A stretch of DNA of 64,000 nucleotides, taken from positions 108 to 64,107 of the forward strand of contig CANQWY010000002.1 of the NCBI GenBank assembly GCA_947627675.1, in the 5' to 3' direction. The DNA is from an uncultured Bacilli bacterium. Lineage in GTDB: Bacteria > Bacillota_I > Bacilli_A > RF39 > UBA660. A program made the translations under genes and the position numbers. Position 1 is the stretch's first letter; each line of letters opens with the position of its first letter. Of this stretch, positions 1 through 64,000 are shown one piece after another. Under the pieces are notes generated by a model, which was not told where the DNA came from, ran no database searches, and was given only the letters and a program-made list of their open reading frames with translations.

Positions 1-5
1 CATAT

Positions 6-716
6 TTACTTTTTTTCATAAGCATCAATCATTTTCTTAGATATCTTTTGATATGCAAAATTATTAGGATAATAAGATTTTGGATTATCAAAATATTTAC
101 TATTATTAGATATAAAACTAGTATCAATAAAAATATCATTATTTCTTTTACATAATTGCTTATATTTATTATTTATCTTAGAAATTAATTTATCATATTT
201 AGAATTGTTTTCATAGTAGCCTATTACATATATTTTTTTATTATAATATTTTTTTATTTCACTTATTAATTTCTCATATTTATCATATACGCTTTCTACT
301 ATTTTATTCTCTTTATAAATTGATAAATACTCTTCTGTATTTGTTTCTAATATTAAATCATTTAAACCAATAGATAGTGATATAATGTCAGCATCCGATA
401 ATAATCTTCTTAAATTATAATTATCAGAATCTATTGTTATTGTTTCATCCACTAATATATCATTATATAATTCTGTAATAGTTTTAGTTTTACTGGTATA
501 AGTTTTATTATATATTGATAAAATATTTTTATCTTGCAAATAATCTTTAAAATAATCACTATAACCATAACTTATAGCTCCATATGAATTTTCACCCAAA
601 GATAATGAGTCACCTAATGATACATACGTAATATTGTTATTATTAGTTTCTTGATATATAAAATAAATTGATGATGTTAAAAGAATTAAAATAATAATTT
701 TTATTTTTTTATTCAT
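6..716 (-). CDS. Secreted SGNH/GDSL-family hydrolase-like protein
   Basis: N-terminal signal peptide (MNKKIKIIILILLTSSIYF). GDSLSLG motif typical of the SGNH/GDSL hydrolase block I. Confidence 0.45.
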   Translation of the reverse strand: MNKKIKIIILILLTSSIYFIYQETNNNNITYVSLGDSLSLGENSYGAISYGYSDYFKDYLQDKNILSIYNKTYTSKTKTITELYNDILVDETITIDSDNYNLRRLLSDADIISLSIGLNDLILETNTEEYLSIYKENKIVESVYDKYEKLISEIKKYYNKKIYVIGYYENNSKYDKLISKINNKYKQLCKRNNDIFIDTSFISNNSKYFDNPKSYYPNNFAYQKISKKMIDAYEKK

Positions 717-748
717 AATTCCTCCAAAAAAAAGAGTCTTTAATATAT

Positions 749-2002
749 TTATATTTCTCGACTCTTTATTTTAGCACCTACTTGAGTTAATTTTTCAACT
801 ATATTTTCGTATCCTCTTAATATATGTTCAACATTTGTAATCATAGTTTTACCATCAGCAACTAATGCAGCAGCAACTAAACTTGCACCGGCTCGTAAGT
901 CTGTGGCAACGACTTCTTTTCCCTTCAATTTATTTGGTCCAATTATAGTTGCAGTTTGATTTCTTATTGAAATATCAGATCCCATTTGACATAAATATGG
1001 AACATTCATAAAACGATTTTCAAAAATAGTTTCTTCTACTTTACTTTCTCCTGAACATTGTGTTAATAGTGTTATGAAAGGCTGTTGCAAATCTGTTGGA
1101 AAGCCAGGATAAGGAGCAGTTTTTATATTTGTTGTTTTATAATTTTCTCCTTTTGATATTATTATATAATCTGGGCCTATTTCTAGTTTAGCACCTATTT
1201 CTTGAAGCTTCGATATTAAAGAATCTAAATGTTCAGGAATTATATTATCTATTTTTAAATTATCACCACAAAGCGAACCTATTATTATATATGTTCCCGC
1301 TTCTATTCTATCTGGTATTACCTCATGGAAACATCCGTGTAAGTGTTTGACACCTTCTATTTTTATAGTTGATGTACCTGCTCCCGTAATATGAGCTCCC
1401 ATATTATTTAAAAATGTAGCAACGTTTACTATTTCTGGTTCTTTGGCTGCATTATCTATCGTTGTTTTACCTTCAGCCTTTACAGCTGCTAGCATAATAT
1501 TAATTGTAGCTCCTACAGATGCAAAATCTAGATATATAGGACAACCTACTAATTTTTCAGCTTCAACTGTATATTTATTTCCTTCAATATGCACTTTAGC
1601 TCCTAATGCTTCAAATCCTTTTAAATGTAAGTCTATTGGTCTTGCTCCTATTGAACATCCACCTGGAAAATACATTACTACTTTTTTATATTTTCCTAAA
1701 AGAGCTCCCATAAAATAATAAGATGCACGTAATTTTTTAGAATATTCTTCGTCTATTTCATTATTTTTGATATTTGAGGGATCTATTATTATACTTTCAC
1801 TTGCTCTTTTAGTAACAACTCCTAGATGATTTAATATTTCACATAAATTATCAGTATCAGTTATTTCTGGAATATTACAAATCGTTGTTTTAGAGTCTGC
1901 TAATATAGCAGCAGGAATTAAAGCAACCGCACTATTTTTGGCACCACTAATTCTAATAGTACCAGATAATTTTGTTCCACCTGTTATTTCTAATATTTTC
2001 AT
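749..2002 (-). CDS. murA: UDP-N-acetylglucosamine 1-carboxyvinyltransferase
   Basis: 417 aa. Global similarity to MurA/EPSP-synthase fold proteins, with a MKILEITGG...LSGTIRISGAKN N-terminus and the C-terminal LRAGASLV motif. Confidence 0.9.
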   Translation of the reverse strand: MKILEITGGTKLSGTIRISGAKNSAVALIPAAILADSKTTICNIPEITDTDNLCEILNHLGVVTKRASESIIIDPSNIKNNEIDEEYSKKLRASYYFMGALLGKYKKVVMYFPGGCSIGARPIDLHLKGFEALGAKVHIEGNKYTVEAEKLVGCPIYLDFASVGATINIMLAAVKAEGKTTIDNAAKEPEIVNVATFLNNMGAHITGAGTSTIKIEGVKHLHGCFHEVIPDRIEAGTYIIIGSLCGDNLKIDNIIPEHLDSLISKLQEIGAKLEIGPDYIIISKGENYKTTNIKTAPYPGFPTDLQQPFITLLTQCSGESKVEETIFENRFMNVPYLCQMGSDISIRNQTATIIGPNKLKGKEVVATDLRAGASLVAAALVADGKTMITNVEHILRGYENIVEKLTQVGAKIKSREI

Positions 2003-2326
2003 AAAGCCTCCATCACTATATTGTATTTAATTTTTGCCAATTAAGTGCATTATTTAATCTGAAATATTAGAGTTTTGTTATTTTTTTACTTTATTATATA
2101 AAATAGTTATATATATCAAACTTATTAATCCATAATTTTTATATACTACTTTACCACTAACTCTATAAGTATAATATTAAAGATATCTTTCTTTGTCAAT
2201 AAAGCTTAAAAAAAAACAAGTAAATTTGACTTATTTTTTAAAATTTCTAATAAATACATTAGCTTTTTATAATGGCTTTTGCCTGCTAAATATTCTTTTT
2301 TAATTATTGTTAATATTAATAGATGA

Positions 2327-2863
2327 CTATATTTTAAGAAAATATTTAATAGATAATAATAGTAATAAAGTACCACCAATTACATTAGCTTTGTTTTCTA
2401 CTTTGTTATTTATATATTTACCTATAGTCAAACCAGTTACAGTGAAAAGAAAACTAATTATAGAAAAAATTAAACTTGATAAATATGTATACTCATTTGT
2501 AAGTGATAAACCTAACCCTATTGTGAAACTATCAATACTTACTGTTATAGCAATTATTATTAAATATAAATAATTTATGTTTATATAGTTTTCTTTTTCT
2601 TTACTTGTAAATACTTCTATGCTTAATATTAAAAAAATTATTCCCAATATATAAGAAGAAATATGTTCTAAATTAAAAGATATTATAATACCGATATAAT
2701 TTCCAAGTAAGGGCATTATAAAATGTAATATACCTACAAGAACAGAAAAGAATATCATTTTTCTCTTATCTAATAAATTGCTAGTCGTCATGCAGATTGC
2801 TACTGAAAAAGCATCCATACTAAGTGCTATTGCTATTAAAAAATCAGTTATTATTTTATTCAT
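2327..2863 (-). CDS. mntP: Manganese efflux pump MntP family (DUF204) membrane protein
   Basis: 178 aa polytopic membrane protein with an N-terminal LSMDAFSVA motif, as in MntP/YebN. Confidence 0.65.
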   Translation of the reverse strand: MNKIITDFLIAIALSMDAFSVAICMTTSNLLDKRKMIFFSVLVGILHFIMPLLGNYIGIIISFNLEHISSYILGIIFLILSIEVFTSKEKENYININYLYLIIIAITVSIDSFTIGLGLSLTNEYTYLSSLIFSIISFLFTVTGLTIGKYINNKVENKANVIGGTLLLLLSIKYFLKI

Positions 2864-2914
2864 TGTTTCACCTAGTATAAATTTATTATTTATATTTTTA
2901 TTTATTCTTAATTT

Positions 2915-3448
2915 TTAATTTATATTTATATATTTATTTAAAATATCTTTTACCAATAAATGATATTCTATATCTTGTTCTTTTTCATCTTCATCTATTA
3001 AACAAAGTGGTGGAAACAATACGCACCAGAAATTCTGTCCTTCGCCTTTACCTAATTTTACTACAAGAGATTCATAATTACCATCTTGATATACTACATT
3101 TTTATATTCTTTTACCGGAAAGTAATTTTCACCATAATTAATATTATAGTCTATATTAGAATTATTTTCTTTTAAAGTTTTATTTATTGTATTTTCTAAT
3201 AAAGGCATTCCTTCTTTTATAGATTTTCTTACTTCTTCTAAACTATTTTTATTATTTAATAGACTTAAAATATCTTTATTTAAATTATCTTTTACTTTTA
3301 TTTTCAAATCTTGATCTTCTTTTGAATCTGAATTTGCTATTACTCTAAAACGTATAGATTCTTTTGGTATTATAACTTCTTCTTTGTTTAAATCGTTTGC
3401 AACAAATATTATTGTCAATAAAAATATGAATACAAATATTTTTCTCAT
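2915..3448 (-). CDS. spoIIR: Stage II sporulation protein R-like secreted protein
   Basis: Signal peptide followed by an IRFRVIANSDSKEDQDLKIKVKD motif that matches the conserved SpoIIR core (RLRILANSDS) as recalled from memory. Confidence 0.5.
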   Translation of the reverse strand: MRKIFVFIFLLTIIFVANDLNKEEVIIPKESIRFRVIANSDSKEDQDLKIKVKDNLNKDILSLLNNKNSLEEVRKSIKEGMPLLENTINKTLKENNSNIDYNINYGENYFPVKEYKNVVYQDGNYESLVVKLGKGEGQNFWCVLFPPLCLIDEDEKEQDIEYHLLVKDILNKYININ

Positions 3449-3517
3449 TTATCTCACCCTTCAATATATTAAAGAGTAATATTATATTTTATTATTCATT
3501 TATTTTATAACAAAATT

Positions 3518-4354
3518 CTACTTTATTAGATTTTTTGATATTATAAATATCATCCTATCTCTATTTTGCATATCTTTTAAAGATATAATTTCTACATTCT
3601 TTAAATAAGTATTTATTAAGTTTACAATAGCTTCTTTTTGCTTGTATCCTATTTCAAAGGCAATCATATATTTTTCTTTTATATTTTTATTAATTGTACT
3701 TAATATTTTTTTATAATAATAAAGACCATTTTCAGGAGCAAATAAAGCAAGATGAGGTTCATTCTTTTTTACAATTTCTTCTATGTTTTCATCATAGCTT
3801 ATATATGGTGGATTACTTATTATTACATCATATCTTTTGTTTATATTTTGCAACATATCATTTTTTATAAAATCTACTTCTATATTTAGATTTTTTGAAT
3901 TTTCTTTGGCAACTTTTAAAGCTTCTTCTGATATGTCAAGTAAAGTTACTTTTGTGTTAACCTTATTTATTTTTTGTTTTAAACATAACCCTATTGCTCC
4001 ACTTCCACAACCTAAGTCTAGTATATCGATATCATAATTAAAGTATTTATTTATGTATTTTATAGTATTTTCTACTAATTCTTCTGTTTCAAAGCGGGGT
4101 ATTAAAACATTTTTATTCACAATTAATTTGTTTCCATAAAAATTCGTATAACCTAAAACGTATTGTAATGGAATATTATTTCTTATTGCTTCTATTTCCT
4201 TTTTAAAAACATTTACTTTTTCACTTTCTACTTCTAAATCCAAATGTAACAATAGCTCCAAAGGATTTAAATTCAAAAGATCACCTAATAAAATTTTTGA
4301 ATAATCTTTATGAATATATTTTTTTGAAAAGACAAGTAATTCTTCTACTGTCAT
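3518..4354 (-). CDS. prmC: Release factor glutamine N5-methyltransferase PrmC (HemK)
   Basis: DLGCGSGAIG SAM-binding motif and NPPY catalytic motif. Lies immediately downstream of prfA, as in most bacteria. Confidence 0.85.
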   Translation of the reverse strand: MTVEELLVFSKKYIHKDYSKILLGDLLNLNPLELLLHLDLEVESEKVNVFKKEIEAIRNNIPLQYVLGYTNFYGNKLIVNKNVLIPRFETEELVENTIKYINKYFNYDIDILDLGCGSGAIGLCLKQKINKVNTKVTLLDISEEALKVAKENSKNLNIEVDFIKNDMLQNINKRYDVIISNPPYISYDENIEEIVKKNEPHLALFAPENGLYYYKKILSTINKNIKEKYMIAFEIGYKQKEAIVNLINTYLKNVEIISLKDMQNRDRMIFIISKNLIK

Positions 4355-5412
4355 TAGTTTTCTCCAGCTAGTTTTCTGGCTTGGTCCTCAGTAGTTAGGG
4401 CATCTATTATACTATCTAAATCCCCATCTATTACTCTATCTAAATTTTTAGTAGTATAACCTATTCTATGATCAGTTACTCTGTTTTGTGGATAATTATA
4501 TGTTCTTATTTTTTCAGCTCGATCTCCTGTACCTATTTTACTACGTCTCTCATTTCCTTCTGCTTGCTCTTTTTTTTCTCTTTCTAATTCATAAAGTCTA
4601 GCTTTTAATACTTTCATAGCTTGTTCTTTATTTTGAATTTGACTTCTTTCATTTTGACAAGTTACAACTGTATTAGTTGGGATATGGGTTATTCTTACTG
4701 CGGAATCTGTTGTATTTACTCCCTGACCTCCACAACCTGATGAACGATATATATCTATTCTTAAGTCTGATTGTTTGATTTCTATATCTACTTCTTCTGC
4801 TTCTGGCATTACTAAAACAGTTGCGGTTGATGTTTGCAAACGGCCATTTGATTCAGTTACAGGAACTCTTTGTACTCTATGCGAACCACTTTCATATTTA
4901 AATTTACTATATGCTCCATTACCTTTTACCATAAATTCTATTTGACTATATCCACCAGCATCTCCTTCAATTGAGTTATAAACTTCATATTTAAAACCTT
5001 TTTTTTCAGCATATCTGGTATACATTCTAAATAAGTCACCAGCAAAGATATTTGCCTCATCTCCACCAGCTGCTCCTCTAATTTCTACAATAACATTTTT
5101 AGAATCATTAGGATCTTTAGGAATTAATAATATTTCAATATTTTTTTCTAAATTTTCTTTTGCTTCTTCAAGATTTGCTAATTCATCACGTACCATGTCT
5201 TCTAACTCTTTGTCTTTTAACATTTCTTTTGTATCTTCAATGTTTTTTATTATTTTTTTATATTCTTTAAATGTTTTAACTACTTCTTCTAATTCACTTA
5301 ATTCTTTAGATAGTTCCCTTGTCTTTTTTATATCACTTAATACTTCTGTATTTGTTAAAGCATTTTCTATTTCATTATATCTATTTTCTATTTGTTCCAA
5401 GTGTTCAAACAT
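4354..5412 (-). CDS. prfA: Peptide chain release factor 1
   Basis: GGQ motif ([11 protein letters not shown]) and PVT tripeptide anticodon motif. 352 aa. Confidence 0.9.
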
Positions 5413-5618
5413 ATAATCTCTCCTTTTGCTATTTTGTATTATATCATATTATTAATTATTTTTGAATATATACATATTTTAAAGAATAAAATAACATAAA
5501 GTTAATTCTTTAGTACAGCTAGAAAAATTTTTCTTATGAAATTATCTTATTAAATATCTATTAAACAAATTTATTATCAAAAAGAGAATTTTTATTTTTA
5601 TTTTTGTTTATTATTTAA

Positions 5619-7284
5619 TCACCAAACAACAAGAGAAAGACGTGAAGCATTTTGCTTATCGCCTGAACCAGTATTGTATATAAAGCCGAAAATACCATTT
5701 TGATTAATATAATTATAGGCACCGCCACAATCAAACCAAGGGTAGGTAGAATTTACAAACTTTTGATAATCTCCATAAAAGCCAGCTGTTCCATCGGCAT
5801 TTGTTGCATCTCCTTTGATTCCAGCACTGCTTGTATATAAATTATAATATTTTCTTTCTGGCATAGGATTAAATCCAGAATTATATACACTATTATTTAA
5901 GCTTCCCATTGTTTTCTCAAAAGCACCTCCTACTGTATCATATATTCCATAGATGGTTCCGGTTGTTGATGCTCCGGTTCCAGCTATTTCTTCATAATAC
6001 TGATGTTGACAACTATTACTTATACTAGCACTTGGGCTTCCTCCACTACAGCTTGTCTTAAATCCACTATAATTATTAGTATAAATCTCTTTATTAGCAT
6101 TTTTATAATTTGAATTTCCATATTTTCCATATTTACTTTGACTTAAGTATGCCATCGCTCCCCATTCCGTATTCTTTATCATATGCGTATCATAATTTTC
6201 TCCGCTTAATCCATAATTATTGGTACCGTTAGTACCGTTTATTTGGCTCTTTATGTTATTAAAAAATGATGAATGACTTTGATTTCTTATACTTGTTTGA
6301 TTAGGTAATGAAGTTATTGCACTTATTGCTCCAGTTAACTCGAATTTGCTTATCCAAATTCCTGGTAATTCTTTATTTTCTGAATTACTTCTGGTTGTTT
6401 CTACATCACAACTGTTGCCCCAACAAAATGATGAGGGTGTATAATAATTACTTGGCGTTGTTCCGGTGTATTTACCTGCTCCTTTTTCGGTTGTAGTCGT
6501 ATTTACAAATTTGATATCGAATGCTCCGGGTGTATTGATACTTGGTGATGATGCTCCTTCTATTTGATAGCCATATTGATCCCTTAATGTATAACTATAT
6601 CTTGGGATCCATACTAACATTAAGTTTACATCATTTAAATCTATTGTTGTTCCTGATGCTGCAGTTTTATATGTTGCTCTCTTAGATGGATCTTTTATCG
6701 TTACAGCATTAGCCCATATTTGTTTATCATAGTTATACCAGCTATTATTTGTATTTTCTTTATCTGCTTTTGCCCAACTACTTCCATTCCAAACTACCGG
6801 GATCATATCTCCTACTAACTCTGGTGCATTTGGTTCATTATTGTAATAGTCTTTTGTTTCTACTTTTAGTTTCCCTTTATAACTTCCTGTCCCTGTAAAT
6901 GTTATTGTTATTTGTACACTTTCTCCTACTTTTAAGTTCGCTTCTTCTATTGTTTTACTTGCTAAAGTCCCTGTTGTTGTCGTACCGTTCTTTGTATAAC
7001 TATAACTTATATTTACATCTTCTATATCTTCAACATACAGTCTATAACTTGCATCTTCTATTCCTCTATTTTCTATTGTAAATGTATATGTTTTATTTAA
7101 TTCGATATTTTCTTTATCTGAACCATTTACTCCATATATTCCTATATATCTTGTCCCTGTTTTTATTGTTATTTCTTTTTTTGTTTCTATACTCTTACTA
7201 TATTTGGCGTAAGTAACCCCCCCCCATTAGAACTATTGTTAGTATTAGGGGTATTACTAACAATATATCTTTTCTTTTTTCCAT
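5619..7284 (-). CDS. Phase-variable SipW-signal/camelysin(TasA)-like large secreted protein, copy A (OFF state as sequenced)
   Basis: ATG at 7284 with an AGGAG RBS. It encodes MEKRKDILLVIPLILTIVLMGGG and then reaches a stop 8 codons after a C9/G9 homopolymer (7217-7225). Removing one G fuses it in frame to the 395-aa ORF 5619..6806, giving about 554 aa. The N-domain resembles TasA/camelysin and the C-domain is Cys-containing and G/Y/N-rich. Confidence 0.7.
7217..7225. repeat. Poly-G/C homopolymeric tract (9 nt) inside the signal-peptide region of copy A
   Basis: taaCCCCCCCCCatt on the plus strand. A 9-mer G/C run is extremely unlikely by chance in roughly 25% GC DNA. Its position sets the reading frame. 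Confidence 0.85.
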
Positions 7285-7490
7285 TTTCTTTCTCCTTCTA
7301 TTTTTATATCTATATAATACACTCAATTCAAAATATTTGCAAATAAAGTACTAAAACTTTTTAATAGACATTTTACAATTTTAAACAGGAACTATCATTC
7401 CTTTAAATTAAATAATTTTACATCTTTTAAATTAAAAAAGCACCTATTAATAATTAGGTGAATTAATTATACTATATATTAGTATTAATT

Positions 7491-7943
7491 TTATTGTTCC
7501 AACTCTAAATCCTCTTCATCTAGTACAACTAAATCTTTTAAATCTTCAGTTGTATCTTCATATGATGAATCATCACTATAATCATCTTCTACTTCTTCAT
7601 TTAATATTTCATCTTCATCTGGCAATTCTTCTTCCTCATCATCATCCTCTACTTGACTAACTTGCTTTTTGATTTTATCGGATGTATGATTACTTCTTAA
7701 ATCCCAGCTACCATCTTCTAATAATATAAATCTTTTATCTGTTGATAAAGAAGTATAATAATCTCCAATTTTATTTTCAAATGTAGTTTTTGGTAATTCC
7801 AAAAGCTCAATTATTTTTTTAAATAATTCTGCTGTATTCATTGGCTTTTTAGATTCTTCTAAAATCATATTAGTTATATCTTTATTAGAAAGCAATTCTA
7901 ACTCTTCTTTTTTCATTTTATTAATACTCATATTATCCTCCAT
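7491..7943 (-). CDS. rpoE: DNA-directed RNA polymerase delta subunit
   Basis: 150 aa with an N-terminal HARE-HTH-like domain and a strongly acidic D/E-rich C-terminal tail, as in Firmicutes RpoE. Confidence 0.75.
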   Translation of the reverse strand: MEDNMSINKMKKEELELLSNKDITNMILEESKKPMNTAELFKKIIELLELPKTTFENKIGDYYTSLSTDKRFILLEDGSWDLRSNHTSDKIKKQVSQVEDDDEEEELPDEDEILNEEVEDDYSDDSSYEDTTEDLKDLVVLDEEDLELEQ

Positions 7944-8042
7944 TCAAGTCATTATATGTTATTATCTATAACTTGTTTAACATTTTTATATAAAACATCA
8001 AGAATATGTATATCATACATTCATTTCTTATGCAATATATTT

Positions 8043-9788
8043 TTACATTTTTTCTGGAACTTCTATTCCTAAAATAGATAAAATTTCCATATTTGTTTTA
8101 TAAACTAATTTTGTCAATGCTAACCAAGATTCTTTTAATTCAGAATCTTTTTCTATTAGAATCTTATTTTCATTGTAGAAAGTATTATAACTACTAGTAA
8201 GTTTATAAATATAATCAGTTAAATCATTTAAAGACTTTTCTTCTAAACTTTTAGTTAATACTTGCGGTAATCTTAAAAGTAGTAGAGCAGGGGACCTATC
8301 AGAATTATTTTTAAATTTTTTAATAGCACAATTGCTAATTTCTGACTTATTTAAAAGTGATCTCATTCTAATTGTAGAATACAATAAATATGGCCCTGTT
8401 TTACCTTCTAAACTTATAAATTTTTCTGGATCAAATATGTAATCAGTTGATCTATATGGAATTAGATCAGCATATTTTAATGCTGCAATTGCTATTTTTT
8501 TAGAAGTTTCTAAAATTTGATCTTCTTCTACTATATCTTTATTTATTCTTTTTAATACCTCATCTTGCAATATGTTTATTAAATCTTTTAGACTCATAAC
8601 TCCGCCATTTCTTGTTTTAAATGGCTTACCGTCATTTCCATTCATAGTACCAAAACCAAAAAATTCTAATTTCAAGTTTTCATCTACAAGTTTACTTTTT
8701 TTGGCAGCTCTAAATATTTGTTTGAAATATAAAGATTGTCTAAGATCCGCAAAATACCATATTTCATCAAGTTTAAACCTATCGACTCTTGAATATATTG
8801 TTGCAAGTTCACGAGTTGCATAAAGAGTAGCTCCATTTCTTTTTATAACTACTAAAGGAGGCATTGGAGAATTATCACTATCTTCTTTAACATCTATTAC
8901 CTTAGCATCCTCGCTAATAGTTAGATAATTATTTTCTTCCAAATATTCAATCATTTTAGATATATAAGGATAGCATGTTGACTCTCCTTCGTATAAATCA
9001 AAAGTTGTATTAATATCTTTATATACCTGTTTTATATCTTTTATTGAAACTTCTTTGATCTTGTTCCATAGTGCTTGATATGCTTTATTACCATTTTCTA
9101 ATTGTTTAGTTATTTCAACAACTTCTTCCATTCTTTTTTTATTATTTTTAGCATCTAATGATGCCAAAGGATATATTTCGCCTAATTCCTCAGGAGTTAT
9201 ATTATAATCTATGTCATCATAATTCCCTTCATAATTTTCATCAAAATAGGGCAGAGTAGGATATCTTCTTTTAATTTCTGAAATAACCATCCCAGATTGT
9301 CTACCAATATCTCCAAAATGTACATCGCTTATTACTTCTAACCCTAAATATCTTGCAAGACGTTTTATAGCTTCACCAATATTAGCAGAACGAAGATGAC
9401 CTACATGTAAAGTTTTTGCAACGTTGGCTCCACCATAATCCATAAAAATTGTCTTTGGCTCTTCTTTATCAACATTGATACTAAAATCTTCTAACATTCT
9501 ATTTAAAGATGTGTTTAAAAAATATGGACTTAGTGTTAAATTTATGAATCCTGGACCTGCTATATTTAAATTTATAAAACGAGAATCTTTTTTTAACAAA
9601 TTTAAAATATCATTTGCAATATCTATAGGATTCTTATTATAACTTTTAGAAAGACGCATTGCATCATTTATCTGAAAATCACCTAAATCAGGTCTTGATG
9701 ATGGAACAAAAGTTATATCATCTATATCATATCCTGCTTTATTTATTATTTCTATTATTGAATATTTCAAATCTTTTAGTATACTCAT
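8043..9788 (-). CDS. argS: Arginine--tRNA ligase
   Basis: 581 aa with class I HVGH motif, DALR anticodon-binding region and overall ArgS architecture. Confidence 0.9.
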   Translation of the reverse strand: MSILKDLKYSIIEIINKAGYDIDDITFVPSSRPDLGDFQINDAMRLSKSYNKNPIDIANDILNLLKKDSRFINLNIAGPGFINLTLSPYFLNTSLNRMLEDFSINVDKEEPKTIFMDYGGANVAKTLHVGHLRSANIGEAIKRLARYLGLEVISDVHFGDIGRQSGMVISEIKRRYPTLPYFDENYEGNYDDIDYNITPEELGEIYPLASLDAKNNKKRMEEVVEITKQLENGNKAYQALWNKIKEVSIKDIKQVYKDINTTFDLYEGESTCYPYISKMIEYLEENNYLTISEDAKVIDVKEDSDNSPMPPLVVIKRNGATLYATRELATIYSRVDRFKLDEIWYFADLRQSLYFKQIFRAAKKSKLVDENLKLEFFGFGTMNGNDGKPFKTRNGGVMSLKDLINILQDEVLKRINKDIVEEDQILETSKKIAIAALKYADLIPYRSTDYIFDPEKFISLEGKTGPYLLYSTIRMRSLLNKSEISNCAIKKFKNNSDRSPALLLLRLPQVLTKSLEEKSLNDLTDYIYKLTSSYNTFYNENKILIEKDSELKESWLALTKLVYKTNMEILSILGIEVPEKM

Positions 9789-9790
9789 TT

Positions 9791-10159
9791 TTATTCTCCC
9801 TCTTGTTTTTCTATTTTAAATATATATTTTTCATGATTTAATTCATATTCTATTTGTATTTTATTATTATCCTTTAATATTTTATTTGTAAAAATTTCTA
9901 AATCTAATGAATTATTTACTTTTTTTAAAAACAGATTATTAACAGTTGTTTGATTTTCTATAAAGTTTAATACCATATATATTTCTTCATTATCTCTTTT
10001 CAAAATATTACTAGTATACTCATATAATACAAAAGTTTTTTTTGCATCATTTTCTAGATAAAAAAGAGATTTATTTTTTTCATCAACTGTTATATTTACT
10101 TTATAATTTATTTTTTCATTATAATTACCTACAGTTACAAGTGCTTTAAAATTTCTCAT
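9791..10159 (-). CDS. DUF1934 (YwiB-like) protein
   Basis: Small 122-aa protein immediately upstream of and co-oriented with argS. The ywiB-argS pairing is conserved in Firmicutes. Confidence 0.45.
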   Translation of the reverse strand: MRNFKALVTVGNYNEKINYKVNITVDEKNKSLFYLENDAKKTFVLYEYTSNILKRDNEEIYMVLNFIENQTTVNNLFLKKVNNSLDLEIFTNKILKDNNKIQIEYELNHEKYIFKIEKQEGE

Positions 10160-10293
10160 TTTTACTCCTAAAATAATACTATATTATCATTAATAAAATA
10201 ACTAAAAATTCAGCTTAAATTATAGCATAAGTTTTAAAAAAATAATACATATTTTTAAGCATTTGTATAATACTAAATATGAAGGTGAATTCT

Positions 10294-12252
10294 ATGAAGC
10301 ATTTCAAGATAATAAAAAAACTTTTATTTTTAGGAATATTTTGTACCTTTTGTATTTTTATTGGAATTTTCTTATATGCAAAATTGTCCCCAAAATTAGA
10401 AATAAAAGCTGCAAATAGCATTGCAATTTATGATAATAGTCAGACTGTTTTTTTCCATGGAAGTGATAATAAGGAATGGGTTAGTTTGAAAGATATTTCT
10501 AATAATGTAATTATGGCAACTATTTCTACTGAAGATAAAAATTTTTACAAACATAAAGGCTTTGATCTTTTAAGAATTCTAAAAGCTACATATATTAATA
10601 TTATTAATAGATCTACTAAACAAGGTGCTTCAACTATCTCTCAACAATATGCTAAAAATCTATTTCTAGATTTTGATAAAACTTGGAAAAGAAAGTGGGA
10701 TGAAGCTTTATATACTATCAGATTAGAATCTAATTATAGTAAAGATGAAATACTTGAAGGGTATTTAAATACTATAAATTATGGTCATGGAATGTATGGA
10801 ATAGAAAATGCTAGTAATTTTTATTTTAATAAAAAAGCTAAAGATTTAGACTTAGCAGAAGCAACTATATTAGTAGGTGTTCCCAAATCTCCGAGTAATT
10901 ATTCTCCGCTAGTAAATTATGATATTGCAAAAAAAAGACAAAAAGTAATTTTAGATTTAATGGTTAAAAATAAATATATCAAAAAAGATGAAGCAACTAA
11001 TGCATATAATGAAGAACTAAAATTTTATGGAAAGAAAGATGAAAATAATTCCACCACATTGATGTATTATCAAGATGCTGTTTTAGCAGAGTTGAAGAAA
11101 ATAGATAGCATTCCTAAAAATTATACTGACACTAAAGGATTGAAAATATATACTAATCTAGATATAAATGCACAAACAAATCTTGAAAAGAATATCACTG
11201 AAGAATTAGTTGAGGAAAATGACTTACAAGCATCTGCTATTATGATGAATCCTAATAATGGAGGTATTATTGCCCTTGTTGGCGGTAGAGATTACAATAA
11301 ATCACAATATAATAGAGCAACTACTGCCAAAAGACAAGTTGGTTCTACTATGAAGCCTTATTTGTATTATGCTGCATTAGAAAGTGGTTTTACAACTAGT
11401 AGTTCATTTACCAGCGAAAAAACTACTTTTACTTTTTCTGAAAGAGATGATTATTCACCAAAGAATTATAATGAAAAATACGGAAATAAAGCCATCTCTA
11501 TGGCTACTGCTGTTAGTTATTCAGATAATATTTATGCTGTCAAGACTAATTTATTTTTAGGAAGTGATTCAATGATTAATGTTGCAAAAAGAGTAGGGAT
11601 TACAGCAAAATTAGAAGATGTTCCATCGCTTCCTTTAGGGACCAATGAAATTTCAATGATTGAAATGACAGCAGGTTATGCAGCCTTTGCTAACTTAGGG
11701 TATAAAGTACATCCCCATTTAATTGAAAAAGTAGAAGATAACGATGGCAATGTATTATATAAAGCTAATAATAACAAAAATTTAGTTTTGAATTCAAGTA
11801 TTGCATATATTTTAAATAATATGCTAACAGCAACTTATGATCCTCTTTATATTGATTATAACTATCCAACAGCTATTGGCCTTTCATCAAAACTTAAGCA
11901 TACTTATTCTTTAAAAAGTGGTACCACTGATACAGACGAATGGTATATTGGGTATAATAGTGATGTTGTAACATCAGTATGGCTGGGCTATGATGATAAT
12001 CAAAACATACCATCCAAAGCTGCTTTATATGCTCAAAATATTTGGTATAAAAGCATAGAAAGTTATGAAGAAGGAAAAGAAGATAATTGGTATGTTAAGC
12101 CAGATAACGTTTCAGCGGTTTTGGTTGATCCAATTTCAGGGAAAGCTGTTGATAATAATGCTGAAAAAAAGAAATTAATGTATTTTATAAAAGGTACAGA
12201 GCCAACAATAAATCAATCAGTTTTTGATGAAAAGCTAAACATAATACAATAG
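10294..12252 (+). CDS. ponA: Class A penicillin-binding protein (PBP1A; glycosyltransferase + transpeptidase)
   Basis: N-terminal TM segment. GT51 motifs (EDKNFYKHKGFD, ...QQYAKN) and transpeptidase STMKP (SxxK) motif. The likely start is the second ATG (10294) behind an AGGTGA RBS; the ORF track starts at 10279. Confidence 0.85.
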   Translation: MKHFKIIKKLLFLGIFCTFCIFIGIFLYAKLSPKLEIKAANSIAIYDNSQTVFFHGSDNKEWVSLKDISNNVIMATISTEDKNFYKHKGFDLLRILKATYINIINRSTKQGASTISQQYAKNLFLDFDKTWKRKWDEALYTIRLESNYSKDEILEGYLNTINYGHGMYGIENASNFYFNKKAKDLDLAEATILVGVPKSPSNYSPLVNYDIAKKRQKVILDLMVKNKYIKKDEATNAYNEELKFYGKKDENNSTTLMYYQDAVLAELKKIDSIPKNYTDTKGLKIYTNLDINAQTNLEKNITEELVEENDLQASAIMMNPNNGGIIALVGGRDYNKSQYNRATTAKRQVGSTMKPYLYYAALESGFTTSSSFTSEKTTFTFSERDDYSPKNYNEKYGNKAISMATAVSYSDNIYAVKTNLFLGSDSMINVAKRVGITAKLEDVPSLPLGTNEISMIEMTAGYAAFANLGYKVHPHLIEKVEDNDGNVLYKANNNKNLVLNSSIAYILNNMLTATYDPLYIDYNYPTAIGLSSKLKHTYSLKSGTTDTDEWYIGYNSDVVTSVWLGYDDNQNIPSKAALYAQNIWYKSIESYEEGKEDNWYVKPDNVSAVLVDPISGKAVDNNAEKKKLMYFIKGTEPTINQSVFDEKLNIIQ

Positions 12253-12309
12253 GGTAATAAAGTTATTTAATTATACATATAATTATGATGTAGAGGAGAG
12301 AAATTTTAT

Positions 12310-12600
12310 ATGAATAATAATTATATGTATCCTAATTATCAAGGAAATAGCATGAGAGTAATGCCCAATAGTAGAGCAAGTCAATTACAGAATCCTTATT
12401 CCGATAGTATATTATCACATTATTTAGGAAAGAAAGCTTCTTTTTATTTAACTTTTAATGATTCAAATGAATGGAGAGATACTATTTTCAAAGGTACCAT
12501 TCAAGATACTAATAGTGATTATACAATTATTTCAGATGACACTACAAATAAACCTATATTAATGTGGAATAAATTTATTGACTACATTATTTTCGATTAA
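12310..12600 (+). CDS. gerQ: GerQ-like spore coat protein
   Basis: C-terminal region YLGKKASFYLTFNDSNEWRDTIFKGTI...IISD...ILMWNKFIDYIIFD matches the conserved GerQ/YwdL C-terminal domain as recalled from memory. Good RBS. Confidence 0.5.
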   Translation: MNNNYMYPNYQGNSMRVMPNSRASQLQNPYSDSILSHYLGKKASFYLTFNDSNEWRDTIFKGTIQDTNSDYTIISDDTTNKPILMWNKFIDYIIFD

Positions 12601-12680
12601 AAATAATAATTAATAAAAAGGGTAGCTTCCTTTTTTTTTATTTGATATAATGTTTATATAATAGTTAGGAGTCATTTGTT

Positions 12681-13190
12681 ATGAAAATATTAATTATAAT
12701 AGCATTATTTTGTTTTTTACTTTTATTAATAGTATGTACTACTATTTATTCTAAGAAAAAAGCTGATAAAATAGTATATAAAATCAATGAAGCTAAAGAT
12801 ACTATTTCTGAATATTTAGATAGAAATATTGCTATTCTAGATAGTAGTAAAGAGTATATTAATGATGATGCTTATTCTGAATCTTATGATAATATTTTTT
12901 TTGGGGGCATGAGTAGTAAAGAAACTTATCAAATTACTTGCAGATATAACTCTAAACTAAGAGAAAAGATCATGGAAAATGAAGAGCTGATAAAAAACAA
13001 AGATTTCTGCACATTAATTGATGAACTTGATGAAGTTAACAGCTATGTAGAAGGTGCAATAAAGTATTATTCTTTTTATGTTGATAAATATAAAGAAATT
13101 TTTAATAAATTTCCTGCTAAATTTATTAAATTTTTGTGTCATTATAAAAAATTTCATAATTATAAAGAAATAGATATGAGTACTTTATAA
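12681..13190 (+). CDS. Hypothetical membrane-anchored protein
   Basis: N-terminal TM helix. No confident family assignment. Confidence 0.3.
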   Translation: MKILIIIALFCFLLLLIVCTTIYSKKKADKIVYKINEAKDTISEYLDRNIAILDSSKEYINDDAYSESYDNIFFGGMSSKETYQITCRYNSKLREKIMENEELIKNKDFCTLIDELDEVNSYVEGAIKYYSFYVDKYKEIFNKFPAKFIKFLCHYKKFHNYKEIDMSTL

Positions 13191-13215
13191 AAACTGTTCA
13201 CTTAGAACAGTTTTT
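13190..13215. terminator. Bidirectional rho-independent terminator between convergent genes
   Basis: Perfect 10-bp stem AAAACTGTTC/GAACAGTTTT with 5-nt loop, flanked by A-run and T-run. Confidence 0.7.
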
Positions 13216-13219
13216 AATT

Positions 13220-13233
13220 ATTTCCCGGGAAAT
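13220..13233. promoter_or_regulatory. Noc-binding-site-like palindrome (NBS) ATTTCCCGGGAAAT
   Basis: Exact match to the 14-bp B. subtilis NBS consensus, embedded in a 22-bp perfect palindrome AATTATTTCCCGGGAAATAATT. Confidence 0.6.
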
Positions 13234-13240
13234 AATTTTA

Positions 13241-13900
13241 TTATATTTGCCAAGATATAGGCTTGATTCCCTTACTTATTAAATATTCATTTGCTTTAGA
13301 GAAAGGCTTACTTCCAAAAAAACCATTATATGCCGAAAAAGGAGAAGGGTGGGTAGATTCAATTACATAGTGATTTTTATTTGTTATTAGTTTCTTTTTA
13401 CTTCTTGCATAACTTCCCCAAAGAATAAAAACAACTGGTTCTTTTTTATCATTTATTATTTTTATTACATTATCTGTAAATATTTCCCAACCTCTTTTTT
13501 GATGAGAAGCTGGGCTATCTTTTATTACTGTTAACACTGAATTAAGTAATAATACTCCTTGTTCTGCCCAAGGAATTAAAGAATTATTTTTGGATATTTT
13601 TATATTTAAATCATTTTCCAGTTCCTTAAAAATATTTTGTAGAGATGGAGGTCTTTTTACACTATTATTAACCGAAAAAGATAACCCCTGAGCCTCATTT
13701 TCACCATGATATGGATCTTGTCCTAAAATTACAACCTTTAAATTCTCATATTTAGTATATCTAAAAGCATTAAATATTTCACTTTTTGGTGGATATACAA
13801 CTTTTTCTTTATATTCTTTTTCCACAAATCTAATTATTTCTTTAAAATACTCTTTATTATATTCATCTTTTAAATATATATCCCAACTATTTCCTATCAT
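13241..13900 (-). CDS. ung: Uracil-DNA glycosylase
   Basis: GQDPYH water-activating motif and HPSPFSA motif. 219 aa. Confidence 0.9.
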   Translation of the reverse strand: MIGNSWDIYLKDEYNKEYFKEIIRFVEKEYKEKVVYPPKSEIFNAFRYTKYENLKVVILGQDPYHGENEAQGLSFSVNNSVKRPPSLQNIFKELENDLNIKISKNNSLIPWAEQGVLLLNSVLTVIKDSPASHQKRGWEIFTDNVIKIINDKKEPVVFILWGSYARSKKKLITNKNHYVIESTHPSPFSAYNGFFGSKPFSKANEYLISKGIKPISWQI

Positions 13901-13908
13901 TTTTCCTC

Positions 13909-14364
13909 CTACTTATGATATGACTCATTATTATTTATTTTGTATACTCTATAAATCTGTTCTAATAATATTACTCTAAATAATTGATGAGGAAAAGTTA
14001 ATTTTGAAAAAGATAAATGATAATTTGCAATATCATATACTTCTTTTGAAATTCCGTAACTCCCACCTATTATAAATGTAATATTAGGATACTCAATATT
14101 TATATTATTCAATTTTTTAGCTAATTCTAAAGAAGAAATTTCTTCACCATTAATTTCTAATGTTATAATATAATCTTTTTTATTTATATATCTTAAAATA
14201 TTTTCTCCTTCTGTTTTTATTATTTTTGATAAATCTGAAAAAGATTCATCTTGTAACTCTATTACTTTTATATTTGTATATCTCCTTATTCTTTTAAGAT
14301 AGTCATCAATCGCATTTTTTAAATATTGTTCTTTTATTTTACCAATACATATTATTTTTATCAT
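13909..14364 (-). CDS. rlmH: 23S rRNA (pseudouridine1915-N3)-methyltransferase RlmH
   Basis: 151-aa SPOUT-family protein. N-terminal MIKIICIGKIKEQYL is typical of RlmH. Conserved position next to the walJ-like gene. Confidence 0.8.
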   Translation of the reverse strand: MIKIICIGKIKEQYLKNAIDDYLKRIRRYTNIKVIELQDESFSDLSKIIKTEGENILRYINKKDYIITLEINGEEISSLELAKKLNNINIEYPNITFIIGGSYGISKEVYDIANYHLSFSKLTFPHQLFRVILLEQIYRVYKINNNESYHK

Positions 14365-14373
14365 ATTATCCTC

Positions 14374-15150
14374 TTATACCTCTATTAATGGACTTACATT
14401 ATCTTGATGGGCTATTAGTATTTTTATTTTCGTTTCACCTAACATACTTTTAGTTGTACTATAAGCTAATTCCTCAGTGTTATTTTTTTCACTTAAGTGA
14501 GCAAGAAAAATATACTTAGTATTTGGACCTATTATTTGTTTTAGATATGATGCTGTTGTATTATTAGAAAGATGACCTCTATCACTTATTACCCTTTGTT
14601 TTAGAAATGGAGGATATACACCATTCATTAACATTTCTTCATCATGATTACTCTCAATTAGATATATATATTTATTTTTAATCATTTTTAAGTATTTTCT
14701 ATTAATATATCCAGTATCTGTTATATACACTAAATCTTTTCCCTTATAAGTTATAATATACCCTACAGAACATATAGTATCGTGTGATGTATGAATTAAA
14801 TCTATTTCTACATCTCCTAATTTATTTTTATCTTCTATGAATATAATTCTATCTTTTGGAACTATTTCTGAAAGTTCTTCATACATTTTTTTTGGAATTA
14901 GTATTTTTAATTTAGTGTGTTTTAAAATATTTTCTAATCCCTTAATATGATCTGAATGTGAATGAGTTATTAATATCCCGAAAAAAGAAGAAAAATCAAG
15001 GTTATTAACCTCTAATTTTCTTTTTATAGAAAGATATGTTATACCTGCATCTATTATAAAATTAATATTTCCACATAATACTATAGCACAATTACCTTTT
15101 GAACCACTTGCAAGTGTTTGAAATTTAATATTAGTACATAGACATTGCAT
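14374..15150 (-). CDS. MBL-fold metallo-hydrolase (WalJ/YycJ-like)
   Basis: HSHSDH metallo-beta-lactamase motif. Synteny with rlmH as in the Bacillus yycJ region. Confidence 0.7.
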   Translation of the reverse strand: MQCLCTNIKFQTLASGSKGNCAIVLCGNINFIIDAGITYLSIKRKLEVNNLDFSSFFGILITHSHSDHIKGLENILKHTKLKILIPKKMYEELSEIVPKDRIIFIEDKNKLGDVEIDLIHTSHDTICSVGYIITYKGKDLVYITDTGYINRKYLKMIKNKYIYLIESNHDEEMLMNGVYPPFLKQRVISDRGHLSNNTTASYLKQIIGPNTKYIFLAHLSEKNNTEELAYSTTKSMLGETKIKILIAHQDNVSPLIEV

Positions 15151-16600
15151 TTAATACTCTTCCTCCATAATATGGATAACCTATCCAAATTGCAAAATGT
15201 ACATGAACTCCTGTTGCAAAACCTGTTTTTCCCATACTACCTATTACTTGCCCTCTGCCAACTGTCTGTCCTTCTTTTACCGAAAAGTCAGCCAAATGAG
15301 CATATAATGAATAGTAACCATTATTATGATTAATTATAATATATTTTCCATTATCATATTTATATGATACCTTAACAACAGTTCCTGCCTGAGCAGCATA
15401 GATAGGAGAGCCATAGCCACATCCTGCTATATCTGTTCCATCATGAAGAGCTCCCCAGCGATATCCAAACGGACTTGAAATTGAATTACATGATGCAGGC
15501 CATCCCCAACTACCACTTGTTGCAACTGGACTACCTCCTGTATAATAACTTTCTTTTCCGCCTTTTACAACTATTTCATTAGTAACTGGAGTTATTTCTT
15601 CTGTATTTGTTGTTACAATATTCGTCGTTTCACCATTTATTTTTCTTATTTTTTGAGTTACTTTATTTTTGCCATTAATTCCCTGTTGAGTTGTTTCCTC
15701 ATATCCAACCATTTTTGAATTATCATACCTTACTTCTGTTTGATATTTTTTATCTTCATATGCAACAACTTCATCTTCTTCTACTATATTTACTTGCGGA
15801 TTTAAAATACCTATATTTACTACTTGTCCTGCATATAATAATGCATTTTCTGTATTAAACTGAGGATTTATTATTAAAAATTCCTCATTTGACATTTTAT
15901 TATTATAGGCTATTCCACTAATTGTATCACCATCTTGAATTGTATAAGTTTCTTCAGTAGAACTCTTACCGAATAATAAATACTTGCTAAGTTCATCAGC
16001 ATCTAGATATATTTTTTTATCGGTTGGTATTTTCCCTTTTTTTATTGTAATATCATTTTCTATATATATTTTTTCTATTATTTTTCCTGTATCTTTAATA
16101 GTTTGTTTTTTATTAGATTTATAAGTATTATAATCTTCTGCTAAAACAAATGATTTTACTGTCCTATTAATTGAAGTTGTAAACACTTTTTTATCTAATA
16201 CATATATTTTAATAACTTTTGTTTCTTTTTTATCTTCTTCTTTAGAGTTTATTTCCTTTTTTATACTTATTTCATATCCATCAATTGAAAATGAACTTAT
16301 ATCTTTAATTTTTGAATATATTTCTTCTGTTGTAGATATATCATTTGAATATGTTATTTCCTTTTTTATATCTAATTCATCTGGAGCATATACTTTTGAT
16401 ATATTATACTTTTCTTTTAAATTTTCCTGTTCTCTATCAATATATTTTTCTAGTGCTTTTTTTGATTTTATTAATCCTATTGATTTTCCTTCTAAATATA
16501 CATGATAAACAGTTTGTGGAGTAAGAGTAAATTTTTGCATTCCAAGAATTAATAATAGTGCACATAATAAAAGCTGAATTTTAATCTTTTTCTTTGGCAT
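15131..16600 (-). CDS. M23 family peptidase with LysM-like domain
   Basis: C-terminal M23 motifs (HDGTD..., HVHF). LysM-like segment (YTIQDGDTISGIAY). N-terminal TM anchor. Confidence 0.7.
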   Translation of the reverse strand: MPKKKIKIQLLLCALLLILGMQKFTLTPQTVYHVYLEGKSIGLIKSKKALEKYIDREQENLKEKYNISKVYAPDELDIKKEITYSNDISTTEEIYSKIKDISSFSIDGYEISIKKEINSKEEDKKETKVIKIYVLDKKVFTTSINRTVKSFVLAEDYNTYKSNKKQTIKDTGKIIEKIYIENDITIKKGKIPTDKKIYLDADELSKYLLFGKSSTEETYTIQDGDTISGIAYNNKMSNEEFLIINPQFNTENALLYAGQVVNIGILNPQVNIVEEDEVVAYEDKKYQTEVRYDNSKMVGYEETTQQGINGKNKVTQKIRKINGETTNIVTTNTEEITPVTNEIVVKGGKESYYTGGSPVATSGSWGWPASCNSISSPFGYRWGALHDGTDIAGCGYGSPIYAAQAGTVVKVSYKYDNGKYIIINHNNGYYSLYAHLADFSVKEGQTVGRGQVIGSMGKTGFATGVHVHFAIWIGYPYYGGRVLNAMSMY

Positions 16601-17942
16601 TGTTATTGTTCTCCTTTCTCATATTCAAAAATGTTGATGTATTCTTTTTAAATAGTAACTCTATTGTTGCAGTTGGACCATTACGATGTTTAGCAATTAT
16701 TAGTTCACTGATACTTGTATTGTCATCATTTCTAGCCTCTTTATTATAATAATCATCTCTATATAGAAATGATACTATATCAGCATCTTGTTCAATTGAT
16801 CCGGATTCACGTAAATCACTCATGAGTGGTCTTTTATCTTCTCTTCCTTCAACAGCTCTTGATAATTGGGCTAAAGCAATTACTGGTATATGTAATTCCA
16901 TCGCTAGTGTCTTTAAAGCTCTTGAAATATCTGATACTTCTTGTTGACGATTTGCTCCATAATTTCTTCCTCCAGATATTAGCTGTAAATAATCAATTAT
17001 TACCAAGCTAAGACCCTTTTCACTACTAGATAGCCTTCTACACTTTGCTCTTATTTCACCTATTGTTATACCAGGTGTATCATCAATATAAATATTAGTA
17101 TTTTCTAATTGACTAACTGCTTCACTAACTCTCTTCCAATCTTCATTAAGAAGTTTTCCAGTTTGAAGCTTATATCCTTCTATTTGTCCAAGTGATGATA
17201 TAATACGATTTGCAAGTTGTTCTGCACCCATTTCCAAATTAAATAACGCTACTGTTTTGCCTGTATTAATTGCAACGTTTGTTGCTAAATTTAAAGAGAA
17301 AGCAGTTTTACCCATAGCAGGACGTGCAGCAATAATTATAAATTGATTTTCATGAAGACCAGACGTTAATTTATCTAAATCATACCAACCAGTAGGTAGA
17401 CCTGTTACTTCTCCTTTTGTTTCTGCTAGTTTTTCAAGATTTTTCTCGGCCTGTATCATGACATCCTGAATAGATTTAAATTCACTGGATTTTCTATTTT
17501 TTACTATGTTTAAGATTTTTCTTTCTGCATTATCTAACGTATCATTAACATCATCTTCTGTATTATAAGAATCTGTAGCGATTGACGTTGCAGTTTCTAT
17601 TAAATTTCTTAAAATAGCAGAGTCTTCTACATCTTTTATATAATAATCGACGTTTGTTGCAACTGGAACAAAGTTTAAAATTTCTGTTAAATACTCAACT
17701 CCACCAATTTCATTAAGTTCATTTGTCTTTTGTAGTTCAGAAGTTAATGTAATAATATCTAATGGACTTTTATTATCATGAAGTTTTTTCATAGATGAAA
17801 ATATCTTAGCATGTTTATCATCGTAAAATTTTGAAGAATCTAAACTTTCACAGGCCTTTTCTAGAGCGTATTTTGACAGTAAGCAGGCCCCTAAAACTGA
17901 TTTTTCTGCTTCTATATTATTTGGCATTGTTCTAAGAGCCAT
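16581..17942 (-). CDS. dnaB: Replicative DNA helicase (DnaB family)
   Basis: 453 aa. Walker A motif AARPAMGKT and RecA-like C-domain. Conserved position after rplI. Confidence 0.9.
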   Translation of the reverse strand: MALRTMPNNIEAEKSVLGACLLSKYALEKACESLDSSKFYDDKHAKIFSSMKKLHDNKSPLDIITLTSELQKTNELNEIGGVEYLTEILNFVPVATNVDYYIKDVEDSAILRNLIETATSIATDSYNTEDDVNDTLDNAERKILNIVKNRKSSEFKSIQDVMIQAEKNLEKLAETKGEVTGLPTGWYDLDKLTSGLHENQFIIIAARPAMGKTAFSLNLATNVAINTGKTVALFNLEMGAEQLANRIISSLGQIEGYKLQTGKLLNEDWKRVSEAVSQLENTNIYIDDTPGITIGEIRAKCRRLSSSEKGLSLVIIDYLQLISGGRNYGANRQQEVSDISRALKTLAMELHIPVIALAQLSRAVEGREDKRPLMSDLRESGSIEQDADIVSFLYRDDYYNKEARNDDNTSISELIIAKHRNGPTATIELLFKKNTSTFLNMRKENNNNAKEKD

Positions 17943-17964
17943 AAAATCACCTCATATCTTTTTT

Positions 17965-18405
17965 TTATTTTATTACATGTATTTTTAGTTTAGCAAAAAC
18001 ATCTTGATACAAATTTATTTGTATATAATGAAACCCAAGAGATGAAATAGGGGAATCTATCTCAATTTGATTTTTATCTATTTTATAACCCCTCTTTAAA
18101 AGTTCTTCTTTTATTTGCTTAGCACTAATACTTCCGAATACTTTATCGTCATTTCCTGTATTAACTTTAAATTCTATTTCTAATTTTTCTAATTTTTCTT
18201 TTTCTTCTTTAGCCTTTATTTTTTCTTGTTCTTGTCTTTTTTCTGCTTTTTTATTTTCCTGTTGTAATTTTCTGATATTTTCTTCAGTCGCTTTAATAGC
18301 ATAATTATTTTTTATTAAATAGTTCTCGGCATAACCATCTTTTACTTCCTTTATTTGGCCTTTTTTAGCCTGCTTTTTTAAATCTTTTATAAAAATTACT
18401 TTCAT
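17965..18405 (-). CDS. rplI: 50S ribosomal protein L9
   Basis: MKVIFIKDLKKQAKKGQIKEVKDGYAENYL N-terminus and the coiled linker are typical of L9. Confidence 0.9.
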   Translation of the reverse strand: MKVIFIKDLKKQAKKGQIKEVKDGYAENYLIKNNYAIKATEENIRKLQQENKKAEKRQEQEKIKAKEEKEKLEKLEIEFKVNTGNDDKVFGSISAKQIKEELLKRGYKIDKNQIEIDSPISSLGFHYIQINLYQDVFAKLKIHVIK

Positions 18406-19394
18406 TTTTCCTCACCATCCTGTTTTTTTATCGTTTTCTTTAAAAGTTCATGCACTTCACTAATATTCTTTTTATTAAATGTGCAAGCACCATTATATGC
18501 ATCTCCGCCGCCACCTAATTTTTCTAGAATATGAGAAATATTATAATTTCCTATGGATCTTGCTGATAAACCTACTATATCTTTACTCATTTTGCCTATT
18601 ACAAAGCCAGCTTCAATCCCATTAAAGAGTAGAAGAGTATCTGCCATTCTTGCAAGATCTTCTTTTCTATATATTATATATGGTGTTCCTCTAGCAATTG
18701 CTATCTTATCAATTACTTCTATATTAGATAATAATTTTTGTTGTTCTATATAAGTATTTATATCTTGTTTCAATAAATATTGAACTTTTTTAGGACTAGC
18801 ACCTGATGCAGCTAAAAAATAAGCCGTATAAAAAGTATCTGCAGTTGTTTTTAAAGTAAAATTATTTGTGTCAAGAACAATTCCAGATAAAAGTAAAGTA
18901 CATATATAAGGTGATAAATCAATATTATAAATGTTTGCAATGTTAACAACTAATTCACAAGCACTAGATATATTTTCTTCTTCTATTATTAAAGCATTTT
19001 CTATTGTATCATTTCCTAAGTCATGATGATCTATTATTAGCTTTTTATCAAAATAATCAAGAGCTTCTTCATTTTGGACTAATTTTCTTTTATTAGTATC
19101 TAATATTATTAAAAGATTTTTTTTATTTTTTTTATGTAAATAAATTGGAATATCCGCAGATTTTATAAAATTATAGCATCCCTCTACTTCTTTTAATACT
19201 TTAGATACACTCATTTCCTGTTCTTTATCATCTATTACTATATAGCATTCTTTTTTTTGCTGTTTTAAAATACTATACATACCTATACAACTACCAAGAG
19301 CATCTAAATCTAAATTTTTATGTCCCATGAGAAATACATTTTTTGATTTTTTAATATATTTTTTTAATTTTAATTTATTTTCAACAAGTCCCAT
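18402..19394 (-). CDS. DHH/DHHA1 family phosphoesterase (NrnA/GdpP-like, lacks TM/PAS/GGDEF modules)
   Basis: DHH motif (IIDHHD), GGGH-like C-terminal DHHA1 motif (LGGGGDAYNGA). Sits between rpsR and rplI where gdpP lies in Bacillus. Confidence 0.6.
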   Translation of the reverse strand: MGLVENKLKLKKYIKKSKNVFLMGHKNLDLDALGSCIGMYSILKQQKKECYIVIDDKEQEMSVSKVLKEVEGCYNFIKSADIPIYLHKKNKKNLLIILDTNKRKLVQNEEALDYFDKKLIIDHHDLGNDTIENALIIEEENISSACELVVNIANIYNIDLSPYICTLLLSGIVLDTNNFTLKTTADTFYTAYFLAASGASPKKVQYLLKQDINTYIEQQKLLSNIEVIDKIAIARGTPYIIYRKEDLARMADTLLLFNGIEAGFVIGKMSKDIVGLSARSIGNYNISHILEKLGGGGDAYNGACTFNKKNISEVHELLKKTIKKQDGEEK

Positions 19395-19524
19395 AACTCC
19401 TCCAATTTATCAATTATTATTATATAATAATTTTAAATTATTGTCTAATAGGATAGATATGTTTATTAAAAATATTAAATTTCTGTATATAAAAACATTG
19501 ATAAAAACTATCAATGTTAGCATA

Positions 19525-19740
19525 TTATTTTGTATATGGTAATAGAGCAATAGCACGTGCTCTTTTAATTTCACGAGCAATAACTCTTTGATGACTTGTA
19601 CATGTTCCTGTTATTCTTTTAGATACAATTTTACCTTTTTCATTTATATATTTTTTTAAGGTTTCTGGTTCTTTATAATTTACAGTTTTTCCTGCACATA
19701 GCATACAAATTTTTTTCTTTTTACGATAAAATTCTGCCAT
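19525..19740 (-). CDS. rpsR: 30S ribosomal protein S18
   Basis: 71 aa. Conserved S18 sequence. rpsF-ssb-rpsR operon. Confidence 0.9.
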
Positions 19741-19754
19741 ATTAATCCTCCTTT

Positions 19755-20243
19755 TTAAAATGGTAATTCATCATCACTTATTTCAATGCTTGATCCAAAA
19801 TCTGCAAAAGGATTACTATCTATGTTGGTTGTCTGTTGCATTGAATCTTGTTGTTCATTAGCAAAATCATATGGAGTAGGTTCACTATTTTCATTATGAT
19901 TATTGTTATTGTTGTTTTGATTAGAACTTTTTGTTCCCAAAAATTCAACATTATCAGCTACAACTTCAGTTACATATCTTTTTTTGCCTTCTTGGTCATC
20001 ATAACTTCTTGTTTGAATACGACCATCTATTGCAACTTGACTACCTTGACTTAAATAATTTTTTACATTTTCTGCTTGTTTTCTCCATACAACAATATTA
20101 ATAAAATCTGCTTCTCTTTCTCCTGATTGATTTGCAAAAGTTCTATTTACTGCTAATGAAAATGTTGCAACAGGAATATTTGACCCTGTATATCTTAATT
20201 CTGGATCTCTTGTTAAGCGACCTATTAAAAATACTTTATTCAT
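19755..20243 (-). CDS. ssb: Single-stranded DNA-binding protein
   Basis: OB-fold N-domain and the acidic C-terminal DDELPF tail. Confidence 0.9.
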
Positions 20244-20256
20244 AAATTCCTCACTC

Positions 20257-20544
20257 TTAATTTTCTACTTTTACAGTTAAATGACGAAGTATATTTTCAT
20301 TGATTCTCGTTAAACGCTCAAATTCACTAATAACTTCACTTGTTGCCTCAACAACATATAGAAAATAATAACCTGTTTTCATTTTGTTTATTTCATATGC
20401 TAGTTCTTTTTGACCAATTGCTTTTTCTTCTATAATATTTGCTTTACCATCTGTTAATACTTTTTTCATAGTTTCTGCAATATTTTTAATTTCTTGTTCT
20501 TGTAAATCAGATCTAACTATAAACATTAACTCATACTTTTTCAT
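20257..20544 (-). CDS. rpsF: 30S ribosomal protein S6
   Basis: 95 aa. [14 protein letters not shown] is typical of S6. Confidence 0.9.
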
Positions 20545-20697
20545 TATTACACCTCCTTTTGGACATTAGGCCTTCATTTGAAAGCAAGGAGTATTTTAAA
20601 TACTCGAGTGTATTATATCAAATATTTATTTATTTGTAAAACTTTTTTCTTAAAAAATTATTATTTAACCTATATTTTGTTTTCAAATAAAATATAG

Positions 20698-21798
20698 CTA
20701 TACATTAAATCTAAAATGACAAATATCTCCATCTTGCATTAAATAATCTTTACCTTCAAGTCTAGCTTTTCCATTTTCTTTAACCTTTAATTCATTACCA
20801 TATTTTACTAAATCATCATAACTAATAACTTCAGCCTTTATAAAACCTTTTTCGAAATCGGTATGAATAATTCCAGCGCACTTTTTGGCATTCATTCCTT
20901 TTTTAAAAGTCCAAGCTCTAACTTCATCTTTTCCAACTGTAAAATATGTTGCTAAACCTAATAAATCATATGTTGCCTCAATTAATTGGTCTAATCCACT
21001 TGATTCAATATTCAAAGCTTCTAACATTTCTTTTTTCTCTGATTCGTCTAATTCACTAAGTTCTTCTTCTAATTTTGCGCAAAGTTTTACAACAGGAGCT
21101 TTTTCTTTTCTAGCATATTCTCTTACCAATTGAACATAGTTATTATCATCTTTAGATATTTCTTCTTCACTAATATTAGCTAAATATATGATTGGTTTAA
21201 TTGTAAGAAAACTATATGATTTTAATATTTGCTTTTCTTCTTCTGTATAATCAACTAATCTTAGTGGAATATTATTTTCTAAGGCTGTTTTTGCTTTTTC
21301 TAATGCTTCAGTTTCCAATAAATCTTTTTTATCTTTACTAGTTCTAGCTTTCTTTGAAACTTTTTCTAATCTATTATTTACAATATCTAAGTCTGCTATT
21401 GTAAGTTCTAAATTTATTGTTTCTATATCTCTTATTGGATCTACATTTCCATCTACATGAATAATTTTGCCATTTTCAAAACATCTAATAACTTCACATA
21501 TTGCATCAGTCTCTCTTATATGAGATAAAAATTTATTACCTAAACCCTCACCATTAGATGCTCCTTTAACAAGACCAGCTATATCTGTAAATTCATATGC
21601 TGTAGGTATTGTTCTTTGAGGATTATACATTTCCTTTAAGTTATCTATCCTTTTATCTGGAACTGTTACTACTCCAACATTTGGATCAATCGTTGCAAAA
21701 GGATAATTTTCTGCTAAAATATGCTTCTTTGTTATTGCATTAAATAAAGTAGACTTCCCAACATTTGGCAAACCAACTATTCCGGCTGTTAAACTCAT
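20698..21798 (-). CDS. ychF: Ribosome-binding ATPase YchF
   Basis: GIVGLPNVGKSTLFNA G1 motif. 366 aa with TGS C-domain. Confidence 0.9.
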   Translation of the reverse strand: MSLTAGIVGLPNVGKSTLFNAITKKHILAENYPFATIDPNVGVVTVPDKRIDNLKEMYNPQRTIPTAYEFTDIAGLVKGASNGEGLGNKFLSHIRETDAICEVIRCFENGKIIHVDGNVDPIRDIETINLELTIADLDIVNNRLEKVSKKARTSKDKKDLLETEALEKAKTALENNIPLRLVDYTEEEKQILKSYSFLTIKPIIYLANISEEEISKDDNNYVQLVREYARKEKAPVVKLCAKLEEELSELDESEKKEMLEALNIESSGLDQLIEATYDLLGLATYFTVGKDEVRAWTFKKGMNAKKCAGIIHTDFEKGFIKAEVISYDDLVKYGNELKVKENGKARLEGKDYLMQDGDICHFRFNV

Positions 21799-21894
21799 TT
21801 TATTACCTCTTTTCCGTTTTATTATTATAACATATCATTACATTTTTATATATAGTAGATTTAAAATTTTTTAAATTAAAAAAGGCTTATGCCT

Positions 21895-23502
21895 TTATAT
21901 AGTTGGATATACTCCTGGACCTATTGGAATACCAATAATATACCAGCCAATTATCAATAAAATCCATGTTATACTTATAATTAAAAAATATGGTGTTATA
22001 TTTTTAATAGAATGATGAATTGTTATTGGTTTCTGTTTATTTTGATTATATATATTTAAATAACCTAAATATATTATAAATGATCCTAAAAATGGCGTTA
22101 TTCCTTTAGTCATTGAATCGGCAACACGCATTATTATTTGAGCAAATTGTGGAGAAAGATTAGCCTGCATAAACATTGGAACAACAATAGGAGAAAATAT
22201 CTGCCATTTTGTTGTTGTATTTGTTAAAAATATATTTGAAAAAGCAATTATAATTAAAGTTACTATAATTAATGGAATATCTGTAAATTCTAAGTGAGAT
22301 AGTAGTGTTGATAATAAACATGATATTACCACACCTATATTTGTTTTTTTCCACGCCGTAATAAACACAGAGAAAACAAACATTAAAGTTAATAACATTC
22401 CTGAATTTTTAAAATATTCATTTATTTTTTCTATTAATTCTCTGTCATTTTTGATACTTTTAGCTCCTATTAAGTAACTTATTCCTACTATTACAAAAAA
22501 TAATGTAATTAAAAATATAAATGAATCATGTAAATATGCATTTTCACCAAATAATTGATTCATATATGACTTCTCACTAGTATCTAAAAGTAGTCCTGAT
22601 AATGGTAGATTAGGAATTAGCATATAAACAAATATTAATATTAATACAATACTAGTAACTAAGGCATATAAAAGACCTCTTTTTTCATTTTTTTCCTTTG
22701 CTATTTTATTTTGTTCAGCTTCTTCAATATCTGTAATTACAAGCTCACTTGTTTTTAAAGTTTGTCCTGTTATACTATCATGAAAATGATATTTGCCAAT
22801 GCTTTTACTTATTACTTTTTCTATTATAAGAGTGCCCACCACTGAAATTATAATACTTGATATGCATATAAAAATCAGATTAGAAGTTAAACTTATATGA
22901 AAAGATGTATCTATTAAAGATGCTGCTGTTTGAGTATAAGGTATCAAATTAATGTCGCACCAACCTGTAAATAAACTAACACCACTACCAAAAGCGGTTG
23001 CACAAAATGCTGTTGTAATACCTAATAAGGGATTACGGCCATTAAGTTCATATACTAATGCTGCTAAAGGTATTAATACAGCATATAATGAATCACTAGC
23101 AATAGATGAAATAACTCCTAAAAAAATAAAAATAAAGGTTAATTTATATTTTGCTATTTTTTTTAATTTTCTCCTAGATAATGTTTCTAATAAACCAGTT
23201 GCTGATGCAAATGATATTCCTATTAAAGATACTATTAACATACTAAATGGTGCAAAAGATGCAAAGCTACTTAAAGAATTTTTTATTAACGATTTTATAT
23301 TATTAAATGTTAATAAATTTTCAACAGATACCATCTTTGGTTCTAATTCTTTCGCTTGTTCGTTTACAATATTATAATTGGCTTGAATTTGAAGGTGTGA
23401 TAATACTGAACTTAATAATAATATCAATATAGTAGAGACTACAAAAATAGTTATTGGATGGAAATAGAATTTTTTTAATTTTAATCTTCTTTTTTCTTGC
23501 AT
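21895..23502 (-). CDS. AbgT/YdaH-family transporter
   Basis: 535-aa polytopic membrane protein. The N-terminal region (NLLTFNNIKSLIKNSLSSFASFAPFSMLIVSLIG) resembles the AbgT family signature. Confidence 0.6.
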   Translation of the reverse strand: MQEKRRLKLKKFYFHPITIFVVSTILILLLSSVLSHLQIQANYNIVNEQAKELEPKMVSVENLLTFNNIKSLIKNSLSSFASFAPFSMLIVSLIGISFASATGLLETLSRRKLKKIAKYKLTFIFIFLGVISSIASDSLYAVLIPLAALVYELNGRNPLLGITTAFCATAFGSGVSLFTGWCDINLIPYTQTAASLIDTSFHISLTSNLIFICISSIIISVVGTLIIEKVISKSIGKYHFHDSITGQTLKTSELVITDIEEAEQNKIAKEKNEKRGLLYALVTSIVLILIFVYMLIPNLPLSGLLLDTSEKSYMNQLFGENAYLHDSFIFLITLFFVIVGISYLIGAKSIKNDRELIEKINEYFKNSGMLLTLMFVFSVFITAWKKTNIGVVISCLLSTLLSHLEFTDIPLIIVTLIIIAFSNIFLTNTTTKWQIFSPIVVPMFMQANLSPQFAQIIMRVADSMTKGITPFLGSFIIYLGYLNIYNQNKQKPITIHHSIKNITPYFLIISITWILLIIGWYIIGIPIGPGVYPTI

Positions 23503-23505
23503 ATA

Positions 23506-23718
23506 TTATTTACCTTCTTCTTCAATTATTTTTTTTATTTTCTTATTAAAATCTATGCGTGAAATAAAAAAAGTACGACCACATGTTTGACATTTTATTT
23601 TTATGTCAGCACCTACTCTTAATACTTCCCAAATATCTCCGCCACATGGATGTTTTTTTCTCATTTGACATTTTGTTCCTATTGTATATTCTTTTTTATT
23701 TTCCATTATGCACCTCAA
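23506..23718 (-). CDS. DUF951-like small zinc-ribbon protein
   Basis: 70 aa with two CxxC-like pairs (C..C...CQTCGR). Confidence 0.4.
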   Translation of the reverse strand: MRCIMENKKEYTIGTKCQMRKKHPCGGDIWEVLRVGADIKIKCQTCGRTFFISRIDFNKKIKKIIEEEGK

Positions 23719-24520
23719 CTTGTGGGAATGGTATTTTAATATTAGCTTTATCTAATGCTTCTTTAATTTTTTTACGCATTATTCTTTGAGTATTATATTG
23801 TTCCATCGAACTAACTGTTGCTGTTAATCTATATACTATTGCAGAGTCACCTAAAGAATCTATTCCTAATACTTTAACACTACCCTTAATTTTTGGTAGA
23901 GTTTTAGTTAAATCAGCTGCTACAGAATCTAATATTTTTTCAACTTCATCAAGATCGGCATCATAATCTACTCCAACATCTACAACTGCAACTGAATCTG
24001 CTAAATTATAATTTATTACTTCTGTAATATTATGATTAGCTATAATTTTAGTTCTACCTTTATAATCTTTAATTCTAGTAGTTTTAAGCCCAATAAAAAC
24101 TACCTCTCCCATAAAACCATTTACTTCTATATAATCACCGATCTCGTATTGATCTTCTGCAATTATAAATATTCCCGCTAAAAGGTCTTTGGCAATATCT
24201 TGAAAAGCAAGTCCAATAATTGCTGCAGTTATACCTAAACCAGCTACAATAGATTTTATATTAATACCATATATTGTTAACTCTGCCAAAACTGTAAAAA
24301 TAATTATTACATATTTTAAAATGTTTAAAATCATTATTCTTATTGTATCTGCTCTTTTTTGATGATGTCTTTTTACTAAAATTTTAGCCTGTCTTTTTTG
24401 AAAAATATTATCTATAATTCTTTTTAGAATAGTATAAGAAATAATAGCTATTGCAATATATATTATAGGTAAAGTAAAATATTTTATATCTATTTCGTAA
24501 GTACTAAATAAAGTTATCAT
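23696..24520 (-). CDS. Small-conductance mechanosensitive channel (MscS family)
   Basis: 274 aa. Three N-terminal TM helices followed by the MscS beta-domain pattern. Confidence 0.7.
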   Translation of the reverse strand: MITLFSTYEIDIKYFTLPIIYIAIAIISYTILKRIIDNIFQKRQAKILVKRHHQKRADTIRIMILNILKYVIIIFTVLAELTIYGINIKSIVAGLGITAAIIGLAFQDIAKDLLAGIFIIAEDQYEIGDYIEVNGFMGEVVFIGLKTTRIKDYKGRTKIIANHNITEVINYNLADSVAVVDVGVDYDADLDEVEKILDSVAADLTKTLPKIKGSVKVLGIDSLGDSAIVYRLTATVSSMEQYNTQRIMRKKIKEALDKANIKIPFPQVEVHNGK

Positions 24521-24529
24521 ACCTTCTCC

Positions 24530-25429
24530 TTATTTATCTAAATGCATTATTTCTAATAATCTATTTAAATCATTATTATTAGTAAAACTTATTTCTATTT
24601 TATTTTTCTTTATTTTTACTTTTGTACCAAGTCTTTCATTTAAACTTTCTTCAATATATTTATATGGATTTATTTTTTCTTCTTTTTTAGTAATTTTAAT
24701 CCTTTTTGGATATTCTTCATTATCTGTTGTAATACTTTCAATTTCTCTAACACTTAAGCCATCTGTTATTATTTTATCAGTTAATTCTTTTATTTGATAA
24801 ATATCATCTAATTTACTTAATACTCTTGCATGACTCATTGAAATTTTGTTTTCATTTATTAAATTTTGAGTTTCTTCTGGTAAATTCAAAAGTCCTAAAA
24901 TATTTGTAACATGAGATCTACTTTTTCCTAGTCTTGATGCTAATGTCTCCTGAGTTATATTTAAATTTTTTATTAAATTTTCATATGCTTTTGCTTCTTC
25001 TATTGCAGTTAGGTTTTCTCTTTGTAAATTTTCTAATAAAGCTATCTCCATCATTTCTGAATCTGAAAAATCTTTAACAATAGCTGGAATTTCTTCTAAA
25101 CCAGCTAGTAGGGATGCTTTAACTCTTCTTTCACCTGCAATTATTTCATAACCTTTAATACTTTTTTTGGCAATAATTGGCTGAAATACACCATGTTCTT
25201 TAATAGAAGCTGCTAATTCTTCTAATTTTTCTTCATCAAATACTTTTCGTGGCTGATATGGATTACTTCTTAATTCTTTTAATGGAATTTTTACGATTTC
25301 TTCTTTTGGAGTCTGCTCAATTATTTTTTCTTCAACTCTTGTATAATCGATTGGTTCACTATTAAATAATTCTTCTAGTCCTTTACCTAAGGCTTTTCTT
25401 TTAATATTATTCTGTTCCATTTCTATCAA
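24530..25429 (-). CDS. parB: Chromosome partitioning protein ParB/Spo0J
   Basis: ParB box II GERRVKAS, HTH region and C-terminal dimerisation domain. 299 aa. Immediately downstream of parA/soj. Confidence 0.85.
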   Translation of the reverse strand: MIEMEQNNIKRKALGKGLEELFNSEPIDYTRVEEKIIEQTPKEEIVKIPLKELRSNPYQPRKVFDEEKLEELAASIKEHGVFQPIIAKKSIKGYEIIAGERRVKASLLAGLEEIPAIVKDFSDSEMMEIALLENLQRENLTAIEEAKAYENLIKNLNITQETLASRLGKSRSHVTNILGLLNLPEETQNLINENKISMSHARVLSKLDDIYQIKELTDKIITDGLSVREIESITTDNEEYPKRIKITKKEEKINPYKYIEESLNERLGTKVKIKKNKIEISFTNNNDLNRLLEIMHLDK

Positions 25430-26195
25430 TCACTTCCTTTGCAAGATTTATATATGCTTCTGAACCTCTGCTTTTTGGATCGTAAGCAATAATTGGTTCA
25501 CCATGTGATGGTGCTTCTGTTAATCTTATTAGTCTAGGAATTATTGTATTATAAACTTTTTCTTTAAAAAATTTACGAATATCATCTACTACTTCAAATC
25601 CTAAATTTGTTCGCGAATCTAACATAGTTAATAAAACTCCTTCTATTTGAAGTGTAGGATTTAACGTTTTTTGAGCAAGCATTATAGTATTTAATAATTG
25701 CATTATTCCCTCTAATGCAAAAAATTCACATTGAACTGGTATAATAACAGAATCTGAAGCTGTTAAAGCATTAGTTGTAATTAAACCAAGAGAAGGAGGA
25801 CAATCAATTATAATATAATCAAATTGATTCTTTATTTTATCTAAGTTAATTTTTAATTGATTTCCTTTTTGATATCCAGGTTCTTGTTGACTTTTTTCTA
25901 AAAGTTCTATATCAAGGCCTGCTAAATTTATCGTTGCTGGCATTACTTGTAAATTTTTATATTTTGTTTTAATTATAGCTTTTTCTATACTACATTTTCC
26001 TATTAAAACGTCATATATGCTTTTATCAATATCAGCTTTATTTATTCCTACACCTGTTGTTGTATTACCCTGAGGATCTAAGTCTATTAATAAGACTTTT
26101 TTTCCTAATACTGCAAGAGATGCAGAAAGATTTATACTTGTAGTTGTTTTGCCTACGCCACCTTTTTGATTTACTAGTGCTATTGTCTTTCCCAT
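25407..26195 (-). CDS. parA: Chromosome partitioning ATPase ParA/Soj
   Basis: Deviant Walker A KGGVGKTT. 262 aa. Confidence 0.9.
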   Translation of the reverse strand: MGKTIALVNQKGGVGKTTTSINLSASLAVLGKKVLLIDLDPQGNTTTGVGINKADIDKSIYDVLIGKCSIEKAIIKTKYKNLQVMPATINLAGLDIELLEKSQQEPGYQKGNQLKINLDKIKNQFDYIIIDCPPSLGLITTNALTASDSVIIPVQCEFFALEGIMQLLNTIMLAQKTLNPTLQIEGVLLTMLDSRTNLGFEVVDDIRKFFKEKVYNTIIPRLIRLTEAPSHGEPIIAYDPKSRGSEAYINLAKEVIDRNGTE

Positions 26196-26310
26196 CTAAT
26201 CACCTTTTCTTTTTTATTTCTAACAAATTATATTTTATCAAATATTTATTTATTTGAAAACATTATTATTTTTATTTCTGTGTAATTAAAAAGCATAAAT
26301 TAAATTATGC

Positions 26311-27804
26311 CTAGTAATTACTGTTTTTATCTATTCTTATTAATATTTGATATTGATTTTCAAAATTCATTTCATCAGTATCTATCTTAGCACCATGAAG
26401 TTCTAAGTTTTTTAAGGTTTTTCGTATTTCATCTACTATTTGTCTAATATTATATTCTTCTTCTCCATTCCTTTTATTATTATTTAAATTTTCATCCATT
26501 AGAACATTACCTAAAGATTTATTAGACTTATTTATTTTTTGTTCTTCTTTTATTGGTTTTTGAAATAATGTTTGGTTGATATCCACTAATGACTCTTTAT
26601 GGTCAGTAGTTGGCTTTGATGATTTAGCAAATTCTATTAAACTATTATTAGAAGCTGCTTGATTACTAAACATATCTCCAAGGTCTGATTTAGGTATTTC
26701 GCCTGTATTAGGTAACTCTATTGACATCAAATTAGGAGCTGAAAAATAATCTTCTTTGTTATTATAATTTTTATTTTCGCTTTCTCTCAATGCTTCTTCA
26801 GCTGGAGTAAATTTTTTATTATCTTCATTATTATCATTAACAAAAGTAGGTTTAATATTTAGTAAAGTATCTAAATCTGATTTATTATTAGATTCTGTTT
26901 TTGAATCTATTGAAGAATTTATATCTTCTAAATCTTTAGTATTGTTTCTTAAATCCATTAAATTTATCGGTTTAGATAGAAGTGAAGAATTGTCACCATT
27001 TAAATCAGGATATTTTTCATTTTCTTCTTCTTCATTATCAATTTCACCATAATTTATTATTTCGCTATTTTTAGAATCATTAGGAGGAGTCATTAAAAAA
27101 CTTGGCATCTTATTTAGATTATTACTTTCTATTGAAACTGGTGTTGGGTTTATGAGATTTTTTAAATCTTTTTCATCTTTTATCTTATCATCATTCATAT
27201 TAATTTCCTTTATCTCATTTTCTAATTGTCTTACTGTCATCTTTTGTTTTATCACTTTTTTTAACATTTCTACTTGTTTATCATGATCATTCAAATTTAG
27301 TAAAGTCCTAGCATGTCTCTCTGAAATTTCTTCTTTCAGTAAAGATTTTTGAACCTCTTCTGTCAAAGAAAGTAACCTTAATTTATTTGCAACTGCTGAC
27401 TGGCTTTTACCCATAGTTTTAGCTAAACCCTCTTGTGTCATATCATCAAGTTCTATTATTTTTTGATATGTTCTAGCTTCTTCTATTGGATTTAAATTTC
27501 TTCGTTGTAAATTTTCCAATAATGCTACTTTAGCAGCTTCCTTATCATCTAAATTTCTAATTATCGCAGGTATTGTTGTTAATCCAGCAAGTGCAGATGC
27601 TTTATATCTTCTTTCACCTGCAATTATTTCATATTTACTCTCACTTATTTTCCTTACTATTATAGGTTGTATAACACCATGTTCTTTGATAGATACTGCT
27701 AATTCTTTCAAAGCTTTTTCATCAAAGAGTTCACGAGGTTGAAATCTATTAGGTATTATATCATCCAGATGTATATATATTACTTCCTGATTATCATTCA
27801 TCAA
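26311..27804 (-). CDS. noc: Noc-like ParB paralog with long low-complexity C-terminal extension
   Basis: ParB N-domain with GERRYKAS box II and an HTH. It occupies the noc position (rsmG-noc-soj-spo0J order). 497 aa, with an N/D/E/K/S-rich tail of about 300 aa. It has no N-terminal amphipathic-helix extension. Confidence 0.65.
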   Translation of the reverse strand: MMNDNQEVIYIHLDDIIPNRFQPRELFDEKALKELAVSIKEHGVIQPIIVRKISESKYEIIAGERRYKASALAGLTTIPAIIRNLDDKEAAKVALLENLQRRNLNPIEEARTYQKIIELDDMTQEGLAKTMGKSQSAVANKLRLLSLTEEVQKSLLKEEISERHARTLLNLNDHDKQVEMLKKVIKQKMTVRQLENEIKEINMNDDKIKDEKDLKNLINPTPVSIESNNLNKMPSFLMTPPNDSKNSEIINYGEIDNEEEENEKYPDLNGDNSSLLSKPINLMDLRNNTKDLEDINSSIDSKTESNNKSDLDTLLNIKPTFVNDNNEDNKKFTPAEEALRESENKNYNNKEDYFSAPNLMSIELPNTGEIPKSDLGDMFSNQAASNNSLIEFAKSSKPTTDHKESLVDINQTLFQKPIKEEQKINKSNKSLGNVLMDENLNNNKRNGEEEYNIRQIVDEIRKTLKNLELHGAKIDTDEMNFENQYQILIRIDKNSNY

Positions 27805-27921
27805 TTTTCATCCCGCTTTCTATTCTATTCCATTTTAATTATAGCAAATGAAAAATTTAATTTCAAGAAAAATGTCATTATCTGAAAAGAAAAAATACCA
27901 TTTATAATTAGGTATTTTTTG

Positions 27922-28143
27922 TTATCTTATTCGTACATTACTATTTTCTAATTCATCTATATCAATAGAATCAGATATATTATTTTTATATGTACTATTT
28001 TTTAATTGTTCTTCTTTATACTTTTTATAATATTCCGAAAGCTCATATAATGATAATCCTGTACTTTGGGCTAGTGTTTCCATATCAACATTTCCTGATT
28101 CAAAACAAGTTTTTATATATTGTATTACTGTTTCTTCTTTCAT
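27922..28143 (-). CDS. Small hypothetical protein (HTH-like)
   Basis: 73-aa ORF between noc-like gene and rsmG. No family recognised. Confidence 0.3.
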   Translation of the reverse strand: MKEETVIQYIKTCFESGNVDMETLAQSTGLSLYELSEYYKKYKEEQLKNSTYKNNISDSIDIDELENSNVRIR

Positions 28144-28233
28144 ATTTTTCCTTTCTTTTACTACTTTTACAAATTTATTATAGCATAAAAAAATAGAATT
28201 CTATTAAAATAATAATAAATTTACGTCAAGTAA

Positions 28234-28914
28234 TTAAAATTCAGTATTATTTTTTGAGCAAGTCACTTTTTCTATTACCAGTATGGTTCTTTGGCTATTT
28301 TCTTTAGGTAGAGCAAAACTTTCTTTCCTTGTTATTTTTAATTTATATTGATTTAATTTATTGTTCCTATTAATTTCTTGTAATTCTTCTTCTATATGTG
28401 CTTTTAATGGAATGAATTTAGTGCTTCCATCAATCAAATTGCATGTATAATCCAAAAGTTTTGATAAATTTGCAACTGCTCTTGTCGTTATTACATCAAA
28501 GCTTTTATCACTATATTCTTCAATTCTTTTATGTACAGTATAAATACCTGTTAAATTTAATTGTTTTATTACTTCATTTAGAAAAGTTATTCTTTTATTA
28601 AGAGAATCTAATAATGTTACTTCTAAATTTGGATATACTATTTTTAAAACTAATCCTGGAAAGCCGGCTCCTGTACCAAAATCAAGCAAAGTTTTTACTT
28701 TTTTAAGATTAATTACTTTTACAATCGTAAGACTATCATAAAAATGCTTTAAATATACTTCATCTTTATTAATAATCCTAGTTAAATTCATTTTTTTATT
28801 CCATTCAATTAATAAACAATAATATTTTTCTAAATTATTTAGCTGATCACAAGTTAAATTAATACCTAATTTTTTTAATTCAAATATAAACTCTTCTTTA
28901 GACATGTTCTTCAT
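28234..28914 (-). CDS. rsmG: 16S rRNA (guanine527-N7)-methyltransferase RsmG (GidB)
   Basis: 226 aa. GTGAGFPG SAM motif. Synteny with mnmG. Confidence 0.85.
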   Translation of the reverse strand: MKNMSKEEFIFELKKLGINLTCDQLNNLEKYYCLLIEWNKKMNLTRIINKDEVYLKHFYDSLTIVKVINLKKVKTLLDFGTGAGFPGLVLKIVYPNLEVTLLDSLNKRITFLNEVIKQLNLTGIYTVHKRIEEYSDKSFDVITTRAVANLSKLLDYTCNLIDGSTKFIPLKAHIEEELQEINRNNKLNQYKLKITRKESFALPKENSQRTILVIEKVTCSKNNTEF

Positions 28915-30787
28915 TCCTTTTTAAATAAACCATTAATATTGAAATATCTGCTGGATTAACACCACTTATACGAGAAGCTTGTCCAAGTGAAGTAGGGCGA
29001 ACTAATTCTAATTTTTCACGGGCCTCACTAGCAATATTAGGGATTTTTTGATAATCAATATCAGTAGGTATTAATTTATTTTCTAATTGTAACATTTTTT
29101 CAGCATCACGATTTGCTTTTTTAATATAACCTTCATATCTAACATTTATTTCTACATATTCTTTTATCTCATCATCATATGGAATTTTATAAAAATATTC
29201 TATTTCTTTCATTGTTATTTCCGGTCTTTTTAATAAATCATACAAAGTTATACTGTCTTTTAATAAAGAAGTATTTATTTTTTTTAGGTAAAGATTATTT
29301 TCTTTTGTTGGATTTATTCTATTTTCTTTTAAAAATTTATATAATTTACTAATATTATTTTCTTTTTCTTTAAATATTTGATATTTTTTTTCATCAATTA
29401 AGCCTATATCATAGCCATATTTTCTAAGTCTTATATCAGCATTATCATTTCTTAGTAAAAGTCTATATTCTGCACGAGAAGTTAACATTCTATATGGATC
29501 TTTGACACCTTTTGTTATAAGATCATCAATTAAAACACCAATATATGCTTCATTTCTTTTTAAAATTAAGGGCTTTTTATTTTCTAATTTTAATGCGGCA
29601 TTCACCCCAGCCATTAATCCTTGTGCTGCTGCTTCTTCATAGCCACTGGTTCCATTTATTTGTCCTGCAGTATATAAATTTTCTACTATTTTTGTTTCTA
29701 AAGTTTGTTTTAATTGCTTAGAATCTATTGCATCATATTCTATTGCATAAGCATATTTTAATATTTTAGCTTTTTCTAATCCTTTTAATGAATTGACCAT
29801 CTTTTCTTGGATATCATAAGGCATACTTGTAGAAAAACCTTGTAAATAAACAGTATCACCATAATCATTACTACTTAAATCCATACTTTCTGGCTCTATA
29901 AATAATTGATGTCTTTCCTTATCACTAAATCGTACAACTTTATCTTCTATTGAAGGACAATATCTAGGGCCTATTCCCTCAACATACCCACCGTACATAC
30001 TGGATTTATTCAAATTATCTTTTATTATTTTATGGGTATTAGAATTTGTATATAGAAGATAGCATGGTACTTGTTTATCTATATCATAATAAACATTATT
30101 ATCATGGGAAAAAGTATGAACTTTAGTATCACCATTCTCTACATTTAATTTAGAATAATCAATTGTATTCTTATCAATTCTTGGTGGTGTTCCGGTTTTC
30201 AACCTTAATATATTAAAACCTATTTTTTTTAAATCGTCACTTAAAGATTTACTTGGCTTTTCACCATGAGGGCCACTACTTTTTTTATTACTACCTACTA
30301 AAACTGTTCCCTTCAAATATGTTCCCGTTGTTAAAATTAATGCTTTTGTATAAATTTTTCTACCATCATCTAGAATTACACCTTTTATTTTATTATCTTC
30401 TACTATTAAATGCTCTACCATGGCCTCTGCTACATCTAAATTAGTTGTATTTTTAATAGTTTTTACCATTTCTTTTGGATATATTACTTTATCTATTTGA
30501 GCTCTTAAAGCTTGCACTGCTGGACCTTTTTTAGTATTTAAAAGCTTTATTTGAAGAGTTGATTTATCAGCATTTTTTCCCATTTCTCCACCTAAGGCAT
30601 CTATTTCTCTTACAATTATACCTTTAGCGGGGCCTCCAATTGATGGATTACAAGGCATATCTGCTATATTATTTATATTTCCAGTTATTAAAAGAGTCTT
30701 ATGATTTTTTCTTGCTGATGCTAAACTTGCTTCACATCCTGCGTGTCCTGCTCCTACTACAATTATTTCGTAATCCATTTTAATCAT
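28898..30787 (-). CDS. mnmG: tRNA uridine 5-carboxymethylaminomethyl modification enzyme MnmG (GidA)
   Basis: 629 aa. FAD-binding VVGAGHAGCEA. Confidence 0.9.
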   Translation of the reverse strand: MIKMDYEIIVVGAGHAGCEASLASARKNHKTLLITGNINNIADMPCNPSIGGPAKGIIVREIDALGGEMGKNADKSTLQIKLLNTKKGPAVQALRAQIDKVIYPKEMVKTIKNTTNLDVAEAMVEHLIVEDNKIKGVILDDGRKIYTKALILTTGTYLKGTVLVGSNKKSSGPHGEKPSKSLSDDLKKIGFNILRLKTGTPPRIDKNTIDYSKLNVENGDTKVHTFSHDNNVYYDIDKQVPCYLLYTNSNTHKIIKDNLNKSSMYGGYVEGIGPRYCPSIEDKVVRFSDKERHQLFIEPESMDLSSNDYGDTVYLQGFSTSMPYDIQEKMVNSLKGLEKAKILKYAYAIEYDAIDSKQLKQTLETKIVENLYTAGQINGTSGYEEAAAQGLMAGVNAALKLENKKPLILKRNEAYIGVLIDDLITKGVKDPYRMLTSRAEYRLLLRNDNADIRLRKYGYDIGLIDEKKYQIFKEKENNISKLYKFLKENRINPTKENNLYLKKINTSLLKDSITLYDLLKRPEITMKEIEYFYKIPYDDEIKEYVEINVRYEGYIKKANRDAEKMLQLENKLIPTDIDYQKIPNIASEAREKLELVRPTSLGQASRISGVNPADISILMVYLKRNEEHV

Positions 30788-32143
30788 CTACTTTCCTACA
30801 CAAAAATTTTTAAATAAATTGTCTATTATTTCATCACTATAATCAATACCTATAATTTGTCCCAAATAATCAAAAGCTTCTTTTATATCTATTTCTATCA
30901 TATCAATAGGAGTATTATTGTTAGCAGATAATTTAGCTTTTTCTAATGATTTTAGAGCTAGTTTGGCCAGTGATATTTGTCTTGAATTAGTTAAATATGT
31001 ATAATCCTTTGTTTCTATTTTATCTAAATTGAACATTTCTTTTATTTTTTCCTTTAGAGAATCTATTCCTTTTAAAGAAGTTGTATTAGTACTAACAACT
31101 ACTCTATCTTTTATTTTTTCTTGTTCTATTTGTGAAGATAAATCATTTTTATTTATAACAACGATGCTTGTTTTATTTTTTGTTTTTTCAAGTATTTCTA
31201 TATCTGCTTTTGTTAATTTTTCATTATTATTTAGAATCACTAGTATTAAATCTGCTTCTTCAATTAATGATAAACTTTTTTCAACACCTATTTTTTCTAC
31301 AATATCATTTGTTTTTCTAATACCTGCTGTATCTATTATATTTAGAGGAATGCCATCTAAATAAATATTTCCTTCTACTATATCTCTTGTTGTTCCCTCA
31401 ATTGAAGTTACTATTGCTTTATCATATTCAAGAAAGCTATTTAAAACACTACTTTTTCCAACATTTGGCCTACCTATTATAACTGTTTTTATTCCAGTTT
31501 TAATTATTTCTTTATTTTCAGACTCTTCTATTAATTTTTGTAATTGTTTTATTTGTCCCATTAAAATTTTTTTAATTTTACTAATAGTCATAACTTCAAT
31601 ATCTTGGTATTCTGGATAATCAATATTTACTTCTATATTTGAAATCAAATCTCTAAGATCATTTCTATATTCTTCTATTAATTTAGATAATTTTCCTTCA
31701 ATATTATTTATAGCAAGATCTCTTTCTTTGTTAGTTTTACTTTCTATTAAGTCCATTACTGCTTCACTTTGAGTTAAATCTATTCTTCCATTTAAAAAAG
31801 CTCTTTTAGTAAATTCTCCTCTTTCTGCTAATCTTGCACCGTTTAAAAGTAATATTTCTAATACTTTATTAGTTGTACTTATTCCACCGTGACAATTTAT
31901 TTCTACAATATCCTCTTTAGTATATGTCTTAGGACTTAGCATTATTGATATTAATACTTCATCTATTACTTGATTTTTATCTATAATTTTTCCATAATGA
32001 ATTGTATGAGATTTTACTTTTGTTAAATCACAGCCTGTAAAAACTTTATTAGCAATGGAAATAGCATTTTTACCACTCATTCTTACAATTGAGATGGCAC
32101 CAACTCCAAGAGCAGTTGAGATTGCTGCTATTGTATCATTCAT
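30788..32143 (-). CDS. mnmE: tRNA modification GTPase MnmE (TrmE)
   Basis: G-domain GRPNVGKSS and C-terminal CVGK motif. Confidence 0.9.
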   Translation of the reverse strand: MNDTIAAISTALGVGAISIVRMSGKNAISIANKVFTGCDLTKVKSHTIHYGKIIDKNQVIDEVLISIMLSPKTYTKEDIVEINCHGGISTTNKVLEILLLNGARLAERGEFTKRAFLNGRIDLTQSEAVMDLIESKTNKERDLAINNIEGKLSKLIEEYRNDLRDLISNIEVNIDYPEYQDIEVMTISKIKKILMGQIKQLQKLIEESENKEIIKTGIKTVIIGRPNVGKSSVLNSFLEYDKAIVTSIEGTTRDIVEGNIYLDGIPLNIIDTAGIRKTNDIVEKIGVEKSLSLIEEADLILVILNNNEKLTKADIEILEKTKNKTSIVVINKNDLSSQIEQEKIKDRVVVSTNTTSLKGIDSLKEKIKEMFNLDKIETKDYTYLTNSRQISLAKLALKSLEKAKLSANNNTPIDMIEIDIKEAFDYLGQIIGIDYSDEIIDNLFKNFCVGK

Positions 32144-32271
32144 AGTATCCTCCTTTTTCTATATATTATAGCATAAATAGTAATCAATTAATTTTCATTA
32201 TGTTACATTTTTTACTAAATAAACTGTTTTTTCAATTCAGTATTTTTACAATTTTTAAAAAAAAGAAGATA

Positions 32272-32871
32272 TCAGTCTTCTCTTGATTTAATTACTATTG
32301 CTCTATTTGGTTCTTCTCCTACACTTTCAGTATATACAAATTTATTATTTTTTAAAGTATTGTGAATTATTCTTCTTTCATAAGAATTCATTGAATCAAG
32401 TTTTGCATCTATTTTAGTTTTTTTAACTTCCTCAGCAACATTTTTCGCAAGTCTGACTAGAGAAATTTCACGTTTTTCTTTATAATTACCAACAGTTATA
32501 ATAAACTTAAAATTCGTATCTAATTCTTTTTTTATAGCTTGATATATTATTAATTGCAATGCTTCTAAATTTTTGCCATTTTTACCTATTAATAATGCAT
32601 CGTTATCTGAAAAAATTGTAAATAATGGAATTTGTTCCTTACTAGTAATCTCTATATCAATAGAATTATAACCGATATTTTTCAAAATCTGTTTTAAAAA
32701 ATTCTCTATAAACTTCAATATTTCTCTTATTTCTATTACTCTTATTGTTACTTCTTTATCATCTGTTTTTAATTCTGTGATTAATAAATTTTTTTCTGTT
32801 TCAACAAGCTTTTTTTTAGCTTCATTTATAGCTTCTATTGTACTAGGAGCGCTAAATATATGTTTCTCCAT
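32272..32871 (-). CDS. khpB: Jag/KhpB R3H-domain RNA-binding protein
   Basis: C-terminal R3H motif (SYERRIIHNTL). Position downstream of yidC. Confidence 0.75.
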   Translation of the reverse strand: MEKHIFSAPSTIEAINEAKKKLVETEKNLLITELKTDDKEVTIRVIEIREILKFIENFLKQILKNIGYNSIDIEITSKEQIPLFTIFSDNDALLIGKNGKNLEALQLIIYQAIKKELDTNFKFIITVGNYKEKREISLVRLAKNVAEEVKKTKIDAKLDSMNSYERRIIHNTLKNNKFVYTESVGEEPNRAIVIKSRED

Positions 32872-32885
32872 ACCTAACTCCTTTT

Positions 32886-33812
32886 CTATTTTATTTTCTG
32901 TTTCTTAACAGCAATATTTTGTAGTATTGTACATAAATTATTAATGAACCAATATACACATAGAGCTGATGGCATAAAAAGGGCTGTTACAATTATCATA
33001 ACACTCATATATATTGGCATTTTTTTCATTGCTGGATCTAATGTCTGACCTGACATATTCATTTTAAATGAATAGTAAGTAGTTAATGATATTAGTAACA
33101 TTATTATAATATAAGCATAAAATGATGAGGTAGTAAAACCAACTGTTGGGGTTGTTCCTAATTGTAATCCTAAAAAATTATCTTCAAATATTGCAGGAAA
33201 ACGTTGTACTGCTTCATAAAATGCTATAAAAAGTGGTAGTTGGATAAATGAAAATAAGCAACCTGAAGCAGGTGATATATTATATTTTTTATAAACAGCC
33301 ATCATTTCTTGAGATTGCATCATCATTGATTTTTCATCTTTCTTATCAGCATATTTTTTTTGAATTCTCTGCATCTCTGGCTGAGCTTTCTTCATAAGTT
33401 CTGATTGCATCGCTGTCTTTTTTGTAAATGGATAACTTATTAACCTTATTATTAGAGTTATCAATATAAGTGCTAAAGCATAATTTTTGGTTAGTTTTCC
33501 AAGTTGTAAAATAAAATAGGCTAGAGGCTTAACTAAAAAGGTCGTCCATAATCCTTCATACTTACCATCGTTTATTTTAAAATTTTCACATTTTGGTAAT
33601 TTATTTATATCTACTTTATTTTTTTTATACTGCTTTATTGTTTCTTTATCTGTTGGTCTGCAAAGTATATTCTCTGTTAAATTTTGACCAGTTATTTTAT
33701 TAGTAACCGCTTTATTATTTTTATCAGTCAATGTTTTAGTACACCCAGTTGTAATAGTTAAAAATAATAACATAACTATTAACAACTTTTTTTTATTATT
33801 ATTTCGTTTCAT
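32886..33812 (-). CDS. yidC: Membrane protein insertase YidC/SpoIIIJ (lipoprotein type)
   Basis: Lipobox LTITTGC, then the conserved YidC 60-kDa core with multiple TM segments. Confidence 0.85.
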   Translation of the reverse strand: MKRNNNKKKLLIVMLLFLTITTGCTKTLTDKNNKAVTNKITGQNLTENILCRPTDKETIKQYKKNKVDINKLPKCENFKINDGKYEGLWTTFLVKPLAYFILQLGKLTKNYALALILITLIIRLISYPFTKKTAMQSELMKKAQPEMQRIQKKYADKKDEKSMMMQSQEMMAVYKKYNISPASGCLFSFIQLPLFIAFYEAVQRFPAIFEDNFLGLQLGTTPTVGFTTSSFYAYIIIMLLISLTTYYSFKMNMSGQTLDPAMKKMPIYMSVMIIVTALFMPSALCVYWFINNLCTILQNIAVKKQKIK

Positions 33813-34143
33813 CTAAATCTCCTTTATTTAATAGTAGAGAAAATAATTGTTTTGTCAAATCTTGATATGTTAAATCTAATGCTCTACTTCTTAATATTAT
33901 AATATAATCTCTATTATTAATATAGCTTTTTCTATAAATATCTAAAATGCTCCTTATCTTTCTTTTATATTTATTTCTAGTAACAGCATTTCCTATTTTC
34001 TTCCCTACAGAAATACCAAATCTATCATATTTTAAATTATTTGATTTAGTATATACTACAAAATATTTATTTTTTTTACATAATCCTTTATTTATTAGAG
34101 CATTAAATTCTTCCTTTTCTTTTACTATATACAGTTTTCTCAT
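33799..34143 (-). CDS. rnpA: Ribonuclease P protein component
   Basis: 114 aa, basic, RNR-like motif region. Between rpmH and yidC. Confidence 0.8.
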   Translation of the reverse strand: MRKLYIVKEKEEFNALINKGLCKKNKYFVVYTKSNNLKYDRFGISVGKKIGNAVTRNKYKRKIRSILDIYRKSYINNRDYIIILRSRALDLTYQDLTKQLFSLLLNKGDLDETK

Positions 34144-34194
34144 TTTTTACCTTCTTTAAAATTTAAAAAACCACTGTTTCATCAAACGGTGGAA

Positions 34195-34317
34195 TTATTT
34201 ACAAAGATTTTTACGCCCTTTACGACGACGACGATTTAATATATTTGTTTTCTTACGTGCAAAAAAGCCTAATTTTTTAGATTTTTTACGATTATTTGGT
34301 TGATAAGTTCTTTTCAT
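34195..34317 (-). CDS. rpmH: 50S ribosomal protein L34
   Basis: Hand-translated 40 aa MKRTYQPNNRKKSKKLGFFARKKTNILNRRRRKGRKNLCK. Not in the ORF track because it is shorter than 60 aa. Confidence 0.9.
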   Translation of the reverse strand: MKRTYQPNNRKKSKKLGFFARKKTNILNRRRRKGRKNLCK

Positions 34318-34439
34318 AAAATTCCACCTCCAGACATAAATCTACCTTATTATAATAAAAAATAGTTTTACTTGTCAATTAAAAGTTGCTTTTTTATACC
34401 AATTTATGCTGAAGATAACATTTTTATTAGTTACTTTTG

Positions 34440-34660
34440 TAATAATTATTAACTTATATAATATAGTTATATGTTTTCCACATAATTAACATACTTGTGT
34501 ATATCTTTTTTTTAACTGTTTATAAAAAAAATTGTGGAAAATGTGGATAAGTTGTTTTTTCTTTTATGAAACAATATTATCTTTTGTGGAAAAAATTGTG
34601 AATTACTTGTGGATTAAATTTTTTATTATTTTTTTATTTATTTTTTCCACAAATTGATTT
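34440..34660. promoter_or_regulatory. oriC upstream DnaA-box cluster (rpmH-dnaA intergenic)
   Basis: Perfect TGTGGATAA at 34543-34551, plus at least 5 one-mismatch boxes (TGTGGAAAA twice, TGTGGATTA, TTTTCCACA twice) in both orientations. Confidence 0.75.
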
Positions 34661-34701
34661 ATTATAATTGTTATATAAGTTGCTTGGAGGGAGATGGTTG
34701 A

Positions 34702-36060
34702 ATGAATGTTGAGGTCCTATGGACCAACTTTTTACAAAAGATAAAAGAAGAACTATCTTCTCTAGCATTTGATACTTGGTTTAAAGATACAAAACTCTTT
34801 AAATTAGAAAATAATAAAGCTATTATTGTTGTTCCTATGCCTATTCATAAAAAGCATTTATCGGATAATTATGAAGAACAAATAAAGTTTATTTTAAATA
34901 CTATTACTGGTAATAATTATGATATCGAATTTTTTTTAGAAGAAGAAATAAAAGAAAGTACTATCAAACAACAAATAGAAGACATTCCTACTAATAAAGT
35001 TGATAATAAAATTAACAACAATCTAAATAGTAAATACTCATTTGAAAATTTTATAGTTGGAAATAGTAATAAATTTGCTCAAGCCGCAGCCTTATCGGTT
35101 GCTGAAAACCCTGGAAAAATGTATAATCCACTATTTATATATGGAAATAGCGGACTTGGAAAAACACATTTAATGCATGCTATTGGTAATTATATCGTTA
35201 AAAATAGCAATAAAAGAGTTTTATATGTAACAAGTGATCAATTTATCCAAGATTTTATCGGTATTAATAAAAAAGATAATACTGGAACAAATTTTAATTA
35301 TGTTGACTTTTTTAAAAACAAATATAGAAATGTTGATGTTTTAATAATAGATGATATTCAATTTCTAGGTGGTGCTACTCAAACTCAGCAGGAATTTTTC
35401 CATACATTTAATACTTTATATAGTGACTCTAAGCAAATAATTATTTCATCTGATAGATCACCTGATGATTTAAAACTTCTAGAAGATCGTCTTAGAACTC
35501 GATTTTGTTGGGGACTTACTGTTAACATTTTTCCTCCAGATTTTAATCTTAGAGTAGAAATTATCAAAAGAAAAATAATAGCTGGTAATTTTGAAAAAGA
35601 AATACCAGAAGATGTTATAGAATATATCGCTTCTAATATGGGAAATGATGTTAGACAATTAGAGGGATCTATAACAAGGCTCGTTGCCTATTCTGCTATT
35701 ATGGGGGGAACCTCAATTACATTGTCTCTTGCAATTGAAGCCTTAAAAGATTTTATAAGTAAAGGCATTAGTGAAAAAAACGATATTCATAGAATACAAA
35801 AAGTAGTTGCAGAATTTTTTCAAATTAGTGTTGAAGATATTAGAAGTAAAAAAAGAAGTAGTAATATTGCATTTCCAAGACAAATAGCAATGTATTTATG
35901 TAGAAACATAACCAATGAATCTTTTCCTAAAATAGGAACAGAATTTGGAGGCAAAGATCATTCTACTGTTATGCACTCAGTAGAAAAAATATCTCAAGAA
36001 ATAAAAGTTAATAAAGATTTAGATAATATAATAGAAAAATTAAAAAAAGATATTGGCTGA
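34702..36060 (+). CDS. dnaA: Chromosomal replication initiator DnaA
   Basis: 452 aa. AAA+ Walker A GNSGLGKTHL. C-terminal DnaA-box-binding domain. Confidence 0.95.
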   Translation: MNVEVLWTNFLQKIKEELSSLAFDTWFKDTKLFKLENNKAIIVVPMPIHKKHLSDNYEEQIKFILNTITGNNYDIEFFLEEEIKESTIKQQIEDIPTNKVDNKINNNLNSKYSFENFIVGNSNKFAQAAALSVAENPGKMYNPLFIYGNSGLGKTHLMHAIGNYIVKNSNKRVLYVTSDQFIQDFIGINKKDNTGTNFNYVDFFKNKYRNVDVLIIDDIQFLGGATQTQQEFFHTFNTLYSDSKQIIISSDRSPDDLKLLEDRLRTRFCWGLTVNIFPPDFNLRVEIIKRKIIAGNFEKEIPEDVIEYIASNMGNDVRQLEGSITRLVAYSAIMGGTSITLSLAIEALKDFISKGISEKNDIHRIQKVVAEFFQISVEDIRSKKRSSNIAFPRQIAMYLCRNITNESFPKIGTEFGGKDHSTVMHSVEKISQEIKVNKDLDNIIEKLKKDIG

Positions 36061-36202
36061 TATGTGGATATTTTCATTAATAAACTTTTTTTTCCACAAA
36101 CTATTTTTAAAAAAAATATTTATAAAATATGAAAAAATATTGTTTTCCACATTTTCCACAGTTATAATAATAATATCTATAAAAAAGAAAGAAGGAATAT
36201 AG
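36061..36202. promoter_or_regulatory. oriC downstream DnaA boxes + AT-rich unwinding region (dnaA-dnaN intergenic)
   Basis: TGTGGATAT at 36063, TTTTCCACA three times (36090, 36144, 36153), and a run of more than 90% AT between them. Confidence 0.7.
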
Positions 36203-37333
36203 ATGAAACTAAGAATAAAAAAAGAAATATTACAAGAAGCAATAAATAAGGTATCAAAAGCTATATCAACTAAAAATTTAATCCCTGTACTTGCAGGAAT
36301 AAAATTTGAACTTAAAAAAAATAAATTAACTTTAACTGCATCTGATAATGACATTACTATTCAAACTACTATTGAAGGATATGATAATGAAGATTTTCAA
36401 GTAGAAGATGAAGGTAACATTATAGTTCAAGGAAAATATATATTAGATATAGTTCGTAAATTACCAGATAAATATATAAATATAGAAGTAATAGATGAAT
36501 TAAAAATATTAATTTATACTGAAAACAGTGAATTTAATTTAAATGGTATTAATGAAAATGAATATCCTTCTATTAATTTAGAAGAAAGTAAGAAAAAAAT
36601 TGATATCAATAGTTCAATATTTAAGGATATTGTTAATCAAACTGCTTTCGCATCTAGTAATGAAGAAACAAAACCAGTTCTTACAGGAATTAATTTTAAT
36701 ATAGTAGGTAATATTTTAGAATGCAATTCTACAGATAGTTATCGTCTAGCACGTAAAGTCATTACATTAGATAAAGCAAGTGAAGAAAATTATAATATAG
36801 TAATTCCTAGTCACAATATTGTTGAATTTACAAGAATAATGGATGAAGATATTTCAGGTATAGTAGAAGTACATATATTTAATAACAAAATTTTATTTAA
36901 ATATAAAAATGTTTTATTCCAATCAAGATTAATTAATGGAACTTATCCAAATACTGCTAATTTAATGCCAGATTCTTCATATATGATTATTACTGCTAAT
37001 TTAAGTGATTTTTATGATGTAATAGATAGAGCTAGTATTTTAACTAGTGATAAAGAAAAGAACGTTGTAACATTAGAAACTAATGGTGATACTTTAATTT
37101 TAAAATCTTCTTCTATTGAAATAGGTAGAGTAGAAGAAAAAATGAAAATAAGTAAAAATGTTGATGATGATATAAAAATTTCCTTTAGTGCTAGATATAT
37201 GATGGAAGCATTAAAAAGTTTTTCCACAGAAACTGTTGAAATTCATTATGTTGGAGAAATAAAACCAATTATTTTAAAATCAAGTCAAGAAGAAACTTTA
37301 ACCCAATTAGTTTTACCTATAAGAACATATTAA
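36203..37333 (+). CDS. dnaN: DNA polymerase III beta sliding clamp
   Basis: 376 aa, three-domain clamp. Follows dnaA. Confidence 0.95.
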   Translation: MKLRIKKEILQEAINKVSKAISTKNLIPVLAGIKFELKKNKLTLTASDNDITIQTTIEGYDNEDFQVEDEGNIIVQGKYILDIVRKLPDKYINIEVIDELKILIYTENSEFNLNGINENEYPSINLEESKKKIDINSSIFKDIVNQTAFASSNEETKPVLTGINFNIVGNILECNSTDSYRLARKVITLDKASEENYNIVIPSHNIVEFTRIMDEDISGIVEVHIFNNKILFKYKNVLFQSRLINGTYPNTANLMPDSSYMIITANLSDFYDVIDRASILTSDKEKNVVTLETNGDTLILKSSSIEIGRVEEKMKISKNVDDDIKISFSARYMMEALKSFSTETVEIHYVGEIKPIILKSSQEETLTQLVLPIRTY

Positions 37334-37470
37334 AAACAATATTTAAGAAGATCAACTAGATCTTTTTATTTTTTTAGTCTATCCTACAAAATACGATAAA
37401 TATCGACTAAGAAATATGCTATTATTTGTTTAGAAAACGAGAAAAAAGTCGTTTTCTAGGGGGAGAAAAT

Positions 37471-37938
37471 ATGAAAAAAGAATATGAAATTAATGATGGA
37501 ACATTAGCAGTTATATCTTTAAAAGATGGAAATTCTAAAATATTGGAGGATAATCAAAATTATATTGTGTCTTGTAGTAGCTTTGATATTTTAGATCATA
37601 GTTGTAAATATTTTGGCAGTAGTTATTTAGGAAGGAAAGAAGGCTCAAAATCAATGATTGGTGCTAGTTATAAATTACCTATTGTAATTGAAGACTCTCG
37701 TGATATTGTCTTTTTTCCAACATCTAGTCCTGAGGATAGTGAATGTATATGGATTGCAGTTAATAAAATTGTTACTTTTAATCAAGAAAAATATAATACA
37801 ACTAAAATCATTTTTGAAAATGGAATAGAGCTTATTGTTCCTTTATCATATAGGTCGGTTGAAAATCAAATTTATAGAGCAACTAGATTGACTTATCTAT
37901 TAAAAACTCATAAATCTAATAATAGAAATAGGATATAA
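37471..37938 (+). CDS. comK: ComK-family competence transcription factor-like protein
   Basis: Strong similarity to the B. subtilis ComK core (YEINDGTLAV..., SCKYFGSSYLGRKEGS..., KLPIVIEDSRDIVFFPTSSPEDSECIWI...) as recalled from memory. The start is taken at the second ATG behind a GGGGGAG RBS; the ORF track starts at 37426. Confidence 0.7.
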   Translation: MKKEYEINDGTLAVISLKDGNSKILEDNQNYIVSCSSFDILDHSCKYFGSSYLGRKEGSKSMIGASYKLPIVIEDSRDIVFFPTSSPEDSECIWIAVNKIVTFNQEKYNTTKIIFENGIELIVPLSYRSVENQIYRATRLTYLLKTHKSNNRNRI

Positions 37939-38232
37939 AATTGTATTTAGTTATAAAAGTAATTACTAATATTAATCGCTTAAATGCGATTTTTCTTTTA
38001 TTTTTATATATAGTTTTATAATATAAAGTAAATAGAAATCTTATTAAATAAGAAAATATGTTTGTTCAATATTTTAATGATAATTGTAAATTTATATATT
38101 TTTTTAGTAAAGATGGTATAAAATTGTTAATTTTCGTGCATAAATGCCTTTTTTATGCTATAATATAGTCGTATGTATGGGAATACTGATCTAGGGGATA
38201 GGTGATAAAATGAGTGGTTTTTAGGGTGAATA

Positions 38233-39342
38233 ATGGAAATTAGCAAAATTAATTTAATAAATTTTAGAAACTATGATAAATTAAATATTACTCTTAACAA
38301 AAATATGAATATTTTTATTGGCAGTAACGCTCAAGGAAAAACTAATATATTAGAGTCAATTATTATTCTAGCTTTAACAAAATCAAATAGAGCTAATTTA
38401 GAAAATAATTTAATAAAATTTGGAAAAGAAAAAGCTATAATAAAAGGAAAAGTTAAAGATAATAAATTATTAAGAGATTTATCTGTGGAAATTTTAGATA
38501 ATAACAAAAAACTAGTAGTTAATAAAACACAGATTAGAAAAGTATCTGAATATATTTCTAATTTAAATATAATTTCATTTATGCCTGATGATTTAGAAAT
38601 TATAAAATCATCTCCTAGTATCAGAAGAAATGTTTTAAACATACAGTTAAGTCAACTATCTAAGAAATATTTGAATACTTATAATGAATATAATAAAATT
38701 TTAAAGTCAAGAAATGAATACTTGAAAGTATTATTTACTAGTGGTCTAGCAGATAAAAAATATTTAGATATTATTACAGACAAACTTATTGAAAAAGCTA
38801 TTGTTATTTATATGATGAGAAAGGAATATATAGATTCTATAAATGAATCTATTTCTAAAATATATTTTAATATTGCGGGGGAAAATGGATTGTTTGTAAA
38901 ATATATTCCAAATATAAATATAGAAAGTTTTGATTATGATACTATTAAAAATATATTAGAAAATACTTTTAAGACCAATTACAAAAAAGAACTTAATTAT
39001 GGTATTACTTTGTTTGGACCTCATAGAGATGATATTGCCTTTATTTTAGATGAAAAAGATTTAAAACAATATGGATCTCAAGGCCAACAAAAACTTTCTA
39101 TTATATGTTATAAACTATCTGAGATTGATATATTTAAGAAAAAGTGTATGACTAAACCTGTGTTACTGTTTGATGATATTTTCAGTGAACTTGATATAAA
39201 AAAGAGAAATAAACTATTAAATTATGTTGCTACTGGTATTCAAAGTGTTATTACAACTACAGATTTAAAAAGTATTCAAAAAAAGTATTTAGCTGATGCT
39301 TATATATTTGAAGTAAATAATGGAAAGGTTATTAGAAAGTAG
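38233..39342 (+). CDS. recF: DNA replication and repair protein RecF
   Basis: Walker [13 protein letters not shown]-like architecture. 369 aa. Confidence 0.9.
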
Positions 39343-39355
39343 GGATTTTATGGAT

Positions 39356-41281
39356 ATGGAAGAAAAAGTTGAAACAACTTATGATTCCTCAGCTATTCAA
39401 GTACTTGAGGGATTAGAAGCAGTTAGAAAAAGACCTGGTATGTATATTGGTTCTACTAGCATTAGAGGGCTTCATCATTTAGTTTGGGAAATAGTCGATA
39501 ATGCAATAGATGAAGCTTTAGCAGGTTTCTGTAAGCATATTGAGGTTACTATTAATAAAGGTAATAGCATTACAGTAAAAGATGATGGACGAGGAATTCC
39601 AGTTGATGTTCATCCAAAAACTCATAAAAGTACTGTTGAAACTGTTTATACTGTATTACATGCCGGTGGAAAATTTGGTGGCGGTGGCTACAAGGTTTCT
39701 GGTGGTTTACATGGTGTTGGAGCAAGCGTTGTTAATGCACTAAGTGAATGGTTAGAGGTAAAAGTTTATAAGAATGGAAAAGTATATTTCCAAAGATATA
39801 GTAATGGTGGTCATCCAGAAGATGATTTAAAAGTAATTGATAATTGTGATGATGATAGAACGGGTACAGTTGTAACCTTTAAACCTGATCCAGATATATT
39901 TACAGATACTACTATATATGATTATGAGATACTTAAAACTAGACTTAGAGAATTAGCATTTTTAAATAAAGGTTTACGAATAACATTATATGATTTAAGA
40001 GATGTGGAAAAAAATGATAGTTTTTGTTACGAAGGTGGTATTAGACAATATGTAGAAATGCTAAATAAAAATAAGACTCCAATTCATGAGACAATAATCG
40101 ATGTGAGTGGGGAAGATAAAGGAATTTCATTAGAAGTTGCTTTACAGTATAATGAGACATATAATGCTGCTATTTATTCTTTTGTTAATAATATTACAAC
40201 ACCTGAAGGAGGAACACACGAAGATGGTGTTAGGCGTGCTTTAACTAGAATTTTAAATAAATATGCGACTAGTAGCGGACTTTTAAAAGAAAAAGATGAT
40301 CCACTAACAGGTGAAGATGTAAGAGAAGGAATTACAATGATAATTTCTGTTAAACATCCAAATCCTCAATTTGAAGGTCAAACAAAAACGAAACTTGGTA
40401 ATAGTGAGGTAAGAACAATTGCTGATAAAATATTTAGTGATAGCTTTGAGAGGTTTTTAATGGAAAATCCTAATCAAGCTAAGACTATAATAGAAAAAAG
40501 TATGACAGCATCAAGAGCTAGAGTAGCAGCAAAAAAGGCCCGTGAATTAACAAGACGTAAGGGAGATTTAGATGTTACTAACTTTTATGGAAAACTTTCT
40601 GATTGTAAAAGTAAAGATCCTAGTGAAAGTGAAATTTTCTTAGTAGAAGGTGATTCGGCAGGTGGATCTGCTATTAAGGGACGTAATAGTATTACTCAGG
40701 CTATACTTCCATTAAGAGGTAAAATTTTAAATGTTGAGAAAGCTAGATTAGACAGAGCTTTGTCAAATGAAGAAATTAGAACTATTATTACGGCATTTGG
40801 CACTGGTATTGGTGAGGAATTTGATCTAAGTAAATTAAGGTATCATAAGATTATTATAATGACTGATGCAGATGTTGATGGTAGTCACATTAGAGTTTTA
40901 CTTTTAACTTTATTTTATCGCTTTTTTAGACCATTAGTTGAAGCTGGGCATGTTTATGCTGCTCAACCTCCATTATTTTGTATCAAACATGGAAAGACAA
41001 TAAAATATGTATTAACAGAGCAAGAACGCGATCAATATTTAGCATCTCTTCCACCTAATACTAAACGCGACGTTAATCGTATGAAAGGATTAGGGGAAAT
41101 GGATGCTGAAGAACTTAATGAAACAACAATGGATATTGAAAAAAGAGTATTGAGACAAATTACAGTAGAGGATGCAATGGCTGCCGATGAGGTTTTTGAA
41201 AAACTTATGGGTGAAGAAGTTGGACCACGTCGTGAATTTATTGAACAAAATGCTGTTTATGTTGAAAATTTGGATATTTAG
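39356..41281 (+). CDS. gyrB: DNA gyrase subunit B
   Basis: GHKL ATPase, Toprim and the [20 protein letters not shown]-terminal signature. The start is taken at 39356 (RBS AGGGA); the ORF track starts at 39320 and overlaps recF. Confidence 0.95.
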
Positions 41282-41292
41282 GAGGTATAAAA

Positions 41293-43767
41293 ATGGCAGA
41301 TAGATTAGAAAAAAATAATATAGTACAAGAAGTTAAGGATTCATTTCTTGAATATTCAATGAGCGTTATTGTATCACGTGCTTTACCTGATTTAAGAGAT
41401 GGTTTAAAACCAGTACATAGACGTATTTTATATTCAATGGATGAATCTGGTTATACACCTGATAAACCTCATAAAAAGAGTGCTAGAATAGTAGGAGATG
41501 TAATGGGAAAATATCATCCTCATGGTGACTCTTCTATATATGAAGCAATGGTTAGAATGGCTCAAGATTTTTCTTATAGATATATGCTGGTTGATGGACA
41601 TGGTAATTTCGGAAATATTGAGGGTTATGGTGCCGCTGCAATGCGTTATACAGAATCTCGACTTTCTAAAATTTCTCTAGAACTTTTAAGAGATATTAAT
41701 AAAAATACTGTTAATTTTAGTCCAAATTTTGATGAAACTGAAAGAGAACCAGAAGTCCTTCCAGCTAGATTCCCTAATATTTTAGTAAACGGTGCAATGG
41801 GAATTGCAGTTGGAATGGCGACTAATATTCCTCCTCATAATTTAAGTGAAGTTATAGATGGTTGTGTTGCTTATATTGATAATCCTGATATTGATTTGGA
41901 TGGTTTGATGAAATATATTAAAGGACCAGATTTTCCAACAGGTGCTACAATATTAGGAAATAGTGGTATTAGAAAGGCTTATGAAACTGGTCGTGGTTCT
42001 ATAACTATTAGAAGCAAGGCAAGAATAGAGGAAGAAAATGGTAAACATTATATTATAGTCGATGAAGTTCCATATGGAGTTAACACACTTGAGCTAAAAA
42101 ATAAAGTTGCTGAACTTGTTCATAATAAAACAATAGAGGGAATTAGTGATTATCATACCGATTTGAAAGATGGAGTTAGAATAACAATAACTTTAAAAAG
42201 AGATGCAAATCCTCAAGTAGTTCTTAATAATTTATATAAACATACTTCCTTTCAAATTAATTATGGAATTATATTTTTAATGCTTGATCAAGGTGTTCCT
42301 AAAACTTTAGGTCTTAAAGATATTATAGTTAAGTATATTGATTATCAAAAAGAAGTTATAATTCGCCGTACTAGATTTGATTTGGATAAAGCTGAAAAGC
42401 GTGCCCATATCTTAGAAGGATTAAAAATAGCTTTAGATCATATAGATGATATTATAAAATTAATTAAATCTTCAAAGAGTGATGAAGAAGCTATGAAAGG
42501 TTTAATTAATAATTATAATTTAAGCGAAGCACAGGCCCAAGCTATTTTGGAAATGAAACTTAGAAGATTAACAGGATTAGAACGAAATAAAATCGAAAAT
42601 GAACTTAATGCTTTGCTTAAAGAAATAGAAGAACTAAAAGCCATATTAGCAAGCGATGAAAAAATTTTAAATATTATAAAAGAGGAAATGTTAGATATAA
42701 AAAGTAGATTTGGTGATGAAAGAAAAACTAATATTGATATGACTGCTATTGAATATATTGAAGACGAATCTTTAATTCCAGTTGATGATATTATAGTTAC
42801 ATTAACAAATAAAGGTTATATTAAACGTGTTAAAAGTGATGTTTATAGAACACAAAATCGTGGAGGAGTAGGAATTAAGGGTATGGCAACTAATGAAGAA
42901 GACTTTGTTGAGAGTTTAGTTAATATGAAGACTCACGATTATTTATTGTTTTTCTCAAATTTTGGTAGAGTTTATAGATTAAAAGGATACGAAATTCCTG
43001 AATTTGCTAGACAATCTAAAGGATTACCAATTATTAATTTACTATCTTTAGATAAAGAAGAAAAAATCAATTCAATGATAAATATTTCATCTGAAAATGA
43101 AAAAGTCAAATATTTAATTTTTGTAACAAAAAATGGTCTTGTAAAAAGAACACCTCTTAATGAATTTGATTCGATACGAACAAGCGGAAAAATTGCGATT
43201 ACTTTAAAAGACGATGATCAGCTAATTAGTGTTAGAAAAACTTCTGGAAATGATGAAATAATTATAGGTGCAAGTAATGGACGTATGGTTAGATTTAATG
43301 AAAATGAAGTTAGGTCAATGGGACGTACAGCAAGTGGAGTTAAAGGTATTGAATTAGATGAAAGTAATGTTGTTGGATCTGAAGTTGTGAAACCAAATCA
43401 ATATGTTTTGATTGTTACAGAAAAAGGCTATGGTAAACAAACTTTGATTGATGAATATAGATTGACTCATAGAGGAAGTAAAGGTGTAAAAGCACTAAAT
43501 ATGACAGATAAGAATGGTAGTATTGTGTCTTTAAAAACTATTGATAATATAGAAGAGGTAGACTTAATGATTATTACCAATAGTGGTGTTATAATGCGAA
43601 TGCCTTTATCTCAGGTATCTGTTTTAAAAAGAGCGACTCAAGGAGTTAGACTTATTAATTTAAAGGATGATCAAACTGTTTCAACTGTTGCAATAGTAGC
43701 TAAGGAAGAAAGTCAAGGCATTGATACTATTGAAGATGCTGATAATAAAGAGATTACTTCTGAATAG
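41293..43767 (+). CDS. gyrA: DNA gyrase subunit A
   Basis: 824 aa. Active-site Tyr region (AAMRYTE). QRDR-like motif [13 protein letters not shown]-terminal beta-pinwheel. Confidence 0.95.
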
Positions 43768-43840
43768 AAGTAATCATTTTTATTATATTAGTACATTTGA
43801 AATAATATAAATATTAGTTATTAGTTTACAAATAAGTAAA

Positions 43841-43885
43841 ATTGGCATACTTAAAAAGATCTAAATGGTATTTGGCATTGTCAAT
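43841..43885. repeat. Conserved ~45-bp motif, copy 1 (ATTGGCATACTTAAAAAGATCTAAATGGTATTTGGCATTGTCAA)
   Basis: About 80% identical to a second copy at 44615..44662. Function unknown. Confidence 0.4.
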
Positions 43886-44005
43886 TTTTGCAGGCTTCAA
43901 AGAAAAAACTCTTTTTAAGAGTAAATCTATTATAAACAAATGTTCTATTAAATTAAATTGATTTTCTAATTTACTTAGCAAAAATATCTTATATTTTATT
44001 TCTAT

Positions 44006-44034
44006 CTCATTATGAAAATAATTTTCATAATGAG
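44006..44034. promoter_or_regulatory. 29-bp perfect palindrome CTCATTATGAAAATAATTTTCATAATGAG (possible 7-1-7 Fur-family-like operator)
   Basis: Perfect inverted repeat. The inner TGAAAAT-A-ATTTTCA resembles the Fur-family 7-1-7 box TGATAAT-N-ATTATCA with one mismatch per half. Confidence 0.3.
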
Positions 44035-44614
44035 AAAATAGCTATAACATGGATGTATGAATTTTCATAATTTTAAATAAATATTAAATTTTTTTTATTA
44101 TGTTCCTACCACATAACATAATAAAAATCCCTGTTATGCTGGTGATAGTTGAAGAAGTGATAGCATTAGTGAAAAAACTAAATCACCTTTTGATATAATA
44201 GATAATGGTTTGCCAATCAAAATCTAAAATCAGAGGAGAATTTATTTTAGAGGCAAAAAAATGATAAAAGTTCATTTTTTCATGCGAGATGGAATTGTCA
44301 ATATCACCATGTATTATTAAATATACTCCAATATCTCTAATAAATTTTCTATATATTACCTTTCTTCTATATTTTGGTGTGAAGGCTATGTGAATATAAA
44401 GTAGTTGTAATAGTAAAAGTGCGGCATATCCAGATCATTATACATATGTTAGTAAAAATTCCACTAAAATTAGTGTATTATCTTTTATGAAATATTTAAA
44501 GGATAAGAATAGATAGATCAAATATATATGATTAAGATTTGGAAGATAAAATAAAAGATTAAAGAAGTTAGAATGAATAGACATGTTTACGGGTAAGTAA
44601 TAGTGACAAAGATA

Positions 44615-44662
44615 ATTGGTATATTAAAAAAGCTCTAAATGGTAGCTGGCACTGTCAAACTT
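44615..44662. repeat. Conserved ~45-bp motif, copy 2
   Basis: AATTGGTATATTAAAAAAGCTCTAAATGGTAGCTGGCACTGTCAAA aligns with copy 1. Confidence 0.4.
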
Positions 44663-44764
44663 TAATATAATAAATGAAATTGAGATGTTTTCATTGAATT
44701 ATATAGATATATTAATCATAATTTTATATGAATCTATAAATTATGTACAATATATAATTAAGTA

Positions 44765-45335
44765 AATTATTTCCCGGGAAATAATTTAAAACTTTTTATT
44801 TATAGAAATTTCAAATTTTAATTTTTTAATTAAAAATAATTTGATAACATTTTTTAAGAAATTAATTCATTTATAAAAATATTATCATTATTTAGTATTA
44901 ATAAAAAATATAAACTCAAACTTGATATTTTTTAAAGATTAACGTTTCACGTGAAACATTGTATTTTTTTCTTATTCTTATCATTAAATTTTTTTAGGAT
45001 ATTATTTCCCGGGAAATAATTTAAAACTTTTTATTTATAGAAATTTCAAATTTTAATTTTTTAATTAAAAATAATTTGATAATATTTTTTAAGAAATCAA
45101 TTCATTTATAAAAATATTATCATTATTTAGTATTAATAAAAAATATAAATTCAAACTTGATATTTTTTAAAGATTAACGTTTCACGTGAAACATTGTATT
45201 TTTTTCTTATTCTTATTATTAAGTTTTTTTAGGATATTATTTCCCGGGAAATAATTTAAATAATTATAATGTTTCACGTGAAACATAAAGAAATAAGCAG
45301 TTATTAAATAAAAAAAATATTTCCCGGGAAATATT
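44765..45335. repeat. 235-bp direct tandem repeat (2 full units + partial) carrying alternating NBS and parS palindromes
   Basis: NBS ATTTCCCGGGAAAT at 44769, 45004, 45239 and 45319. parS at 44943 and 45178 (CGTTTCACGTGAAACA, 15/16) and at 45270 (TGTTTCACGTGAAACA, 16/16). Unit period is exactly 235 bp with near-identical units. Confidence 0.85.
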
Positions 45336-45391
45336 TTGAAATAGATAATATAAATAAATTGCTTTTTTTAATAGTTTATTATAAAATGTAA

Positions 45392-45473
45392 TCGTGCAAT
45401 AAATTTATGTGGAAACAGGTCAGGATCGGAAGATAGCAGCCTTAACACAATAGATTTATGTGCACTTTTTTTT
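45392..45473 (+). ncRNA. ffs: Signal recognition particle RNA (small 4.5S-type SRP RNA)
   Basis: Conserved domain IV sequence CAGGUCAGGAUCGGAAGAUAGCAGCC flanked by a pairing helix (GTGCAATAAATTTATGTGG / CACAATAGATTTATGTGCAC) and a T8 run. Located next to tadA and dnaX, as in Bacillus. Confidence 0.6.
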
Positions 45474-45482
45474 GGAGGAAAT

Positions 45483-45929
45483 ATGAAAGAAAAATATATG
45501 CTTATTGCTATCGCAGAAGCAGAAAAAGCTTTAAAATTAGGTGAAGTACCTGTGGGTGCTGTAATTGTAAAAGATGATAACATTATATCAAAAGCTTATA
45601 ATAAAAAAGAAAAAAATCAAATGGTTACTTCACATGCAGAAATTTTAGCAATAGAAAAAGCTTCAAAAAAACTAAAAAATTGGCGTTTAGAAGATTGTGA
45701 GCTATATGTTACTTTAGAACCTTGTCCTATGTGTGCTAGTGCAATAAAACAATCCAGAATTAAAAAAATTTATTATGGCCTAAGCAATAGCGATAAAAAT
45801 AATAGAAAAATAATTGAGCTGATTTTACAGAAAGATTATGTTAATCCTGAAGTACAAATAAATAACGGATATTTTTCAAAACAAATAAATAAATTGTTAA
45901 GTAATTTTTTTAGAGATATAAGAAAATAA
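45483..45929 (+). CDS. tadA: tRNA-specific adenosine deaminase
   Basis: HAEILAI and PCPMCA zinc-binding motifs. 148 aa. Confidence 0.9.
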   Translation: MKEKYMLIAIAEAEKALKLGEVPVGAVIVKDDNIISKAYNKKEKNQMVTSHAEILAIEKASKKLKNWRLEDCELYVTLEPCPMCASAIKQSRIKKIYYGLSNSDKNNRKIIELILQKDYVNPEVQINNGYFSKQINKLLSNFFRDIRK

Positions 45930-45987
45930 TGTATATTTAGATAAAATTTTGATATAATTTAATCTGTTAGGTTGGTGAAATAAATAT

Positions 45988-47649
45988 ATGTATCAAACGT
46001 TATATAGAAAATATAGATCTAAAAAATTTTCTGAACTAGTTGGACAAGACGTTATTGTTAAAACATTAAAAAACTCTATAAAAAACGAAAAAATTTCACA
46101 TGCATATTTATTTGTAGGTCCACGAGGAACAGGAAAAACTTCAACTGCTAAAATATTCGCGAGAGCTGTAAATTGCTTAGATAATGATGCTGGAGAAATT
46201 TGCGGAAAATGTTCTATGTGCAATATATCAAATAGTAGCGAATGTTTAGATATTATAGAAATAGATGCTGCTTCTAATAATGGTGTAGATGAAATAAGAA
46301 ATTTAAGAGATAAAGTTAATTTAGTTCCTAATCAACTTAAATATAAAGTATATATTATTGATGAAGTACATATGTTAACTATCCAAGCTTTTAATGCTTT
46401 ATTAAAAACACTGGAAGAACCACCAGAACATATTATATTTATATTGGCAACTACTGATATACAAAAAGTTCCGGAAACTATTATATCTAGATGTCAATGT
46501 TTTAATTTTTCTAGAATGACACAACAAAATATAATAGATAATTTATCTAAAATATGTAATGAGGAAAAAATTAATATAGATTTAGAAGTACTAAAGCAAA
46601 TTTCATTAGCTGCTGATGGCGGAATGAGAGATGCACTGAGTATTTTAGATAAGTTAATTTCATATGGTGAAGATAATATAAAATTAGATGATTTTTTACA
46701 ACTTAATGGTCTAGTTACAGTAACTGAAATAGAAAGTTTTATAAACTATATTTTTTCTAAGGACGTAAAAAATGTTATTGATCAAATATGCGATTGGAAT
46801 TTAAAAGGTAAAAATTTAATTCAAATTATGATGCAATCATTAGAATATTTAAAGGATAAATTAATTAGAGCATATACAGATAATAATGATATTAATACTA
46901 ATAAATATCAAATGCTTGCAAATTTATTGAATGAAAAAATGATAAATATTAAAAAAAGTTCTAATCCTAATATTTATATTGAAATTATTCTTTTAGATTT
47001 TATTTCTTCACTTAATAATGAGTTAAATATTTCCCGGGAAATAATTCCAGAAAAAAGTTCGAGTGATAATAATGTTTCACGTGAAACATTATTAGAATCA
47101 AAAAATACAATTAACTACAAACAAATAGAAAAAAAAGATATTACTAACTCTTTAGATGAACAAAATAGTAATATAAGAGATATAATGAATGTTAGAATAA
47201 ATAATACTTTTATAGATGCAACAAAAAACGAACTAAAACAAATGATAAATGAATTTAGTAAATTAAATGATTATGTTTTTGATCAAAATATTGGTTATTT
47301 AGTTTGTGCATTATTAGAAGGAAAGATTAGATTAAGTAGTTCTGAATATATAGTAATAAGTTATGAATATGACTCAGTAGTAAGTACAAATATTGTTAAT
47401 TATCAGAAAATGGAATCTGTTTTAAAAGATATACTTAATATAAATAAAAAAATTGCAATTATTTCTGATTCTGATTGGAATAAGGTTGCAAAAGATTTTA
47501 TAGAAAATAAGAAAAATAACATTAGTTATGAATATATAGAAGAACCAGAACTATTGTTTGATAAAACAAAAAAAATAGAAAATAATACAAATAATAAAAA
47601 TAATGATAGCATTTCAGATGTATTTGGTGATATAGTAGAAATATACTAA
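45988..47649 (+). CDS. dnaX: DNA polymerase III subunit tau (single-product, gamma/tau)
   Basis: AAA+ GPRGTGKTS. Zinc module CGKCSMC. 553 aa. Position before ybaB-recR. Confidence 0.9.
   Translation: MYQTLYRKYRSKKFSELVGQDVIVKTLKNSIKNEKISHAYLFVGPRGTGKTSTAKIFARAVNCLDNDAGEICGKCSMCNISNSSECLDIIEIDAASNNGVDEIRNLRDKVNLVPNQLKYKVYIIDEVHMLTIQAFNALLKTLEEPPEHIIFILATTDIQKVPETIISRCQCFNFSRMTQQNIIDNLSKICNEEKINIDLEVLKQISLAADGGMRDALSILDKLISYGEDNIKLDDFLQLNGLVTVTEIESFINYIFSKDVKNVIDQICDWNLKGKNLIQIMMQSLEYLKDKLIRAYTDNNDINTNKYQMLANLLNEKMINIKKSSNPNIYIEIILLDFISSLNNELNISREIIPEKSSSDNNVSRETLLESKNTINYKQIEKKDITNSLDEQNSNIRDIMNVRINNTFIDATKNELKQMINEFSKLNDYVFDQNIGYLVCALLEGKIRLSSSEYIVISYEYDSVVSTNIVNYQKMESVLKDILNINKKIAIISDSDWNKVAKDFIENKKNNISYEYIEEPELLFDKTKKIENNTNNKNNDSISDVFGDIVEIY
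47029..47088. promoter_or_regulatory. NBS (47029-47042) + perfect parS (47073-47088) pair embedded in-frame in the dnaX coding sequence
   Basis: ATTTCCCGGGAAAT and TGTTTCACGTGAAACA (inside the 26-bp perfect palindrome AATAATGTTTCACGTGAAACATTATT), separated by 30 bp. Encodes ...NISREIIPEKSSSDNNVSRETLL... in the variable linker of tau. Confidence 0.75.
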
Positions 47650-47668
47650 AAATGAAAGGGTGATATAT

Positions 47669-47962
47669 ATGAATATGCAAGCAATTATGAAACAAGCACA
47701 AGCAATGCAAAAAGATATGATGAAAATAAAAGAAGAAATTGATAAAACAGAATTTGAAGGTGAAAGTTCTTTTGTTAAAGTTAAAATTAATGGAAAAAAA
47801 GAACTTTTAGAGGTCAAGATCAATAGTGATAATATTGATAAAGACGACATAGAAATACTACAGGATATGATTGTTGTTGCAACAAATCAAGCAATGCAAA
47901 AAGTAGATAAAATGACAGAAAGCAAAATGTCTAAATATGGTAATATACCAGGATTGTTTTAA
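47669..47962 (+). CDS. ybaB: Nucleoid-associated protein YbaB/EbfC
   Basis: About 97 aa, MNMQAIMKQAQAMQKDMMK... typical YbaB. Between dnaX and recR. Confidence 0.85.
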   Translation: MNMQAIMKQAQAMQKDMMKIKEEIDKTEFEGESSFVKVKINGKKELLEVKINSDNIDKDDIEILQDMIVVATNQAMQKVDKMTESKMSKYGNIPGLF

Positions 47963-47967
47963 TTCAT

Positions 47968-48564
47968 ATGTATCCAAATAGTATAAAAAACTTAATTGAG
48001 GCTTTTAAGTATTTGCCAGGAATCGGTCAAAAGACAGCCGAAAGGTTAGCATTTTCTGTTATAGATTTTGAAGATGAAGAAATTGAATTTTTTGAAAATA
48101 GTTTGTTAGACATTAAAAATAAGATCCATACATGTTCTATATGTAATTCGCTAACAGAAAATGATATTTGTGATATTTGTAGTGATAATCATAGAGATAG
48201 TAATATTTTATGTGTTGTTGATGATGTAAAAACAATTTTTACTTTTGAAAATATGAATGTATTTAAGGGGAAATATCATGTCTTAAAAGGTCTTATTTCG
48301 CCTATTGATGGTATAAATCCTGAAGATATAGGAATTTCTTCCTTAATAGAACGAATTAGAAAAGAAAAATTTAATGAAATAGTGTTTGCATTTAGACCAA
48401 GTATTGAGGGAGAAACTACAGCATTATACATTAAAAAAATTATAGAAGATTTAAATATAAAAACTACAAGATTAGCAAGTGGTATACCTATGGGAGCTGA
48501 TATGGAATACATTGATAGTCTAACGTTAGAAAGAGCACTAAGTGATAGAAAAGAAATAGAATAA
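47968..48564 (+). CDS. recR: Recombination protein RecR
   Basis: HhH N-terminus, C4 zinc finger (CSICNSL...CDIC) and Toprim domain. 198 aa. Confidence 0.9.
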   Translation: MYPNSIKNLIEAFKYLPGIGQKTAERLAFSVIDFEDEEIEFFENSLLDIKNKIHTCSICNSLTENDICDICSDNHRDSNILCVVDDVKTIFTFENMNVFKGKYHVLKGLISPIDGINPEDIGISSLIERIRKEKFNEIVFAFRPSIEGETTALYIKKIIEDLNIKTTRLASGIPMGADMEYIDSLTLERALSDRKEIE

Positions 48565-48601
48565 TTATTTATTTTTTTCATATTATTTTGTAGGTGATAA
48601 T

Positions 48602-48787
48602 ATGAAAAAAATATTAGAAATATTAAAGAAAATAGTATTTAGTTCTTTTCTTTTATATGGTTATAATCTTATTGCTAGTAATTTTAATTTAATAATTCCA
48701 ATAAATATTATTACAATATTTATTGTTACGTTATTAGGAGCTCCTGGTTTGTTTGCATTAATACTTTTTAAAGTTACTGTTTTGTAA
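48602..48787 (+). CDS. bofA: BofA-like small membrane protein (pro-sigma-K processing inhibitor family)
   Basis: 61 aa. The C-terminal IIPINIITIFIVTLLGAPGLFALI resembles the BofA conserved C-terminus as recalled. Lies after recR, as in B. subtilis. Confidence 0.45.
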   Translation: MKKILEILKKIVFSSFLLYGYNLIASNFNLIIPINIITIFIVTLLGAPGLFALILFKVTVL

Positions 48788-48814
48788 ATATTAAAAGTGT
48801 GAGAGGTGTTAGCT

Positions 48815-49648
48815 ATGGATTTTAATATTCAAAAAGAATTTTTTAATTTTCTTAATAAAGAAATTAAAACAAATAGAGTTTCTCACGCATATCTAATTGA
48901 GACTAATAATTTTTCTGATATTGATAATTTTTTAAATGTTTTAGTTAAAATGCTTCTTTGCCCAAATAAAAATATAGAAAATAATTGTAATAAATGTAAT
49001 ATATGTAACTTAGTTGATAGTAATAATTATCCTGATTTGAAAATAATAGATACTGACACAAATTTTATAAAAAAAGAACAGTTATTAGAGGTAATGGATA
49101 ATTTTAAAAATAAATCGCTATATGGTATTAGACAGATATATATTATAAAAGATGCTAGTAAACTTAATAGTTCATCTGGTAATACAATTTTAAAATTTTT
49201 AGAAGAGCCTTCTCCTAACATTATTGCAATATTGTTGTGTAAAAACCGTTATAATGTCTTAGAAACTATAATATCTAGATGTCAAATCTTTTCATTAAAA
49301 AGTGATTCTGATTTAATATATGAAGATAAAGTAAATACATTAATTTTAGCATTATTTGACAAAAATAAAGGTTTTTTAGTATTTAATGAAATACTTTCAA
49401 TAATTCCAGATAAAAAAGAAGCTGTAAAGTATTTAAGAATTATAGAAGAATATTTTTTTAATATTATAAATAAAAAGGAAAATATATTAAAGGAGGATAT
49501 AGTAAAATTTATTACAAGTATTAGTGATGATATTATTTATAAATTAATATTAATTATAGAAAAATATTTAAATATAATGAATTTTAACGTTAACTATAAA
49601 CTTACTATAGATAATTTACTTATTGAAATAGAGGGGGTAATTGCATGA
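48815..49648 (+). CDS. holB: DNA polymerase III delta-prime subunit
   Basis: AAA+-like clamp-loader fold with HAYLIE motif. Position before ricT. The start is taken at 48815 behind a GAGAGG RBS; the ORF track starts at 48806. Confidence 0.75.
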   Translation: MDFNIQKEFFNFLNKEIKTNRVSHAYLIETNNFSDIDNFLNVLVKMLLCPNKNIENNCNKCNICNLVDSNNYPDLKIIDTDTNFIKKEQLLEVMDNFKNKSLYGIRQIYIIKDASKLNSSSGNTILKFLEEPSPNIIAILLCKNRYNVLETIISRCQIFSLKSDSDLIYEDKVNTLILALFDKNKGFLVFNEILSIIPDKKEAVKYLRIIEEYFFNIINKKENILKEDIVKFITSISDDIIYKLILIIEKYLNIMNFNVNYKLTIDNLLIEIEGVIA

Positions 49649-50427
49649 AAAATGTAGAAGTGATGATAGAGGGTAGTAATGATAAGATTTTTTGCAATAG
49701 TAATATTGATTTAGTAAAAGGAGATCAAGTAATTGTTTCAATAAATAATATTTTATATAATGGATATGTAGTTTTAGAGGCTGATATTGATAATTCTAAT
49801 TCTAATAATGTTGTTAGAAAGGTTAATATAAAAGATATTAATATTATAGAAAAAAATCGTAAAGATTGTATTAATGCTCTGGAAGAGGTTAAAAAAATTT
49901 CAAAAAAGTTAAATCTATTTATGAGCTTTGTTGATTGCTATTATACGTTTGATAGAAAACAATTATATTTTACATTTGTTGCTGATAATAGAGTAGATTT
50001 TAGAGAATTGGCAAAAAGATTAGCTGAAAAATATAAAACAAGGATTGAACTAAGACAGATTGGAATACGTGATAAAGCAAAGAAAATAGGAGGGTTAGGA
50101 CCTTGTGGTCTATTTTTATGTTGTAATAAATTTTTGAATGATTTTAATAGTGTCTCTATCAATATGGCTAAGAATCAATTTTTAGCTTTAAATCCTTCCA
50201 AAATCAATGGATTATGTGGTAGATTATTATGTTGCTTGAAGTATGAAGATTTTCAATATAAAGAATTAAAACAAGGTGCTCCTAGTATTGGCTCTTATTA
50301 TGAAACTGAAAAAGGTAAAGGAAAAGTAATAAGTATAGATATTTTTAAGAATACTTGTAATATTGAGTTAGATGATAAAAGCATTATTGTAGCTAATTAT
50401 GGTGAAAAAGATGAAAGTACTAAATGA
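49645..50427 (+). CDS. ricT: PSP1-domain regulator RicT (YaaT)
   Basis: 260 aa. PSP1 C-terminal domain with conserved Cys cluster (GPCGLFLCC...GLCGRLLCC). Confidence 0.75.
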   Translation: MKNVEVMIEGSNDKIFCNSNIDLVKGDQVIVSINNILYNGYVVLEADIDNSNSNNVVRKVNIKDINIIEKNRKDCINALEEVKKISKKLNLFMSFVDCYYTFDRKQLYFTFVADNRVDFRELAKRLAEKYKTRIELRQIGIRDKAKKIGGLGPCGLFLCCNKFLNDFNSVSINMAKNQFLALNPSKINGLCGRLLCCLKYEDFQYKELKQGAPSIGSYYETEKGKGKVISIDIFKNTCNIELDDKSIIVANYGEKDESTK

Positions 50428-51139
50428 AATTTTAGATTATAATATGAAAATATACCAAGATAATGATTGGTTTTGTTTTTCAATTGATAGTATAATTCTT
50501 GCTAATTTTTTAAATATAAGGCAGCGGGCAAAAAAAATACTAGATTTAGGTACAGGTAATGCAATTATTCCATTAATTTTATCACGCAGAACTAATTCAA
50601 TAATCGAAGGAGTTGAAATACAAAAAGATTTAGTTGATCTTGCTAACAATTCTATAAAATATAATAAATTAGAAGATAGAATAAAAATATATAATTGTGA
50701 TATAAAAGAATTTGGTAAAAATAAAAAATTGTATAATACATATGATATTATTGTGTGTAATCCCCCTTATTTTAAAAAAAATGCTAATAGCATTAAAAAT
50801 TTAGATGTACATAAAGCTATTGCCAGGCATGAGATGTGTATTACTCTCGAAGATATTTTCCAAGTGGCTTTCAATTTATTAAAAGAAGGTGCCGTTTATG
50901 CAACTGTAAATAGAGTTGATAGATTTGTAGAAATAATGGAATTATTTAAAAAATATAAATTTGAAGTTAAATATATTAGATTTGTTTATGACAATGTAGA
51001 CTCTAAGCCAAGTTTATTCTATATTGAAGGGATAAAATGCGGTAATTCAGGACTTATCATTGATAGACCATTTATTATGTATGACAAAAATAATATTGAA
51101 ACTGACGAATATAAAAAAATAAAAGAAGGTAAAATATAA
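50399..51139 (+). CDS. tRNA (adenine37-N6)-methyltransferase-like (YabB/TrmN6 family)
   Basis: SAM motif LDLGTGNA and the CNPPYF catalytic motif. Confidence 0.7.
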   Translation: MVKKMKVLNEILDYNMKIYQDNDWFCFSIDSIILANFLNIRQRAKKILDLGTGNAIIPLILSRRTNSIIEGVEIQKDLVDLANNSIKYNKLEDRIKIYNCDIKEFGKNKKLYNTYDIIVCNPPYFKKNANSIKNLDVHKAIARHEMCITLEDIFQVAFNLLKEGAVYATVNRVDRFVEIMELFKKYKFEVKYIRFVYDNVDSKPSLFYIEGIKCGNSGLIIDRPFIMYDKNNIETDEYKKIKEGKI

Positions 51140-51176
51140 TTATTAAATTTTTATAAGAAATTTTATGGAGGTAGTA

Positions 51177-52022
51177 ATGGTACAAAAAAGTTATGATAAT
51201 AGTCCCACTTTATATTTAATTCCAACTCCTATTGGAAATATGGAAGATATTACATTAAGAGCACTTTCTCTACTAAAAAGTGTTGATTTAATATTGTGTG
51301 AAGATACTAGAACATCATCTCAATTACTAAAAAAATATAATATAAATAAAAAACTGGTAAGTTGTCATGAATTTAACGAAAATAAAATAAAAGAATATGT
51401 TGTACAAGAGTTAAAGAAAAATAAAAATATTGGATTAATTACAGATCAGGGTAGTCCCATTATCAGCGATCCAGGCTATATTGTTTGCAATTATGTTATA
51501 CAAAATGGATTTAATGTAGTTGGCCTTCCGGGAGCAACTGCATTTGTTCCAGCTTTGATATCATCAGGTATAAATGCATCTCATTTTTTGTATTATGGTT
51601 TTTTAAGTAATAAAAATTCTAAACAAATTCAGGAATTGCAATCTTTAAAAAATTATCCTTACACTATTATTTTTTATGAAGCTCCTCATAGAATAATAAA
51701 AACACTAAATAATATTTTAGAAATATTTGGAGATAGATATGTTTCTATTAGCAGAGAAATCTCTAAGATACATGAGGAAGAGATAAGAGGAAATATTAGT
51801 CAATGTCTTACTAAAATGAATGTAATTAAAGGTGAATATGTGATAGTTATTGAAGGCACAAGTATAGAAAATGATTATAGTAATATATCTATTAAAAAGC
51901 ATGTAGAACTTTATTTAAATGATAATATGAGTGAAATGGAAGCTATAAAAATAGTTGCTAAAGAAAGAAAGGTACCCAAATCAATTATTTATAAAGAATA
52001 TATTCAAAGTAAAAATAATTGA
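51177..52022 (+). CDS. rsmI: 16S rRNA (cytidine1402-2'-O)-methyltransferase RsmI
   Basis: Tetrapyrrole-methylase-fold protein, YLIPTPIGN... typical RsmI N-terminus. The start is taken at 51177 behind a GGAGG RBS; the ORF track starts at 51165. Confidence 0.85.
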   Translation: MVQKSYDNSPTLYLIPTPIGNMEDITLRALSLLKSVDLILCEDTRTSSQLLKKYNINKKLVSCHEFNENKIKEYVVQELKKNKNIGLITDQGSPIISDPGYIVCNYVIQNGFNVVGLPGATAFVPALISSGINASHFLYYGFLSNKNSKQIQELQSLKNYPYTIIFYEAPHRIIKTLNNILEIFGDRYVSISREISKIHEEEIRGNISQCLTKMNVIKGEYVIVIEGTSIENDYSNISIKKHVELYLNDNMSEMEAIKIVAKERKVPKSIIYKEYIQSKNN

Positions 52023-52047
52023 TAAAAAATATATTAGGAGATTGAAT

Positions 52048-52614
52048 ATGAAGTTAATTGTAGGATTAGGTAATCCAGGTAAAGAGTATGAAAATACTAG
52101 ACATAATATAGGATTCTTTATGATTGATAAATACTTAGCTAGTAAAAATATATATGATTTTAAATTTAAGTTTAAAGGATTATATGTTGATACAATTATT
52201 AATAATGAAAAGGTCATTTTTTTAAAACCTCAAAGTTTTATGAATTTATCAGGAGAAGTAGTAAAAAAATATCTTGATTTTTATAAAATAAATGTAGAGG
52301 ACATTTTAATTATTAGTGATGATTTAGATCTTAATATTGGTAATTTTAAGTTAAAAAGTAAAGGTAGTAGTGGTGGACATAATGGATTAAAAAATATTGA
52401 ATTAAATATTAATACTCAGCAATATAAAAGAATAAAAATTGGTATTTCAAATAACAAAAATATAGATACAAAGGATTATGTTTTATCAAAATTTAGTAAA
52501 GATGATATTATTATATATAATAATTTAAGTAAAATAATAATTGAAATACTAGATGATTTTTTTTATCAAGAATTCGATTTTTTAATTAGCAAATATAACA
52601 GAAAAAACAGGTGA
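52048..52614 (+). CDS. pth: Peptidyl-tRNA hydrolase
   Basis: MKLIVGLGNPGKEYENTRHNIGF canonical Pth N-terminus. The true start is the internal ATG with an AGGAG RBS; the ORF-track start at 51955 is an upstream artefact. Confidence 0.9.
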   Translation: MKLIVGLGNPGKEYENTRHNIGFFMIDKYLASKNIYDFKFKFKGLYVDTIINNEKVIFLKPQSFMNLSGEVVKKYLDFYKINVEDILIISDDLDLNIGNFKLKSKGSSGGHNGLKNIELNINTQQYKRIKIGISNNKNIDTKDYVLSKFSKDDIIIYNNLSKIIIEILDDFFYQEFDFLISKYNRKNR

Positions 52615-52619
52615 TTTTA

Positions 52620-55600
52620 ATGAAAATTACAGATATTATAAATAGTCAAACTGAAAAAAATCTTGTAGGATTAACAGATCCTTCTTTTTCGCTTTATCTA
52701 TATAGTCTACTTGAAAATAAAAATAAAAATATTTTAGTTGTTGTAAACTCTCTATATGAAGCTAATAAAATTTATTCTTATTTATCTTCATTAACTAATA
52801 ATGTATATCTATTCCCAATGGATGATTTTTTAACAAGTGAAGCTTTAGCAATTAGCCCTGATTTACTTATAACTAGAATGGAGACAATTAAAGAGATTAC
52901 TAGTAGTACACATAAAAATATAGTTATCACAAATTTGATGGGTTATTTAAGATATTTACCTTCAAAAGAGAAATACTTATCTAGCATAATTAATCTCAAA
53001 ATAGGAGATAACATCGACCCTAAAACTCTTTTTACAAAACTTTATAATTCTGGATATAAAAGGGAATCTCTAGTTACTAATACTGGTGAAATAGGATTAA
53101 GGGGCTTTGTTATAGATGTATTTCCTTTAGGTTTAGAAAACCCAGTTAGAATAGAATTTTTTGGCGATGAAATTGAATCTATTAGATATTTTGATGCTAA
53201 TTCTCAAAAATCAATTTCAAATATGACTAATATTACCATATATCCAAATTCTGAATTCTTAATTGATTTAGATTGTGAAGAAGAAAATTTATTTAAACAA
53301 AAATATTTACCAAAGTATAGCAGAAATAATATTTGTAATATATCAGATTATTTAAATGACAAATTTACTATATATAAAGATTATGAACAAATAGAAATTG
53401 GTTATAAAGCTATTGTTGAAGAAATTTTTGAATATCAAAGTAAGACTGATATTAAGTTTAAAGATAACTATATGCATGATTTTTATACTTTAGTTGATAA
53501 TAATGCAATTAAATATATGTCTGTTGATAATATAAGTAGTACTATAGAATGTTATAATTATAATATAAAGACTATAGGTTCTTTTAATGAAAAAATTGAT
53601 TTGATAAATAATTTTATTAATAAATGCATTACAGATAAGAAAACTATAATAATCTTTTTAAAAGAATATCAAGTAAAAAATGTTTTAAAAAATATTAATA
53701 GTAAATGTTTTATAACAGATATCAATAATATATATAATGAAAAGATTAATATAATTGTTAATGATTTTGATGAGGGCTTTATATGTGATAAATATGTTAT
53801 ACTTACTAGTAAAGAATTGTTTTTAAATCATACTGAAAATAAAAAATATAAAACTAAATTTAAATATTCTAGTAAAATAACAGATATTAATAAATTAGAA
53901 AATGGTGATTATGTTGTTCATAGTGTTCATGGAATAGGTATTTATAATGGTATAAAAAAGCTTAAAAGTGGTAGTGTAAATAAAGATTATATAGAAGTTA
54001 TATATCAAGGTAATGATAAACTTTATATTCCAGTAGAAAAAATAGATTATTTATATAAATATTCTGCTAAAGAAGGAATAGCGCCTAAAATAAATAAACT
54101 TAATGGTAATGATTGGCAGAAAACCAAAAATAGGGTTAGTAAAAAAGTTTCTGATATGGCAGATGAACTTATAAAATTATATGCAGAAAGGGAAAGCAGA
54201 AAAGGGTTTGCTTTTTCTAAAGATACAGATTTACAAAAAAAATTTGAGGAATCCTTTGAATTTGAATTAACGGCAGATCAAAAAAATTCTATAAAGCAAA
54301 TCAAGGAAGATATGGAATCTACAAAACCAATGGATAGGTTATTATGTGGTGATGTTGGTTTTGGAAAGACAGAAGTTGCTTTTGTTTCTGCATTTAAAGC
54401 TATATCTGATTCAAAACAAGTTTTATTGTTGTGTCCTACAACAATATTATCTAATCAACATTATAAAAATGCTCTTATAAGATTTAAAGATTTTCCTGTA
54501 AATATTGCTCTATTTAATAGATTTACTAGCAGTAAAGAGACTACAAGAATAATTGAAGGTTTAAAAGATGGAACTATTGATATGATAATTGGAACACATA
54601 GATTATTAAATGATAAAATTAAACCAAAAGATTTGGGACTTTTAATAATTGATGAAGAACAAAGATTTGGAGTTAAACACAAAGAAAAAATTAAACAATA
54701 TAAAACAAATGTTGATGTTTTAACATTAACTGCAACTCCAATACCAAGAACATTGCAAATGTCTATGACTGGTATTAGAAGTTTATCATTGATAGAAACT
54801 CCCCCTGTTAATCGTTATCCTGTTCAGACTTATGTTCTTTCAGAACAAGATCAAATTATTAAAGATGCAATATATAAAGAATTATCAAGAAATGGACAAG
54901 TTTTCTTATTATATAATAATATAGAGAATATAGAGAAAATAGTTTTAAAAGTTAAAAATCTTGTTCCTGATGCTAAGGTAGTATATGCTCATGGTAGGAT
55001 GAAAAAAGAAGAGCTAGAAGATAGAATGATAGAATTTATTAATCATAAATATGATGTTTTAGTTTGTACAACAATTATTGAGACTGGTATAGATATTCCT
55101 AATGTTAATACTTTAATTATTTTGAATGCTGATAGGTTTGGACTAAGTCAGTTATACCAGATAAGAGGAAGAGTTGGTAGAAGTAGCCGTTTTGCATATG
55201 CTTATCTTATGTATGAACCATTTAAAAATCTTACAGAGACTGCAACAAAAAGACTTAATGTCATAAAAGAATTTACTGAATTAGGAAGTGGCTTTTCTAT
55301 TGCGACCCGTGATTTATCAATTAGAGGAGCAGGGGATATTTTAGGGAGTGAACAAGCTGGTTTTATTGACAGTATTGGAATAGATTTATATCTTAAAATG
55401 TTAAATGATGAAGTAAAAAGAAGAAAGGGAGAAAATATCGAAACAGATATTGAAAATGTAAAACCTCTTTTAAATGTAGATACTCATATTAAAGATAGTT
55501 ATGTAGATAGTGAAGATTTAAAAATAGAAATTCATAGAAAAATAAATACGATTGATAGTGAAGAAAAACTAGACCAAGTAAAGAAAGAATTAGAAGACCG

Positions 55601-55919
55601 TTTTGGAATGATAGATGAAGATTTAGAAATTTATATGTTAGAAGAATTTTTTGAACATTTAGCAACTAAAGTAGAATTAAATAATGTTATTGAGACTAAA
55701 AATTATATTGAATTAATATTTAACAAGGAAATAATTAATAAAATTAGTATAGAAGATTTATTTACAGAGTCTTTTAAAATAACAAATATGTTTCGTTTTC
55801 AAAAAAGAGGAGATACTTTTGTAATAATACTTGATACTATTAGGCTAGAAAAACATTATATATATTATTTAATAGATTTAATGAAATTAATTATATCAAT
55901 GAAGACAATAATCAATTAG
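52620..55919 (+). CDS. mfd: Transcription-repair coupling factor Mfd
   Basis: About 1100 aa. UvrB-homology N-domain, superfamily-2 helicase motifs (GDVGFGKTEVA, DEEQRFG) and TRG motif region. Follows pth. Confidence 0.9.
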   Translation: MKITDIINSQTEKNLVGLTDPSFSLYLYSLLENKNKNILVVVNSLYEANKIYSYLSSLTNNVYLFPMDDFLTSEALAISPDLLITRMETIKEITSSTHKNIVITNLMGYLRYLPSKEKYLSSIINLKIGDNIDPKTLFTKLYNSGYKRESLVTNTGEIGLRGFVIDVFPLGLENPVRIEFFGDEIESIRYFDANSQKSISNMTNITIYPNSEFLIDLDCEEENLFKQKYLPKYSRNNICNISDYLNDKFTIYKDYEQIEIGYKAIVEEIFEYQSKTDIKFKDNYMHDFYTLVDNNAIKYMSVDNISSTIECYNYNIKTIGSFNEKIDLINNFINKCITDKKTIIIFLKEYQVKNVLKNINSKCFITDINNIYNEKINIIVNDFDEGFICDKYVILTSKELFLNHTENKKYKTKFKYSSKITDINKLENGDYVVHSVHGIGIYNGIKKLKSGSVNKDYIEVIYQGNDKLYIPVEKIDYLYKYSAKEGIAPKINKLNGNDWQKTKNRVSKKVSDMADELIKLYAERESRKGFAFSKDTDLQKKFEESFEFELTADQKNSIKQIKEDMESTKPMDRLLCGDVGFGKTEVAFVSAFKAISDSKQVLLLCPTTILSNQHYKNALIRFKDFPVNIALFNRFTSSKETTRIIEGLKDGTIDMIIGTHRLLNDKIKPKDLGLLIIDEEQRFGVKHKEKIKQYKTNVDVLTLTATPIPRTLQMSMTGIRSLSLIETPPVNRYPVQTYVLSEQDQIIKDAIYKELSRNGQVFLLYNNIENIEKIVLKVKNLVPDAKVVYAHGRMKKEELEDRMIEFINHKYDVLVCTTIIETGIDIPNVNTLIILNADRFGLSQLYQIRGRVGRSSRFAYAYLMYEPFKNLTETATKRLNVIKEFTELGSGFSIATRDLSIRGAGDILGSEQAGFIDSIGIDLYLKMLNDEVKRRKGENIETDIENVKPLLNVDTHIKDSYVDSEDLKIEIHRKINTIDSEEKLDQVKKELEDRFGMIDEDLEIYMLEEFFEHLATKVELNNVIETKNYIELIFNKEIINKISIEDLFTESFKITNMFRFQKRGDTFVIILDTIRLEKHYIYYLIDLMKLIISMKTIIN

Positions 55920-56039
55920 AAATATTATACTTCTTACTTAAATAACCAAAAATATAAATACCCCTTCTTTTTCTTGCACATGATATTTTGCAATGTTATA
56001 ATAAATACTATACAAAAGTAGAAAGAAAATAGGTGTTTT

Positions 56040-56687
56040 ATGAGCGAATTAGATGAAATAAAAGAACAGTCATTAAATAATTATAAATTAGCAGTACAAG
56101 AAATTATAAATAATAATACATTATCTTTATTAGAAGATGATATTATGAGTTTGCTAAAAAAACCACCTCTTGATTCTATGGATATTATAAAAAATAAATT
56201 TTTATTAGTAGCAAAAAGAGAAAATATTATATTAAATACCGTTAACTTAGATAAAAAATTAGAAATATATCGTGAAAGAATAAATAAAGATATAATTTTT
56301 ATAAAGAATATAAGAATAGATATGTTATCTAAAACTGTATCAAATTTTAATCCTAAAAAAGAATTTGATACTATAAAGATAACTAAAAAAGATTTATCTT
56401 CTGTAAATAAAAAGATTAATAGCCAATTAAAGGAAAAAATAAAAATTAATATTAATAGATTTATAATAGATGAAATTATTAATATCTATAATGGCATTAA
56501 TAATATACAATATAATAAAATATACAATGAGTTATCTAAGTATTTTAGAACAGTCTATCAAAAACAATTAGTGGAAAATATAAATATTAAAATATTAGTT
56601 AAGGATACAACACTTATAAATGGAGTAAAAGAACAAGGAGAAAGATATATTTTTACTAAAACAAATTCTAGAATTAATGATTTATAA
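56040..56687 (+). CDS. Hypothetical protein
   Basis: 215-aa ORF between mfd and spoVT. No family recognised. Confidence 0.3.
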   Translation: MSELDEIKEQSLNNYKLAVQEIINNNTLSLLEDDIMSLLKKPPLDSMDIIKNKFLLVAKRENIILNTVNLDKKLEIYRERINKDIIFIKNIRIDMLSKTVSNFNPKKEFDTIKITKKDLSSVNKKINSQLKEKIKININRFIIDEIINIYNGINNIQYNKIYNELSKYFRTVYQKQLVENINIKILVKDTTLINGVKEQGERYIFTKTNSRINDL

Positions 56688-56778
56688 TTGATTGATTAAA
56701 TTATCATTTTTTCTTTCTTTTTTGAATAAAATCAAGAAAATTAGAGAAAATAACTATAGATAAGAAAGAGAGGAATAT

Positions 56779-57309
56779 ATGAATACGACAGGAATAGTAC
56801 GCAGAATTGATGATTTAGGTAGAATAGTAATTCCTAAAGAAATAAGAAAAACATTAAGAATAAAAGAAGGAGATCCTTTAGAAATTAGTATTATTAATGA
56901 TAATATTTTATTAAAGAAATACTCTTCAGTAGAAGATTTTGAAAATATGTTTAATATTTTTATTGCAAAAATTAATGATATCATTAATAAAAATATATTA
57001 GTTTTTGATAGGGATAAAATAATATGTGCAAATGGTGATTTAAAACTTTCTAATTATAAAGATAAAAATATATCTACTAATTTATATAAAATGATGGAGG
57101 AAAGAAAAATAAATTGTATTGGGAATTCTTCATTAGAAGTTATAGAACAAGATTTGATTATAGATAATTATATATTTTCTAGCATTATTACAAATGGTGA
57201 TGTAATAGGAGGAGTTTTGATATATTCTGAAAAAAATGATATTGATGATCAAGATAAGATGTTTTTAAGTTTAATTATAAATATTTTTGTTAAATATATT
57301 GAAGAATAA
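56779..57309 (+). CDS. spoVT: Stage V sporulation protein T (AbrB-N + GAF-like)
   Basis: N-terminal AbrB/MazE swapped-hairpin domain (TGIVRRIDDLGRIVIPKEIRKTL). 176 aa. Conserved position after mfd. Confidence 0.7.
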   Translation: MNTTGIVRRIDDLGRIVIPKEIRKTLRIKEGDPLEISIINDNILLKKYSSVEDFENMFNIFIAKINDIINKNILVFDRDKIICANGDLKLSNYKDKNISTNLYKMMEERKINCIGNSSLEVIEQDLIIDNYIFSSIITNGDVIGGVLIYSEKNDIDDQDKMFLSLIINIFVKYIEE

Positions 57310-57329
57310 TTTTATAAATGATATAATTA

Positions 57330-57600
57330 TACTGATTTAAATGTATAGAAGAAGAGGTTATTATACTGATAATTTAAGAGAGTTTCTGGTTGGTGAAAAG
57401 AAATATTATTGTTTAATAATTATGGCTTTGGAACTATTATATTGATATGTAAATATAATCGTATATAGGCGTTAACTATTTGAGTGTATAATAAAGTTAT
57501 TATAAAGTAAGGTGGTACCACGGATTTAGATTCGTCCTTATATGTTATAATGACTTTTTATTTTTATAAATAAGCATAATATTAAATTTAGATTAAAAAA
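57330..57600 (+). promoter_or_regulatory. T-box riboswitch leader of metG
   Basis: T-box consensus AGGTGGTACCACGG at 57510-57523, followed by U-rich terminator/antiterminator region. About 300-nt leader. Confidence 0.6.
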
Positions 57601-57626
57601 TATATAATAGAATAGGATGTGTTTTT

Positions 57627-59147
57627 ATGAAAAAAAAATTTTATATTAGTACAGCAATTGCATATACTACATTTAAACCACATATAGGAAATACTTATGA
57701 AGTTGTTTTAGCAGATAGTATTGCTAGATTTAAAAGATTGCAAGGATATGATGTTTATTTTCAAACAGGTACTGACGAACACGGTAATAAAATTCAAGAA
57801 AAAGCCGAAGAAAAAGGCATTAGTCCTAAAGAATATGTTGATAATATTTCAAATGAAATTAAAAAAATTTGGGATTTGATGGATACTAGTTATGATAAGT
57901 TTGTAAGAACAACAGATGAACATCATGAACAAATAGTAAAAAAGATATTTAAAAAAATGTATGATAAAGGTGATATTTATAAAGGAGAATATAAAGGACT
58001 TTATTGTACTCCTTGCGAATCATTTTGGACAGAATCTCAATTAGATGATAATGGTTGTTGCCCTGATTGTGGAAGAGAAGTAAAAGAAGCAAAAGAAGAA
58101 GCCTATTTTTTTAAACTTTCTAAGTATCAAGATAGATTACTAAAATATATTGAAGAAAATCCAGATTTTATTCAACCTTCATCTAGAAAAAATGAAATGA
58201 TAAATAACTTTCTAAAACCTGGTTTACAAGATTTATGTATAACTAGAACTAGTTTTGATTGGGGAATACAAATTGATTTTGATCCTAAACATGTTATATA
58301 TGTCTGGCTTGATGCTTTAACTAATTATATTACTAACATAGGATATGATCCTGATGGATCAAGTGACGAATTTGCTAAGTATTGGCCATGTGATATCCAT
58401 TTAATAGGAAAAGATATTATTAGATTTCATGCAATTTATTGGCCTTGTTTTTTATGGAGTCTTGACTTACCTCTTCCAAAAAAAGTCTTTGGACATCCTT
58501 GGCTTTTAATGAATAATGATAAAATGAGCAAAAGTAAAGGTAATGTGATATATGCTGATTCTTTAGTTGAGAAGTATGGAGTAGATGCAGTTCGCTATTA
58601 TTTATTACATGAAATTCCATATTCAAGTGATGGAAATATTAGTTATTCCCTAATAGAAGAAAGAATTAATAGTGATCTTGCAAATATTTTAGGTAATCTA
58701 GTTCAAAGAACAATTTCGATGGGAAACAAATATTTTAATTGTATTATTGTAAATAAAGAAATAACAGACAAATTAGATTCAGAATTTATTAATAAAATAA
58801 ATCAGTTAAATGAAAAAGTTTGCTCTGATATGGATTCACTACATATTGCTAATAGTATTGATGATATATTCAATTTATTAAGAGATAGTAATAAATATAT
58901 TGATGAAACAATGCCTTGGAACCTTGCAAAAGATGACAACAAAAAAGATAGATTAGAAACTGTAATTTATAATTTATTAGAGTCTATTAGAGTATGTGGA
59001 TTATTACTTAGTTCATATATGCCTAGTACAAGTAAAAAAATTCTAAAACAATTAAATAATAATAGAAATGAGCTTAATTATGTTAAAGATAATCAATATA
59101 AATTGAATAATCCAGAACCACTTTTCATGAGGATTACAAATAAATAG
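57627..59147 (+). CDS. metG: Methionine--tRNA ligase (short form)
   Basis: Class I HIGH (KPHIGNTYEV) and KMSKS motifs. Zinc knuckle CTPCE...CPDCG. 506 aa. Confidence 0.9.
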   Translation: MKKKFYISTAIAYTTFKPHIGNTYEVVLADSIARFKRLQGYDVYFQTGTDEHGNKIQEKAEEKGISPKEYVDNISNEIKKIWDLMDTSYDKFVRTTDEHHEQIVKKIFKKMYDKGDIYKGEYKGLYCTPCESFWTESQLDDNGCCPDCGREVKEAKEEAYFFKLSKYQDRLLKYIEENPDFIQPSSRKNEMINNFLKPGLQDLCITRTSFDWGIQIDFDPKHVIYVWLDALTNYITNIGYDPDGSSDEFAKYWPCDIHLIGKDIIRFHAIYWPCFLWSLDLPLPKKVFGHPWLLMNNDKMSKSKGNVIYADSLVEKYGVDAVRYYLLHEIPYSSDGNISYSLIEERINSDLANILGNLVQRTISMGNKYFNCIIVNKEITDKLDSEFINKINQLNEKVCSDMDSLHIANSIDDIFNLLRDSNKYIDETMPWNLAKDDNKKDRLETVIYNLLESIRVCGLLLSSYMPSTSKKILKQLNNNRNELNYVKDNQYKLNNPEPLFMRITNK

Positions 59148-59258
59148 TAGACATATTTTTTGTCAACTTATATAAACTTAGTATAAAAACATTTTGATAC
59201 TAGGTTTTTTTATGGTATATTCAATTTGTAGTAAAAAAATTTACAGAGGAGAAAAACT

Positions 59259-59429
59259 ATGTCAGATGATACTATTAGTAAGCTAATTAATTTGGATAGT
59301 ATATATGCTTTAAGTTGTATTTTTTTACTCTTGTTAATAGAAAGCGATAGAAATATATTAGATGTTATATATTTATTTGTTGTAACTTTCTATTATATTA
59401 GAATAAAAGTTCATAGAAAGAAATCATGA
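59259..59429 (+). CDS. Small hydrophobic protein (56 aa)
   Basis: Hand-found ORF with AGAGGAG RBS, MSDDTISKLINLDSIYALSCIFLLLLIES... Below the ORF-track length cutoff. Confidence 0.3.
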   Translation: MSDDTISKLINLDSIYALSCIFLLLLIESDRNILDVIYLFVVTFYYIRIKVHRKKS

Positions 59430-59471
59430 TTTTTTATAAGTTATGTTTTTTTTGTTTTAGGAGGTATTTAT

Positions 59472-60233
59472 ATGTATATTGATACACATTGTCATATTTC
59501 AAAAGATTATTATTCAGATATAGATAAAATTATAGAAGAAAATAAAAAAAATTTTATTGATAAAATAATTATTTCTGGTTGTGATAAGAAAAGTATTATT
59601 GAGAGTATTGATATATCTAATAAGTATAAAGATATATATTTATGTATAGGATATCATCCTGATGAAGTAGGAAAAATAACAAATTTTGATATAGTTATTG
59701 ATGAACTAGAAAAAATTGTTAGTAGTAATAAGAAAATAGTTGCTATAGGTGAAATAGGATTAGACTATTTTCATAATAAGGAAAATAAAGATTTGCAAAT
59801 AAAATTTTTTGAAAAACAACTTTCGTTAGCGGAAAAATTAAAATTGCCAGTAGTTATTCATTCTAGAGAAGCTACAATGGATACAATTAATTGTTTAAAG
59901 AAATTTAATGTTACTGGGGTAATCCATTGTTTTAGTGGTAGTTTAGAAACTGCTAATATATATATTAAAATGGGATTTAAACTAGGAATAGGAGGAGTTG
60001 TAACTTTTAAAAATTCTAAATTAGTAGAAGTTGTAAAAAATATTGGTTTAGATAATGTAGTTTTGGAAACTGACAGTCCTTTTTTAGCTCCAGAGCCATA
60101 TAGAGGTACCATTAATAGTTCAAAAAATATTCCTATAATTGCAGATAAAATTGCCAGCACTCATAATATATCAAAAGAAGATGTTGGGAAAATTACTAGC
60201 GATGTGGCTCGTAAAGTTTTTAAATTAGATTAG
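59472..60233 (+). CDS. tatD: TatD-family deoxyribonuclease
   Basis: HCH N-terminal motif (IDTHCH), 253-aa TIM-barrel hydrolase. Follows metG, as does yabD in Bacillus. Confidence 0.85.
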   Translation: MYIDTHCHISKDYYSDIDKIIEENKKNFIDKIIISGCDKKSIIESIDISNKYKDIYLCIGYHPDEVGKITNFDIVIDELEKIVSSNKKIVAIGEIGLDYFHNKENKDLQIKFFEKQLSLAEKLKLPVVIHSREATMDTINCLKKFNVTGVIHCFSGSLETANIYIKMGFKLGIGGVVTFKNSKLVEVVKNIGLDNVVLETDSPFLAPEPYRGTINSSKNIPIIADKIASTHNISKEDVGKITSDVARKVFKLD

Positions 60234-60243
60234 TTTTATATAA

Positions 60244-60873
60244 AAAGAAAAAAATAAAACATCAAAACAAGTATTATTATCAGTACTTGGAGTAGCAATT
60301 TTGATTGTTGCTGTTGTAGGTATTTCATTCGCTGCTTTTACTTATACTAAAACAGGAGTTCAAGAAAACACTATTTCTACTGGTACCGTTACTATGTCTT
60401 ATACTGAAGGTCAAAATGGTATAAATATTGAGAATGCTATTCCTATGACCGATACTCAAGGTAAGGCTTTAACAGGTGATAATAATGTCTTTGATTTTAC
60501 TGTTTCTGCCACTATCACTGGTAAGACAACTATTAACTATGAGGTTGTTGCTGTTAAAGACTCCTCAAGTACAATTTCTGATGATAGTATTAGATTATAT
60601 CTAGAAGATAGTGATCAACAAAACGAAGGATATGAAGAAGTATTTGGCCCTGCTAAATTTACTGGAATATCATCACCATCTACATATGGAGCCCCAACAG
60701 GAACGATGCAACTTGCACAAGGTTCGTTTACTAATAATGCTGATGATGGTGCTCAAACTACAATTACTAAATATTATCGCTTAAGAATGTGGGTTGATTC
60801 ATCTTATGAACTTACTGGTACTTCTCAAAAATATAAAGTTACTGTTAACGTCTATGGTAAAGGTCAAGATTAA
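60244..60873 (+). pseudogene. Camelysin/TasA-like N-domain paralog lacking a canonical start codon
   Basis: The open frame begins right after a stop at 60241 with a complete SipW-type signal-like sequence (KEKNKTSKQVLLSVLGVAILIVAVVGISFAAFTYTKTG) but no ATG or GTG; the first possible start is TTG at 60301, inside the hydrophobic region. The body resembles the TasA beta-sandwich N-region. Confidence 0.45.
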
Positions 60874-60995
60874 GATTAAATTAAGGAGAGCGTAAGGTCT
60901 TTTTTATTTTTAGAGATAATGCTAGAAGAATAAAGTACTTGAAAATAAAAAATAGATGATGTAGAATTTAAATATAAAATAGAAGGAGAAAGAAA

Positions 60996-62643
60996 ATGGA
61001 AAAAAGAAAAGATATATTGTTAGTAATACCCCTAATACTAACAATAGTTCTAATGGGGGGGGGTTACTTACGCCAAATATAGTAAGAGTATAGAGACTAA
61101 AAAGGAAATAACAATAAAAACAGGGACAAGATATATAGGAATATATGGAGAAAACAAAGAAAATATAGAATTAAATAAAGAATATACATTTACAATAGAA
61201 AACAGAGGAGCAGAAAACGCAAGTTATAGACTATATATCGAGAATATAGAAAATAGTAGTATAAGTTATAGTTATACAAAGAACGGAATAACAACAACCG
61301 GAACATTAGCAAGTAAAACAATAGATGAAGCCAATTTAAAAGTAGGAGAAAAAGTACAAATAACAATAACATTTAGCGGAAGTGGAAATTATAAAGGAAA
61401 ACTAAAAGTAGAAACAAAAGACTATATTAATGAACCAAATGCACCAGAGTTAGTAGGAGATATGATCCCAGTAACATATAATGGAACAAACTGGGTAAAA
61501 GCAGATATAAATAAAAACAATTGGTATGATTATAATAGAGGAGTCTGGGCGAATGCTGTAACGATAAAAGATGCAAATAAAAGAGCAACATACAAAAGTG
61601 CTCAAGCAGGAACACTAATAGATTTAAGTTATGTAAACTTAATGTTAGTATGGATCCCAAGATACTCATATACATTAAGACAATCATATGGATATCAAAT
61701 AGATGGAGCATCAACCCCAAGCATTAATACACCCGGAGCATTTGATATCAAATTTGTAAAGACAAGTACAACCGAAATGGGAAGCGGAAAATATAGTGGA
61801 GAAGAACCAACAGGCTATTTTACACCCTCATCATTTTGTTGGGGCAACAGTTGTGATGTAGAGTCGACGAGAGGGAGCTCAGGAAATACAGAATTATCTG
61901 GAATCTGGATAAGTAAGTTTGAGCTTACTGGAACAATAAGTGTAATAACATCAAAACCAAATGAAACAAGTATAACAAATCAAAGCACATCTTCGTTCTT
62001 TAATGCTATAAAAACACAGATAAATGGAAGTAGTGGAACAACAAATTATGGATTAAGCGGAGAAAATTACGATACGCATATGATAAAGAATACGGAATGG
62101 GGAGCAATGGCATATTTAAGTCAAAGTAAATATGGAAAATATGGTAATTCAAATTATACAGGAGCAAATAAAGAGATTTACATAAACAATTATAGTGGTT
62201 ATAAAACAGGATGTAGTGGAGGAAGTCCAAGTGCTAGTCAAAGTTCTAGTTGCCAATATACTTATAATATAGAAACAAATGGAACCGGAGCCAGTACTAC
62301 TGGAACAATATATGGAATATATGATACATCAGGAGGAGCTTATGAAAGAGTGATGGGGAACTTTAATAATGTGCTACCAGCTTCTAGATTTAATTCCATG
62401 CCAGAAAGAAAATATTATAATTTATATACAGGAACAATAGGAATCAAAGGAGATGCAATAAATGCAGATGGAACGGCAGGTTTTTATGGAGATTATCAAA
62501 TATTTGTAACTTCTTCTCAACCTTGGTTCCAACGTGGCGGTTACTATGGCAATGGTGTTATCGCGGGCGTCTTCAGCTTCTACTACAGCAATGGCGATGC
62601 TATCCACTACCGCGGTTCACGCTTTGCTATTTCTACTTGGTAA
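60996..62643 (+). CDS. Phase-variable SipW-signal/camelysin(TasA)-like large secreted protein, copy B (OFF state as sequenced)
   Basis: ATG 60996 with AGGAG RBS, then MEKRKDILLVIPLILTIVLMGGG, a G9 tract (61055-61063) and a stop 8 codons later. With G8 it reads through LMGGVTYAKYSKS... into ORF 61462..62643, giving about 548 aa. It is 90-95% identical at the nucleotide level to copy A over the 5' 150 nt. Confidence 0.7.
61055..61063. repeat. Poly-G homopolymeric tract (9 nt) in the signal-peptide GG(G) motif of copy B
   Basis: taatGGGGGGGGGttac. Identical in length and context to the copy A tract. Confidence 0.85.
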
Positions 62644-62655
62644 ATAAAAAAACAA

Positions 62656-62692
62656 ATAAATCTACTAGAAAATATAAAATTCTAGTAGATTT
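62656..62692 (+). terminator. Rho-independent terminator of copy B
   Basis: Stem ATCTACTAGAA / TTCTAGTAGAT with loop, followed by TTTTCAATTTTC. Confidence 0.65.
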
Positions 62693-62840
62693 TCAATTTT
62701 CAATTATAACTAAAAAAATAATTAAATTATCATGAAAAGTAAAATATATTAAATATTTAATAAAAAAAAGTATGTCTCATAATTATAGGTTTTAGTTTTA
62801 CAAAAAAATTAGTTATTAGTTTAATAATATATACTATTTT

Positions 62841-63899
62841 TTATTTACTATTATTTAGTTTAATTAACTTATAAAATTTATCATCATATTTTAGTTTTAT
62901 TTCATTATCCAATAAAATATTTATATATATAACTACTGGGTAGCCTTTTACTATATTTAAATATTTGCCATTATTTATAACTTTATAGAAATTATCTTTA
63001 TAGTTTACAATATTACCATCTAACATTTCTGTTTCAATTTTTATATAATACATATTAGATAAATCTAAATTTTTTGTGGATAAAAAATGATTTTTAGTAT
63101 TTTTAGGATTATATGAATACTTTTTATTTAGATATTCAACATAAAAACTGTTAAACCAATCATTTAATTTATTATATTTTTTTATATCAAATCTTTTTAA
63201 ATCATTAATCAACCTATTTTGAATAATTCTATTTTTATTTTCTATTTTTCCTTTAGATGGCACTGTATAAGTAGTAATTAAATTAATTTTAAGATTTTCG
63301 CATATCTTTGCTAACCTAAAAAGTTCTTCTTCTTTTTTATTTAGAATTGTATGAATATCGCAGTATATATTCTCTGGTATACCATATTTTTTTAGAATAA
63401 TATCTAATATACGTAAGTATCCTAAAAGACATTCTTCTGGCATAAAGTAGCCTGCTAATATTTCACCAGTAGCATCATCAATTGCCATATGTAATGAAAA
63501 ATTTTTATTATTCTGTAGCCAGTCGTTAGGGGTTCCGTCAATAATTATTAAAATGCCTCTATTAGGCATTGGTTCTCGTAAAGGATGATATGTATAATCT
63601 TTAATATTTTTATAGCTATTAGGTTTAGGCCAATTAAATTTTTTAAATAAATTTTCATAAAATGAATAACTTCTTTTTTTTAAATTATTTTTTATTACTA
63701 TATCTTGCTTATTTTGATTAAATATAATATCTTCATGATAGATATCCATAAATTGCTGTATACTAATATTTGGATAGTTTAATTTAAAATTTTTAATAAA
63801 ATTAATTTCTTTTATAGATGATGAATTATTAGATGGTTTATTTGATAAGCCATGAATAAGTGCTCTGTTTATATCTTTTTCCATTATAATTTTTGACAT
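62841..63899 (-). mobile_element. DDE (rve-like) transposase ORF of an IS element, possibly N-terminally disrupted
   Basis: Candidate catalytic D in LIIIDGTPNDW, a downstream acidic block, and GK-x-E (VPSKGKIENKNRIIQN) matching the integrase-core E region. The frame is open upstream of the ATG to about 63986, with an HTH-like stretch (GILTGYTKRQI) but no start codon. Confidence 0.5.
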
Positions 63900-64000
63900 A
63901 TTAATTATTTGTCGTTTAGTATATCCAGTTAGTATACCAATATGTAAATATGTAAAATTATTTTTGCCATCTATTTTATTTTTTATCAGTTTTAATGCAT

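Follow-up and report, generated by a model that had tools for sequence, protein, structure and literature searches.

Homopolymer contingency loci are textbook material for a few pathogens and are hardly documented in uncultured commensal Bacilli. Poly-G contingency genes are found in Campylobacter, Neisseria and Haemophilus. In Clostridioides difficile, expression of the surface-protein gene cwpV is governed by a terminator in its 5' leader that is subject to phase variation. Among the contingency loci that carry their homopolymer in the 5' coding region are the poly-A tract of Mycoplasma fermentans p78 and the poly-C/G tracts of type III mod genes (PMC3711429). Out-of-frame homopolymers can also be rescued by transcriptional slippage, as in the poly-A genes of endosymbionts (Wernegreen 2010) and the mxiE/spa genes of Shigella, both cited in PMC3711429.

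Here, we describe two inverted paralogues, copy A and copy B, from an uncultured Bacilli bacterium. Both lie in one stretch of 64,000 nucleotides, referred to as the window, and both carry a run of nine G residues shortly after the start codon. We consider it probable that copies A and B constitute a slipped-strand contingency locus that is OFF at present. The main elements of the two genes are the following.

5619-7284, minus strand: copy A, whole gene, 554 aa if the tract is G8; at G9 the frame breaks after codon 22
7292-7298, minus strand: RBS of copy A, GAAGGAG, 7 nt ahead of the ATG
7282-7284, minus strand: start ATG of copy A
7217-7225, minus strand: G9 homopolymer of copy A, codons 20-23, 19 codons past the ATG
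7198-7200, minus strand: TAG closing the 28-codon OFF product of copy A
5619-5621, minus strand: TGA closing the restored frame of copy A
60996-62643, plus strand: copy B, the inverted paralogue, 548 aa if the tract is G8
60996 and 62641-62643, plus strand: ATG and stop codon of copy B
61055-61063, plus strand: G9 homopolymer of copy B, matching that of copy A in both codon position and register

As written, the frame of copy A encodes MEKRKDILLVIPLILTIVLMGGGYLRQI and then stops at the TAG at 7198-7200. The first G of the tract is the G of an internal ATG (Met20), and the remaining Gs form glycine codons at the end of the signal peptide (LM-GG-VTYA). When the tract length is changed in silico, G8 or G11 yields an uninterrupted protein of 554 aa, whereas G9 yields 28 aa and G10, still closed, 32 aa. 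Copy B behaves in the same way, being OFF at G9 and encoding 548 aa after restoration of the frame, with no other lesion. An earlier, sequence-only reading of this DNA had assigned both copies a common RBS and the same G9 tract at the same codon. Coordinates and register bear this out, and GAAGGAG is identical in copy A, copy B and a third copy from another assembly (L081). The same reading had stated that a shift of -1 joins the start codon to a 395-aa ORF. The removal of one G (or the addition of two) does restore the frame in both copies, but the 395-aa ORF is just the portion that follows the first in-frame ATG at 6806. From this ATG back to the tract the frame stays open, and the interval holds no ATG, GTG or TTG. 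Additional inactivating lesions in the downstream domain of copy A, which that reading had named as counter-evidence, are absent, and the 554 aa are intact at G8 and G11.

The paired G9 tracts are not explained by chance. They are the only G or C runs of at least seven nucleotides in the 64-kb window; 0.04 G8 matches are expected by chance per window, and the observed number was reached in 0 of 100 shuffles. As in known homopolymer contingency loci, a tract of about seven or more units lies in the 5' part of the coding sequence, and a change of one unit would toggle between a full-length and a truncated product.

The restored frame contains no stop across 548-559 codons in copy A, copy B and L081. 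Between copies A and B, dN/dS is 0.26 in codons 51-150 and 0.30 in codons 151-505 (the C-terminal domain), values that rest on more than 200 substitutions. Codons 51-150, which lie between the tract and the first in-frame ATG and include the Ig region, have no start codon of their own. They can be translated only from the upstream ATG by way of the tract, and their dN/dS of 0.26 therefore indicates selection on the restored frame. The proposal that the tract is a maintained switch rather than a random frameshift gains support from these ratios and from the lack of further lesions. It is strengthened by the G9 tracts of L081 and of another homologue (L073), the variable tracts of the family and some 17 truncated homologues, all described below.

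The 5' ends of the two copies are far more alike than the remainder of the genes, and three further features are needed to describe them.

7135-7312, minus strand: homogenised 5' block of copy A, from -28 to +150, with identities of 97-100% against copy B and 93-100% against L081
7314-7342, minus strand: promoter-like TTGCAA-17-TATTAT of copy A, a consensus match only, ending about 30 nt before the ATG
60939-60967, plus strand: promoter-like TTGAAA-17-TAGAAT of copy B, at the same distance from the ATG as the site of copy A

Upstream of approximately -28, copies A and B are 43-45% identical, and across the gene body approximately 77-90%; for 60 nt on either side of the tract they are 100% identical. 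The earlier estimate of about 95% identity over the first 150 nt, with divergence about 20 bp upstream of the ATG, was thus essentially right, the measured values being the 97-100% from -28 to +150 given above. The promoter-like sites of the two copies are different sequences, which puts the beginning of the shared block near the position where transcription would be expected to start. Synonymous divergence follows the same pattern, with a dS of 0.096 in codons 1-50 versus 0.40-0.54 elsewhere. Furthermore, identity among copy A, copy B and L081 forms a mosaic along the gene; copy A and L081, for example, are 100% identical over 662-722. The low 5' dS and the mosaic identity support ongoing gene conversion between the copies, as had been suggested from the letters. 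They also undo an argument made in the same place, namely that two independent genes with the same tract speak for a switch. Because the first ~180 nt, tract included, are homogenised, copies A and B are not independent witnesses, and identical tracts in an identical register would result from gene conversion anyway.

The protein family to which the two copies belong yielded 1839 matches, with several members in a genome. They come from MAGs that carry the label uncultured Bacilli or Tenericutes, and from Candidatus Onthousia. Approximately 17 close homologues have been called as the same truncated ~395-aa ORF, in entries that lack a signal peptide; in the aligned set 13 of them start with MIPV, and others start with MNEPNAP. 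As gene callers record these genes as ~395-aa fragments, database entries show neither the export signal nor the Ig domain nor the switch. No intact ON protein with the N-terminus MEKRKDILLV... is present among 5.8 billion clustered proteins, and the protein cluster of the window gene has a single member. The scan of GTDB representatives returned no genome closer than 53% identity, and scans of JGI metagenomes and IMG/VR returned nothing of the window-type cassette.

The 5' cassette recurs in L081, an ENA locus from an independent SPAdes assembly of another sample, again with G9. All three copies of the cassette (A, B and L081) accordingly carry G9, with no length polymorphism among these three. 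An unrelated G9 within a coding sequence is found in L073, where the N-terminus reads MMKKRVWGG..., and it also needs -1. The in-CDS tracts found (A, B, L081, L073) are hence G9 in 4/4 cases and need the same -1. Sense-strand tracts of G7-G12 occur at the 5' end of many homologues in other species, with joined as well as unjoined frames. The loci of P0117 and P0118 have ordinary promoters and no tract. At a further locus from JGI (P0047, L082 400-450), the gene is split by a frameshift outside any homopolymer; the first 120 nt of this contig are GC-rich, which suggests a chimeric assembly.

At 23 other loci, a tract on the sense strand is found within a short leader ORF, 120-200 nt ahead of the family gene. 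These loci include the following.

L029, 2815-2960, 4781-4926 and 6760-6900: leader tracts of tandem paralogues, G9, G9 and G10
L054, 700-850: leader tract
L066, L068, L076, L078 and L083-L095: further loci with leader tracts

The leader tracts (n=23) comprise three of G7, one of G8, eleven of G9, seven of G10 and one of G11. The leader ORF either has a strong RBS in front of it or is the extension of an upstream ORF, and its peptide frames are conserved, reading ...TRLQxV[TK]W-GG before the tract and [QS]F..LSNKITFF... after it. These two frames are joined in approximately 4-6 of the 23 loci. With lengths from G7 to G11 and both frames present, it follows that tract length varies in the family, and that it does so in the DNA. 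Of the three registers, one carries the leader ORF on to a TAG that is situated in a terminator-hairpin loop; the other two close it 8-21 nt past the tract. The hairpin has 8 conserved pairs, one of them with a 10:10 CG/UA compensatory exchange, and is followed by a T run. Judged from this arrangement, the leader-type loci look like a phase-variable leader-peptide attenuator. Rfam holds no family for the G-tract leader and gave nothing at copy A or copy B in the window. Our full-text literature search found no paper describing a homopolymer-controlled leader-peptide attenuator. If the variant with leader ORF and terminator works as proposed, it would represent a new coupling of a hypermutable tract to transcription attenuation.

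For copies A and B, we postulate that slipped-strand mispairing during replication would change the length of the G9 tract in the signal-peptide coding region. A tract of G8 or G11 would join the start codon to a secreted protein of 554 aa, and G9 or G10 would end translation after 28 or 32 codons. The commonest tract length in this assembly would thus place both copies in the OFF state. If, for each paralogue, the cells in the ON state are a minority, a metagenome consensus would be expected to show all family members as OFF. The tract would switch the presence of the protein, and its specificity would vary between paralogues. We infer that the tract length changes at this locus, and that it is the DNA rather than the mRNA that changes.

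The main rival to a length-switched tract is constitutive recoding, which we regard as unlikely. Here G9 would be fixed and functional, and the frame would be restored either by RNA polymerase slippage, giving G8 transcripts, or by a ribosomal +1 shift on GGG_GGG_GGU; either route would give the same MGGVTYA product as G8 DNA. Programmed slippage would also show itself as a fixed out-of-frame tract, and the in-CDS tracts are G9 with the same required shift in 4/4 cases, although this uniformity is not very surprising because G9 is also the modal length among the leader tracts (11/23). The count of 17 truncated versus 0 intact homologues with this N-terminus fits recoding too, as does the rarity of GGG (5% of the glycine codons in 19 housekeeping ORFs of the window), which would slow decoding inside the run. 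Moreover, there are documented cases of ancient homopolymer frameshifts that selection maintains and transcriptional slippage rescues (Wernegreen 2010 and Shigella mxiE, cited in PMC3711429). Against recoding, leader tracts within the family differ in length, from G7 to G11, and include both frames, which places the length changes in the DNA. No stable structure begins in the few nt that follow the tract, as the hairpin responsible for the z-score of -2.75 lies 78 nt downstream. The shift site also has neither a Shine-Dalgarno-like stimulator nor a 0-frame stop, unlike prfB. Recoding and contingency are also not mutually exclusive, as slippage on any G9 tract would take place at the DNA level and at the RNA level alike.

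Sequencing or assembly error, in which the true tract would be G8 and both genes intact, is very improbable. Homopolymers are error-prone, and both frameshifts fall exactly in homopolymers. However, the same G9 appears in the independent SPAdes assembly of another sample (L081), and the further ~17 database homologues are truncated at the same place. The window contains many runs of 8-9 A or T (14 A8, 27 T8), and none of them disrupts a housekeeping ORF. Tract lengths of G9-G10 are also the most frequent in the non-coding leaders, for which the frame is irrelevant. Least probable of all, by a slight degree, is that an old frameshift has been spread by gene conversion between two dead, decaying paralogues: both copies are out of frame and a start-less N-domain remnant (60262-60873) just upstream of copy B shows that decay occurs in the family, but purifying selection past the tract (dN/dS 0.26-0.30 over 200+ substitutions) argues that A and B are not pseudogenes, approximately 530 codons remain open past the tract in A, B and L081 despite a genome of 25% GC, and AF2 models the product at a pLDDT of 90.

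With the contingency locus as the preferred reading, the protein placed under its control can be considered. The predicted product of copy A, together with the variable segment of copy B, is divided as follows.

6852-7145, minus strand: Ig-like beta-sandwich of copy A, aa 47-144 of the ON protein, which needs the frame restored at the tract
5622-6806, minus strand: C-terminal C-type-lectin/FGE-like domain of copy A, aa 160-554, identical to the '395-aa ORF'
5622-5768, minus strand: hypervariable C-terminal segment of copy A, aa 506-554, with a weak DGR-like codon signature
62497-62640, plus strand: hypervariable C-terminal segment of copy B, GC-rich, with mostly NNC codons

The AF2 model (80 homologues) reaches a pLDDT of 90.2. 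In it, a helix at residues 3-28 forms the N-terminus, a beta-sandwich follows at 47-144, and residues 160-554 make up a large C-terminal domain. Pfam returned only sub-threshold DUF11/Ig matches at aa 59-146, and the NCBIfam search of the copy A protein gave no match. On the basis of the model, the product would combine a signal or TM helix, an Ig-like domain and a domain of C-type-lectin fold that is most similar to DGR variable proteins and whose C-terminal binding face would be hypervariable, and it is most likely a ligand-binding protein that is surface-exposed or secreted. The motif ...GG-VTYA-KYS of copy A presumably resembles the TasA signal. TIGR04088 (cognate_SipW) gave no match to the copy A N-terminus at E <= 10; the N-terminus of the homologue P0028 scored 15.4 bits against it, below the cut-off of 19.

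Across 28 close homologues, the last ~45 residues are hypervariable within a fixed scaffold, GG..Y..G-V.AG[IV]F.F...G...SR. The residues K, E, Q, M and W, which are unreachable from AAY, account for 5.9% (38/642) of the variable columns in this segment and for 21% (308/1470) of the other variable columns of the same domain. The frequency of C at third codon positions is 0.53 in the segment of copy B versus 0.10 in the rest of that gene; in copy A the difference is weak, at 0.22 versus 0.11. The copy B segment reaches up to 55% GC in a genome of 25% GC. Comparable NNC-rich segments are present in L017, L013, L042, L012, L018 and L015. Read from codons and residues, this spectrum may be the footprint of DGR mutagenesis, faint in copy A. 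Two features of DGR targets were found, namely a lectin fold that carries the variable region and a residue spectrum reachable from AAY.

The other components of a DGR were sought at several levels. A template repeat of either VR was not found in the window (blastn) or in 102 loci, including an adenine-tolerant sliding search of 92 VRs, and degenerate TR patterns were absent from IMG/VR and the fetched loci. A motif scan detected no RT-like ORF in the window or the fetched loci, and no RVT family occurs within 10 kb of P0061. This latter homologue is a tract-less family member that lies beside priA/tex in a spore-former and is recorded on 16 contigs. Its four fetched loci (L099-L102, from 4 samples) are identical and carry K, E and Q in the 'variable' segment, without the DGR signature; P0061 thereby serves as a non-variable control inside the family. 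A profile search of PDB sequences returned no relative. As the protein does not resemble solved DGR proteins in sequence, its connection with them is purely one of fold. With no template repeat or RT in the window or the fetched flanks, and with P0061 lacking the signature, we describe the protein as a putative DGR-variable-protein-like lectin-fold protein and do not file it as a DGR target. At another locus, L080 (1985-2135), an AAC-rich non-coding, TR-like repeat of the C-terminal segment of the gene is situated 110 nt downstream of a family gene. This repeat is imperfect, with many mismatches at its adenines and also at non-A positions, and the lengths differ by a few codons; it is followed by smc, and there is no reverse transcriptase there.

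These observations permit a broader and more tentative hypothesis, which we hold to be possible but somewhat less than an even bet. The G tract may belong to a portable switch module, made up of RBS, ATG, a short coding stretch and Gn. This module would serve a large DGR-type family of hypervariable lectin-fold proteins from uncultured gut Bacilli, either in frame or in an attenuating leader ORF. Together with diversification of the C-terminal binding face, it would form two stacked layers of variation. For the window, the Gn module would be fused in frame to the gene. For the leader-type loci, one register only would let the ribosome enter the 5' arm and loop of the terminator, which would then be overridden. 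The C-terminal diversification could be retroelement-driven or recombinational, and the two layers would determine whether a paralogue is made and what is bound. This family-wide picture, which we infer, would be the more novel part of the account.

The genomic setting of the copies is defined by the replication origin, which the window spans. On one side lie dnaA (34702-36060), dnaN, recF, gyrB and gyrA, and on the other yidC, jag, mnmE, mnmG, rsmG and parAB. The GC skew changes sign near 34-36 kb, and DnaA-box clusters are located at 34474-34651 and 36063-36160. Copy A is flanked by a HARE-HTH (delta-subunit-like) gene and prfA. The two copies are directed away from the origin, co-oriented with replication. 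The midpoint between their ATGs, 34140, falls in the intergenic region upstream of dnaA (33813-34701), so that the two are near-symmetric around oriC. Recombination between the identical 180-nt 5' blocks would invert a 54-kb origin segment and swap the promoters.

Several neighbouring elements were also noted. The start-less ORF at 60262-60873 (plus strand) contains only an alternative 'type-2' N-terminal domain, 46% identical to the N-terminus of P0036. It ends in ...VNVYGKGQD*, 120 nt before copy B, and L081 retains just its last few codons; it is probably the remnant of a gene whose 3' part the G9 cassette gene replaced. A 352-aa ORF at 62841-63899 (minus strand) is convergent with copy B. 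Its candidacy as a (DDE) transposase was dropped, as Pfam gave no match, and its equal length to prfA beside copy A is a coincidence. An ordinary T-box leader precedes the methionyl-tRNA synthetase gene (57337-57542, plus strand), and an equally ordinary small SRP RNA is encoded at 45390-45471 (plus strand).

Set beside the known systems, the locus shares features with several of them. The DGR variable proteins TaqVP (5vf4), TvpA (2y3c) and Mtd (1yu0) have a C-type-lectin fold, as modelled for the C-terminal domain of copy A; unlike DGR systems, copies A and B have no template repeat or RT in the window or fetched flanks. Our full-text literature search returned no paper that joins DGR-type variable proteins with homopolymer switches. 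The presence of a switch on a large unannotated family with this fold would point to host, phage or immune pressure acting on a binding protein that is secreted or at the surface. The genes rescued by slippage resemble copies A and B in that a nine-base out-of-frame homopolymer is kept in several copies with the downstream frame under selection. They differ in using A/T runs, whereas copies A and B use G, and related tracts differ in length between loci. The leader-type homologues have their counterpart in cwpV, as both would set a surface protein ON or OFF through a leader intrinsic terminator that acts or does not act. In cwpV this is achieved by a recombinase-inverted DNA segment, while in the leader-type homologues the frame of the leader ORF, and with it whether that ORF enters the terminator, would be determined by a G tract.

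The closest likeness is to the SSR contingency loci. Differences from these lie in the host, an uncultured AT-rich gut Bacilli, in the protein family, which is unannotated (no Pfam or NCBIfam match above threshold), and in the tract module, which in homologues is also found in a leader ORF ahead of a terminator. For copies A and B, switching is predicted from the sequence. In common with these loci, copies A and B carry a long homopolymer just past the start codon of a predicted exported protein and are ON at n and OFF at n+1 and n+2. They likewise belong to a multigene family in which most copies are OFF, and the composition of their tract is far from the codon usage of the genome. As a whole, the best-supported reading of the sequence is a functionally classical homopolymer phase-variation locus in a new lineage and a new protein family.

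Follow-up and report, generated by a model that had tools for sequence, protein, structure and literature searches.

Two paralogous genes that mirror each other across the replication origin, here called copy A and copy B, form a genuine inverted repeat in the 64,000-nt stretch of DNA that was analyzed (the window). Their arrangement is probably the expected by-product of a large gene family co-oriented with replication, and not a dedicated device for variation. The preliminary description of this DNA had proposed that inversion of the 54-kb segment between the copies provides a second layer of antigenic variation. This proposal is unsupported: the size of the family, the strand bias of the region, the identity of the 5' ends, the gene order of a syntenic relative (locus L074), and the lack of a recombinase all speak against it. 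The features concerned, in window coordinates, are:

4354..5412, minus strand: prfA, outer neighbor of copy A; adjoins rpoE directly in the relative L074
5619..7284, minus strand: copy A, family gene; off by a frameshift at G9, 554 aa with G8
5622..5742, minus strand: 3' end of copy A; in alignments it corresponds to the variable region (VR) that targets of diversity-generating retroelements (DGRs) carry in relatives
5721..7325, minus strand: left arm of the inverted repeat; 83% identity to the right arm
7186..7304, minus strand: 119-nt 5' module of copy A; ribosome-binding site, ATG, signal peptide, and G9 (7217-7225)
7491..7943, minus strand: rpoE-like gene, inner neighbor of copy A; HARE-HTH domain
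34474..34651, no strand: DnaA-box cluster upstream of dnaA; cumulative GC-skew minimum at 34494
34702..36060, plus strand: dnaA
36063..36180, no strand: second DnaA-box cluster, in the dnaA-dnaN spacer; candidate unwinding site
60301..60873, plus strand: probable family remnant, 190-aa ORF; homology to an alternative N-terminal domain of other members
60957..62541, plus strand: right arm of the inverted repeat, from repeat search and blastn
60976..61094, plus strand: 119-nt 5' module of copy B; perfect match to the copy A module, G9 at 61055-61063
60996..62643, plus strand: copy B, family gene; off by a frameshift at G9, 548 aa with G8
62521..62640, plus strand: 3' end of copy B; in alignments it corresponds to the VR that DGR targets carry in relatives
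62841..63899, minus strand: ISNCY-family transposase just outside copy B

The coordinates reported earlier for both genes were right, with copy A running from an ATG at 7284 to a stop at 5619 on the minus strand, and copy B from an ATG at 60996 to a stop at 62643 on the plus strand. The inverted repeat was recovered by a repeat search as five colinear inverted segments (5715-7304 versus 60976-62547), and by blastn as a single alignment of 7325..5721 with 60957..62541 (83.1% identity over 1615 columns, E = 0). The longest stretch of perfect identity measures 119 nt (7304-7186 = 60976-61094), followed by stretches of 46, 42, 42, and 35 nt; the proteins encoded at G8 are 76% identical. A duplication artefact of the assembly was rejected, given the 17% divergence of the copies and the 100% identity of each arm in independent contigs. 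Similarity between the copies ends approximately 20-40 nt upstream of the ATG, indicating that their promoter regions differ. Promoter-like sites were detected ~30 nt upstream of each ATG; such sites were no more frequent than in shuffled sequence, so that the placement of the promoters is only tentative.

The two G9 tracts of copies A and B are the only G/C runs of at least 7 in the 64-kb window. At G9, the reading frame of either gene meets a stop after 28 codons, while G8 or G11 gives a full-length protein (554/555 aa for copy A and 548/549 aa for copy B). Both genes thus carry a tract of at least 8 in the 5' coding region whose length would be predicted to set expression. The association with poly-G tracts is family-wide: related loci totaling 1.07 Mb contain 17 G runs of at least 8, of which 16 are located immediately 5' of a family member, on its coding strand, and in relatives tracts of G10-G13 are found between −35 and −10 hexamers. 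Loci that switch by slipped-strand changes in homopolymers include opc/porA of Neisseria, vlp of Mycoplasma, and the poly-G genes of Campylobacter. Copies A and B resemble these in that the G9 tract at the end of the signal peptide sets the reading frame; they differ in their host, an uncultured Bacilli lineage, and in that the switch is predicted from the sequence.

Codons 1-30 show zero differences between the copies, while synonymous differences are found all along the remainder of the gene. We infer from this that the 119-nt module has probably been exchanged by gene conversion, between the two copies or across the family, and the module is most likely the place where a crossover or gene conversion between the copies would occur.

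The origin was placed correctly in the preliminary description, and both copies are, as stated there, transcribed co-directionally with replication. DnaA boxes cluster at 34474-34651 and at 36063-36160, and the minimum of the cumulative G-C curve is at 34494. The origin is flanked by rsmG-mnmG-mnmE-jag-yidC-rnpA-rpmH on one side, and by dnaA-dnaN-recF-gyrB-gyrA on the other. Measured from 34494, the distances are 27,210 nt for copy A and 26,502 nt for copy B, as had been calculated. The symmetry claimed on this basis holds in part: the pair is 3% (708 nt) off when measured from the skew minimum, but 15% off if unwinding begins in the dnaA-dnaN spacer, which gives distances of ~28.9 and ~24.8 kb. 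In this spacer, two tandem DnaA boxes are followed by TAATAATAATAT at ~36143-36180, which can be read as DnaA-trios, as in the Bacillus subtilis origin. As unwinding may start in this spacer, the symmetry is approximate only.

The inverted orientation of the pair follows from the organization of the region. Of all ORFs of at least 150 aa in the window, 47 of 50 (~94%) are co-oriented with replication, and because this co-orientation is near-universal here, any two copies on opposite replichores will be inverted relative to each other. For the near-equal distances, a rough estimate was made, assuming 15 copies placed at random and a genome size of 1.5-2 Mb. It yields ~0.1 equally symmetric pairs per genome, or ~0.5 if an asymmetry of 4 kb is accepted. 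For one given pair, a difference of 708 nt in 27 kb is improbable, which leaves room for some selection or mechanism favoring symmetry.

Such selection could have acted without any function of the inversion itself, if copies insert anywhere, pairs that unbalance the replichores or switch strands are purged, and mirrored, co-oriented pairs are what remains near the origin. In bacteria generally, inverted repeats are preferentially found on opposite replichores, and symmetric pairs least disturb gene dosage (PMC9297083); inter-replichore inversions dominate in streptococci (PMC6437910), and the present pair is symmetric within 3-15%. At ~27 kb, however, even a grossly asymmetric pair shifts the origin by only ~1-2% of a genome of ~1.5 Mb (size assumed), so that selection for such precision would be very weak, and the positions of family members vary between relatives. 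We therefore consider this explanation unlikely.

The description of copies A and B as "the two paralogs" was also rejected: the family is large, and these are the two members visible here. Among GTDB species representatives, 478 family stretches were confirmed by tblastn, with 7-13 loci per MAG among the best 80; for related uncultured gut Bacilli, the family size is put at ~7-15 copies per genome. The best match to the family gene in the GTDB species representatives is only 53% identical, suggesting that the species of the window, or its family genes, are absent among them. A scan of JGI metagenomes with copy A returned a single distant match (26% identity) and no close relative. Within the window itself, the 190-aa ORF at 60301..60873 lacks an ATG and has its signal peptide cut, and is probably the remnant of a third family gene immediately upstream of copy B.

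A comparison was made with the relative L074, which is syntenic with the window from ssb to murA (22 kb). Here, rpoE and prfA are adjacent without a copy between them, showing that the position of site A is not conserved; the family member of L074 occupies another intergenic site, ~5 kb from the rpoE-prfA junction. The same adjacency indicates that the gene order of the window is the ancestral, uninverted one. No change from this order was found at the breakpoints, as rpoE and prfA flank copy A, matching L074.

Taken together, we propose that copies A and B are recent paralogs from a large surface-protein family of an uncultured, low-GC, spore-forming lineage of gut Bacilli. Its proteins would combine a signal peptide with an Ig-like domain and a C-type-lectin/FGE-like domain, with poly-G tracts acting as switches of the family and DGRs as a source of diversity, in relatives at least. 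On the left replichore, copy A would have entered the interval separating rpoE from prfA; on the right replichore, copy B lies beside a family remnant and an ISNCY element. With near-origin genes almost all transcribed along replication, copies on opposite replichores would necessarily form an inverted repeat. Their near-equal distances from oriC would most likely be a coincidence, with a weak selective filter at most, and the commonest crossover would exchange promoters and G-tracts only. We thus infer that the symmetry is coincidental and that inversion has no functional role; as the arrangement is a foreseeable by-product of a large co-oriented family, no special explanation is needed.

The geometry of the proposed inversion is nevertheless correct: the origin lies inside the segment, gene-strand bias would be kept, and replichore lengths would be barely altered. 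For RecA-type recombination, 119 nt of identity suffices. Given the probable gene conversion in the 119-nt module, a crossover resulting in a harmless, origin-centered inversion is physically possible. The preliminary description had further suggested that the 3' parts of the genes would be swapped. A crossover would indeed join the 5' end of one copy to the 3' end of the other, but at the likeliest site it leaves the proteins unaltered. With the exchange in the 5' module and both tracts at G9, the protein sequence is unchanged, and only promoters and G-tracts are swapped. Crossovers that form chimeras are limited to the identical stretches of at most 46 nt in the bodies of the copies, beyond the module.

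Inversion between surface-protein paralogs is a mechanism already known from phtB/phtD of S. pneumoniae, where recombination inside the inverted paralogs inverts the segment between them and swaps C-terminal parts (Slager et al. 2018, PMC6212727; Shelyakin et al. 2019, PMC6437910). In both systems, paralogous surface-protein genes are inverted and placed on opposite replichores. The phtB/phtD repeats, however, are ~1 kb long and located mid-gene, while the perfect identity found here covers 119 nt at the extreme 5' end, and at most 46 nt in the divergent body. The pneumococcal segment spans 162 kb and contains the terminus, compared to 54 kb around oriC, and both of its configurations have been shown by PCR and across the phylogeny, whereas one configuration is documented here. 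Origin/terminus-symmetric inversions between rRNA operons, IS elements, and prophages have also been described (Eisen 2000 and Tillier & Collins 2000, as cited in PMC6437910), and further inversions between inverted repeats are found in S. aureus (PMC6778178) and in PMC9584773. The origin/terminus-symmetric cases likewise involve inverted repeats on opposite replichores, and preserve strand bias and replichore balance, but they are actual rearrangements between genomes, while only the substrate is seen here.

A working switch, in which a RecA crossover reversibly inverts the 54-kb origin segment and produces antigenic variation by re-pairing promoter/poly-G modules or by making chimeras, would draw on the 119-nt perfect identity within a 1.6-kb homologous, inverted tract, on the neutrality of the inversion to strand bias and replichore balance, and on the direct pneumococcal precedent. 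We consider it improbable, given the ancestral rpoE-prfA order of the window, the absence of any protein change from a crossover in the identical module, and the shortness of the stretches that could yield chimeras. Moreover, variation is already supplied by poly-G slippage and, in the family, by DGR mutagenesis, both of which proceed at rates far above those of inversion. A site-specific invertible element of the Hin/Gin or tyrosine-recombinase shufflon type was rejected, as no recombinase or invertase was found among the ORFs of the window. Most ORFs of 150 aa or longer were assigned with Pfam/NCBIfam scans, and a few through Pfam annotations already available for matching contigs; they comprise housekeeping genes, family genes, and ORFs without assignment, in addition to one ISNCY transposase outside the 54-kb segment.

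The contig containing the window measures 64,384 nt and belongs to a MAG assembled from short reads. For the same strain, an independent assembly contains a contig of 53,537 nt, equivalent to window positions 7255-61026, and a separate contig of 7,181 nt, equivalent to positions 1-7096 plus 85 nt beyond the left end of the window. The former ends ~30 nt inside each copy, short of the G tracts. The repeats are thus not bridged in the independent assembly, and orientation cannot be read from it. Breaks at both repeats are compatible with a population of mixed orientation, as a working switch would give, but at 9x coverage they are accounted for by the repeat alone. When recombinant flank combinations were sought by exact-protein look-ups of the paralogs and their flanks, 8 of 12 returned no record, and the remaining 4 gave just contigs that were truncated or had the same orientation, or else an unrelated locus. 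No inversion isomer was observed in these contigs.

The unbridged repeats and the short-read origin of the contig also raise the question of whether the contig has been joined incorrectly or arbitrarily across the two 5' regions, which are 98% identical, with the middle segment in the opposite orientation or the bodies paired otherwise. There is little chance of this: the unique parts of each arm are 100% identical in the independent contigs, the order of the window matches the rpoE-prfA neighborhood of the relative, and the near-identical part, at just 179 nt, is within reach of ordinary read pairs. Finally, it is very improbable that the pair flips in vivo and, through a new pairing of the two promoter/poly-G modules with the two gene bodies, joins slippage, retro-mutagenesis (of the copy B C-terminus), and inversion in one locus, its mirrored position being kept by selection.

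A segment that did truly invert would give an uncultured gut commensal an origin-centered equivalent of the pneumococcal phtB/phtD switch, and would be a caution for MAG assembly near origins. As it is, the outcome of this check is mainly negative, and the family itself is the more useful result.

The protein encoded by copy A at G8 consists of a signal peptide, an Ig-like N-domain, and a C-type-lectin/FGE-like C-domain. Pfam gave a weak DUF11/Ig-like match to the N-domain; for the C-domain, no Pfam match was found and a PDB sequence search was empty, and the fold search alone was informative. The C-type-lectin fold is shared by the DGR variable proteins Mtd and TvpA. An AF2 model of the family protein (pLDDT 88) had TaqVP (5vf4) as its best PDB match (E 2.4e-7), and predicts the C-type-lectin/FGE-like fold of DGR variable proteins. 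Variable residues are found at the C-terminus, where the final ~40 positions show the greatest divergence in the alignment.

Of the two 3' ends, only that of copy B has a VR-like composition (GC 49%, A 18%, and a run of NNC codons), while that of copy A is AT-rich (GC 37%), as if a VR-like end had decayed. No template repeat (TR), TR/VR pair, or reverse transcriptase (RT) was found in the 64-kb window. At three related loci (L052, L055, and L077), however, TR/VR pairs are present at family members, with 95-100% of the mismatches at TR adenines and DGR-type RT motifs nearby, and the DGR cassettes in L052 and L077 look complete. The family thus resembles DGR variable proteins such as TaqVP in its predicted C-domain fold and in the VR/TR pairs and RT motifs of homologs in relatives, and the window differs in lacking a TR or RT and in the VR-like composition of copy B only. 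DGR-type hypervariation of the C-terminus is a better candidate than inversion for a second layer of variation. The family appears to combine it with poly-G phase switches, located in coding regions or promoter spacers, a combination that merits separate study. Some 17 further close homologs have also been called from an internal Met (MIPV), a start that gene calling would be expected to pick when the 5' end of a copy lies out of frame.

The two phase-variable surface-protein paralogs, copy A and copy B, form an inverted pair with the replication origin between them, and both are co-oriented with replication, as the preliminary description held. A repeat search and blastn align 7325..5721 with 60957..62541 over 1615 columns, 83% of them identical, and both start codons were confirmed.

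5619-7284, minus strand: copy A (ATG at 7284, stop at 5619)
60996-62643, plus strand: copy B (ATG at 60996, stop at 62643)

The two copies share a perfectly identical 5' module of 119 nt (7304-7186 = 60976-61094), which contains the ribosome-binding site, the ATG, the signal peptide, and a G-tract. Outside this module the longest identical runs measure 46, 42, 42, and 35 nt, and identity falls to ~52% over the final ~100 nt of the copies. No changes occur in the first 30 codons, and synonymous changes are found throughout the remainder; the zero divergence of the module suggests that it was recently subject to gene conversion. The similarity ends at about -20 to -40, with unrelated sequence further upstream. 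A promoter-like site lies ~30 nt before each ATG, although shuffled sequence yields such sites at least as often. Amino-acid differences between the copies (24%) are high relative to synonymous differences (~15-20% of conserved codons), which suggests diversifying or relaxed selection over the whole protein rather than at the 3' end alone.

The G-tract, located 60 nt into each copy, is a G9 tract (7217-7225 in A, 61055-61063 in B), and these two tracts are the only runs of 7 or more G or C in the window. With G9, translation of either copy stops after 28 codons, so that both are off in the consensus sequence. With G8 or G11 the frame is open, giving proteins of 554/555 aa (A) and 548/549 aa (B), and the G8 proteins are 76% identical to each other. 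Copies A and B belong to a large family. In a search of 5.8 billion proteins, at least 1,835 of the 8,000 candidates scored matched at E <=1e-5, and 478 stretches were confirmed in a scan of GTDB species representatives. Among the best 80 of these, individual metagenome-assembled genomes (MAGs) of uncultured gut Bacilli from mouse, rabbit, and human account for 7-13 loci each. Around 17 of the closest homologs (65-77% identity) were called from an internal Met (MIPV), like the two ORFs of the window, as would be expected for genes whose 5' end is out of frame. Related loci totalling 1.07 Mb contain 17 G runs of at least 8 nt, and 16 of these are located just 5' of a family member, on the coding strand. 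Most of these sit in a promoter spacer, between TTGACA and TATGAT/TATAAT hexamers (G10-G13 in L051, L055, L060, L061, L064, L068, L069, L070, L075, L011, and L020, all loci of relatives), while the tract lies inside the signal-peptide coding region in the window copies and in two other loci. Poly-G tracts are thus a trait of the family, with the position of the tract making the switches transcriptional or translational.

A second layer of variation had been proposed in the form of an inversion of the 54-kb segment between the copies. A better-supported candidate, and for this genome a candidate only, is the activity of a diversity-generating retroelement (DGR). An AlphaFold model of a family protein, built from 55 homologs (pLDDT 88), predicts a helix at the N-terminus, followed by an Ig-like sandwich at residues ~45-145, which gave a weak DUF11 match, and by a large C-domain. 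Among PDB structures, the modelled C-domain best matches TaqVP, the DGR variable protein of Thermus aquaticus (E 2.4e-7), and the C-domain of the family is accordingly modelled as having the DGR variable protein fold. In three related loci, DGR elements were detected at the 3' end of a family member:

L052, 1861-2261 and 3265-4356: DGR elements
L055, 7079-7589: DGR elements
L077, 8842-9233 and 10316-11395: DGR elements

The variable region (VR) and template repeat (TR) of these loci differ by 22, 10, and 15 mismatches, of which 95-100% fall on TR adenines, and the reverse transcriptase (RT) motif IGN(Y/F)TSQ...YMDD lies close by in each. In L052 and L077 the cassette is completed by an Avd-like ORF and an intact RT of ~360 aa; in L055 both target and RT look fragmented. 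A further RT homolog, P0166, is encoded on a contig of 19,761 nt, and it appears, on equal contig size alone, to share this contig with two close family members, P0022 and P0033. Within the window, a scan for TR/VR pairs and a scan for the RT motif detected no TR or RT. The last 120 nt of copy B (62521-62640) nevertheless align with the VRs of the relatives, and the 3' end of this copy is VR-like in composition: it has 49% GC, against 25% for the genome, 18% A, and a run of NNC codons. The 3' end of copy A (5622-5742) has 37% GC. As such, the divergent 3' ends of the two copies lie where DGR mutagenesis is predicted to act in this family.

The inversion itself would be physically possible, as a 119-nt perfect match within a 1.6-kb homologous stretch could serve as a workable RecA substrate, and inversion of the origin segment would be harmless. 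The proposed geometry is correct, but the proposed function is unsupported. A crossover in the 119-nt module would exchange only two promoters and two G-tracts, both of them G9 in the window, and would alter neither protein sequence; chimeric proteins could arise only from a crossover in identical tracts of at most 46 nt. The gene order points in the same direction. The left arm of the window shares 22 kb of synteny (ssb, dnaB, rlmH, udg, PBP, argS, rpoE, prfA, prmC, spoIIR, murA) with L074, a locus from a MAG of the rabbit gut, and no rearranged gene order was found between the two. In L074, rpoE adjoins prfA without a family gene between them, which marks copy A as a lineage-specific insertion and the order in the window as ancestral and uninverted; the family member of L074 lies between LemA-like and PBP genes, ~5 kb nearer the origin.

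The sole independent assembly of the same strain (ENA ERZ27248994, ~9x coverage) contains a contig of 53,537 nt that equals 7255-61026 of the window and ends ~30 nt inside each copy, and a contig of 7,181 nt that equals 1-7096 and extends 85 nt beyond the left end of the window. The samples containing this strain also include runs ERR10663710, ERR10663711, and ERR10663713. These breaks fit a shared repeat at low coverage and a population of mixed orientation alike and are uninformative on isomers, so that the orientation of the window rests on one assembly; other exact-protein look-ups and a JGI scan yielded no usable contigs informative on orientation. A known precedent is found in Streptococcus pneumoniae, where 1-kb inverted repeats inside the surface-protein genes phtB and phtD mediate a terminus-centred inversion of 162 kb that swaps the C-terminal halves; PCR and comparison across the phylogeny established both orientations there (PMC6212727, PMC6437910). 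The substrate geometry is alike, and the mechanism is the same as that proposed for copies A and B, but the latter are known from assembled sequence, in the ancestral gene order, and the contigs obtained showed no second orientation. A site-specific invertible element was rejected, as no recombinase or invertase was detected among the window's ORFs of at least 150 aa.

The window covers nearly all of its source, a MAG contig of 64,384 nt, and has a GC content of 25% and a Firmicutes-type origin at its centre, with the gene order rsmG-mnmG-mnmE-jag-yidC-rnpA-rpmH, then dnaA-dnaN-comK-recF-gyrB-gyrA. The cumulative G-C minimum is at 34494, and transcription runs away from the origin in 47 of the 50 ORFs that reach 150 aa.

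34474-34651: DnaA-box cluster
36063-36160: DnaA-box cluster in the dnaA-dnaN spacer

At 36143-36180, the same spacer contains two tandem DnaA boxes (TTTTCCACA twice), followed directly by TAATAATAATAT. In Bacillus subtilis, boxes and DnaA-trios mark the unwinding site, and we take this stretch to resemble such a Bacillus-type element. If replication does start here, the skew minimum would lie ~1.7 kb to the left of the true start.

This choice affects the symmetry that had been claimed for the two copies. With the skew minimum as the reference point, the start codons are 27,210 nt (A) and 26,502 nt (B) away, a difference of 708 nt; measured from the spacer element, the distances are about 28.9 kb and 24.8 kb. 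The asymmetry is thus 3% or 15%, depending on the origin feature taken. Given the strong strand bias, an inverted repeat arises wherever two family members lie on opposite replichores, and inverted repeats are preferentially found on opposite replichores (PMC9297083), leaving the similar distance from the origin as the sole point that needs explanation. If ~15 copies and a genome size of 1.5-2 Mb are assumed, the expected number of equally symmetric pairs per genome is estimated at roughly 0.1 with a tolerance of 708 nt and roughly 0.5 with one of 4 kb, making any excess of symmetry over chance suggestive at best. Most probably, the arrangement is what a large, co-oriented, phase-variable gene family would ordinarily produce near the origin, and the more noteworthy lead is the pairing of poly-G switching with DGR architecture in this family.

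The host appears to be a spore-forming Bacilli lineage with 25% GC and the standard genetic code. Genes in the window include a ComK-like gene between dnaN and recF (37426-37938), a SpoVT-like gene (56779-57309), a SpoIIR gene (2915-3448), and a gene for an unusually long Noc/ParB-like protein of 497 aa (26311-27804). A T-box leader upstream of metG (57337-57542) and a small SRP RNA gene (45390-45471) both scored above the Rfam gathering score. The non-coding stretch before the SRP RNA gene carries a 235-nt tandem repeat in 2.1-2.4 copies (44766-45322), which is ~280 nt longer in a contig from the independent assembly (L080), showing that its copy number differs between samples. Upstream of copy B, a 190-aa ORF (60301-60873; also noted as 60234-60873) without an ATG or other proper start is homologous to the alternative N-domain of the family and is probably what remains of a third gene of the family. 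In each of three runs, the Logan contigs stop at 60275, just before the signal-peptide region of this ORF, which suggests that this region is repeated elsewhere in the genome. Just beyond copy B, near the contig end, lies a gene for an ISNCY-family transposase (62841-63899, minus strand; NCBIfam E 8.5e-48, below the curated cut-off).

Follow-up and report, generated by a model that had tools for sequence, protein, structure and literature searches.

[quoted passage not shown] NBS sites alternate with parS sites close to the origin. The protein is probably a CTP clamp specific for NBS, loading near the origin together with ParB, and would bind a partner through its linker.

A Noc-Type Protein in the Canonical noc Position

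The noc-like ORF lies on the minus strand (26311..27804) and comprises 497 aa when counted, as in the ORF list, from a TTG. The true start is likely the ATG at 27801, which gives 496 aa, and a database protein of that length (P0001) is 100% identical to the product counted from this ATG. Gene order is mnmE-mnmG-rsmG-(73-aa ORF)-noc-soj-spo0J. The upstream neighbour rsmG (gidB) occupies 28234..28914 on the minus strand (Pfam GidB, E = 1.5e-48), soj (parA) occupies 25407..26195 (minus strand; Pfam AAA_31 and CbiA), and a canonical spo0J (parB) of 299 aa occupies 24530..25429 (minus strand), its product having the KRKALGKGLEELF peptide at the N-terminus, Arg at position 173 and a ParB_C domain. 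The rsmG-noc-soj-spo0J synteny is kept in 71-80 of 80 relatives, with soj adjoining noc in 78 and spo0J present in all 80. The 73-aa ORF in the rsmG/noc gap was considered as a split-off N-terminal piece of the protein or as a conserved partner and was rejected as either, tblastn having found it in 0/80 related loci; its HTH matches were all sub-threshold. A promoter-like site 5' of noc (TTGAAA-17-TATAAT with a TG extension; 27838..27866, minus strand) had the top score (11/12) of a scan whose promoter-like matches overall were not above chance in the window's AT-rich DNA.

The HTH domain spans aa 103-202 (27199..27498, minus strand; Pfam PF17762, E = 3.5e-34), and its specificity residues Q135, K141, S146, and R163 correspond to Q173, K179, x184, and R201 in Caulobacter numbering. 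The pattern GKSQS..ANK[LI]RLL[small]L...ISERHAR was found in 80/80 relatives, all of which read Q-K-[A/S/G/T/V]-R at the four specificity positions; position 184 was never Lys. Residues Q173 and R201 read NBS-specific bases, and one Lys at either 179 or 184 is enough (Jalal et al., 2020, PMC7383237). NBS specificity would thus be expected despite the incomplete four-residue signature, since a single Lys at 179 or 184 suffices. The absence of Lys at 184, unlike in nearly all characterised Noc proteins, could nevertheless mean that affinity or specificity differs. The best matches among solved structures were Noc proteins (7nfu, 7ng0, and 7ol9, E = 1e-64 to 7e-55), with Spo0J behind them (E = 1.5e-51). 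The TIGR04285 (nucleoid_noc) model matched aa 7-230 with 294.9 bits, below its curated cut-off of 315 because a 246-aa insertion splits off the 18.3 bits contributed by the C-terminal end.

That the gene encodes a second Spo0J/ParB that binds parS is extremely improbable: the protein belongs to the same superfamily, resembles Spo0J 6sdk strongly and has parS sites nearby, but it carries Gln at 173 and Arg at 201 where ParB has Arg and Gly, so that parS binding would not be expected, Noc structures outscore Spo0J, exact NBS sites are abundant, and two genes downstream there is a canonical spo0J with R173, the ParA-interaction peptide and ParB_C. Judged by its sequence, the noc product is a Noc-type protein and not a second Spo0J.

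Absence of the Membrane-Targeting Helix

The ParB_N/CTP-binding domain (aa 7-100; 27505..27786, minus strand; Pfam PF02195, E = 2.5e-36) has intact CTP motifs, GERR (R65, R66) and ENLQR (N98). Residues R66 and N98, both invariant in the family alignment A1, align with R89 and N121 of B. subtilis Noc, which have roles in the CTP switch (PMC8429893). The protein begins M(M)NDNQEVIYIHLDD and has no LG[KR]GL ParA-activating peptide, unlike the downstream Spo0J (KRKALGKGLEELF). Its alignment to Noc of B. subtilis and of G. thermoleovorans does not begin until residues 24-26 of those proteins; the missing N-terminal stretch of ~22 residues is the part that bears the membrane-targeting helix (alpha1), and alpha2 is absent as well. 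An upstream start or an alternative genetic code is ruled out by stops directly 5' of the first start: going upstream from the TTG, there is a TGA at one codon and, five codons beyond it, a TAG, because of which reading TGA as Trp still gives no longer ORF. The same holds across the family, with just 9-22 residues before the ParB_N core in all 80 relatives and alpha1/alpha2 absent in 80/80. A hydrophobic-moment scan of the linker found no cationic hydrophobic amphipathic window that could be a replacement membrane helix. In B. subtilis, Noc without its 10-aa helix is abolished in function (PMC8429893).

The sequence-only reading had placed the gene in the canonical noc slot, and the rsmG-noc-soj-spo0J order agrees. 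It had also called the protein Noc-derived, which is upheld by Q173/K179/R201 (184 being Ser), by the exact NBS sites and by the separate, normal spo0J downstream; the second Spo0J that it had allowed for, should the HTH residues prove parS-type, was not borne out by the alignment, in which they are Noc-type. Its description of a normal ParB N-domain and HTH fits the Pfam matches to ParB_N and HTH_ParB, and the upstream stops together with the alignment to Noc from residues 24-26 confirm that an N-terminal amphipathic extension is lacking. Since there is no membrane-targeting helix, its membrane tethering cannot follow the Bacillus model, as had been proposed.

An Expanded Linker With Conserved Motifs

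Alignments, AlphaFold2 and composition together delimit an expanded interdomain linker at aa 205-450 (~246 aa; 26455..27192, minus strand). Linkers in this family run to ~150-280 aa, vs. ~20 aa in textbook Noc, and total protein length in related loci is 406-528 aa. The linker is acidic, with a net charge of -20, and rich in Asn, Ser, Glu, and Lys (Asn 16.7%). Its Asn/Lys/Ser richness is partly expected from AT-biased mutation of a weakly constrained segment, Asn making up 8.1% of the proteome. Entropy in 30-aa windows was 3.38 bits for the linker vs. 3.48 bits for the folded part. AlphaFold2 pLDDT was mostly <50 over aa 223-450, which predicts disorder, in a model of low confidence overall (mean pLDDT 57, alignment of 20 sequences).

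Conserved motifs are spread along this region: IINYGEI (249-255), INLMDLRNNTKDLEDI (~279-292), DLDTLLNI (309-316), FTPAEEALRESE (332-343), EDYFSAPNLMSIELPN (351-366), SLIEF (388-392), and KSLGNVLMDE (429-438). In short form the conserved motifs read IINYGEI, DLDSLLNI, TPAEEA, and EDYFxxPDL, and several motifs are shared across the family. At least four linker motifs are 80-100% conserved, although the proteins share only 45-70% identity otherwise. In the wider family the majority of linker positions show poor conservation, and the stretch at aa 422-441 is conserved in the closest subclade only. A six-frame translation of 1.6 Mb of origin-proximal related DNA revealed the linker motifs in no other protein of the lineage, where their presence would have hinted at a common partner. 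The subclade motif (I/M)P(S/D)FLM resembles the FtsZ C-terminal peptide, and KSLGxALM resembles the ParB N-terminal LGxGL peptide; neither likeness is claimed here, as the motifs are too short and their conservation is not family-wide.

Beyond the linker lies a Noc-type C-terminal domain of ~45 aa (aa 451-497; 26314..26454, minus strand), defined from TIGR04285, AlphaFold2 and alignment A1. The last 61 aa alone match TIGR04285 at positions 204-255 of 255 (E = 1.2e-3, 18.3 bits), a weak but specific match and the sole meaningful one among 18950 models. AlphaFold2 predicts a helix at 453-469 followed by a two-strand hairpin (474-481 and 484-491), and the GAKIDTDEMNFENQYQILIKIDK of this domain is nearly invariant in A1. 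An overlooked folded domain of a known kind is suggested by the size of the extra region only and has hardly any probability, given that neither Pfam nor NCBIfam had a match to aa 204-497 even with E allowed to reach 10, except at the Noc C-terminal end, that pLDDT was <50 across most of aa 223-450, and that HMMER, run exhaustively against 1.84 billion cluster representatives, gave 54 matches at E <= 1e-3, of which all those inspected were this Noc family or its fragments.

The sequence-only reading had described a C-terminal tail of ~300 residues, of low complexity and probably disordered. The region is instead an insertion between the DNA-binding domain and the retained Noc-type C-terminal domain. 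Low complexity describes its biased composition (16.7% Asn, net charge -20) but not its entropy, close to that of the folded part, or its conserved motifs; disorder is indeed what AlphaFold2 predicts. The same reading had entertained a known domain overlooked in the tail, and the linker matches none.

The architecture of the protein, together with Q-K-[small]-R, is common to 80/80 species-level related genomes inspected (283 matched). Uncultured gut Bacilli of low GC content share it throughout their lineage, which is the order RF39 where records were named.

NBS and parS Sites Alternate Near the Origin

The cognate NBS of 16 bp is TATTTCCCGGGAAATA, and parS is TGTTTCACGTGAAACA. The window holds six exact ATTTCCCGGGAAAT NBS sites, compared with 0.13 in shuffled sequences even with two mismatches allowed, so that the exact motifs reported earlier from the sequence stand well above chance. 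Four of them (44769, 45004, 45239, and 45319) belong to a tandem array in the gyrA-tadA intergenic region (44766..45322; ~2.4 copies of a 235-bp unit), where they alternate with parS at 44943, 45178, and 45270. Another NBS (47029-47042) forms a pair with a parS (47073-47088) within the dnaX coding sequence (47029..47088), and an isolated exact NBS (13220..13233) is intergenic between convergent ORFs. The gyrA-tadA-dnaX zone with its interleaved sites is ~10 kb from oriC.

This arrangement recurs in relatives. Both NBS and parS share the intergenic region in 8/8 relatives picked by TadA homology alone, and 6/8 have an NBS within dnaX, accompanied in L086 and L087 by a parS ~55 bp downstream. 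When metagenomes were scanned for the pattern NBS-(10-40 nt)-parS, at least 120 loci were selected by it, and 117 of them are at gyrA/tadA/dnaX; their host genomes have a median GC content of 26%, and up to 9+9 sites alternate. The full 16-bp palindrome was present in 320/320 NBS of related loci, and this perfect conservation and multiplication in arrays argues for continued selection on the protein-site pair. NBS also occur outside the array, as is seen from the site at 13220 and from a few NBS outside the gyrA-tadA-dnaX zone in some relatives. In the pattern-selected metagenome loci, a classing into in-zone and out-of-zone sites was too crude to give a reliable background density and carries no weight here. 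The DNA flanking noc in 80 relatives (1.376 Mb) contained one NBS and one parS at <=1 mismatch. This scarcity was considered as evidence against a conserved NBS, a reading overturned by the homologous gyrA-tadA regions. The sampled DNA is origin-proximal, and NBS may be scattered elsewhere as they are in Bacillus. The interleaving of NBS with parS near the origin points to an origin role rather than chromosome-wide occlusion. No earlier description of interleaved NBS/parS arrays was found in the literature searched.

Proposed Role and Alternatives

If the protein acts as an NBS-specific clamp at the origin, the Noc variant would be a sliding clamp gated by CTP that loads at NBS, beside ParB at neighbouring parS, and loading at the two kinds of site would produce a mixed nucleoprotein complex on origin-proximal DNA. 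In a protein without the helix, the long linker may serve as a docking arm, flexible and multivalent, with motifs that bring one or more partners to the origin region, with division, membrane-anchoring or replication factors as candidates; such functions for the motifs are suggested by their conservation. The protein would then be an origin-region adaptor and not a chromosome-wide direct DNA-membrane tether as in B. subtilis. The proximity of ParB and Noc loading sites could also reflect competition or mutual insulation instead of cooperation. More tentatively, RF39 Noc may have been repurposed from a chromosome-wide DNA-membrane tether into a second, ParB-partnered centromere protein; clamps of both kinds, loaded at the alternating sites of the tandem arrays by oriC, would make up a composite complex at the origin, and the motifs of the acidic linker would recruit division, anchoring or replication factors. 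If true, this would be a natural case of a pair of paralogous CTP clamps sharing an interleaved platform for loading.

Classical nucleoid occlusion, in which NBS-bearing DNA would be tethered to the membrane all round the chromosome through weak amphipathic segments of the linker or a membrane-bound partner, is unlikely but deserves weight. It would account for the Noc-type DNA-binding residues, the Noc C-terminal domain and the kept synteny. A cell wall and sporulation are predicted for most RF39 species (PMC10868615), which would therefore need division-site control, and the isolated NBS at 13220 and the few out-of-zone NBS in relatives fit as well. AlphaFold2 also predicts short helices in the linker (282-287, 310-314, 334-343, and 431-441), and the stretch at aa 422-434 is net-positive and mildly amphipathic. 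Yet mean hydrophobicity is negative even in the most amphipathic windows of the linker, the stretch at aa 422-441 is kept in the closest subclade only, and the net charge of -20 is unfavourable for anionic membranes. Moreover, NBS are nearly absent from the 1.376 Mb of origin-left DNA while concentrated beside parS, and removal of the 10-aa helix kills the function of Noc in B. subtilis (PMC8429893).

Neutral expansion is a good deal less probable. On this account a reduced genome would have accumulated the ~250 residues through slippage and mutational AT-bias, and the N-terminal loss would mark a decaying Noc, a DNA-binding relic of little consequence. The composition does lean to the codons of 25%-GC DNA (Asn, Lys, Ser, Ile), and both the variable linker length (proteins of 406-528 aa) and the poor conservation of most linker positions in the wider family would be expected. 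A decaying gene, however, agrees poorly with an intact ORF in 80/80 species-level genomes inspected, invariant DNA-binding and CTP residues, a C-terminal domain kept beyond the linker, and cognate NBS that are perfectly conserved and multiplied. The conservation of at least four motifs against an overall identity of 45-70% suggests purifying selection on them. With motifs invariant or nearly so at such divergence and the architecture present in 80 species-level genomes, the linker is, as far as alignments can tell, under selection and not junk.

Comparison With Known Systems

The origin-region adaptor proposed here possibly has functional analogues. RacA of B. subtilis is an origin-anchoring adaptor that binds ram sites and DivIVA. 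In S. aureus, RicO is reported to be an origin-anchoring adaptor (bioRxiv 10.64898/2026.03.06.710092). Like both, the RF39 protein may bind DNA at specific sites concentrated near oriC and connect the origin region with another cell structure; it has no sequence relationship to them, and its partner and any anchoring role are hypothetical.

With ParB/Spo0J (PDB 6SDK, 4UMK, and 1VZ0) the protein shares its fold, domain order, CTP-clamp motifs and loading sites near the origin. It differs in having no LGKGL ParA-stimulating peptide, in Noc-type residues Q173 and R201, in a C-terminal domain that matches the Noc model and not Pfam ParB_C, and in being encoded alongside a genuine spo0J. The interleaved arrays offer a natural substrate on which to study how one stretch of DNA is shared, blocked or organised by two different sliding clamps, and they bear on how noc and parB diverged after duplication.

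The closest comparison is with Noc itself, as known from B. subtilis, G. thermoleovorans, and S. aureus (TIGR04285; PDB 7NFU, 7NG0, 7OL9, and 6Y93), a safeguard of cell division that associates with the membrane in a CTP-dependent way and inhibits division over the nucleoid. Common to both are the CTP-binding N-domain with the R89/N121 equivalents, the HTH residues Q173/K179/R201, the Noc-type C-terminal domain, the 16-bp NBS TATTTCCCGGGAAATA and the gene position rsmG-noc-soj-spo0J. In contrast to these proteins, the RF39 variant has a small residue instead of Lys at 184, scores 294.9 against the TIGR04285 cut-off of 315, and has a linker of ~150-280 aa instead of ~20 aa between the DNA-binding and C-terminal domains, one that is acidic, predicted to be disordered and motif-bearing; the motifs are testable handles on new partners of ParB-family clamps. 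Its lack of alpha1 and alpha2 makes it the natural counterpart of the engineered N-delta-26 truncation, and a truncated form, supplied by nature, on which the current Noc model can be tested. As far as sampled, its NBS are clustered and interleaved with parS by oriC, unlike the NBS of Noc, which are scattered round the chromosome but missing near the terminus. A large and common gut lineage, still uncultured, has retained the clamp motifs as well as the specificity for NBS and has dropped a helix indispensable in Bacillus, and the Noc-NBS module would therefore be usable beyond direct membrane tethering.

Identity of the Noc-like protein

The noc-like open reading frame (ORF; 26311..27804, minus strand) encodes 497 aa counted from TTG, but its true start is likely the ATG one codon later, because an identical 496-aa database protein is on record (P0001). 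An upstream extension was rejected: TGA lies one codon before the TTG and TAG five codons further up, so that even reading TGA as Trp gives no longer ORF. The local order mnmE-mnmG-rsmG-(73-aa ORF)-noc-soj-spo0J occupies the leading strand to the left of oriC, and the GC skew reverses around 34 kb, in the rnpA-dnaA interval. The top-scoring sigma-70-like site in the area (TTGAAA-17-TATAAT plus TG extension, 27866-27838) is just upstream of noc. The 73-aa ORF between rsmG and noc (27922-28143, minus strand) has only sub-threshold HTH matches and is strain-specific or spurious, as no counterpart was found across 80 related loci.

The Pfam domains of the protein are ParB_N (aa 7-100) and HTH_ParB (aa 103-202) and nothing more, in agreement with the normal ParB N-domain and HTH described in a sequence-only reading. 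The top solved-structure matches are Noc proteins of Geobacillus (7nfu and 7ng0, E ~1e-64); B. subtilis Noc 7ol9 follows (E 7e-55), and Spo0J 6sdk is weaker (E 1.5e-51). TIGR04285, the NCBIfam Noc model, scores 294.9 bits across aa 7-230, just under the curated family cut-off. The four published specificity positions (173, 179, 184, and 201 in Caulobacter ParB numbering; here Q135, K141, S146, and R163) read Q-K-S-R. In recognition of the Noc binding site (NBS), Q173 reads adenine 1 and R201 cytosine 6, and one Lys at 179 or 184 licenses binding (Jalal et al., 2020, PMC7383237); given these roles and the sufficiency of a single Lys, Q-K-x-R proteins are expected to be NBS-specific. R66 and N98, the equivalents of B. 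subtilis Noc R89 (CTP binding) and N121 (hydrolysis), are invariant across the family. The window holds six exact ATTTCCCGGGAAAT (NBS) sites, vs. 0.13 expected in dinucleotide-preserving shuffles of the window with two mismatches allowed. The earlier claims of exact NBS motifs and of a Noc-derived protein are thus upheld, the latter by structure matches, TIGR04285 score, specificity residues, and NBS sites alike. Conversely, a second Spo0J with parS-type residues is not what is seen, given Q-K-S-R, the best-scoring Noc structures, the six exact NBS, and a proper Spo0J encoded downstream (299 aa; R at position 173, an N-terminal KRKALGKGLEELF peptide, and a ParB_C domain). Judged from sequence, the protein is a Noc by descent and, as expected from Q-K-x-R, by DNA specificity, although Ser at 184 leaves the canonical four-residue signature (Lys at both 179 and 184) incomplete.

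N-terminus, linker, and C-terminal domain

The protein can be aligned with Noc of G. thermoleovorans and of B. subtilis only from residues 24-26 of those proteins, and it lacks both alpha1, which is the 10-aa membrane-targeting helix, and helix alpha2, together with the loop that joins them. Together with the upstream stop codons, this corroborates the earlier observation that no N-terminal amphipathic-helix extension is present. Helix alpha2 is conserved in Noc homologues, and B. subtilis Noc without its first 10 residues no longer binds liposomes, forms peripheral foci, or complements (Jalal et al., 2021, PMC8429893). No cationic amphipathic segment that might substitute for the helix was found in the linker.

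The extra residues had been described as a low-complexity, probably disordered C-terminal tail, of which only the disorder stands, as a prediction (pLDDT mostly <50 in a low-confidence AlphaFold2 model). The insertion, aa 205-450 (246 aa), lies ahead of a conserved Noc-type C-terminal domain (CTD). The last ~45 residues are highly conserved (YNIxQMVxxIRxTLKELExxGAKIDTDEMNFENQYQILIKIDK) in a family alignment with 19 homologues and in 80 genome-derived homologues, and AlphaFold2 models this stretch as one helix plus a two-strand hairpin. The last 61 residues alone match the end of TIGR04285 (positions 204-255 of 255, E = 1.2e-3), their sole meaningful match among 18950 NCBIfam models. Because this conserved end lies beyond them, the extra residues are an enlarged version of the short linker that joins the DNA-binding domain to the CTD. 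The linker is acidic (net charge -20) and rich in Asn (16.7%, vs. 8.1% in the window's long ORFs), but in local sequence it is hardly less complex than the folded part (entropy 3.38 vs. 3.48 bits). A known domain missed in this region was considered and rejected, as neither Pfam nor NCBIfam gives a match there. Short motifs in the linker are kept among proteins with just 45-70% identity: (F/I)INYGEI followed by an acidic run, (I/V)DxxxLKxNxxDI, (A)DLDSLLNI, F(I/T)TPAE(E/K)A, and (E)DYFxxPDL are family-conserved, and conservation of PSFLM, SLIDF, and KSLGxALMxE is limited to a nearer subclade.

Distribution in related genomes

A protein search found at least 120 near-full-length homologues (436-535 aa). 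With genomes sampled at one per species, 283 were found to encode a relative, and 80 loci were retained for comparison. All 80 retained relatives (406-528 aa, median 474) have only 9-22 residues before the HLDD/YLDD core, lack the amphipathic N-terminus, and carry the specificity pattern Q-K-[A/S/G/T/V]-R. The records, all metagenome-assembled, come from uncultured gut and rumen “Bacilli,” “Tenericutes,” and “Mycoplasmatota” MAGs, as well as Clostridium sp. CAG:417, Mycoplasma sp. CAG:877, and Candidatus Faecimonas. The last is GTDB genus CAG-877 of order RF39, with a 1.4 Mb genome of ~28% GC (PMC8035907); for the remaining MAG records we infer the same order. An exhaustive HMMER search with linker plus CTD gave 54 matches among 1.84 billion cluster representatives, and since all those inspected belong to the noc-like family, or are its fragments or chimeras, the linker is lineage-restricted.

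RF39 species are mostly predicted to be walled and sporulation-capable (PMC10868615). dnaN and recF are separated by a 170-aa ORF (37426-37938, plus strand), whose positional counterparts in relatives have a Pfam ComK domain, and in most relatives bofA comes after recR; both genes fit the sporulation predicted for this reduced-genome lineage.

NBS and parS sites near oriC

Five of the six NBS sites in the window are 10-13 kb right of oriC, intermixed with parS, the ParB/Spo0J loading site. A tandem array of a 235-bp unit (~2.4 copies, 44766-45322) in the 1.7-kb gyrA-tadA intergenic region has the order NBS, parS, NBS, parS, NBS, parS, NBS, and an NBS/parS pair 45 bp apart lies inside dnaX (47029-47088). 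In homologous regions from eight relatives, chosen by TadA similarity alone (58-72% identity) to avoid bias, one or more sites of each type, NBS and parS (up to one mismatch), lie in the gyrA-tadA intergenic region in 8/8, and dnaX contains an NBS in 6/8. In one of the eight (L087), NBS and parS alternate in an array of its own that repeats every ~136 bp, and another (L085) shares a contig with a 528-aa anchor-less Noc (L033). Noc-flanking DNA of the 80 relatives (1.376 Mb) has one NBS and one parS. Scanning 241 million metagenome records for NBS-(10-40 nt)-parS gave at least 120 loci. Among the 120 listed (median GC 26%), 117 have gyrA, tadA, or dnaX homologues arranged alike, all 320 NBS sites have the full 16-bp palindrome TATTTCCCGGGAAATA, and strict alternation reaches nine NBS and nine parS (L176). 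Repeat periods differ by genome, from ~60 to 260 bp. NBS/parS co-location is thus conserved in the lineage and has been amplified repeatedly.

An isolated exact NBS (13220-13233) lies ~21 kb left of oriC in a convergent-ORF gap, right after a terminator-like hairpin. In two different relatives (L081, 7208; L084, 16589) an exact NBS occupies the same intergenic position, between a TP_methylase gene and pth, which suggests that the right origin arm has other conserved NBS positions as well.

Also in the window, a small bacterial SRP RNA (Rfam RF00169, 53.8 bits; 45390-45471, plus strand) lies between the array and tadA, and a T-box leader (Rfam RF00230, 100 bits) is at 57337-57542 (plus strand). 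Two copies of a ~32-nt sequence, AAAAAG.TCTAAATGGTA..TGGCA.TGTCAA (~43850-43885 and ~44625-44660), bracket a ~780-bp non-coding stretch located between gyrA and the array; this may be the remnant of an inserted element.

Possible role and comparison with known Noc proteins

The noc-like protein would load at NBS as a CTP-gated clamp beside ParB loading at parS, and the DNA near the origin could thereby carry a mixed complex of both. As the membrane helix is missing, the noc-like protein would act through contacts of its linker motifs with other proteins. That it is an origin-region adaptor acting together with ParB is a tentative proposal, which we consider plausible but somewhat short of probable. 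The main rival, that it is still a classical occlusion factor reaching the membrane through a partner or weak linker helices, seems rather unlikely to us; against it, the NBS sampled in origin-proximal DNA cluster with parS, and those flanking noc amount to one per 1.376 Mb. Neither an anchor-less, long-linker Noc nor interleaved NBS/parS arrays had been described in the literature searched, and both should interest those who study ParB-family CTP switches, chromosome segregation, and division-site control. In effect, the protein is a natural counterpart of the engineered Noc N-delta-26. Noc is defined by function as binding the membrane directly, under CTP control, via its N-terminal helix, and it is this defining feature that the noc-like protein lacks.

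Follow-up and report, generated by a model that had tools for sequence, protein, structure and literature searches.

The slot between dnaN and recF, close to the replication origin of an uncultured Bacilli bacterium, is occupied by a gene for a short protein of the ComK family. We favour, with moderate confidence, the reading that this is a vertically inherited, oriC-proximal ComK resembling ComK2, which has its own transcription unit, is driven by Spo0A and governs a competence or K-state-like regulon. To our knowledge, nearly everything known about ComK biology comes from Bacillus and Staphylococcus. The gene was studied within a 64-kb stretch of DNA, here called the window, and in related loci; coordinates are collected in Table 1.

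A ComK-family gene between dnaN and recF

The protein matches the Pfam ComK profile (PF06338) with an E-value of 2.5e-43 and 147.9 bits (cut-off 22.3), from position 2 to 149 of the 152 in the profile, and this bears out the family assignment in the initial annotation. A BLASTP alignment to B. subtilis ComK covers 139 aa at 39% identity (E 3e-34); the B. subtilis sequence used here is supported by a near-identical database protein (P0255). The motifs SCKYFGSSYLGRK, FFPTSS and ENQIYRATRL are the counterparts of SCRFFGSSYAGRK, LFPTLS and ENQVYRTAWL in B. subtilis ComK, i.e., the two proteins have in common the core with SC.(Y/F)FGSSY.GRK, FFPT.S and ENQ.YR. The sequence search collected 442 homologues, and in an alignment of 78 homologues C45, G49 and P70 are invariant.

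No match to the protein was found in NCBIfam or by a sequence search of the PDB. A Foldseek search against the PDB with the predicted structure gave nothing at E ≤ 1e-3. The recurring matches, which are not significant, are LytTR domains (AgrA, ComE, 3d6w; probability 0.9–1.0, E at least 0.012), and a resemblance between the ComK and LytTR folds is likewise remarked in a preprint (PMC13232269).

Compared with B. subtilis ComK, the ORF falls short by about 37 aa and might for this reason be taken for a decaying, truncated pseudogene. However, hundreds of homologues fall in the same length class of 145–156 aa with the core residues conserved, the AF2 model is compact with a pLDDT of 95.1, and the promoter, Shine-Dalgarno sequence and terminator of comK are all conserved, so that this explanation is effectively refuted. 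Judged from its sequence, the ORF is a genuine gene for a predicted DNA-binding regulator of the ComK family, under purifying selection and vertically inherited. Among the relatives, the mean identity is 51% for ComK versus 74% for DnaN and 60% for RecF. Since ComK diverges faster than its neighbours, it may recognise other DNA sites than B. subtilis ComK does.

Table 1. Features of the origin region around comK, in window positions
Feature	Position	Strand	Basis and details
DnaA-box cluster upstream of dnaA (oriC, left)	34470-34655		six TTATCCACA matches, ≤1 mismatch, 34474-34643
DnaA-box cluster between dnaA and dnaN (oriC, right)	36063-36160		four boxes, ≤1 mismatch, 36071-36152
dnaN (sliding clamp)	36203-37333	+	PF00712, PF02767 and PF02768 matches on the identical gene in locus L004
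Terminator-like hairpin after dnaN, AU-rich	37344-37375	+	RNAfold and scan; 10-bp hairpin (37344-37368) and T7 run
Three degenerate TTCGACA boxes, 10-bp phased	37382-37408	+	TCCTACA, TACGATA, ATCGACT (2 mismatches each)
Putative comK promoter, extended -10 TGcTATTAT	37417-37425	+	11 nt past the proximal box
5' stem-loop of the comK leader	37431-37458	+	10 bp, 8-nt loop, ends 1 nt before the Shine-Dalgarno sequence
Shine-Dalgarno sequence GGGGGAG	37459-37465	+	read from the sequence
comK	37471-37938	+	155 aa; ATG 5 nt past the Shine-Dalgarno sequence
comK intrinsic terminator	37974-38001	+	consensus scan; 6-bp stem (37974-37991), 3 G-C pairs, T-run
Putative recF-gyrBA promoter, extended -10 TGcTATAAT	38156-38164	+	TGnTATAAT conserved in position in nearly all relatives
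Conserved recF leader	38171-38232	+	nucleotide conservation across loci; Shine-Dalgarno AGGTGAT (38200-38206), mini-ORF MSGF* (38210-38224)
recF	38233-39342	+	PF02463 (SMC_N) match; followed directly by gyrB and gyrA, without remB

Pfam matches on the flanking genes agree with the placement of comK between dnaN and recF. The GC skew changes sign at 32–36 kb of the window, and the DnaA-box clusters assigned to oriC lie about 1.3 kb from comK, which is itself within about 2–3 kb of oriC. In canonical Bacilli the slot is held by yaaA/rlbA, which shares slot and orientation with comK but is unrelated to it in sequence and fold. The order dnaA-dnaN-yaaA-recF-gyrB, which the initial annotation had called highly conserved in Firmicutes, is documented in Staphylococcus (S. 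aureus) and Planococcus. Here, the occupant is ComK and not the S4-domain protein YaaA/RlbA of about 70 aa. The domain scan found no S4 domain in window ORFs of at least 90 aa, nor in non-overlapping ORFs of at least 45 aa, and the comK-recF spacer of 294 bp contains only ORFs of 39 aa or less. The absence of a yaaA-like ORF from the window, which had been noted at the outset, is thereby borne out, and remB was not found in the window either.

The arrangement is not a local one. A survey restricted to the best 80 of 175 loci gave 79 assessable ones; dnaN adjoins comK in 77 of these 79, and recF likewise in 77 of 79. The survey was seeded by a 19-sequence alignment (A2), as a 78-sequence alignment (A1) was too diverse for seeding, and with the single N-terminal pattern of A2 and the choice of the best loci it leans to closer relatives. 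The order dnaN-comK-recF nevertheless holds in loci where ComK is 60, 52, 51, 48, 37, 33 and 31% identical, and includes loci with DnaN only 47–60% identical. We conclude that ComK takes the place of yaaA in the dnaN-recF slot across a whole clade of uncultured Bacilli from gut and rumen, with AT-rich DNA, in which remB is missing too. The description of comK as inserted, in the sense of a local event, thus does not hold, and in the synteny comparison relatives did not keep yaaA at this site with comK elsewhere. The arrangement is unusual relative to model Bacilli, as had been claimed, but within the lineage it is the normal one, as it is fixed throughout a broad clade.

The missing C-terminal tail

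The protein is a short form, with the full ComK core fold but without the C-terminal tail of about 40 aa. Only 15 aa follow the core, versus 42 aa in B. subtilis ComK. Tail lengths are bimodal, and the nearest neighbour of a short form is another short form in 93 of 96 cases; the motif LYPK/LYPR occurs in none of 270 collected homologues. In B. subtilis, the tail that is missing here carries both transcription activation and the MecA/ClpCP degron, with the degron sequence FMLYPK... at the C-terminus (PMC8138137). In the favoured reading, control of comK would be mainly transcriptional instead of by MecA/ClpCP proteolysis.

Like the short ComK, ComK2 of B. cereus and, more loosely, ComK2 of S. 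aureus have the core but no C-terminal activation region. In B. cereus, ComK2 is short by 22 aa at the C-terminus and reduces comG expression instead of activating it (PMC3128618). The truncation is larger in the short ComK, with about 27 aa more gone against the 22 aa absent from ComK2. B. cereus ComK2 is also a second copy beside a full-length ComK1, while the short form is the sole type seen in the surveyed loci of the clade.

Neofunctionalisation, which had been raised in the initial annotation, is plausible because the tail with its activation and degron functions is missing. The short ComK could have left competence altogether and be a ComK2-like repressor or a regulator of another programme, a possibility that we hold to be somewhat unlikely. 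Under such a reading, its targets could be genes of sporulation or the cell cycle, the recF-gyrBA operon next to it or oriC itself. The effect of ComK2 on comG is in line with it, and so is the deltaC25 variant of B. subtilis ComK, which is reported to bind DNA but to be unable to activate comGA (PMC3128618). The rapid divergence of the protein, a type II K-box-like match in the rpmH-dnaA spacer (34381-34424) and the unusual conservation of the neighbouring recF leader point in the same direction. This leader has no supported RNA structure, and in 40 of about 66 loci it contains an 8-codon mini-ORF whose stop overlaps the recF start. On the other side, the residues of the core common with B. 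subtilis ComK are intact. Further, the short forms may simply be the competence regulator of the clade with a different mode of activation, since no other ComK type was seen there.

The K-boxes themselves do not help much to decide. The initial annotation had suggested looking for these sites upstream of com and other genes, and nothing usable was found within the window. There is no K-box of type I or II with up to one mismatch in the region upstream of comK (37334-37470), in contrast to B. subtilis ComK, and none upstream of any obvious target in the window. The whole window contains one type I match (0.46 expected) and four type II matches (0.4 expected), all away from the comK promoter; this excess is small, and the dinucleotide shuffles do not keep A/T tracts. 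Neither comG, comE, comF, dprA nor ssbB is present in the 64-kb window.

Returning to the preferred reading, the short ComK would bind DNA and govern a competence or K-state-like regulon. Without an activation tail, this control could be by repression or anti-repression, much like that of ComK2.

A transcription unit with phased boxes in its promoter

comK is a separate transcription unit, with a terminator after dnaN and a promoter, a leader and a terminator of its own. Folding supports the upstream terminator proposed in the initial annotation. The dnaN-comK spacer folds with a z-score of -3.96, and equivalents of the hairpin after dnaN are present in 63 of 69 relatives, versus 26.7 in shuffles. 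This hairpin is not flagged by the consensus terminator scan, which needs at least three G-C pairs; the scan returned 2 sites versus 0.2 expected, one of which is the terminator after comK.

The comK leader is about 35–45 nt long, beginning with the stem-loop and ending with a very strong Shine-Dalgarno sequence. The hairpin had been noted before, and the folding confirms that it abuts the Shine-Dalgarno sequence (dG -11.6 kcal/mol, z -4.0). A hairpin with 6 bp or more whose end lies no further than 6 nt from the Shine-Dalgarno sequence is found in 47 of 69 relatives, compared to 9.7 ± 2.8 in shuffles, and the relatives show compensatory stem variants and a variable loop length. The arms, TGAAAGC...GCTTTCA, were also considered as a cre-like or other protein-operator palindrome; this was judged unlikely because the loop varies from 3 to 10 nt. 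In the relatives, the spacers show a 54- to 60-fold enrichment of AGGGGG and GGGGGA. Rfam contains no family for the comK leader or the recF leader. Together, the stem-loop and the strong Shine-Dalgarno sequence would make the comK mRNA stable and well translated.

The promoter has an extended -10 but no -35, and phased boxes stand in the place of the -35. In the relatives, two or three TTCGACA boxes, 10-bp phased, lie upstream of the comK -10, where the TG extension is found in 32 of 58. TCGACA is 45-fold enriched in these spacers, and the step from one box to the next is exactly 10 bp in 26 cases and exactly 20 bp in 21. Of 69 spacers, 62 carry one or more oriented boxes with up to one mismatch (7 in shuffles) and 22 carry strict tandem boxes (0.02 in shuffles), while only four tandem pairs occur in the remaining 758 kb of the loci. 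The modal distance from the proximal box to the -10, seen in 31 of 58 relatives, is 11 nt. The boxes are therefore not -35 hexamers, which would be 16–18 nt away.

The window itself has degenerate boxes. The exact 7-mer TTCGACA is absent from the whole window, and of the three boxes only the proximal one retains all three base contacts reported to be critical. However, this box triple has the same position as the clean boxes of the relatives, and it is the sole one in the window on either strand (0.33 per window in shuffles).

TTCGACA is the reverse complement of the 0A box of Spo0A, TGTCGAA, and such boxes in tandem with 3 bp between them are an established Spo0A site (PMC3485338, PMC2731898). 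The likeness to Spo0A-activated sigma-A promoters includes, in the relatives, the same core (here on the opposite strand), the tandem arrangement with a 10-bp period, the overlap with the -35 region and the lack of a -35 hexamer; the difference is that the window's own boxes are degenerate and putative sites. Binding of Spo0A~P to PcomK is direct in B. subtilis (PMC3297582), where the A and R sites are scattered, while here three phased boxes lie over the -35 region. The window also contains the sporulation genes SpoIIR, SpoVT, GerQ and BofA. From these similarities, the comK promoter is probably under Spo0A control. Spo0A~P would bind the phased boxes over the -35 region, and comK would be switched on at the exit from exponential growth.

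The boxes could instead be autoregulatory sites of ComK, sites of another regulator or an array related to DnaA, which we consider unlikely. B. subtilis ComK does activate its own promoter (PMC3297582), and the ComK fold is weakly similar to LytTR domains, which bind direct repeats (Foldseek, PMC13232269), but both ComK boxes (AAAA-N5-TTTT) and LytTR repeats (with a period of about 21 bp) look different from the boxes seen here. DnaA-box-like sequences are found nearby in 17 of 69 spacers, compared to 3.25 in shuffles; TTTCGACA is however unlike the window's own DnaA boxes (TTTTCCACA or TTATCCACA). There is no spo0A gene within the 64-kb window, which also favours a regulator other than Spo0A. 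Against this, the 7-mer is the exact published 0A core and the 10-bp phasing is the published arrangement of tandem 0A boxes.

Position at the origin and its meaning

The position of comK could be due to chance in its history, with one ancestral event having put comK at the yaaA site and the extremely stable dnaA-dnaN-recF-gyrBA cluster having kept it there; we give this a chance only a little short of even. comK would then be an ordinary competence regulator, with a location that has no functional tie to replication. With its own terminators, promoter and leader, comK is not part of the dnaN or recF transcript. In two relatives (loci L092 and L093), a similar short ComK follows ligA and its promoter features are broadly alike, so comK can function elsewhere. 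Synteny of the neighbouring genes is universal in Bacilli, and as the dnaA-gyrA cluster is intrinsically stable, the conserved position alone is no proof of selection for the position. On the other hand, the linkage is kept without any interposed gene even where DnaN is about 47–60% and ComK about 31–37% identical, and a documented precedent shows that closeness to oriC can have a function for competence regulators (PMC5034851). Neither point is decisive.

This precedent is S. pneumoniae, where comAB and comCDE are oriC-proximal and their dosage goes up under replication stress, which sets off competence (PMC5034851). With comCDE at -1 degrees and comAB at 8 degrees, the early competence regulators are at the origin, like comK here. 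The pneumococcal proteins are however unrelated to ComK, forming a two-component system with a peptide pheromone, and the dosage effect there depends on a positive feedback loop. comK may be coupled to replication, a link that the initial annotation had also proposed. More speculatively, the nearness to oriC would tie the copy number of comK to replication initiation and replication stress.

A far stronger version can be imagined, in which the short ComK is a developmental switch wired into oriC. It would be turned on by Spo0A~P, have its dose set by the frequency of initiation and act on oriC, on the recF-gyrBA leader or on both, coupling replication status to DNA uptake, DNA repair or sporulation entry, with yaaA and remB displaced for that purpose. 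We regard this as very unlikely.

The order dnaN-comK-recF without yaaA and remB provides a simple synteny marker of the clade. It identifies a large uncultured gut and rumen lineage with sporulation genes, in which a distinct short ComK without the MecA/ClpCP tail sits at a fixed site near oriC behind a promoter that looks Spo0A-controlled. If our inferences hold, these bacteria would place a competence or K-state-like programme under the sporulation phosphorelay and origin-proximal dosage and not under regulated proteolysis. It would then be a second, independent case of origin-linked competence control beside the pneumococcal comCDE, and would have a bearing on horizontal gene transfer in gut communities.

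A ComK-family gene next to oriC

The ORF at 37471–37938 (+ strand, 155 codons), whose ATG lies 5 nt 3' of the Shine-Dalgarno sequence GGGGGAG, is by profile and motif a member of the ComK family. Pfam PF06338 (ComK) is hit along its full length (profile positions 2–149 of 152; E 2.5e-43; 147.9 bits, gathering score 22.3), in agreement with the initial annotation; NCBIfam profile and PDB sequence searches gave no match. Its identity to B. subtilis ComK is 39% (139 residues, E 3e-34), and the motifs SC.YFGSSY.GRK, FFPT.S and ENQ.YR are common to both. The B. subtilis sequence used here agrees with P0255, a database protein nearly identical to it, and with the C-terminal peptide given in PMC8138137. 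Homologues number 442 in a 90%-clustered collection, nearly all of 145–156 aa, and an exhaustive search gave 1166 cluster representatives at E <= 1e-3. Among genomes, the nearest ones are MAGs of uncultured Bacilli and 'Clostridium sp. CAG:417'.

As had been described, the gene lies between dnaN (upstream) and recF (downstream); gyrB and gyrA follow recF directly. The documented canonical order, in S. aureus and Planococcus, is dnaA-dnaN-yaaA-recF-gyrB. No S4 domain was found among the window ORFs with 90 aa or more or the non-overlapping ones with 45 aa or more, which supports the reported absence of yaaA, and the largest ORF in the 294-bp comK-recF spacer has at most 39 aa. GC skew changes sign at 32–36 kb, and DnaA-box clusters lie upstream of dnaA (34.47–34.65 kb) and in the dnaA-dnaN spacer (36.06–36.16 kb); this places comK at a distance of about 1.3 kb from a bipartite oriC of the usual Firmicute type.

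The rest of the origin region of this AT-rich lineage (25% GC) is B. subtilis-like, with soj/spo0J/noc, gidAB, trmE, jag, yidC, rnpA and rpmH on one side and dnaA through dnaX, ybaB, recR, holB, pth and mfd on the other. An inverted repeat of about 1.6 kb (5715–7304 and 60976–62547; 80–98% complementary, with a 179-nt core at 98%) is centred on oriC, at about 34.1 kb. Its two arms each hold one of a pair of paralogous ORFs of about 395 aa (5619–6806, - strand; 61462–62643, + strand) with no Pfam match.

The order rnpA-rpmH <> dnaA-dnaN-ComK-recF-gyrB-gyrA was seen in every homologue context looked up, at 100, 74, 67, 60, 52, 51 and 48% ComK identity, and also at 37, 33 and 31%; these most distant members were sampled by single look-ups only. 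The synteny survey, made via the family alignment with one N-terminal peptide pattern, covered 80 metagenomic loci, the best 80 of 175 relatives. Among these, dnaN is directly upstream on the same strand in 77 of the 79 loci with enough upstream sequence (gaps of 103–187 bp), recF is directly downstream in 77 of the 79 with enough downstream sequence, and neither yaaA nor remB was found in any of them; the flanks covered 3.5–6 kb. Thus, the arrangement is clade-wide, and the 'insertion' first proposed does not stand as a local event. In the two exceptions, L092 and L093, a similar short ComK follows ligA. Divergence of ComK outpaces that of its neighbours (on average 51% identity to the window, compared with 74% for DnaN and 60% for RecF), and the arrangement persists where DnaN identity is down to 47–60%.

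The comK promoter and leader

The layout of the dnaN-comK spacer is fixed among the 69 distinct spacers compared. A terminator-like hairpin and T-run follow dnaN in 63/69 spacers (26.7 in shuffles); with fewer than three G-C pairs, that of the window escaped the consensus scan. Next come direct repeats of TTCGACA, two or three in number, then an extended -10 (TGnTAnnnT), 11 nt downstream of the proximal box in 31/58 loci. The boxes could be taken for -35 hexamers, but this is ruled out by the 11-nt spacing, as 17–18 nt is seen in only 2 loci. They overlap the -35 region of what is, from its sequence, a promoter without a -35 of its own.

Coordinates of the comK transcription unit and of sporulation genes in the window
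Feature	Position	Strand	Remark
SpoIIR	2915–3448	-	sporulation-specific
GerQ	12310–12600	+	sporulation-specific
dnaN terminator-like hairpin	37344–37368, then T7	+	10-bp AU-rich stem
Phased boxes	37382–37408	+	
Extended -10	37417–37425	+	
Leader stem-loop	37431–37458	+	
Shine-Dalgarno	37459–37465	+	very strong
comK intrinsic terminator	37974–37991	+	consensus scan
BofA	48602–48787	+	sporulation-specific
SpoVT	56779–57309	+	sporulation-specific

A leader stem-loop begins at about the expected transcription start and ends 0–6 nt before the Shine-Dalgarno sequence, which it leaves unoccluded; AGGGGG is 60-fold enriched in these spacers. By strict criteria it is present in 47/69 leaders (9.7 +/- 2.8 in dinucleotide shuffles), with compensatory variants such as GAAAGC/GCUUUC, GAAAAC/GUUUUC and GGAAGC/GCUUCC. 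The loop varies from 3 to 10 nt, so the element fits RNA better than a protein operator with fixed spacing. 5' stem-loops are known as stabilisers of Bacillus mRNAs, and by analogy this one may be an mRNA stabiliser. The upstream terminator and hairpin ascribed to comK were both recovered in the window.

DnaA-box-like sequences (<=1 mismatch) occur in the dnaN terminator region of 17/69 spacers (3.25 in shuffles). The hairpin is often built of DnaA-box sequence, TTATCCACA paired with TGTGGAT; such boxes are carried by L018, L023, L026, L027, L034, L055, L069 and other relatives' loci, and the window spacer has none.

Compared with the other parts of the loci, the spacers are 45-fold enriched in the hexamer TCGACA. 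At least one oriented box with <=1 mismatch is found in 62/69 spacers (7 in shuffles); the step between successive boxes is exactly 10 bp (26 cases) or 20 bp (21 cases). Strict 10-bp tandems occur in 22/69 spacers, 15 of the 69 having three boxes, against 0.02 in shuffles, and only four tandem pairs are present in the remaining 758 kb of locus sequence. On the opposite strand TTCGACA reads TGTCGAA, the core described for the Spo0A '0A box' (PMC3485338, PMC2731898). Spo0A is known to bind 0A boxes in pairs with a 3-bp gap, i.e., one box every 10 bp (PMC2731898). At the comK promoter of B. subtilis, Spo0A~P directly contacts five boxes of 7 bp and gates competence (PMC3297582).

The window boxes, TCCTACA, TACGATA and ATCGACT, have two mismatches each, and nowhere in the 64 kb does the exact 7-mer occur. 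The triple occupies the same position as the boxes of the relatives and is the only phased one on both strands (0.33 per window in shuffles); all three base contacts reported critical are kept in the proximal box only. As SpoIIR, GerQ, BofA and SpoVT are encoded in the window, the lineage looks like a present or recent endospore former. Endospore formers as a rule encode Spo0A, so Spo0A would be expected here. Spo0A control of comK is the best-supported reading of these sequences across the clade, and a weaker one for the window's own genome. Alternatively, the boxes could be sites of ComK autoregulation or serve another factor.

In the oriC region of two relatives (L043 ~619 and L045 ~600, - strand), upstream of dnaA, a TTCGACA box abuts the DnaA-like box ATTCGACACTTTTCCACA, which brings to mind the origin of B. 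subtilis with its 0A boxes (PMC2731898).

Short form and fold

The AlphaFold2 model of window ComK (78 homologues) is a confidently predicted single domain (pLDDT 95.1, pTM 0.89), in which a beta-rich core is joined by two helices and by a long helix at the C-terminus. Foldseek gave no significant solved relative; LytTR DNA-binding domains (3d6w, AgrA, ComE) recur as weak matches with E of at least 0.012, and a LytTR resemblance of ComK models is also pointed out in a 2026 preprint (PMC13232269).

Only 15 residues follow the conserved core, compared with 42 in B. subtilis ComK. Tail length is bimodal across the family, and for 93 of the 96 short forms the nearest neighbour is also short. The MecA recognition sequence FMLYPK... 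sits in the B. subtilis tail (PMC8138137); an LYPK/LYPR motif is absent from all collected homologues. According to PMC3128618, B. subtilis ComK without its last 25 residues loses comGA activation and keeps DNA binding. B. cereus ComK2, which naturally has 22 C-terminal residues fewer and lowers comG expression (PMC3128618), is the closest functional analogue. Unlike the canonical 'master activator' of B. subtilis, window ComK lacks the C-terminal tail and has no K-box in its own promoter. We infer that the short ComK binds DNA and escapes B. subtilis-type MecA/ClpCP control, and that it is either an activator working in another way, or a repressor or anti-repressor.

Candidate targets and the origin-proximal position

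No competence-machinery genes were found in the 64-kb window. The type I K-box search gave one match (0.46 expected), too thin to interpret. Type II-like boxes (AAAA-N5-TTTT-N18-AAAA-N5-TTTT, <=1 mismatch) number four against 0.4 expected, at 34381–34424 (rpmH-dnaA/oriC spacer), 10031–10074 and 56159–56233, a count that A/T tracts may inflate and that is likewise too thin. None of the matches of either type is upstream of comK.

A functional precedent for an origin-proximal position is S. pneumoniae: its comAB and comCDE are placed at 8 and -1 degrees from oriC, and under replication stress their dosage rises and competence is induced (PMC5034851); for window comK it is only an analogy. About as likely as such a tie to replication is that yaaA was replaced once, long ago, and that comK has stayed there since because the dnaA-gyrA cluster is so stable, a reading compatible with all results shown.

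Nucleotide conservation in the recF leader (window 38156–38232; comK-recF spacers of the relatives' loci L001–L096) far exceeds that of the flanking proteins. It contains, in order, TGnTATAAT, GTATGTATAGGAATAC and TAGGGGATAGGTGAT, with a perfect Shine-Dalgarno sequence and an 8-codon mini-ORF, M-G/S-L-L/F-x-G-F-K (MSGF* at 38210–38224 in the window). In 40 of about 66 loci the stop codon of the mini-ORF and the start codon of recF overlap (ATGA/TTGA), an arrangement suggestive of translational coupling. Neither a supported RNA structure nor an Rfam match was found for this leader, and it can be speculated that the leader is what remains of the start region of the lost yaaA.

Further along, 1.7 kb between gyrA and the SRP RNA (43768–45482) has no plausible ORF and includes a 235-bp tandem duplication (44758–45227, 97% identical) with a third partial copy (45305–45387), each copy bearing the palindrome ATTTCCCGGGAAAT. 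A T-box leader (RF00230, 100 bits; 57337–57542) upstream of the methionyl-tRNA synthetase gene (57627–59147) is ordinary.

Among the papers searched, none describes comK between dnaN and recF, and those that name all three genes are unrelated. The inferred mechanism is suggestive. The clade has its own short form of a known regulator family, kept close to the origin throughout and preceded by a promoter of Spo0A type, a clean comparative pattern that is not obvious from a single genome.
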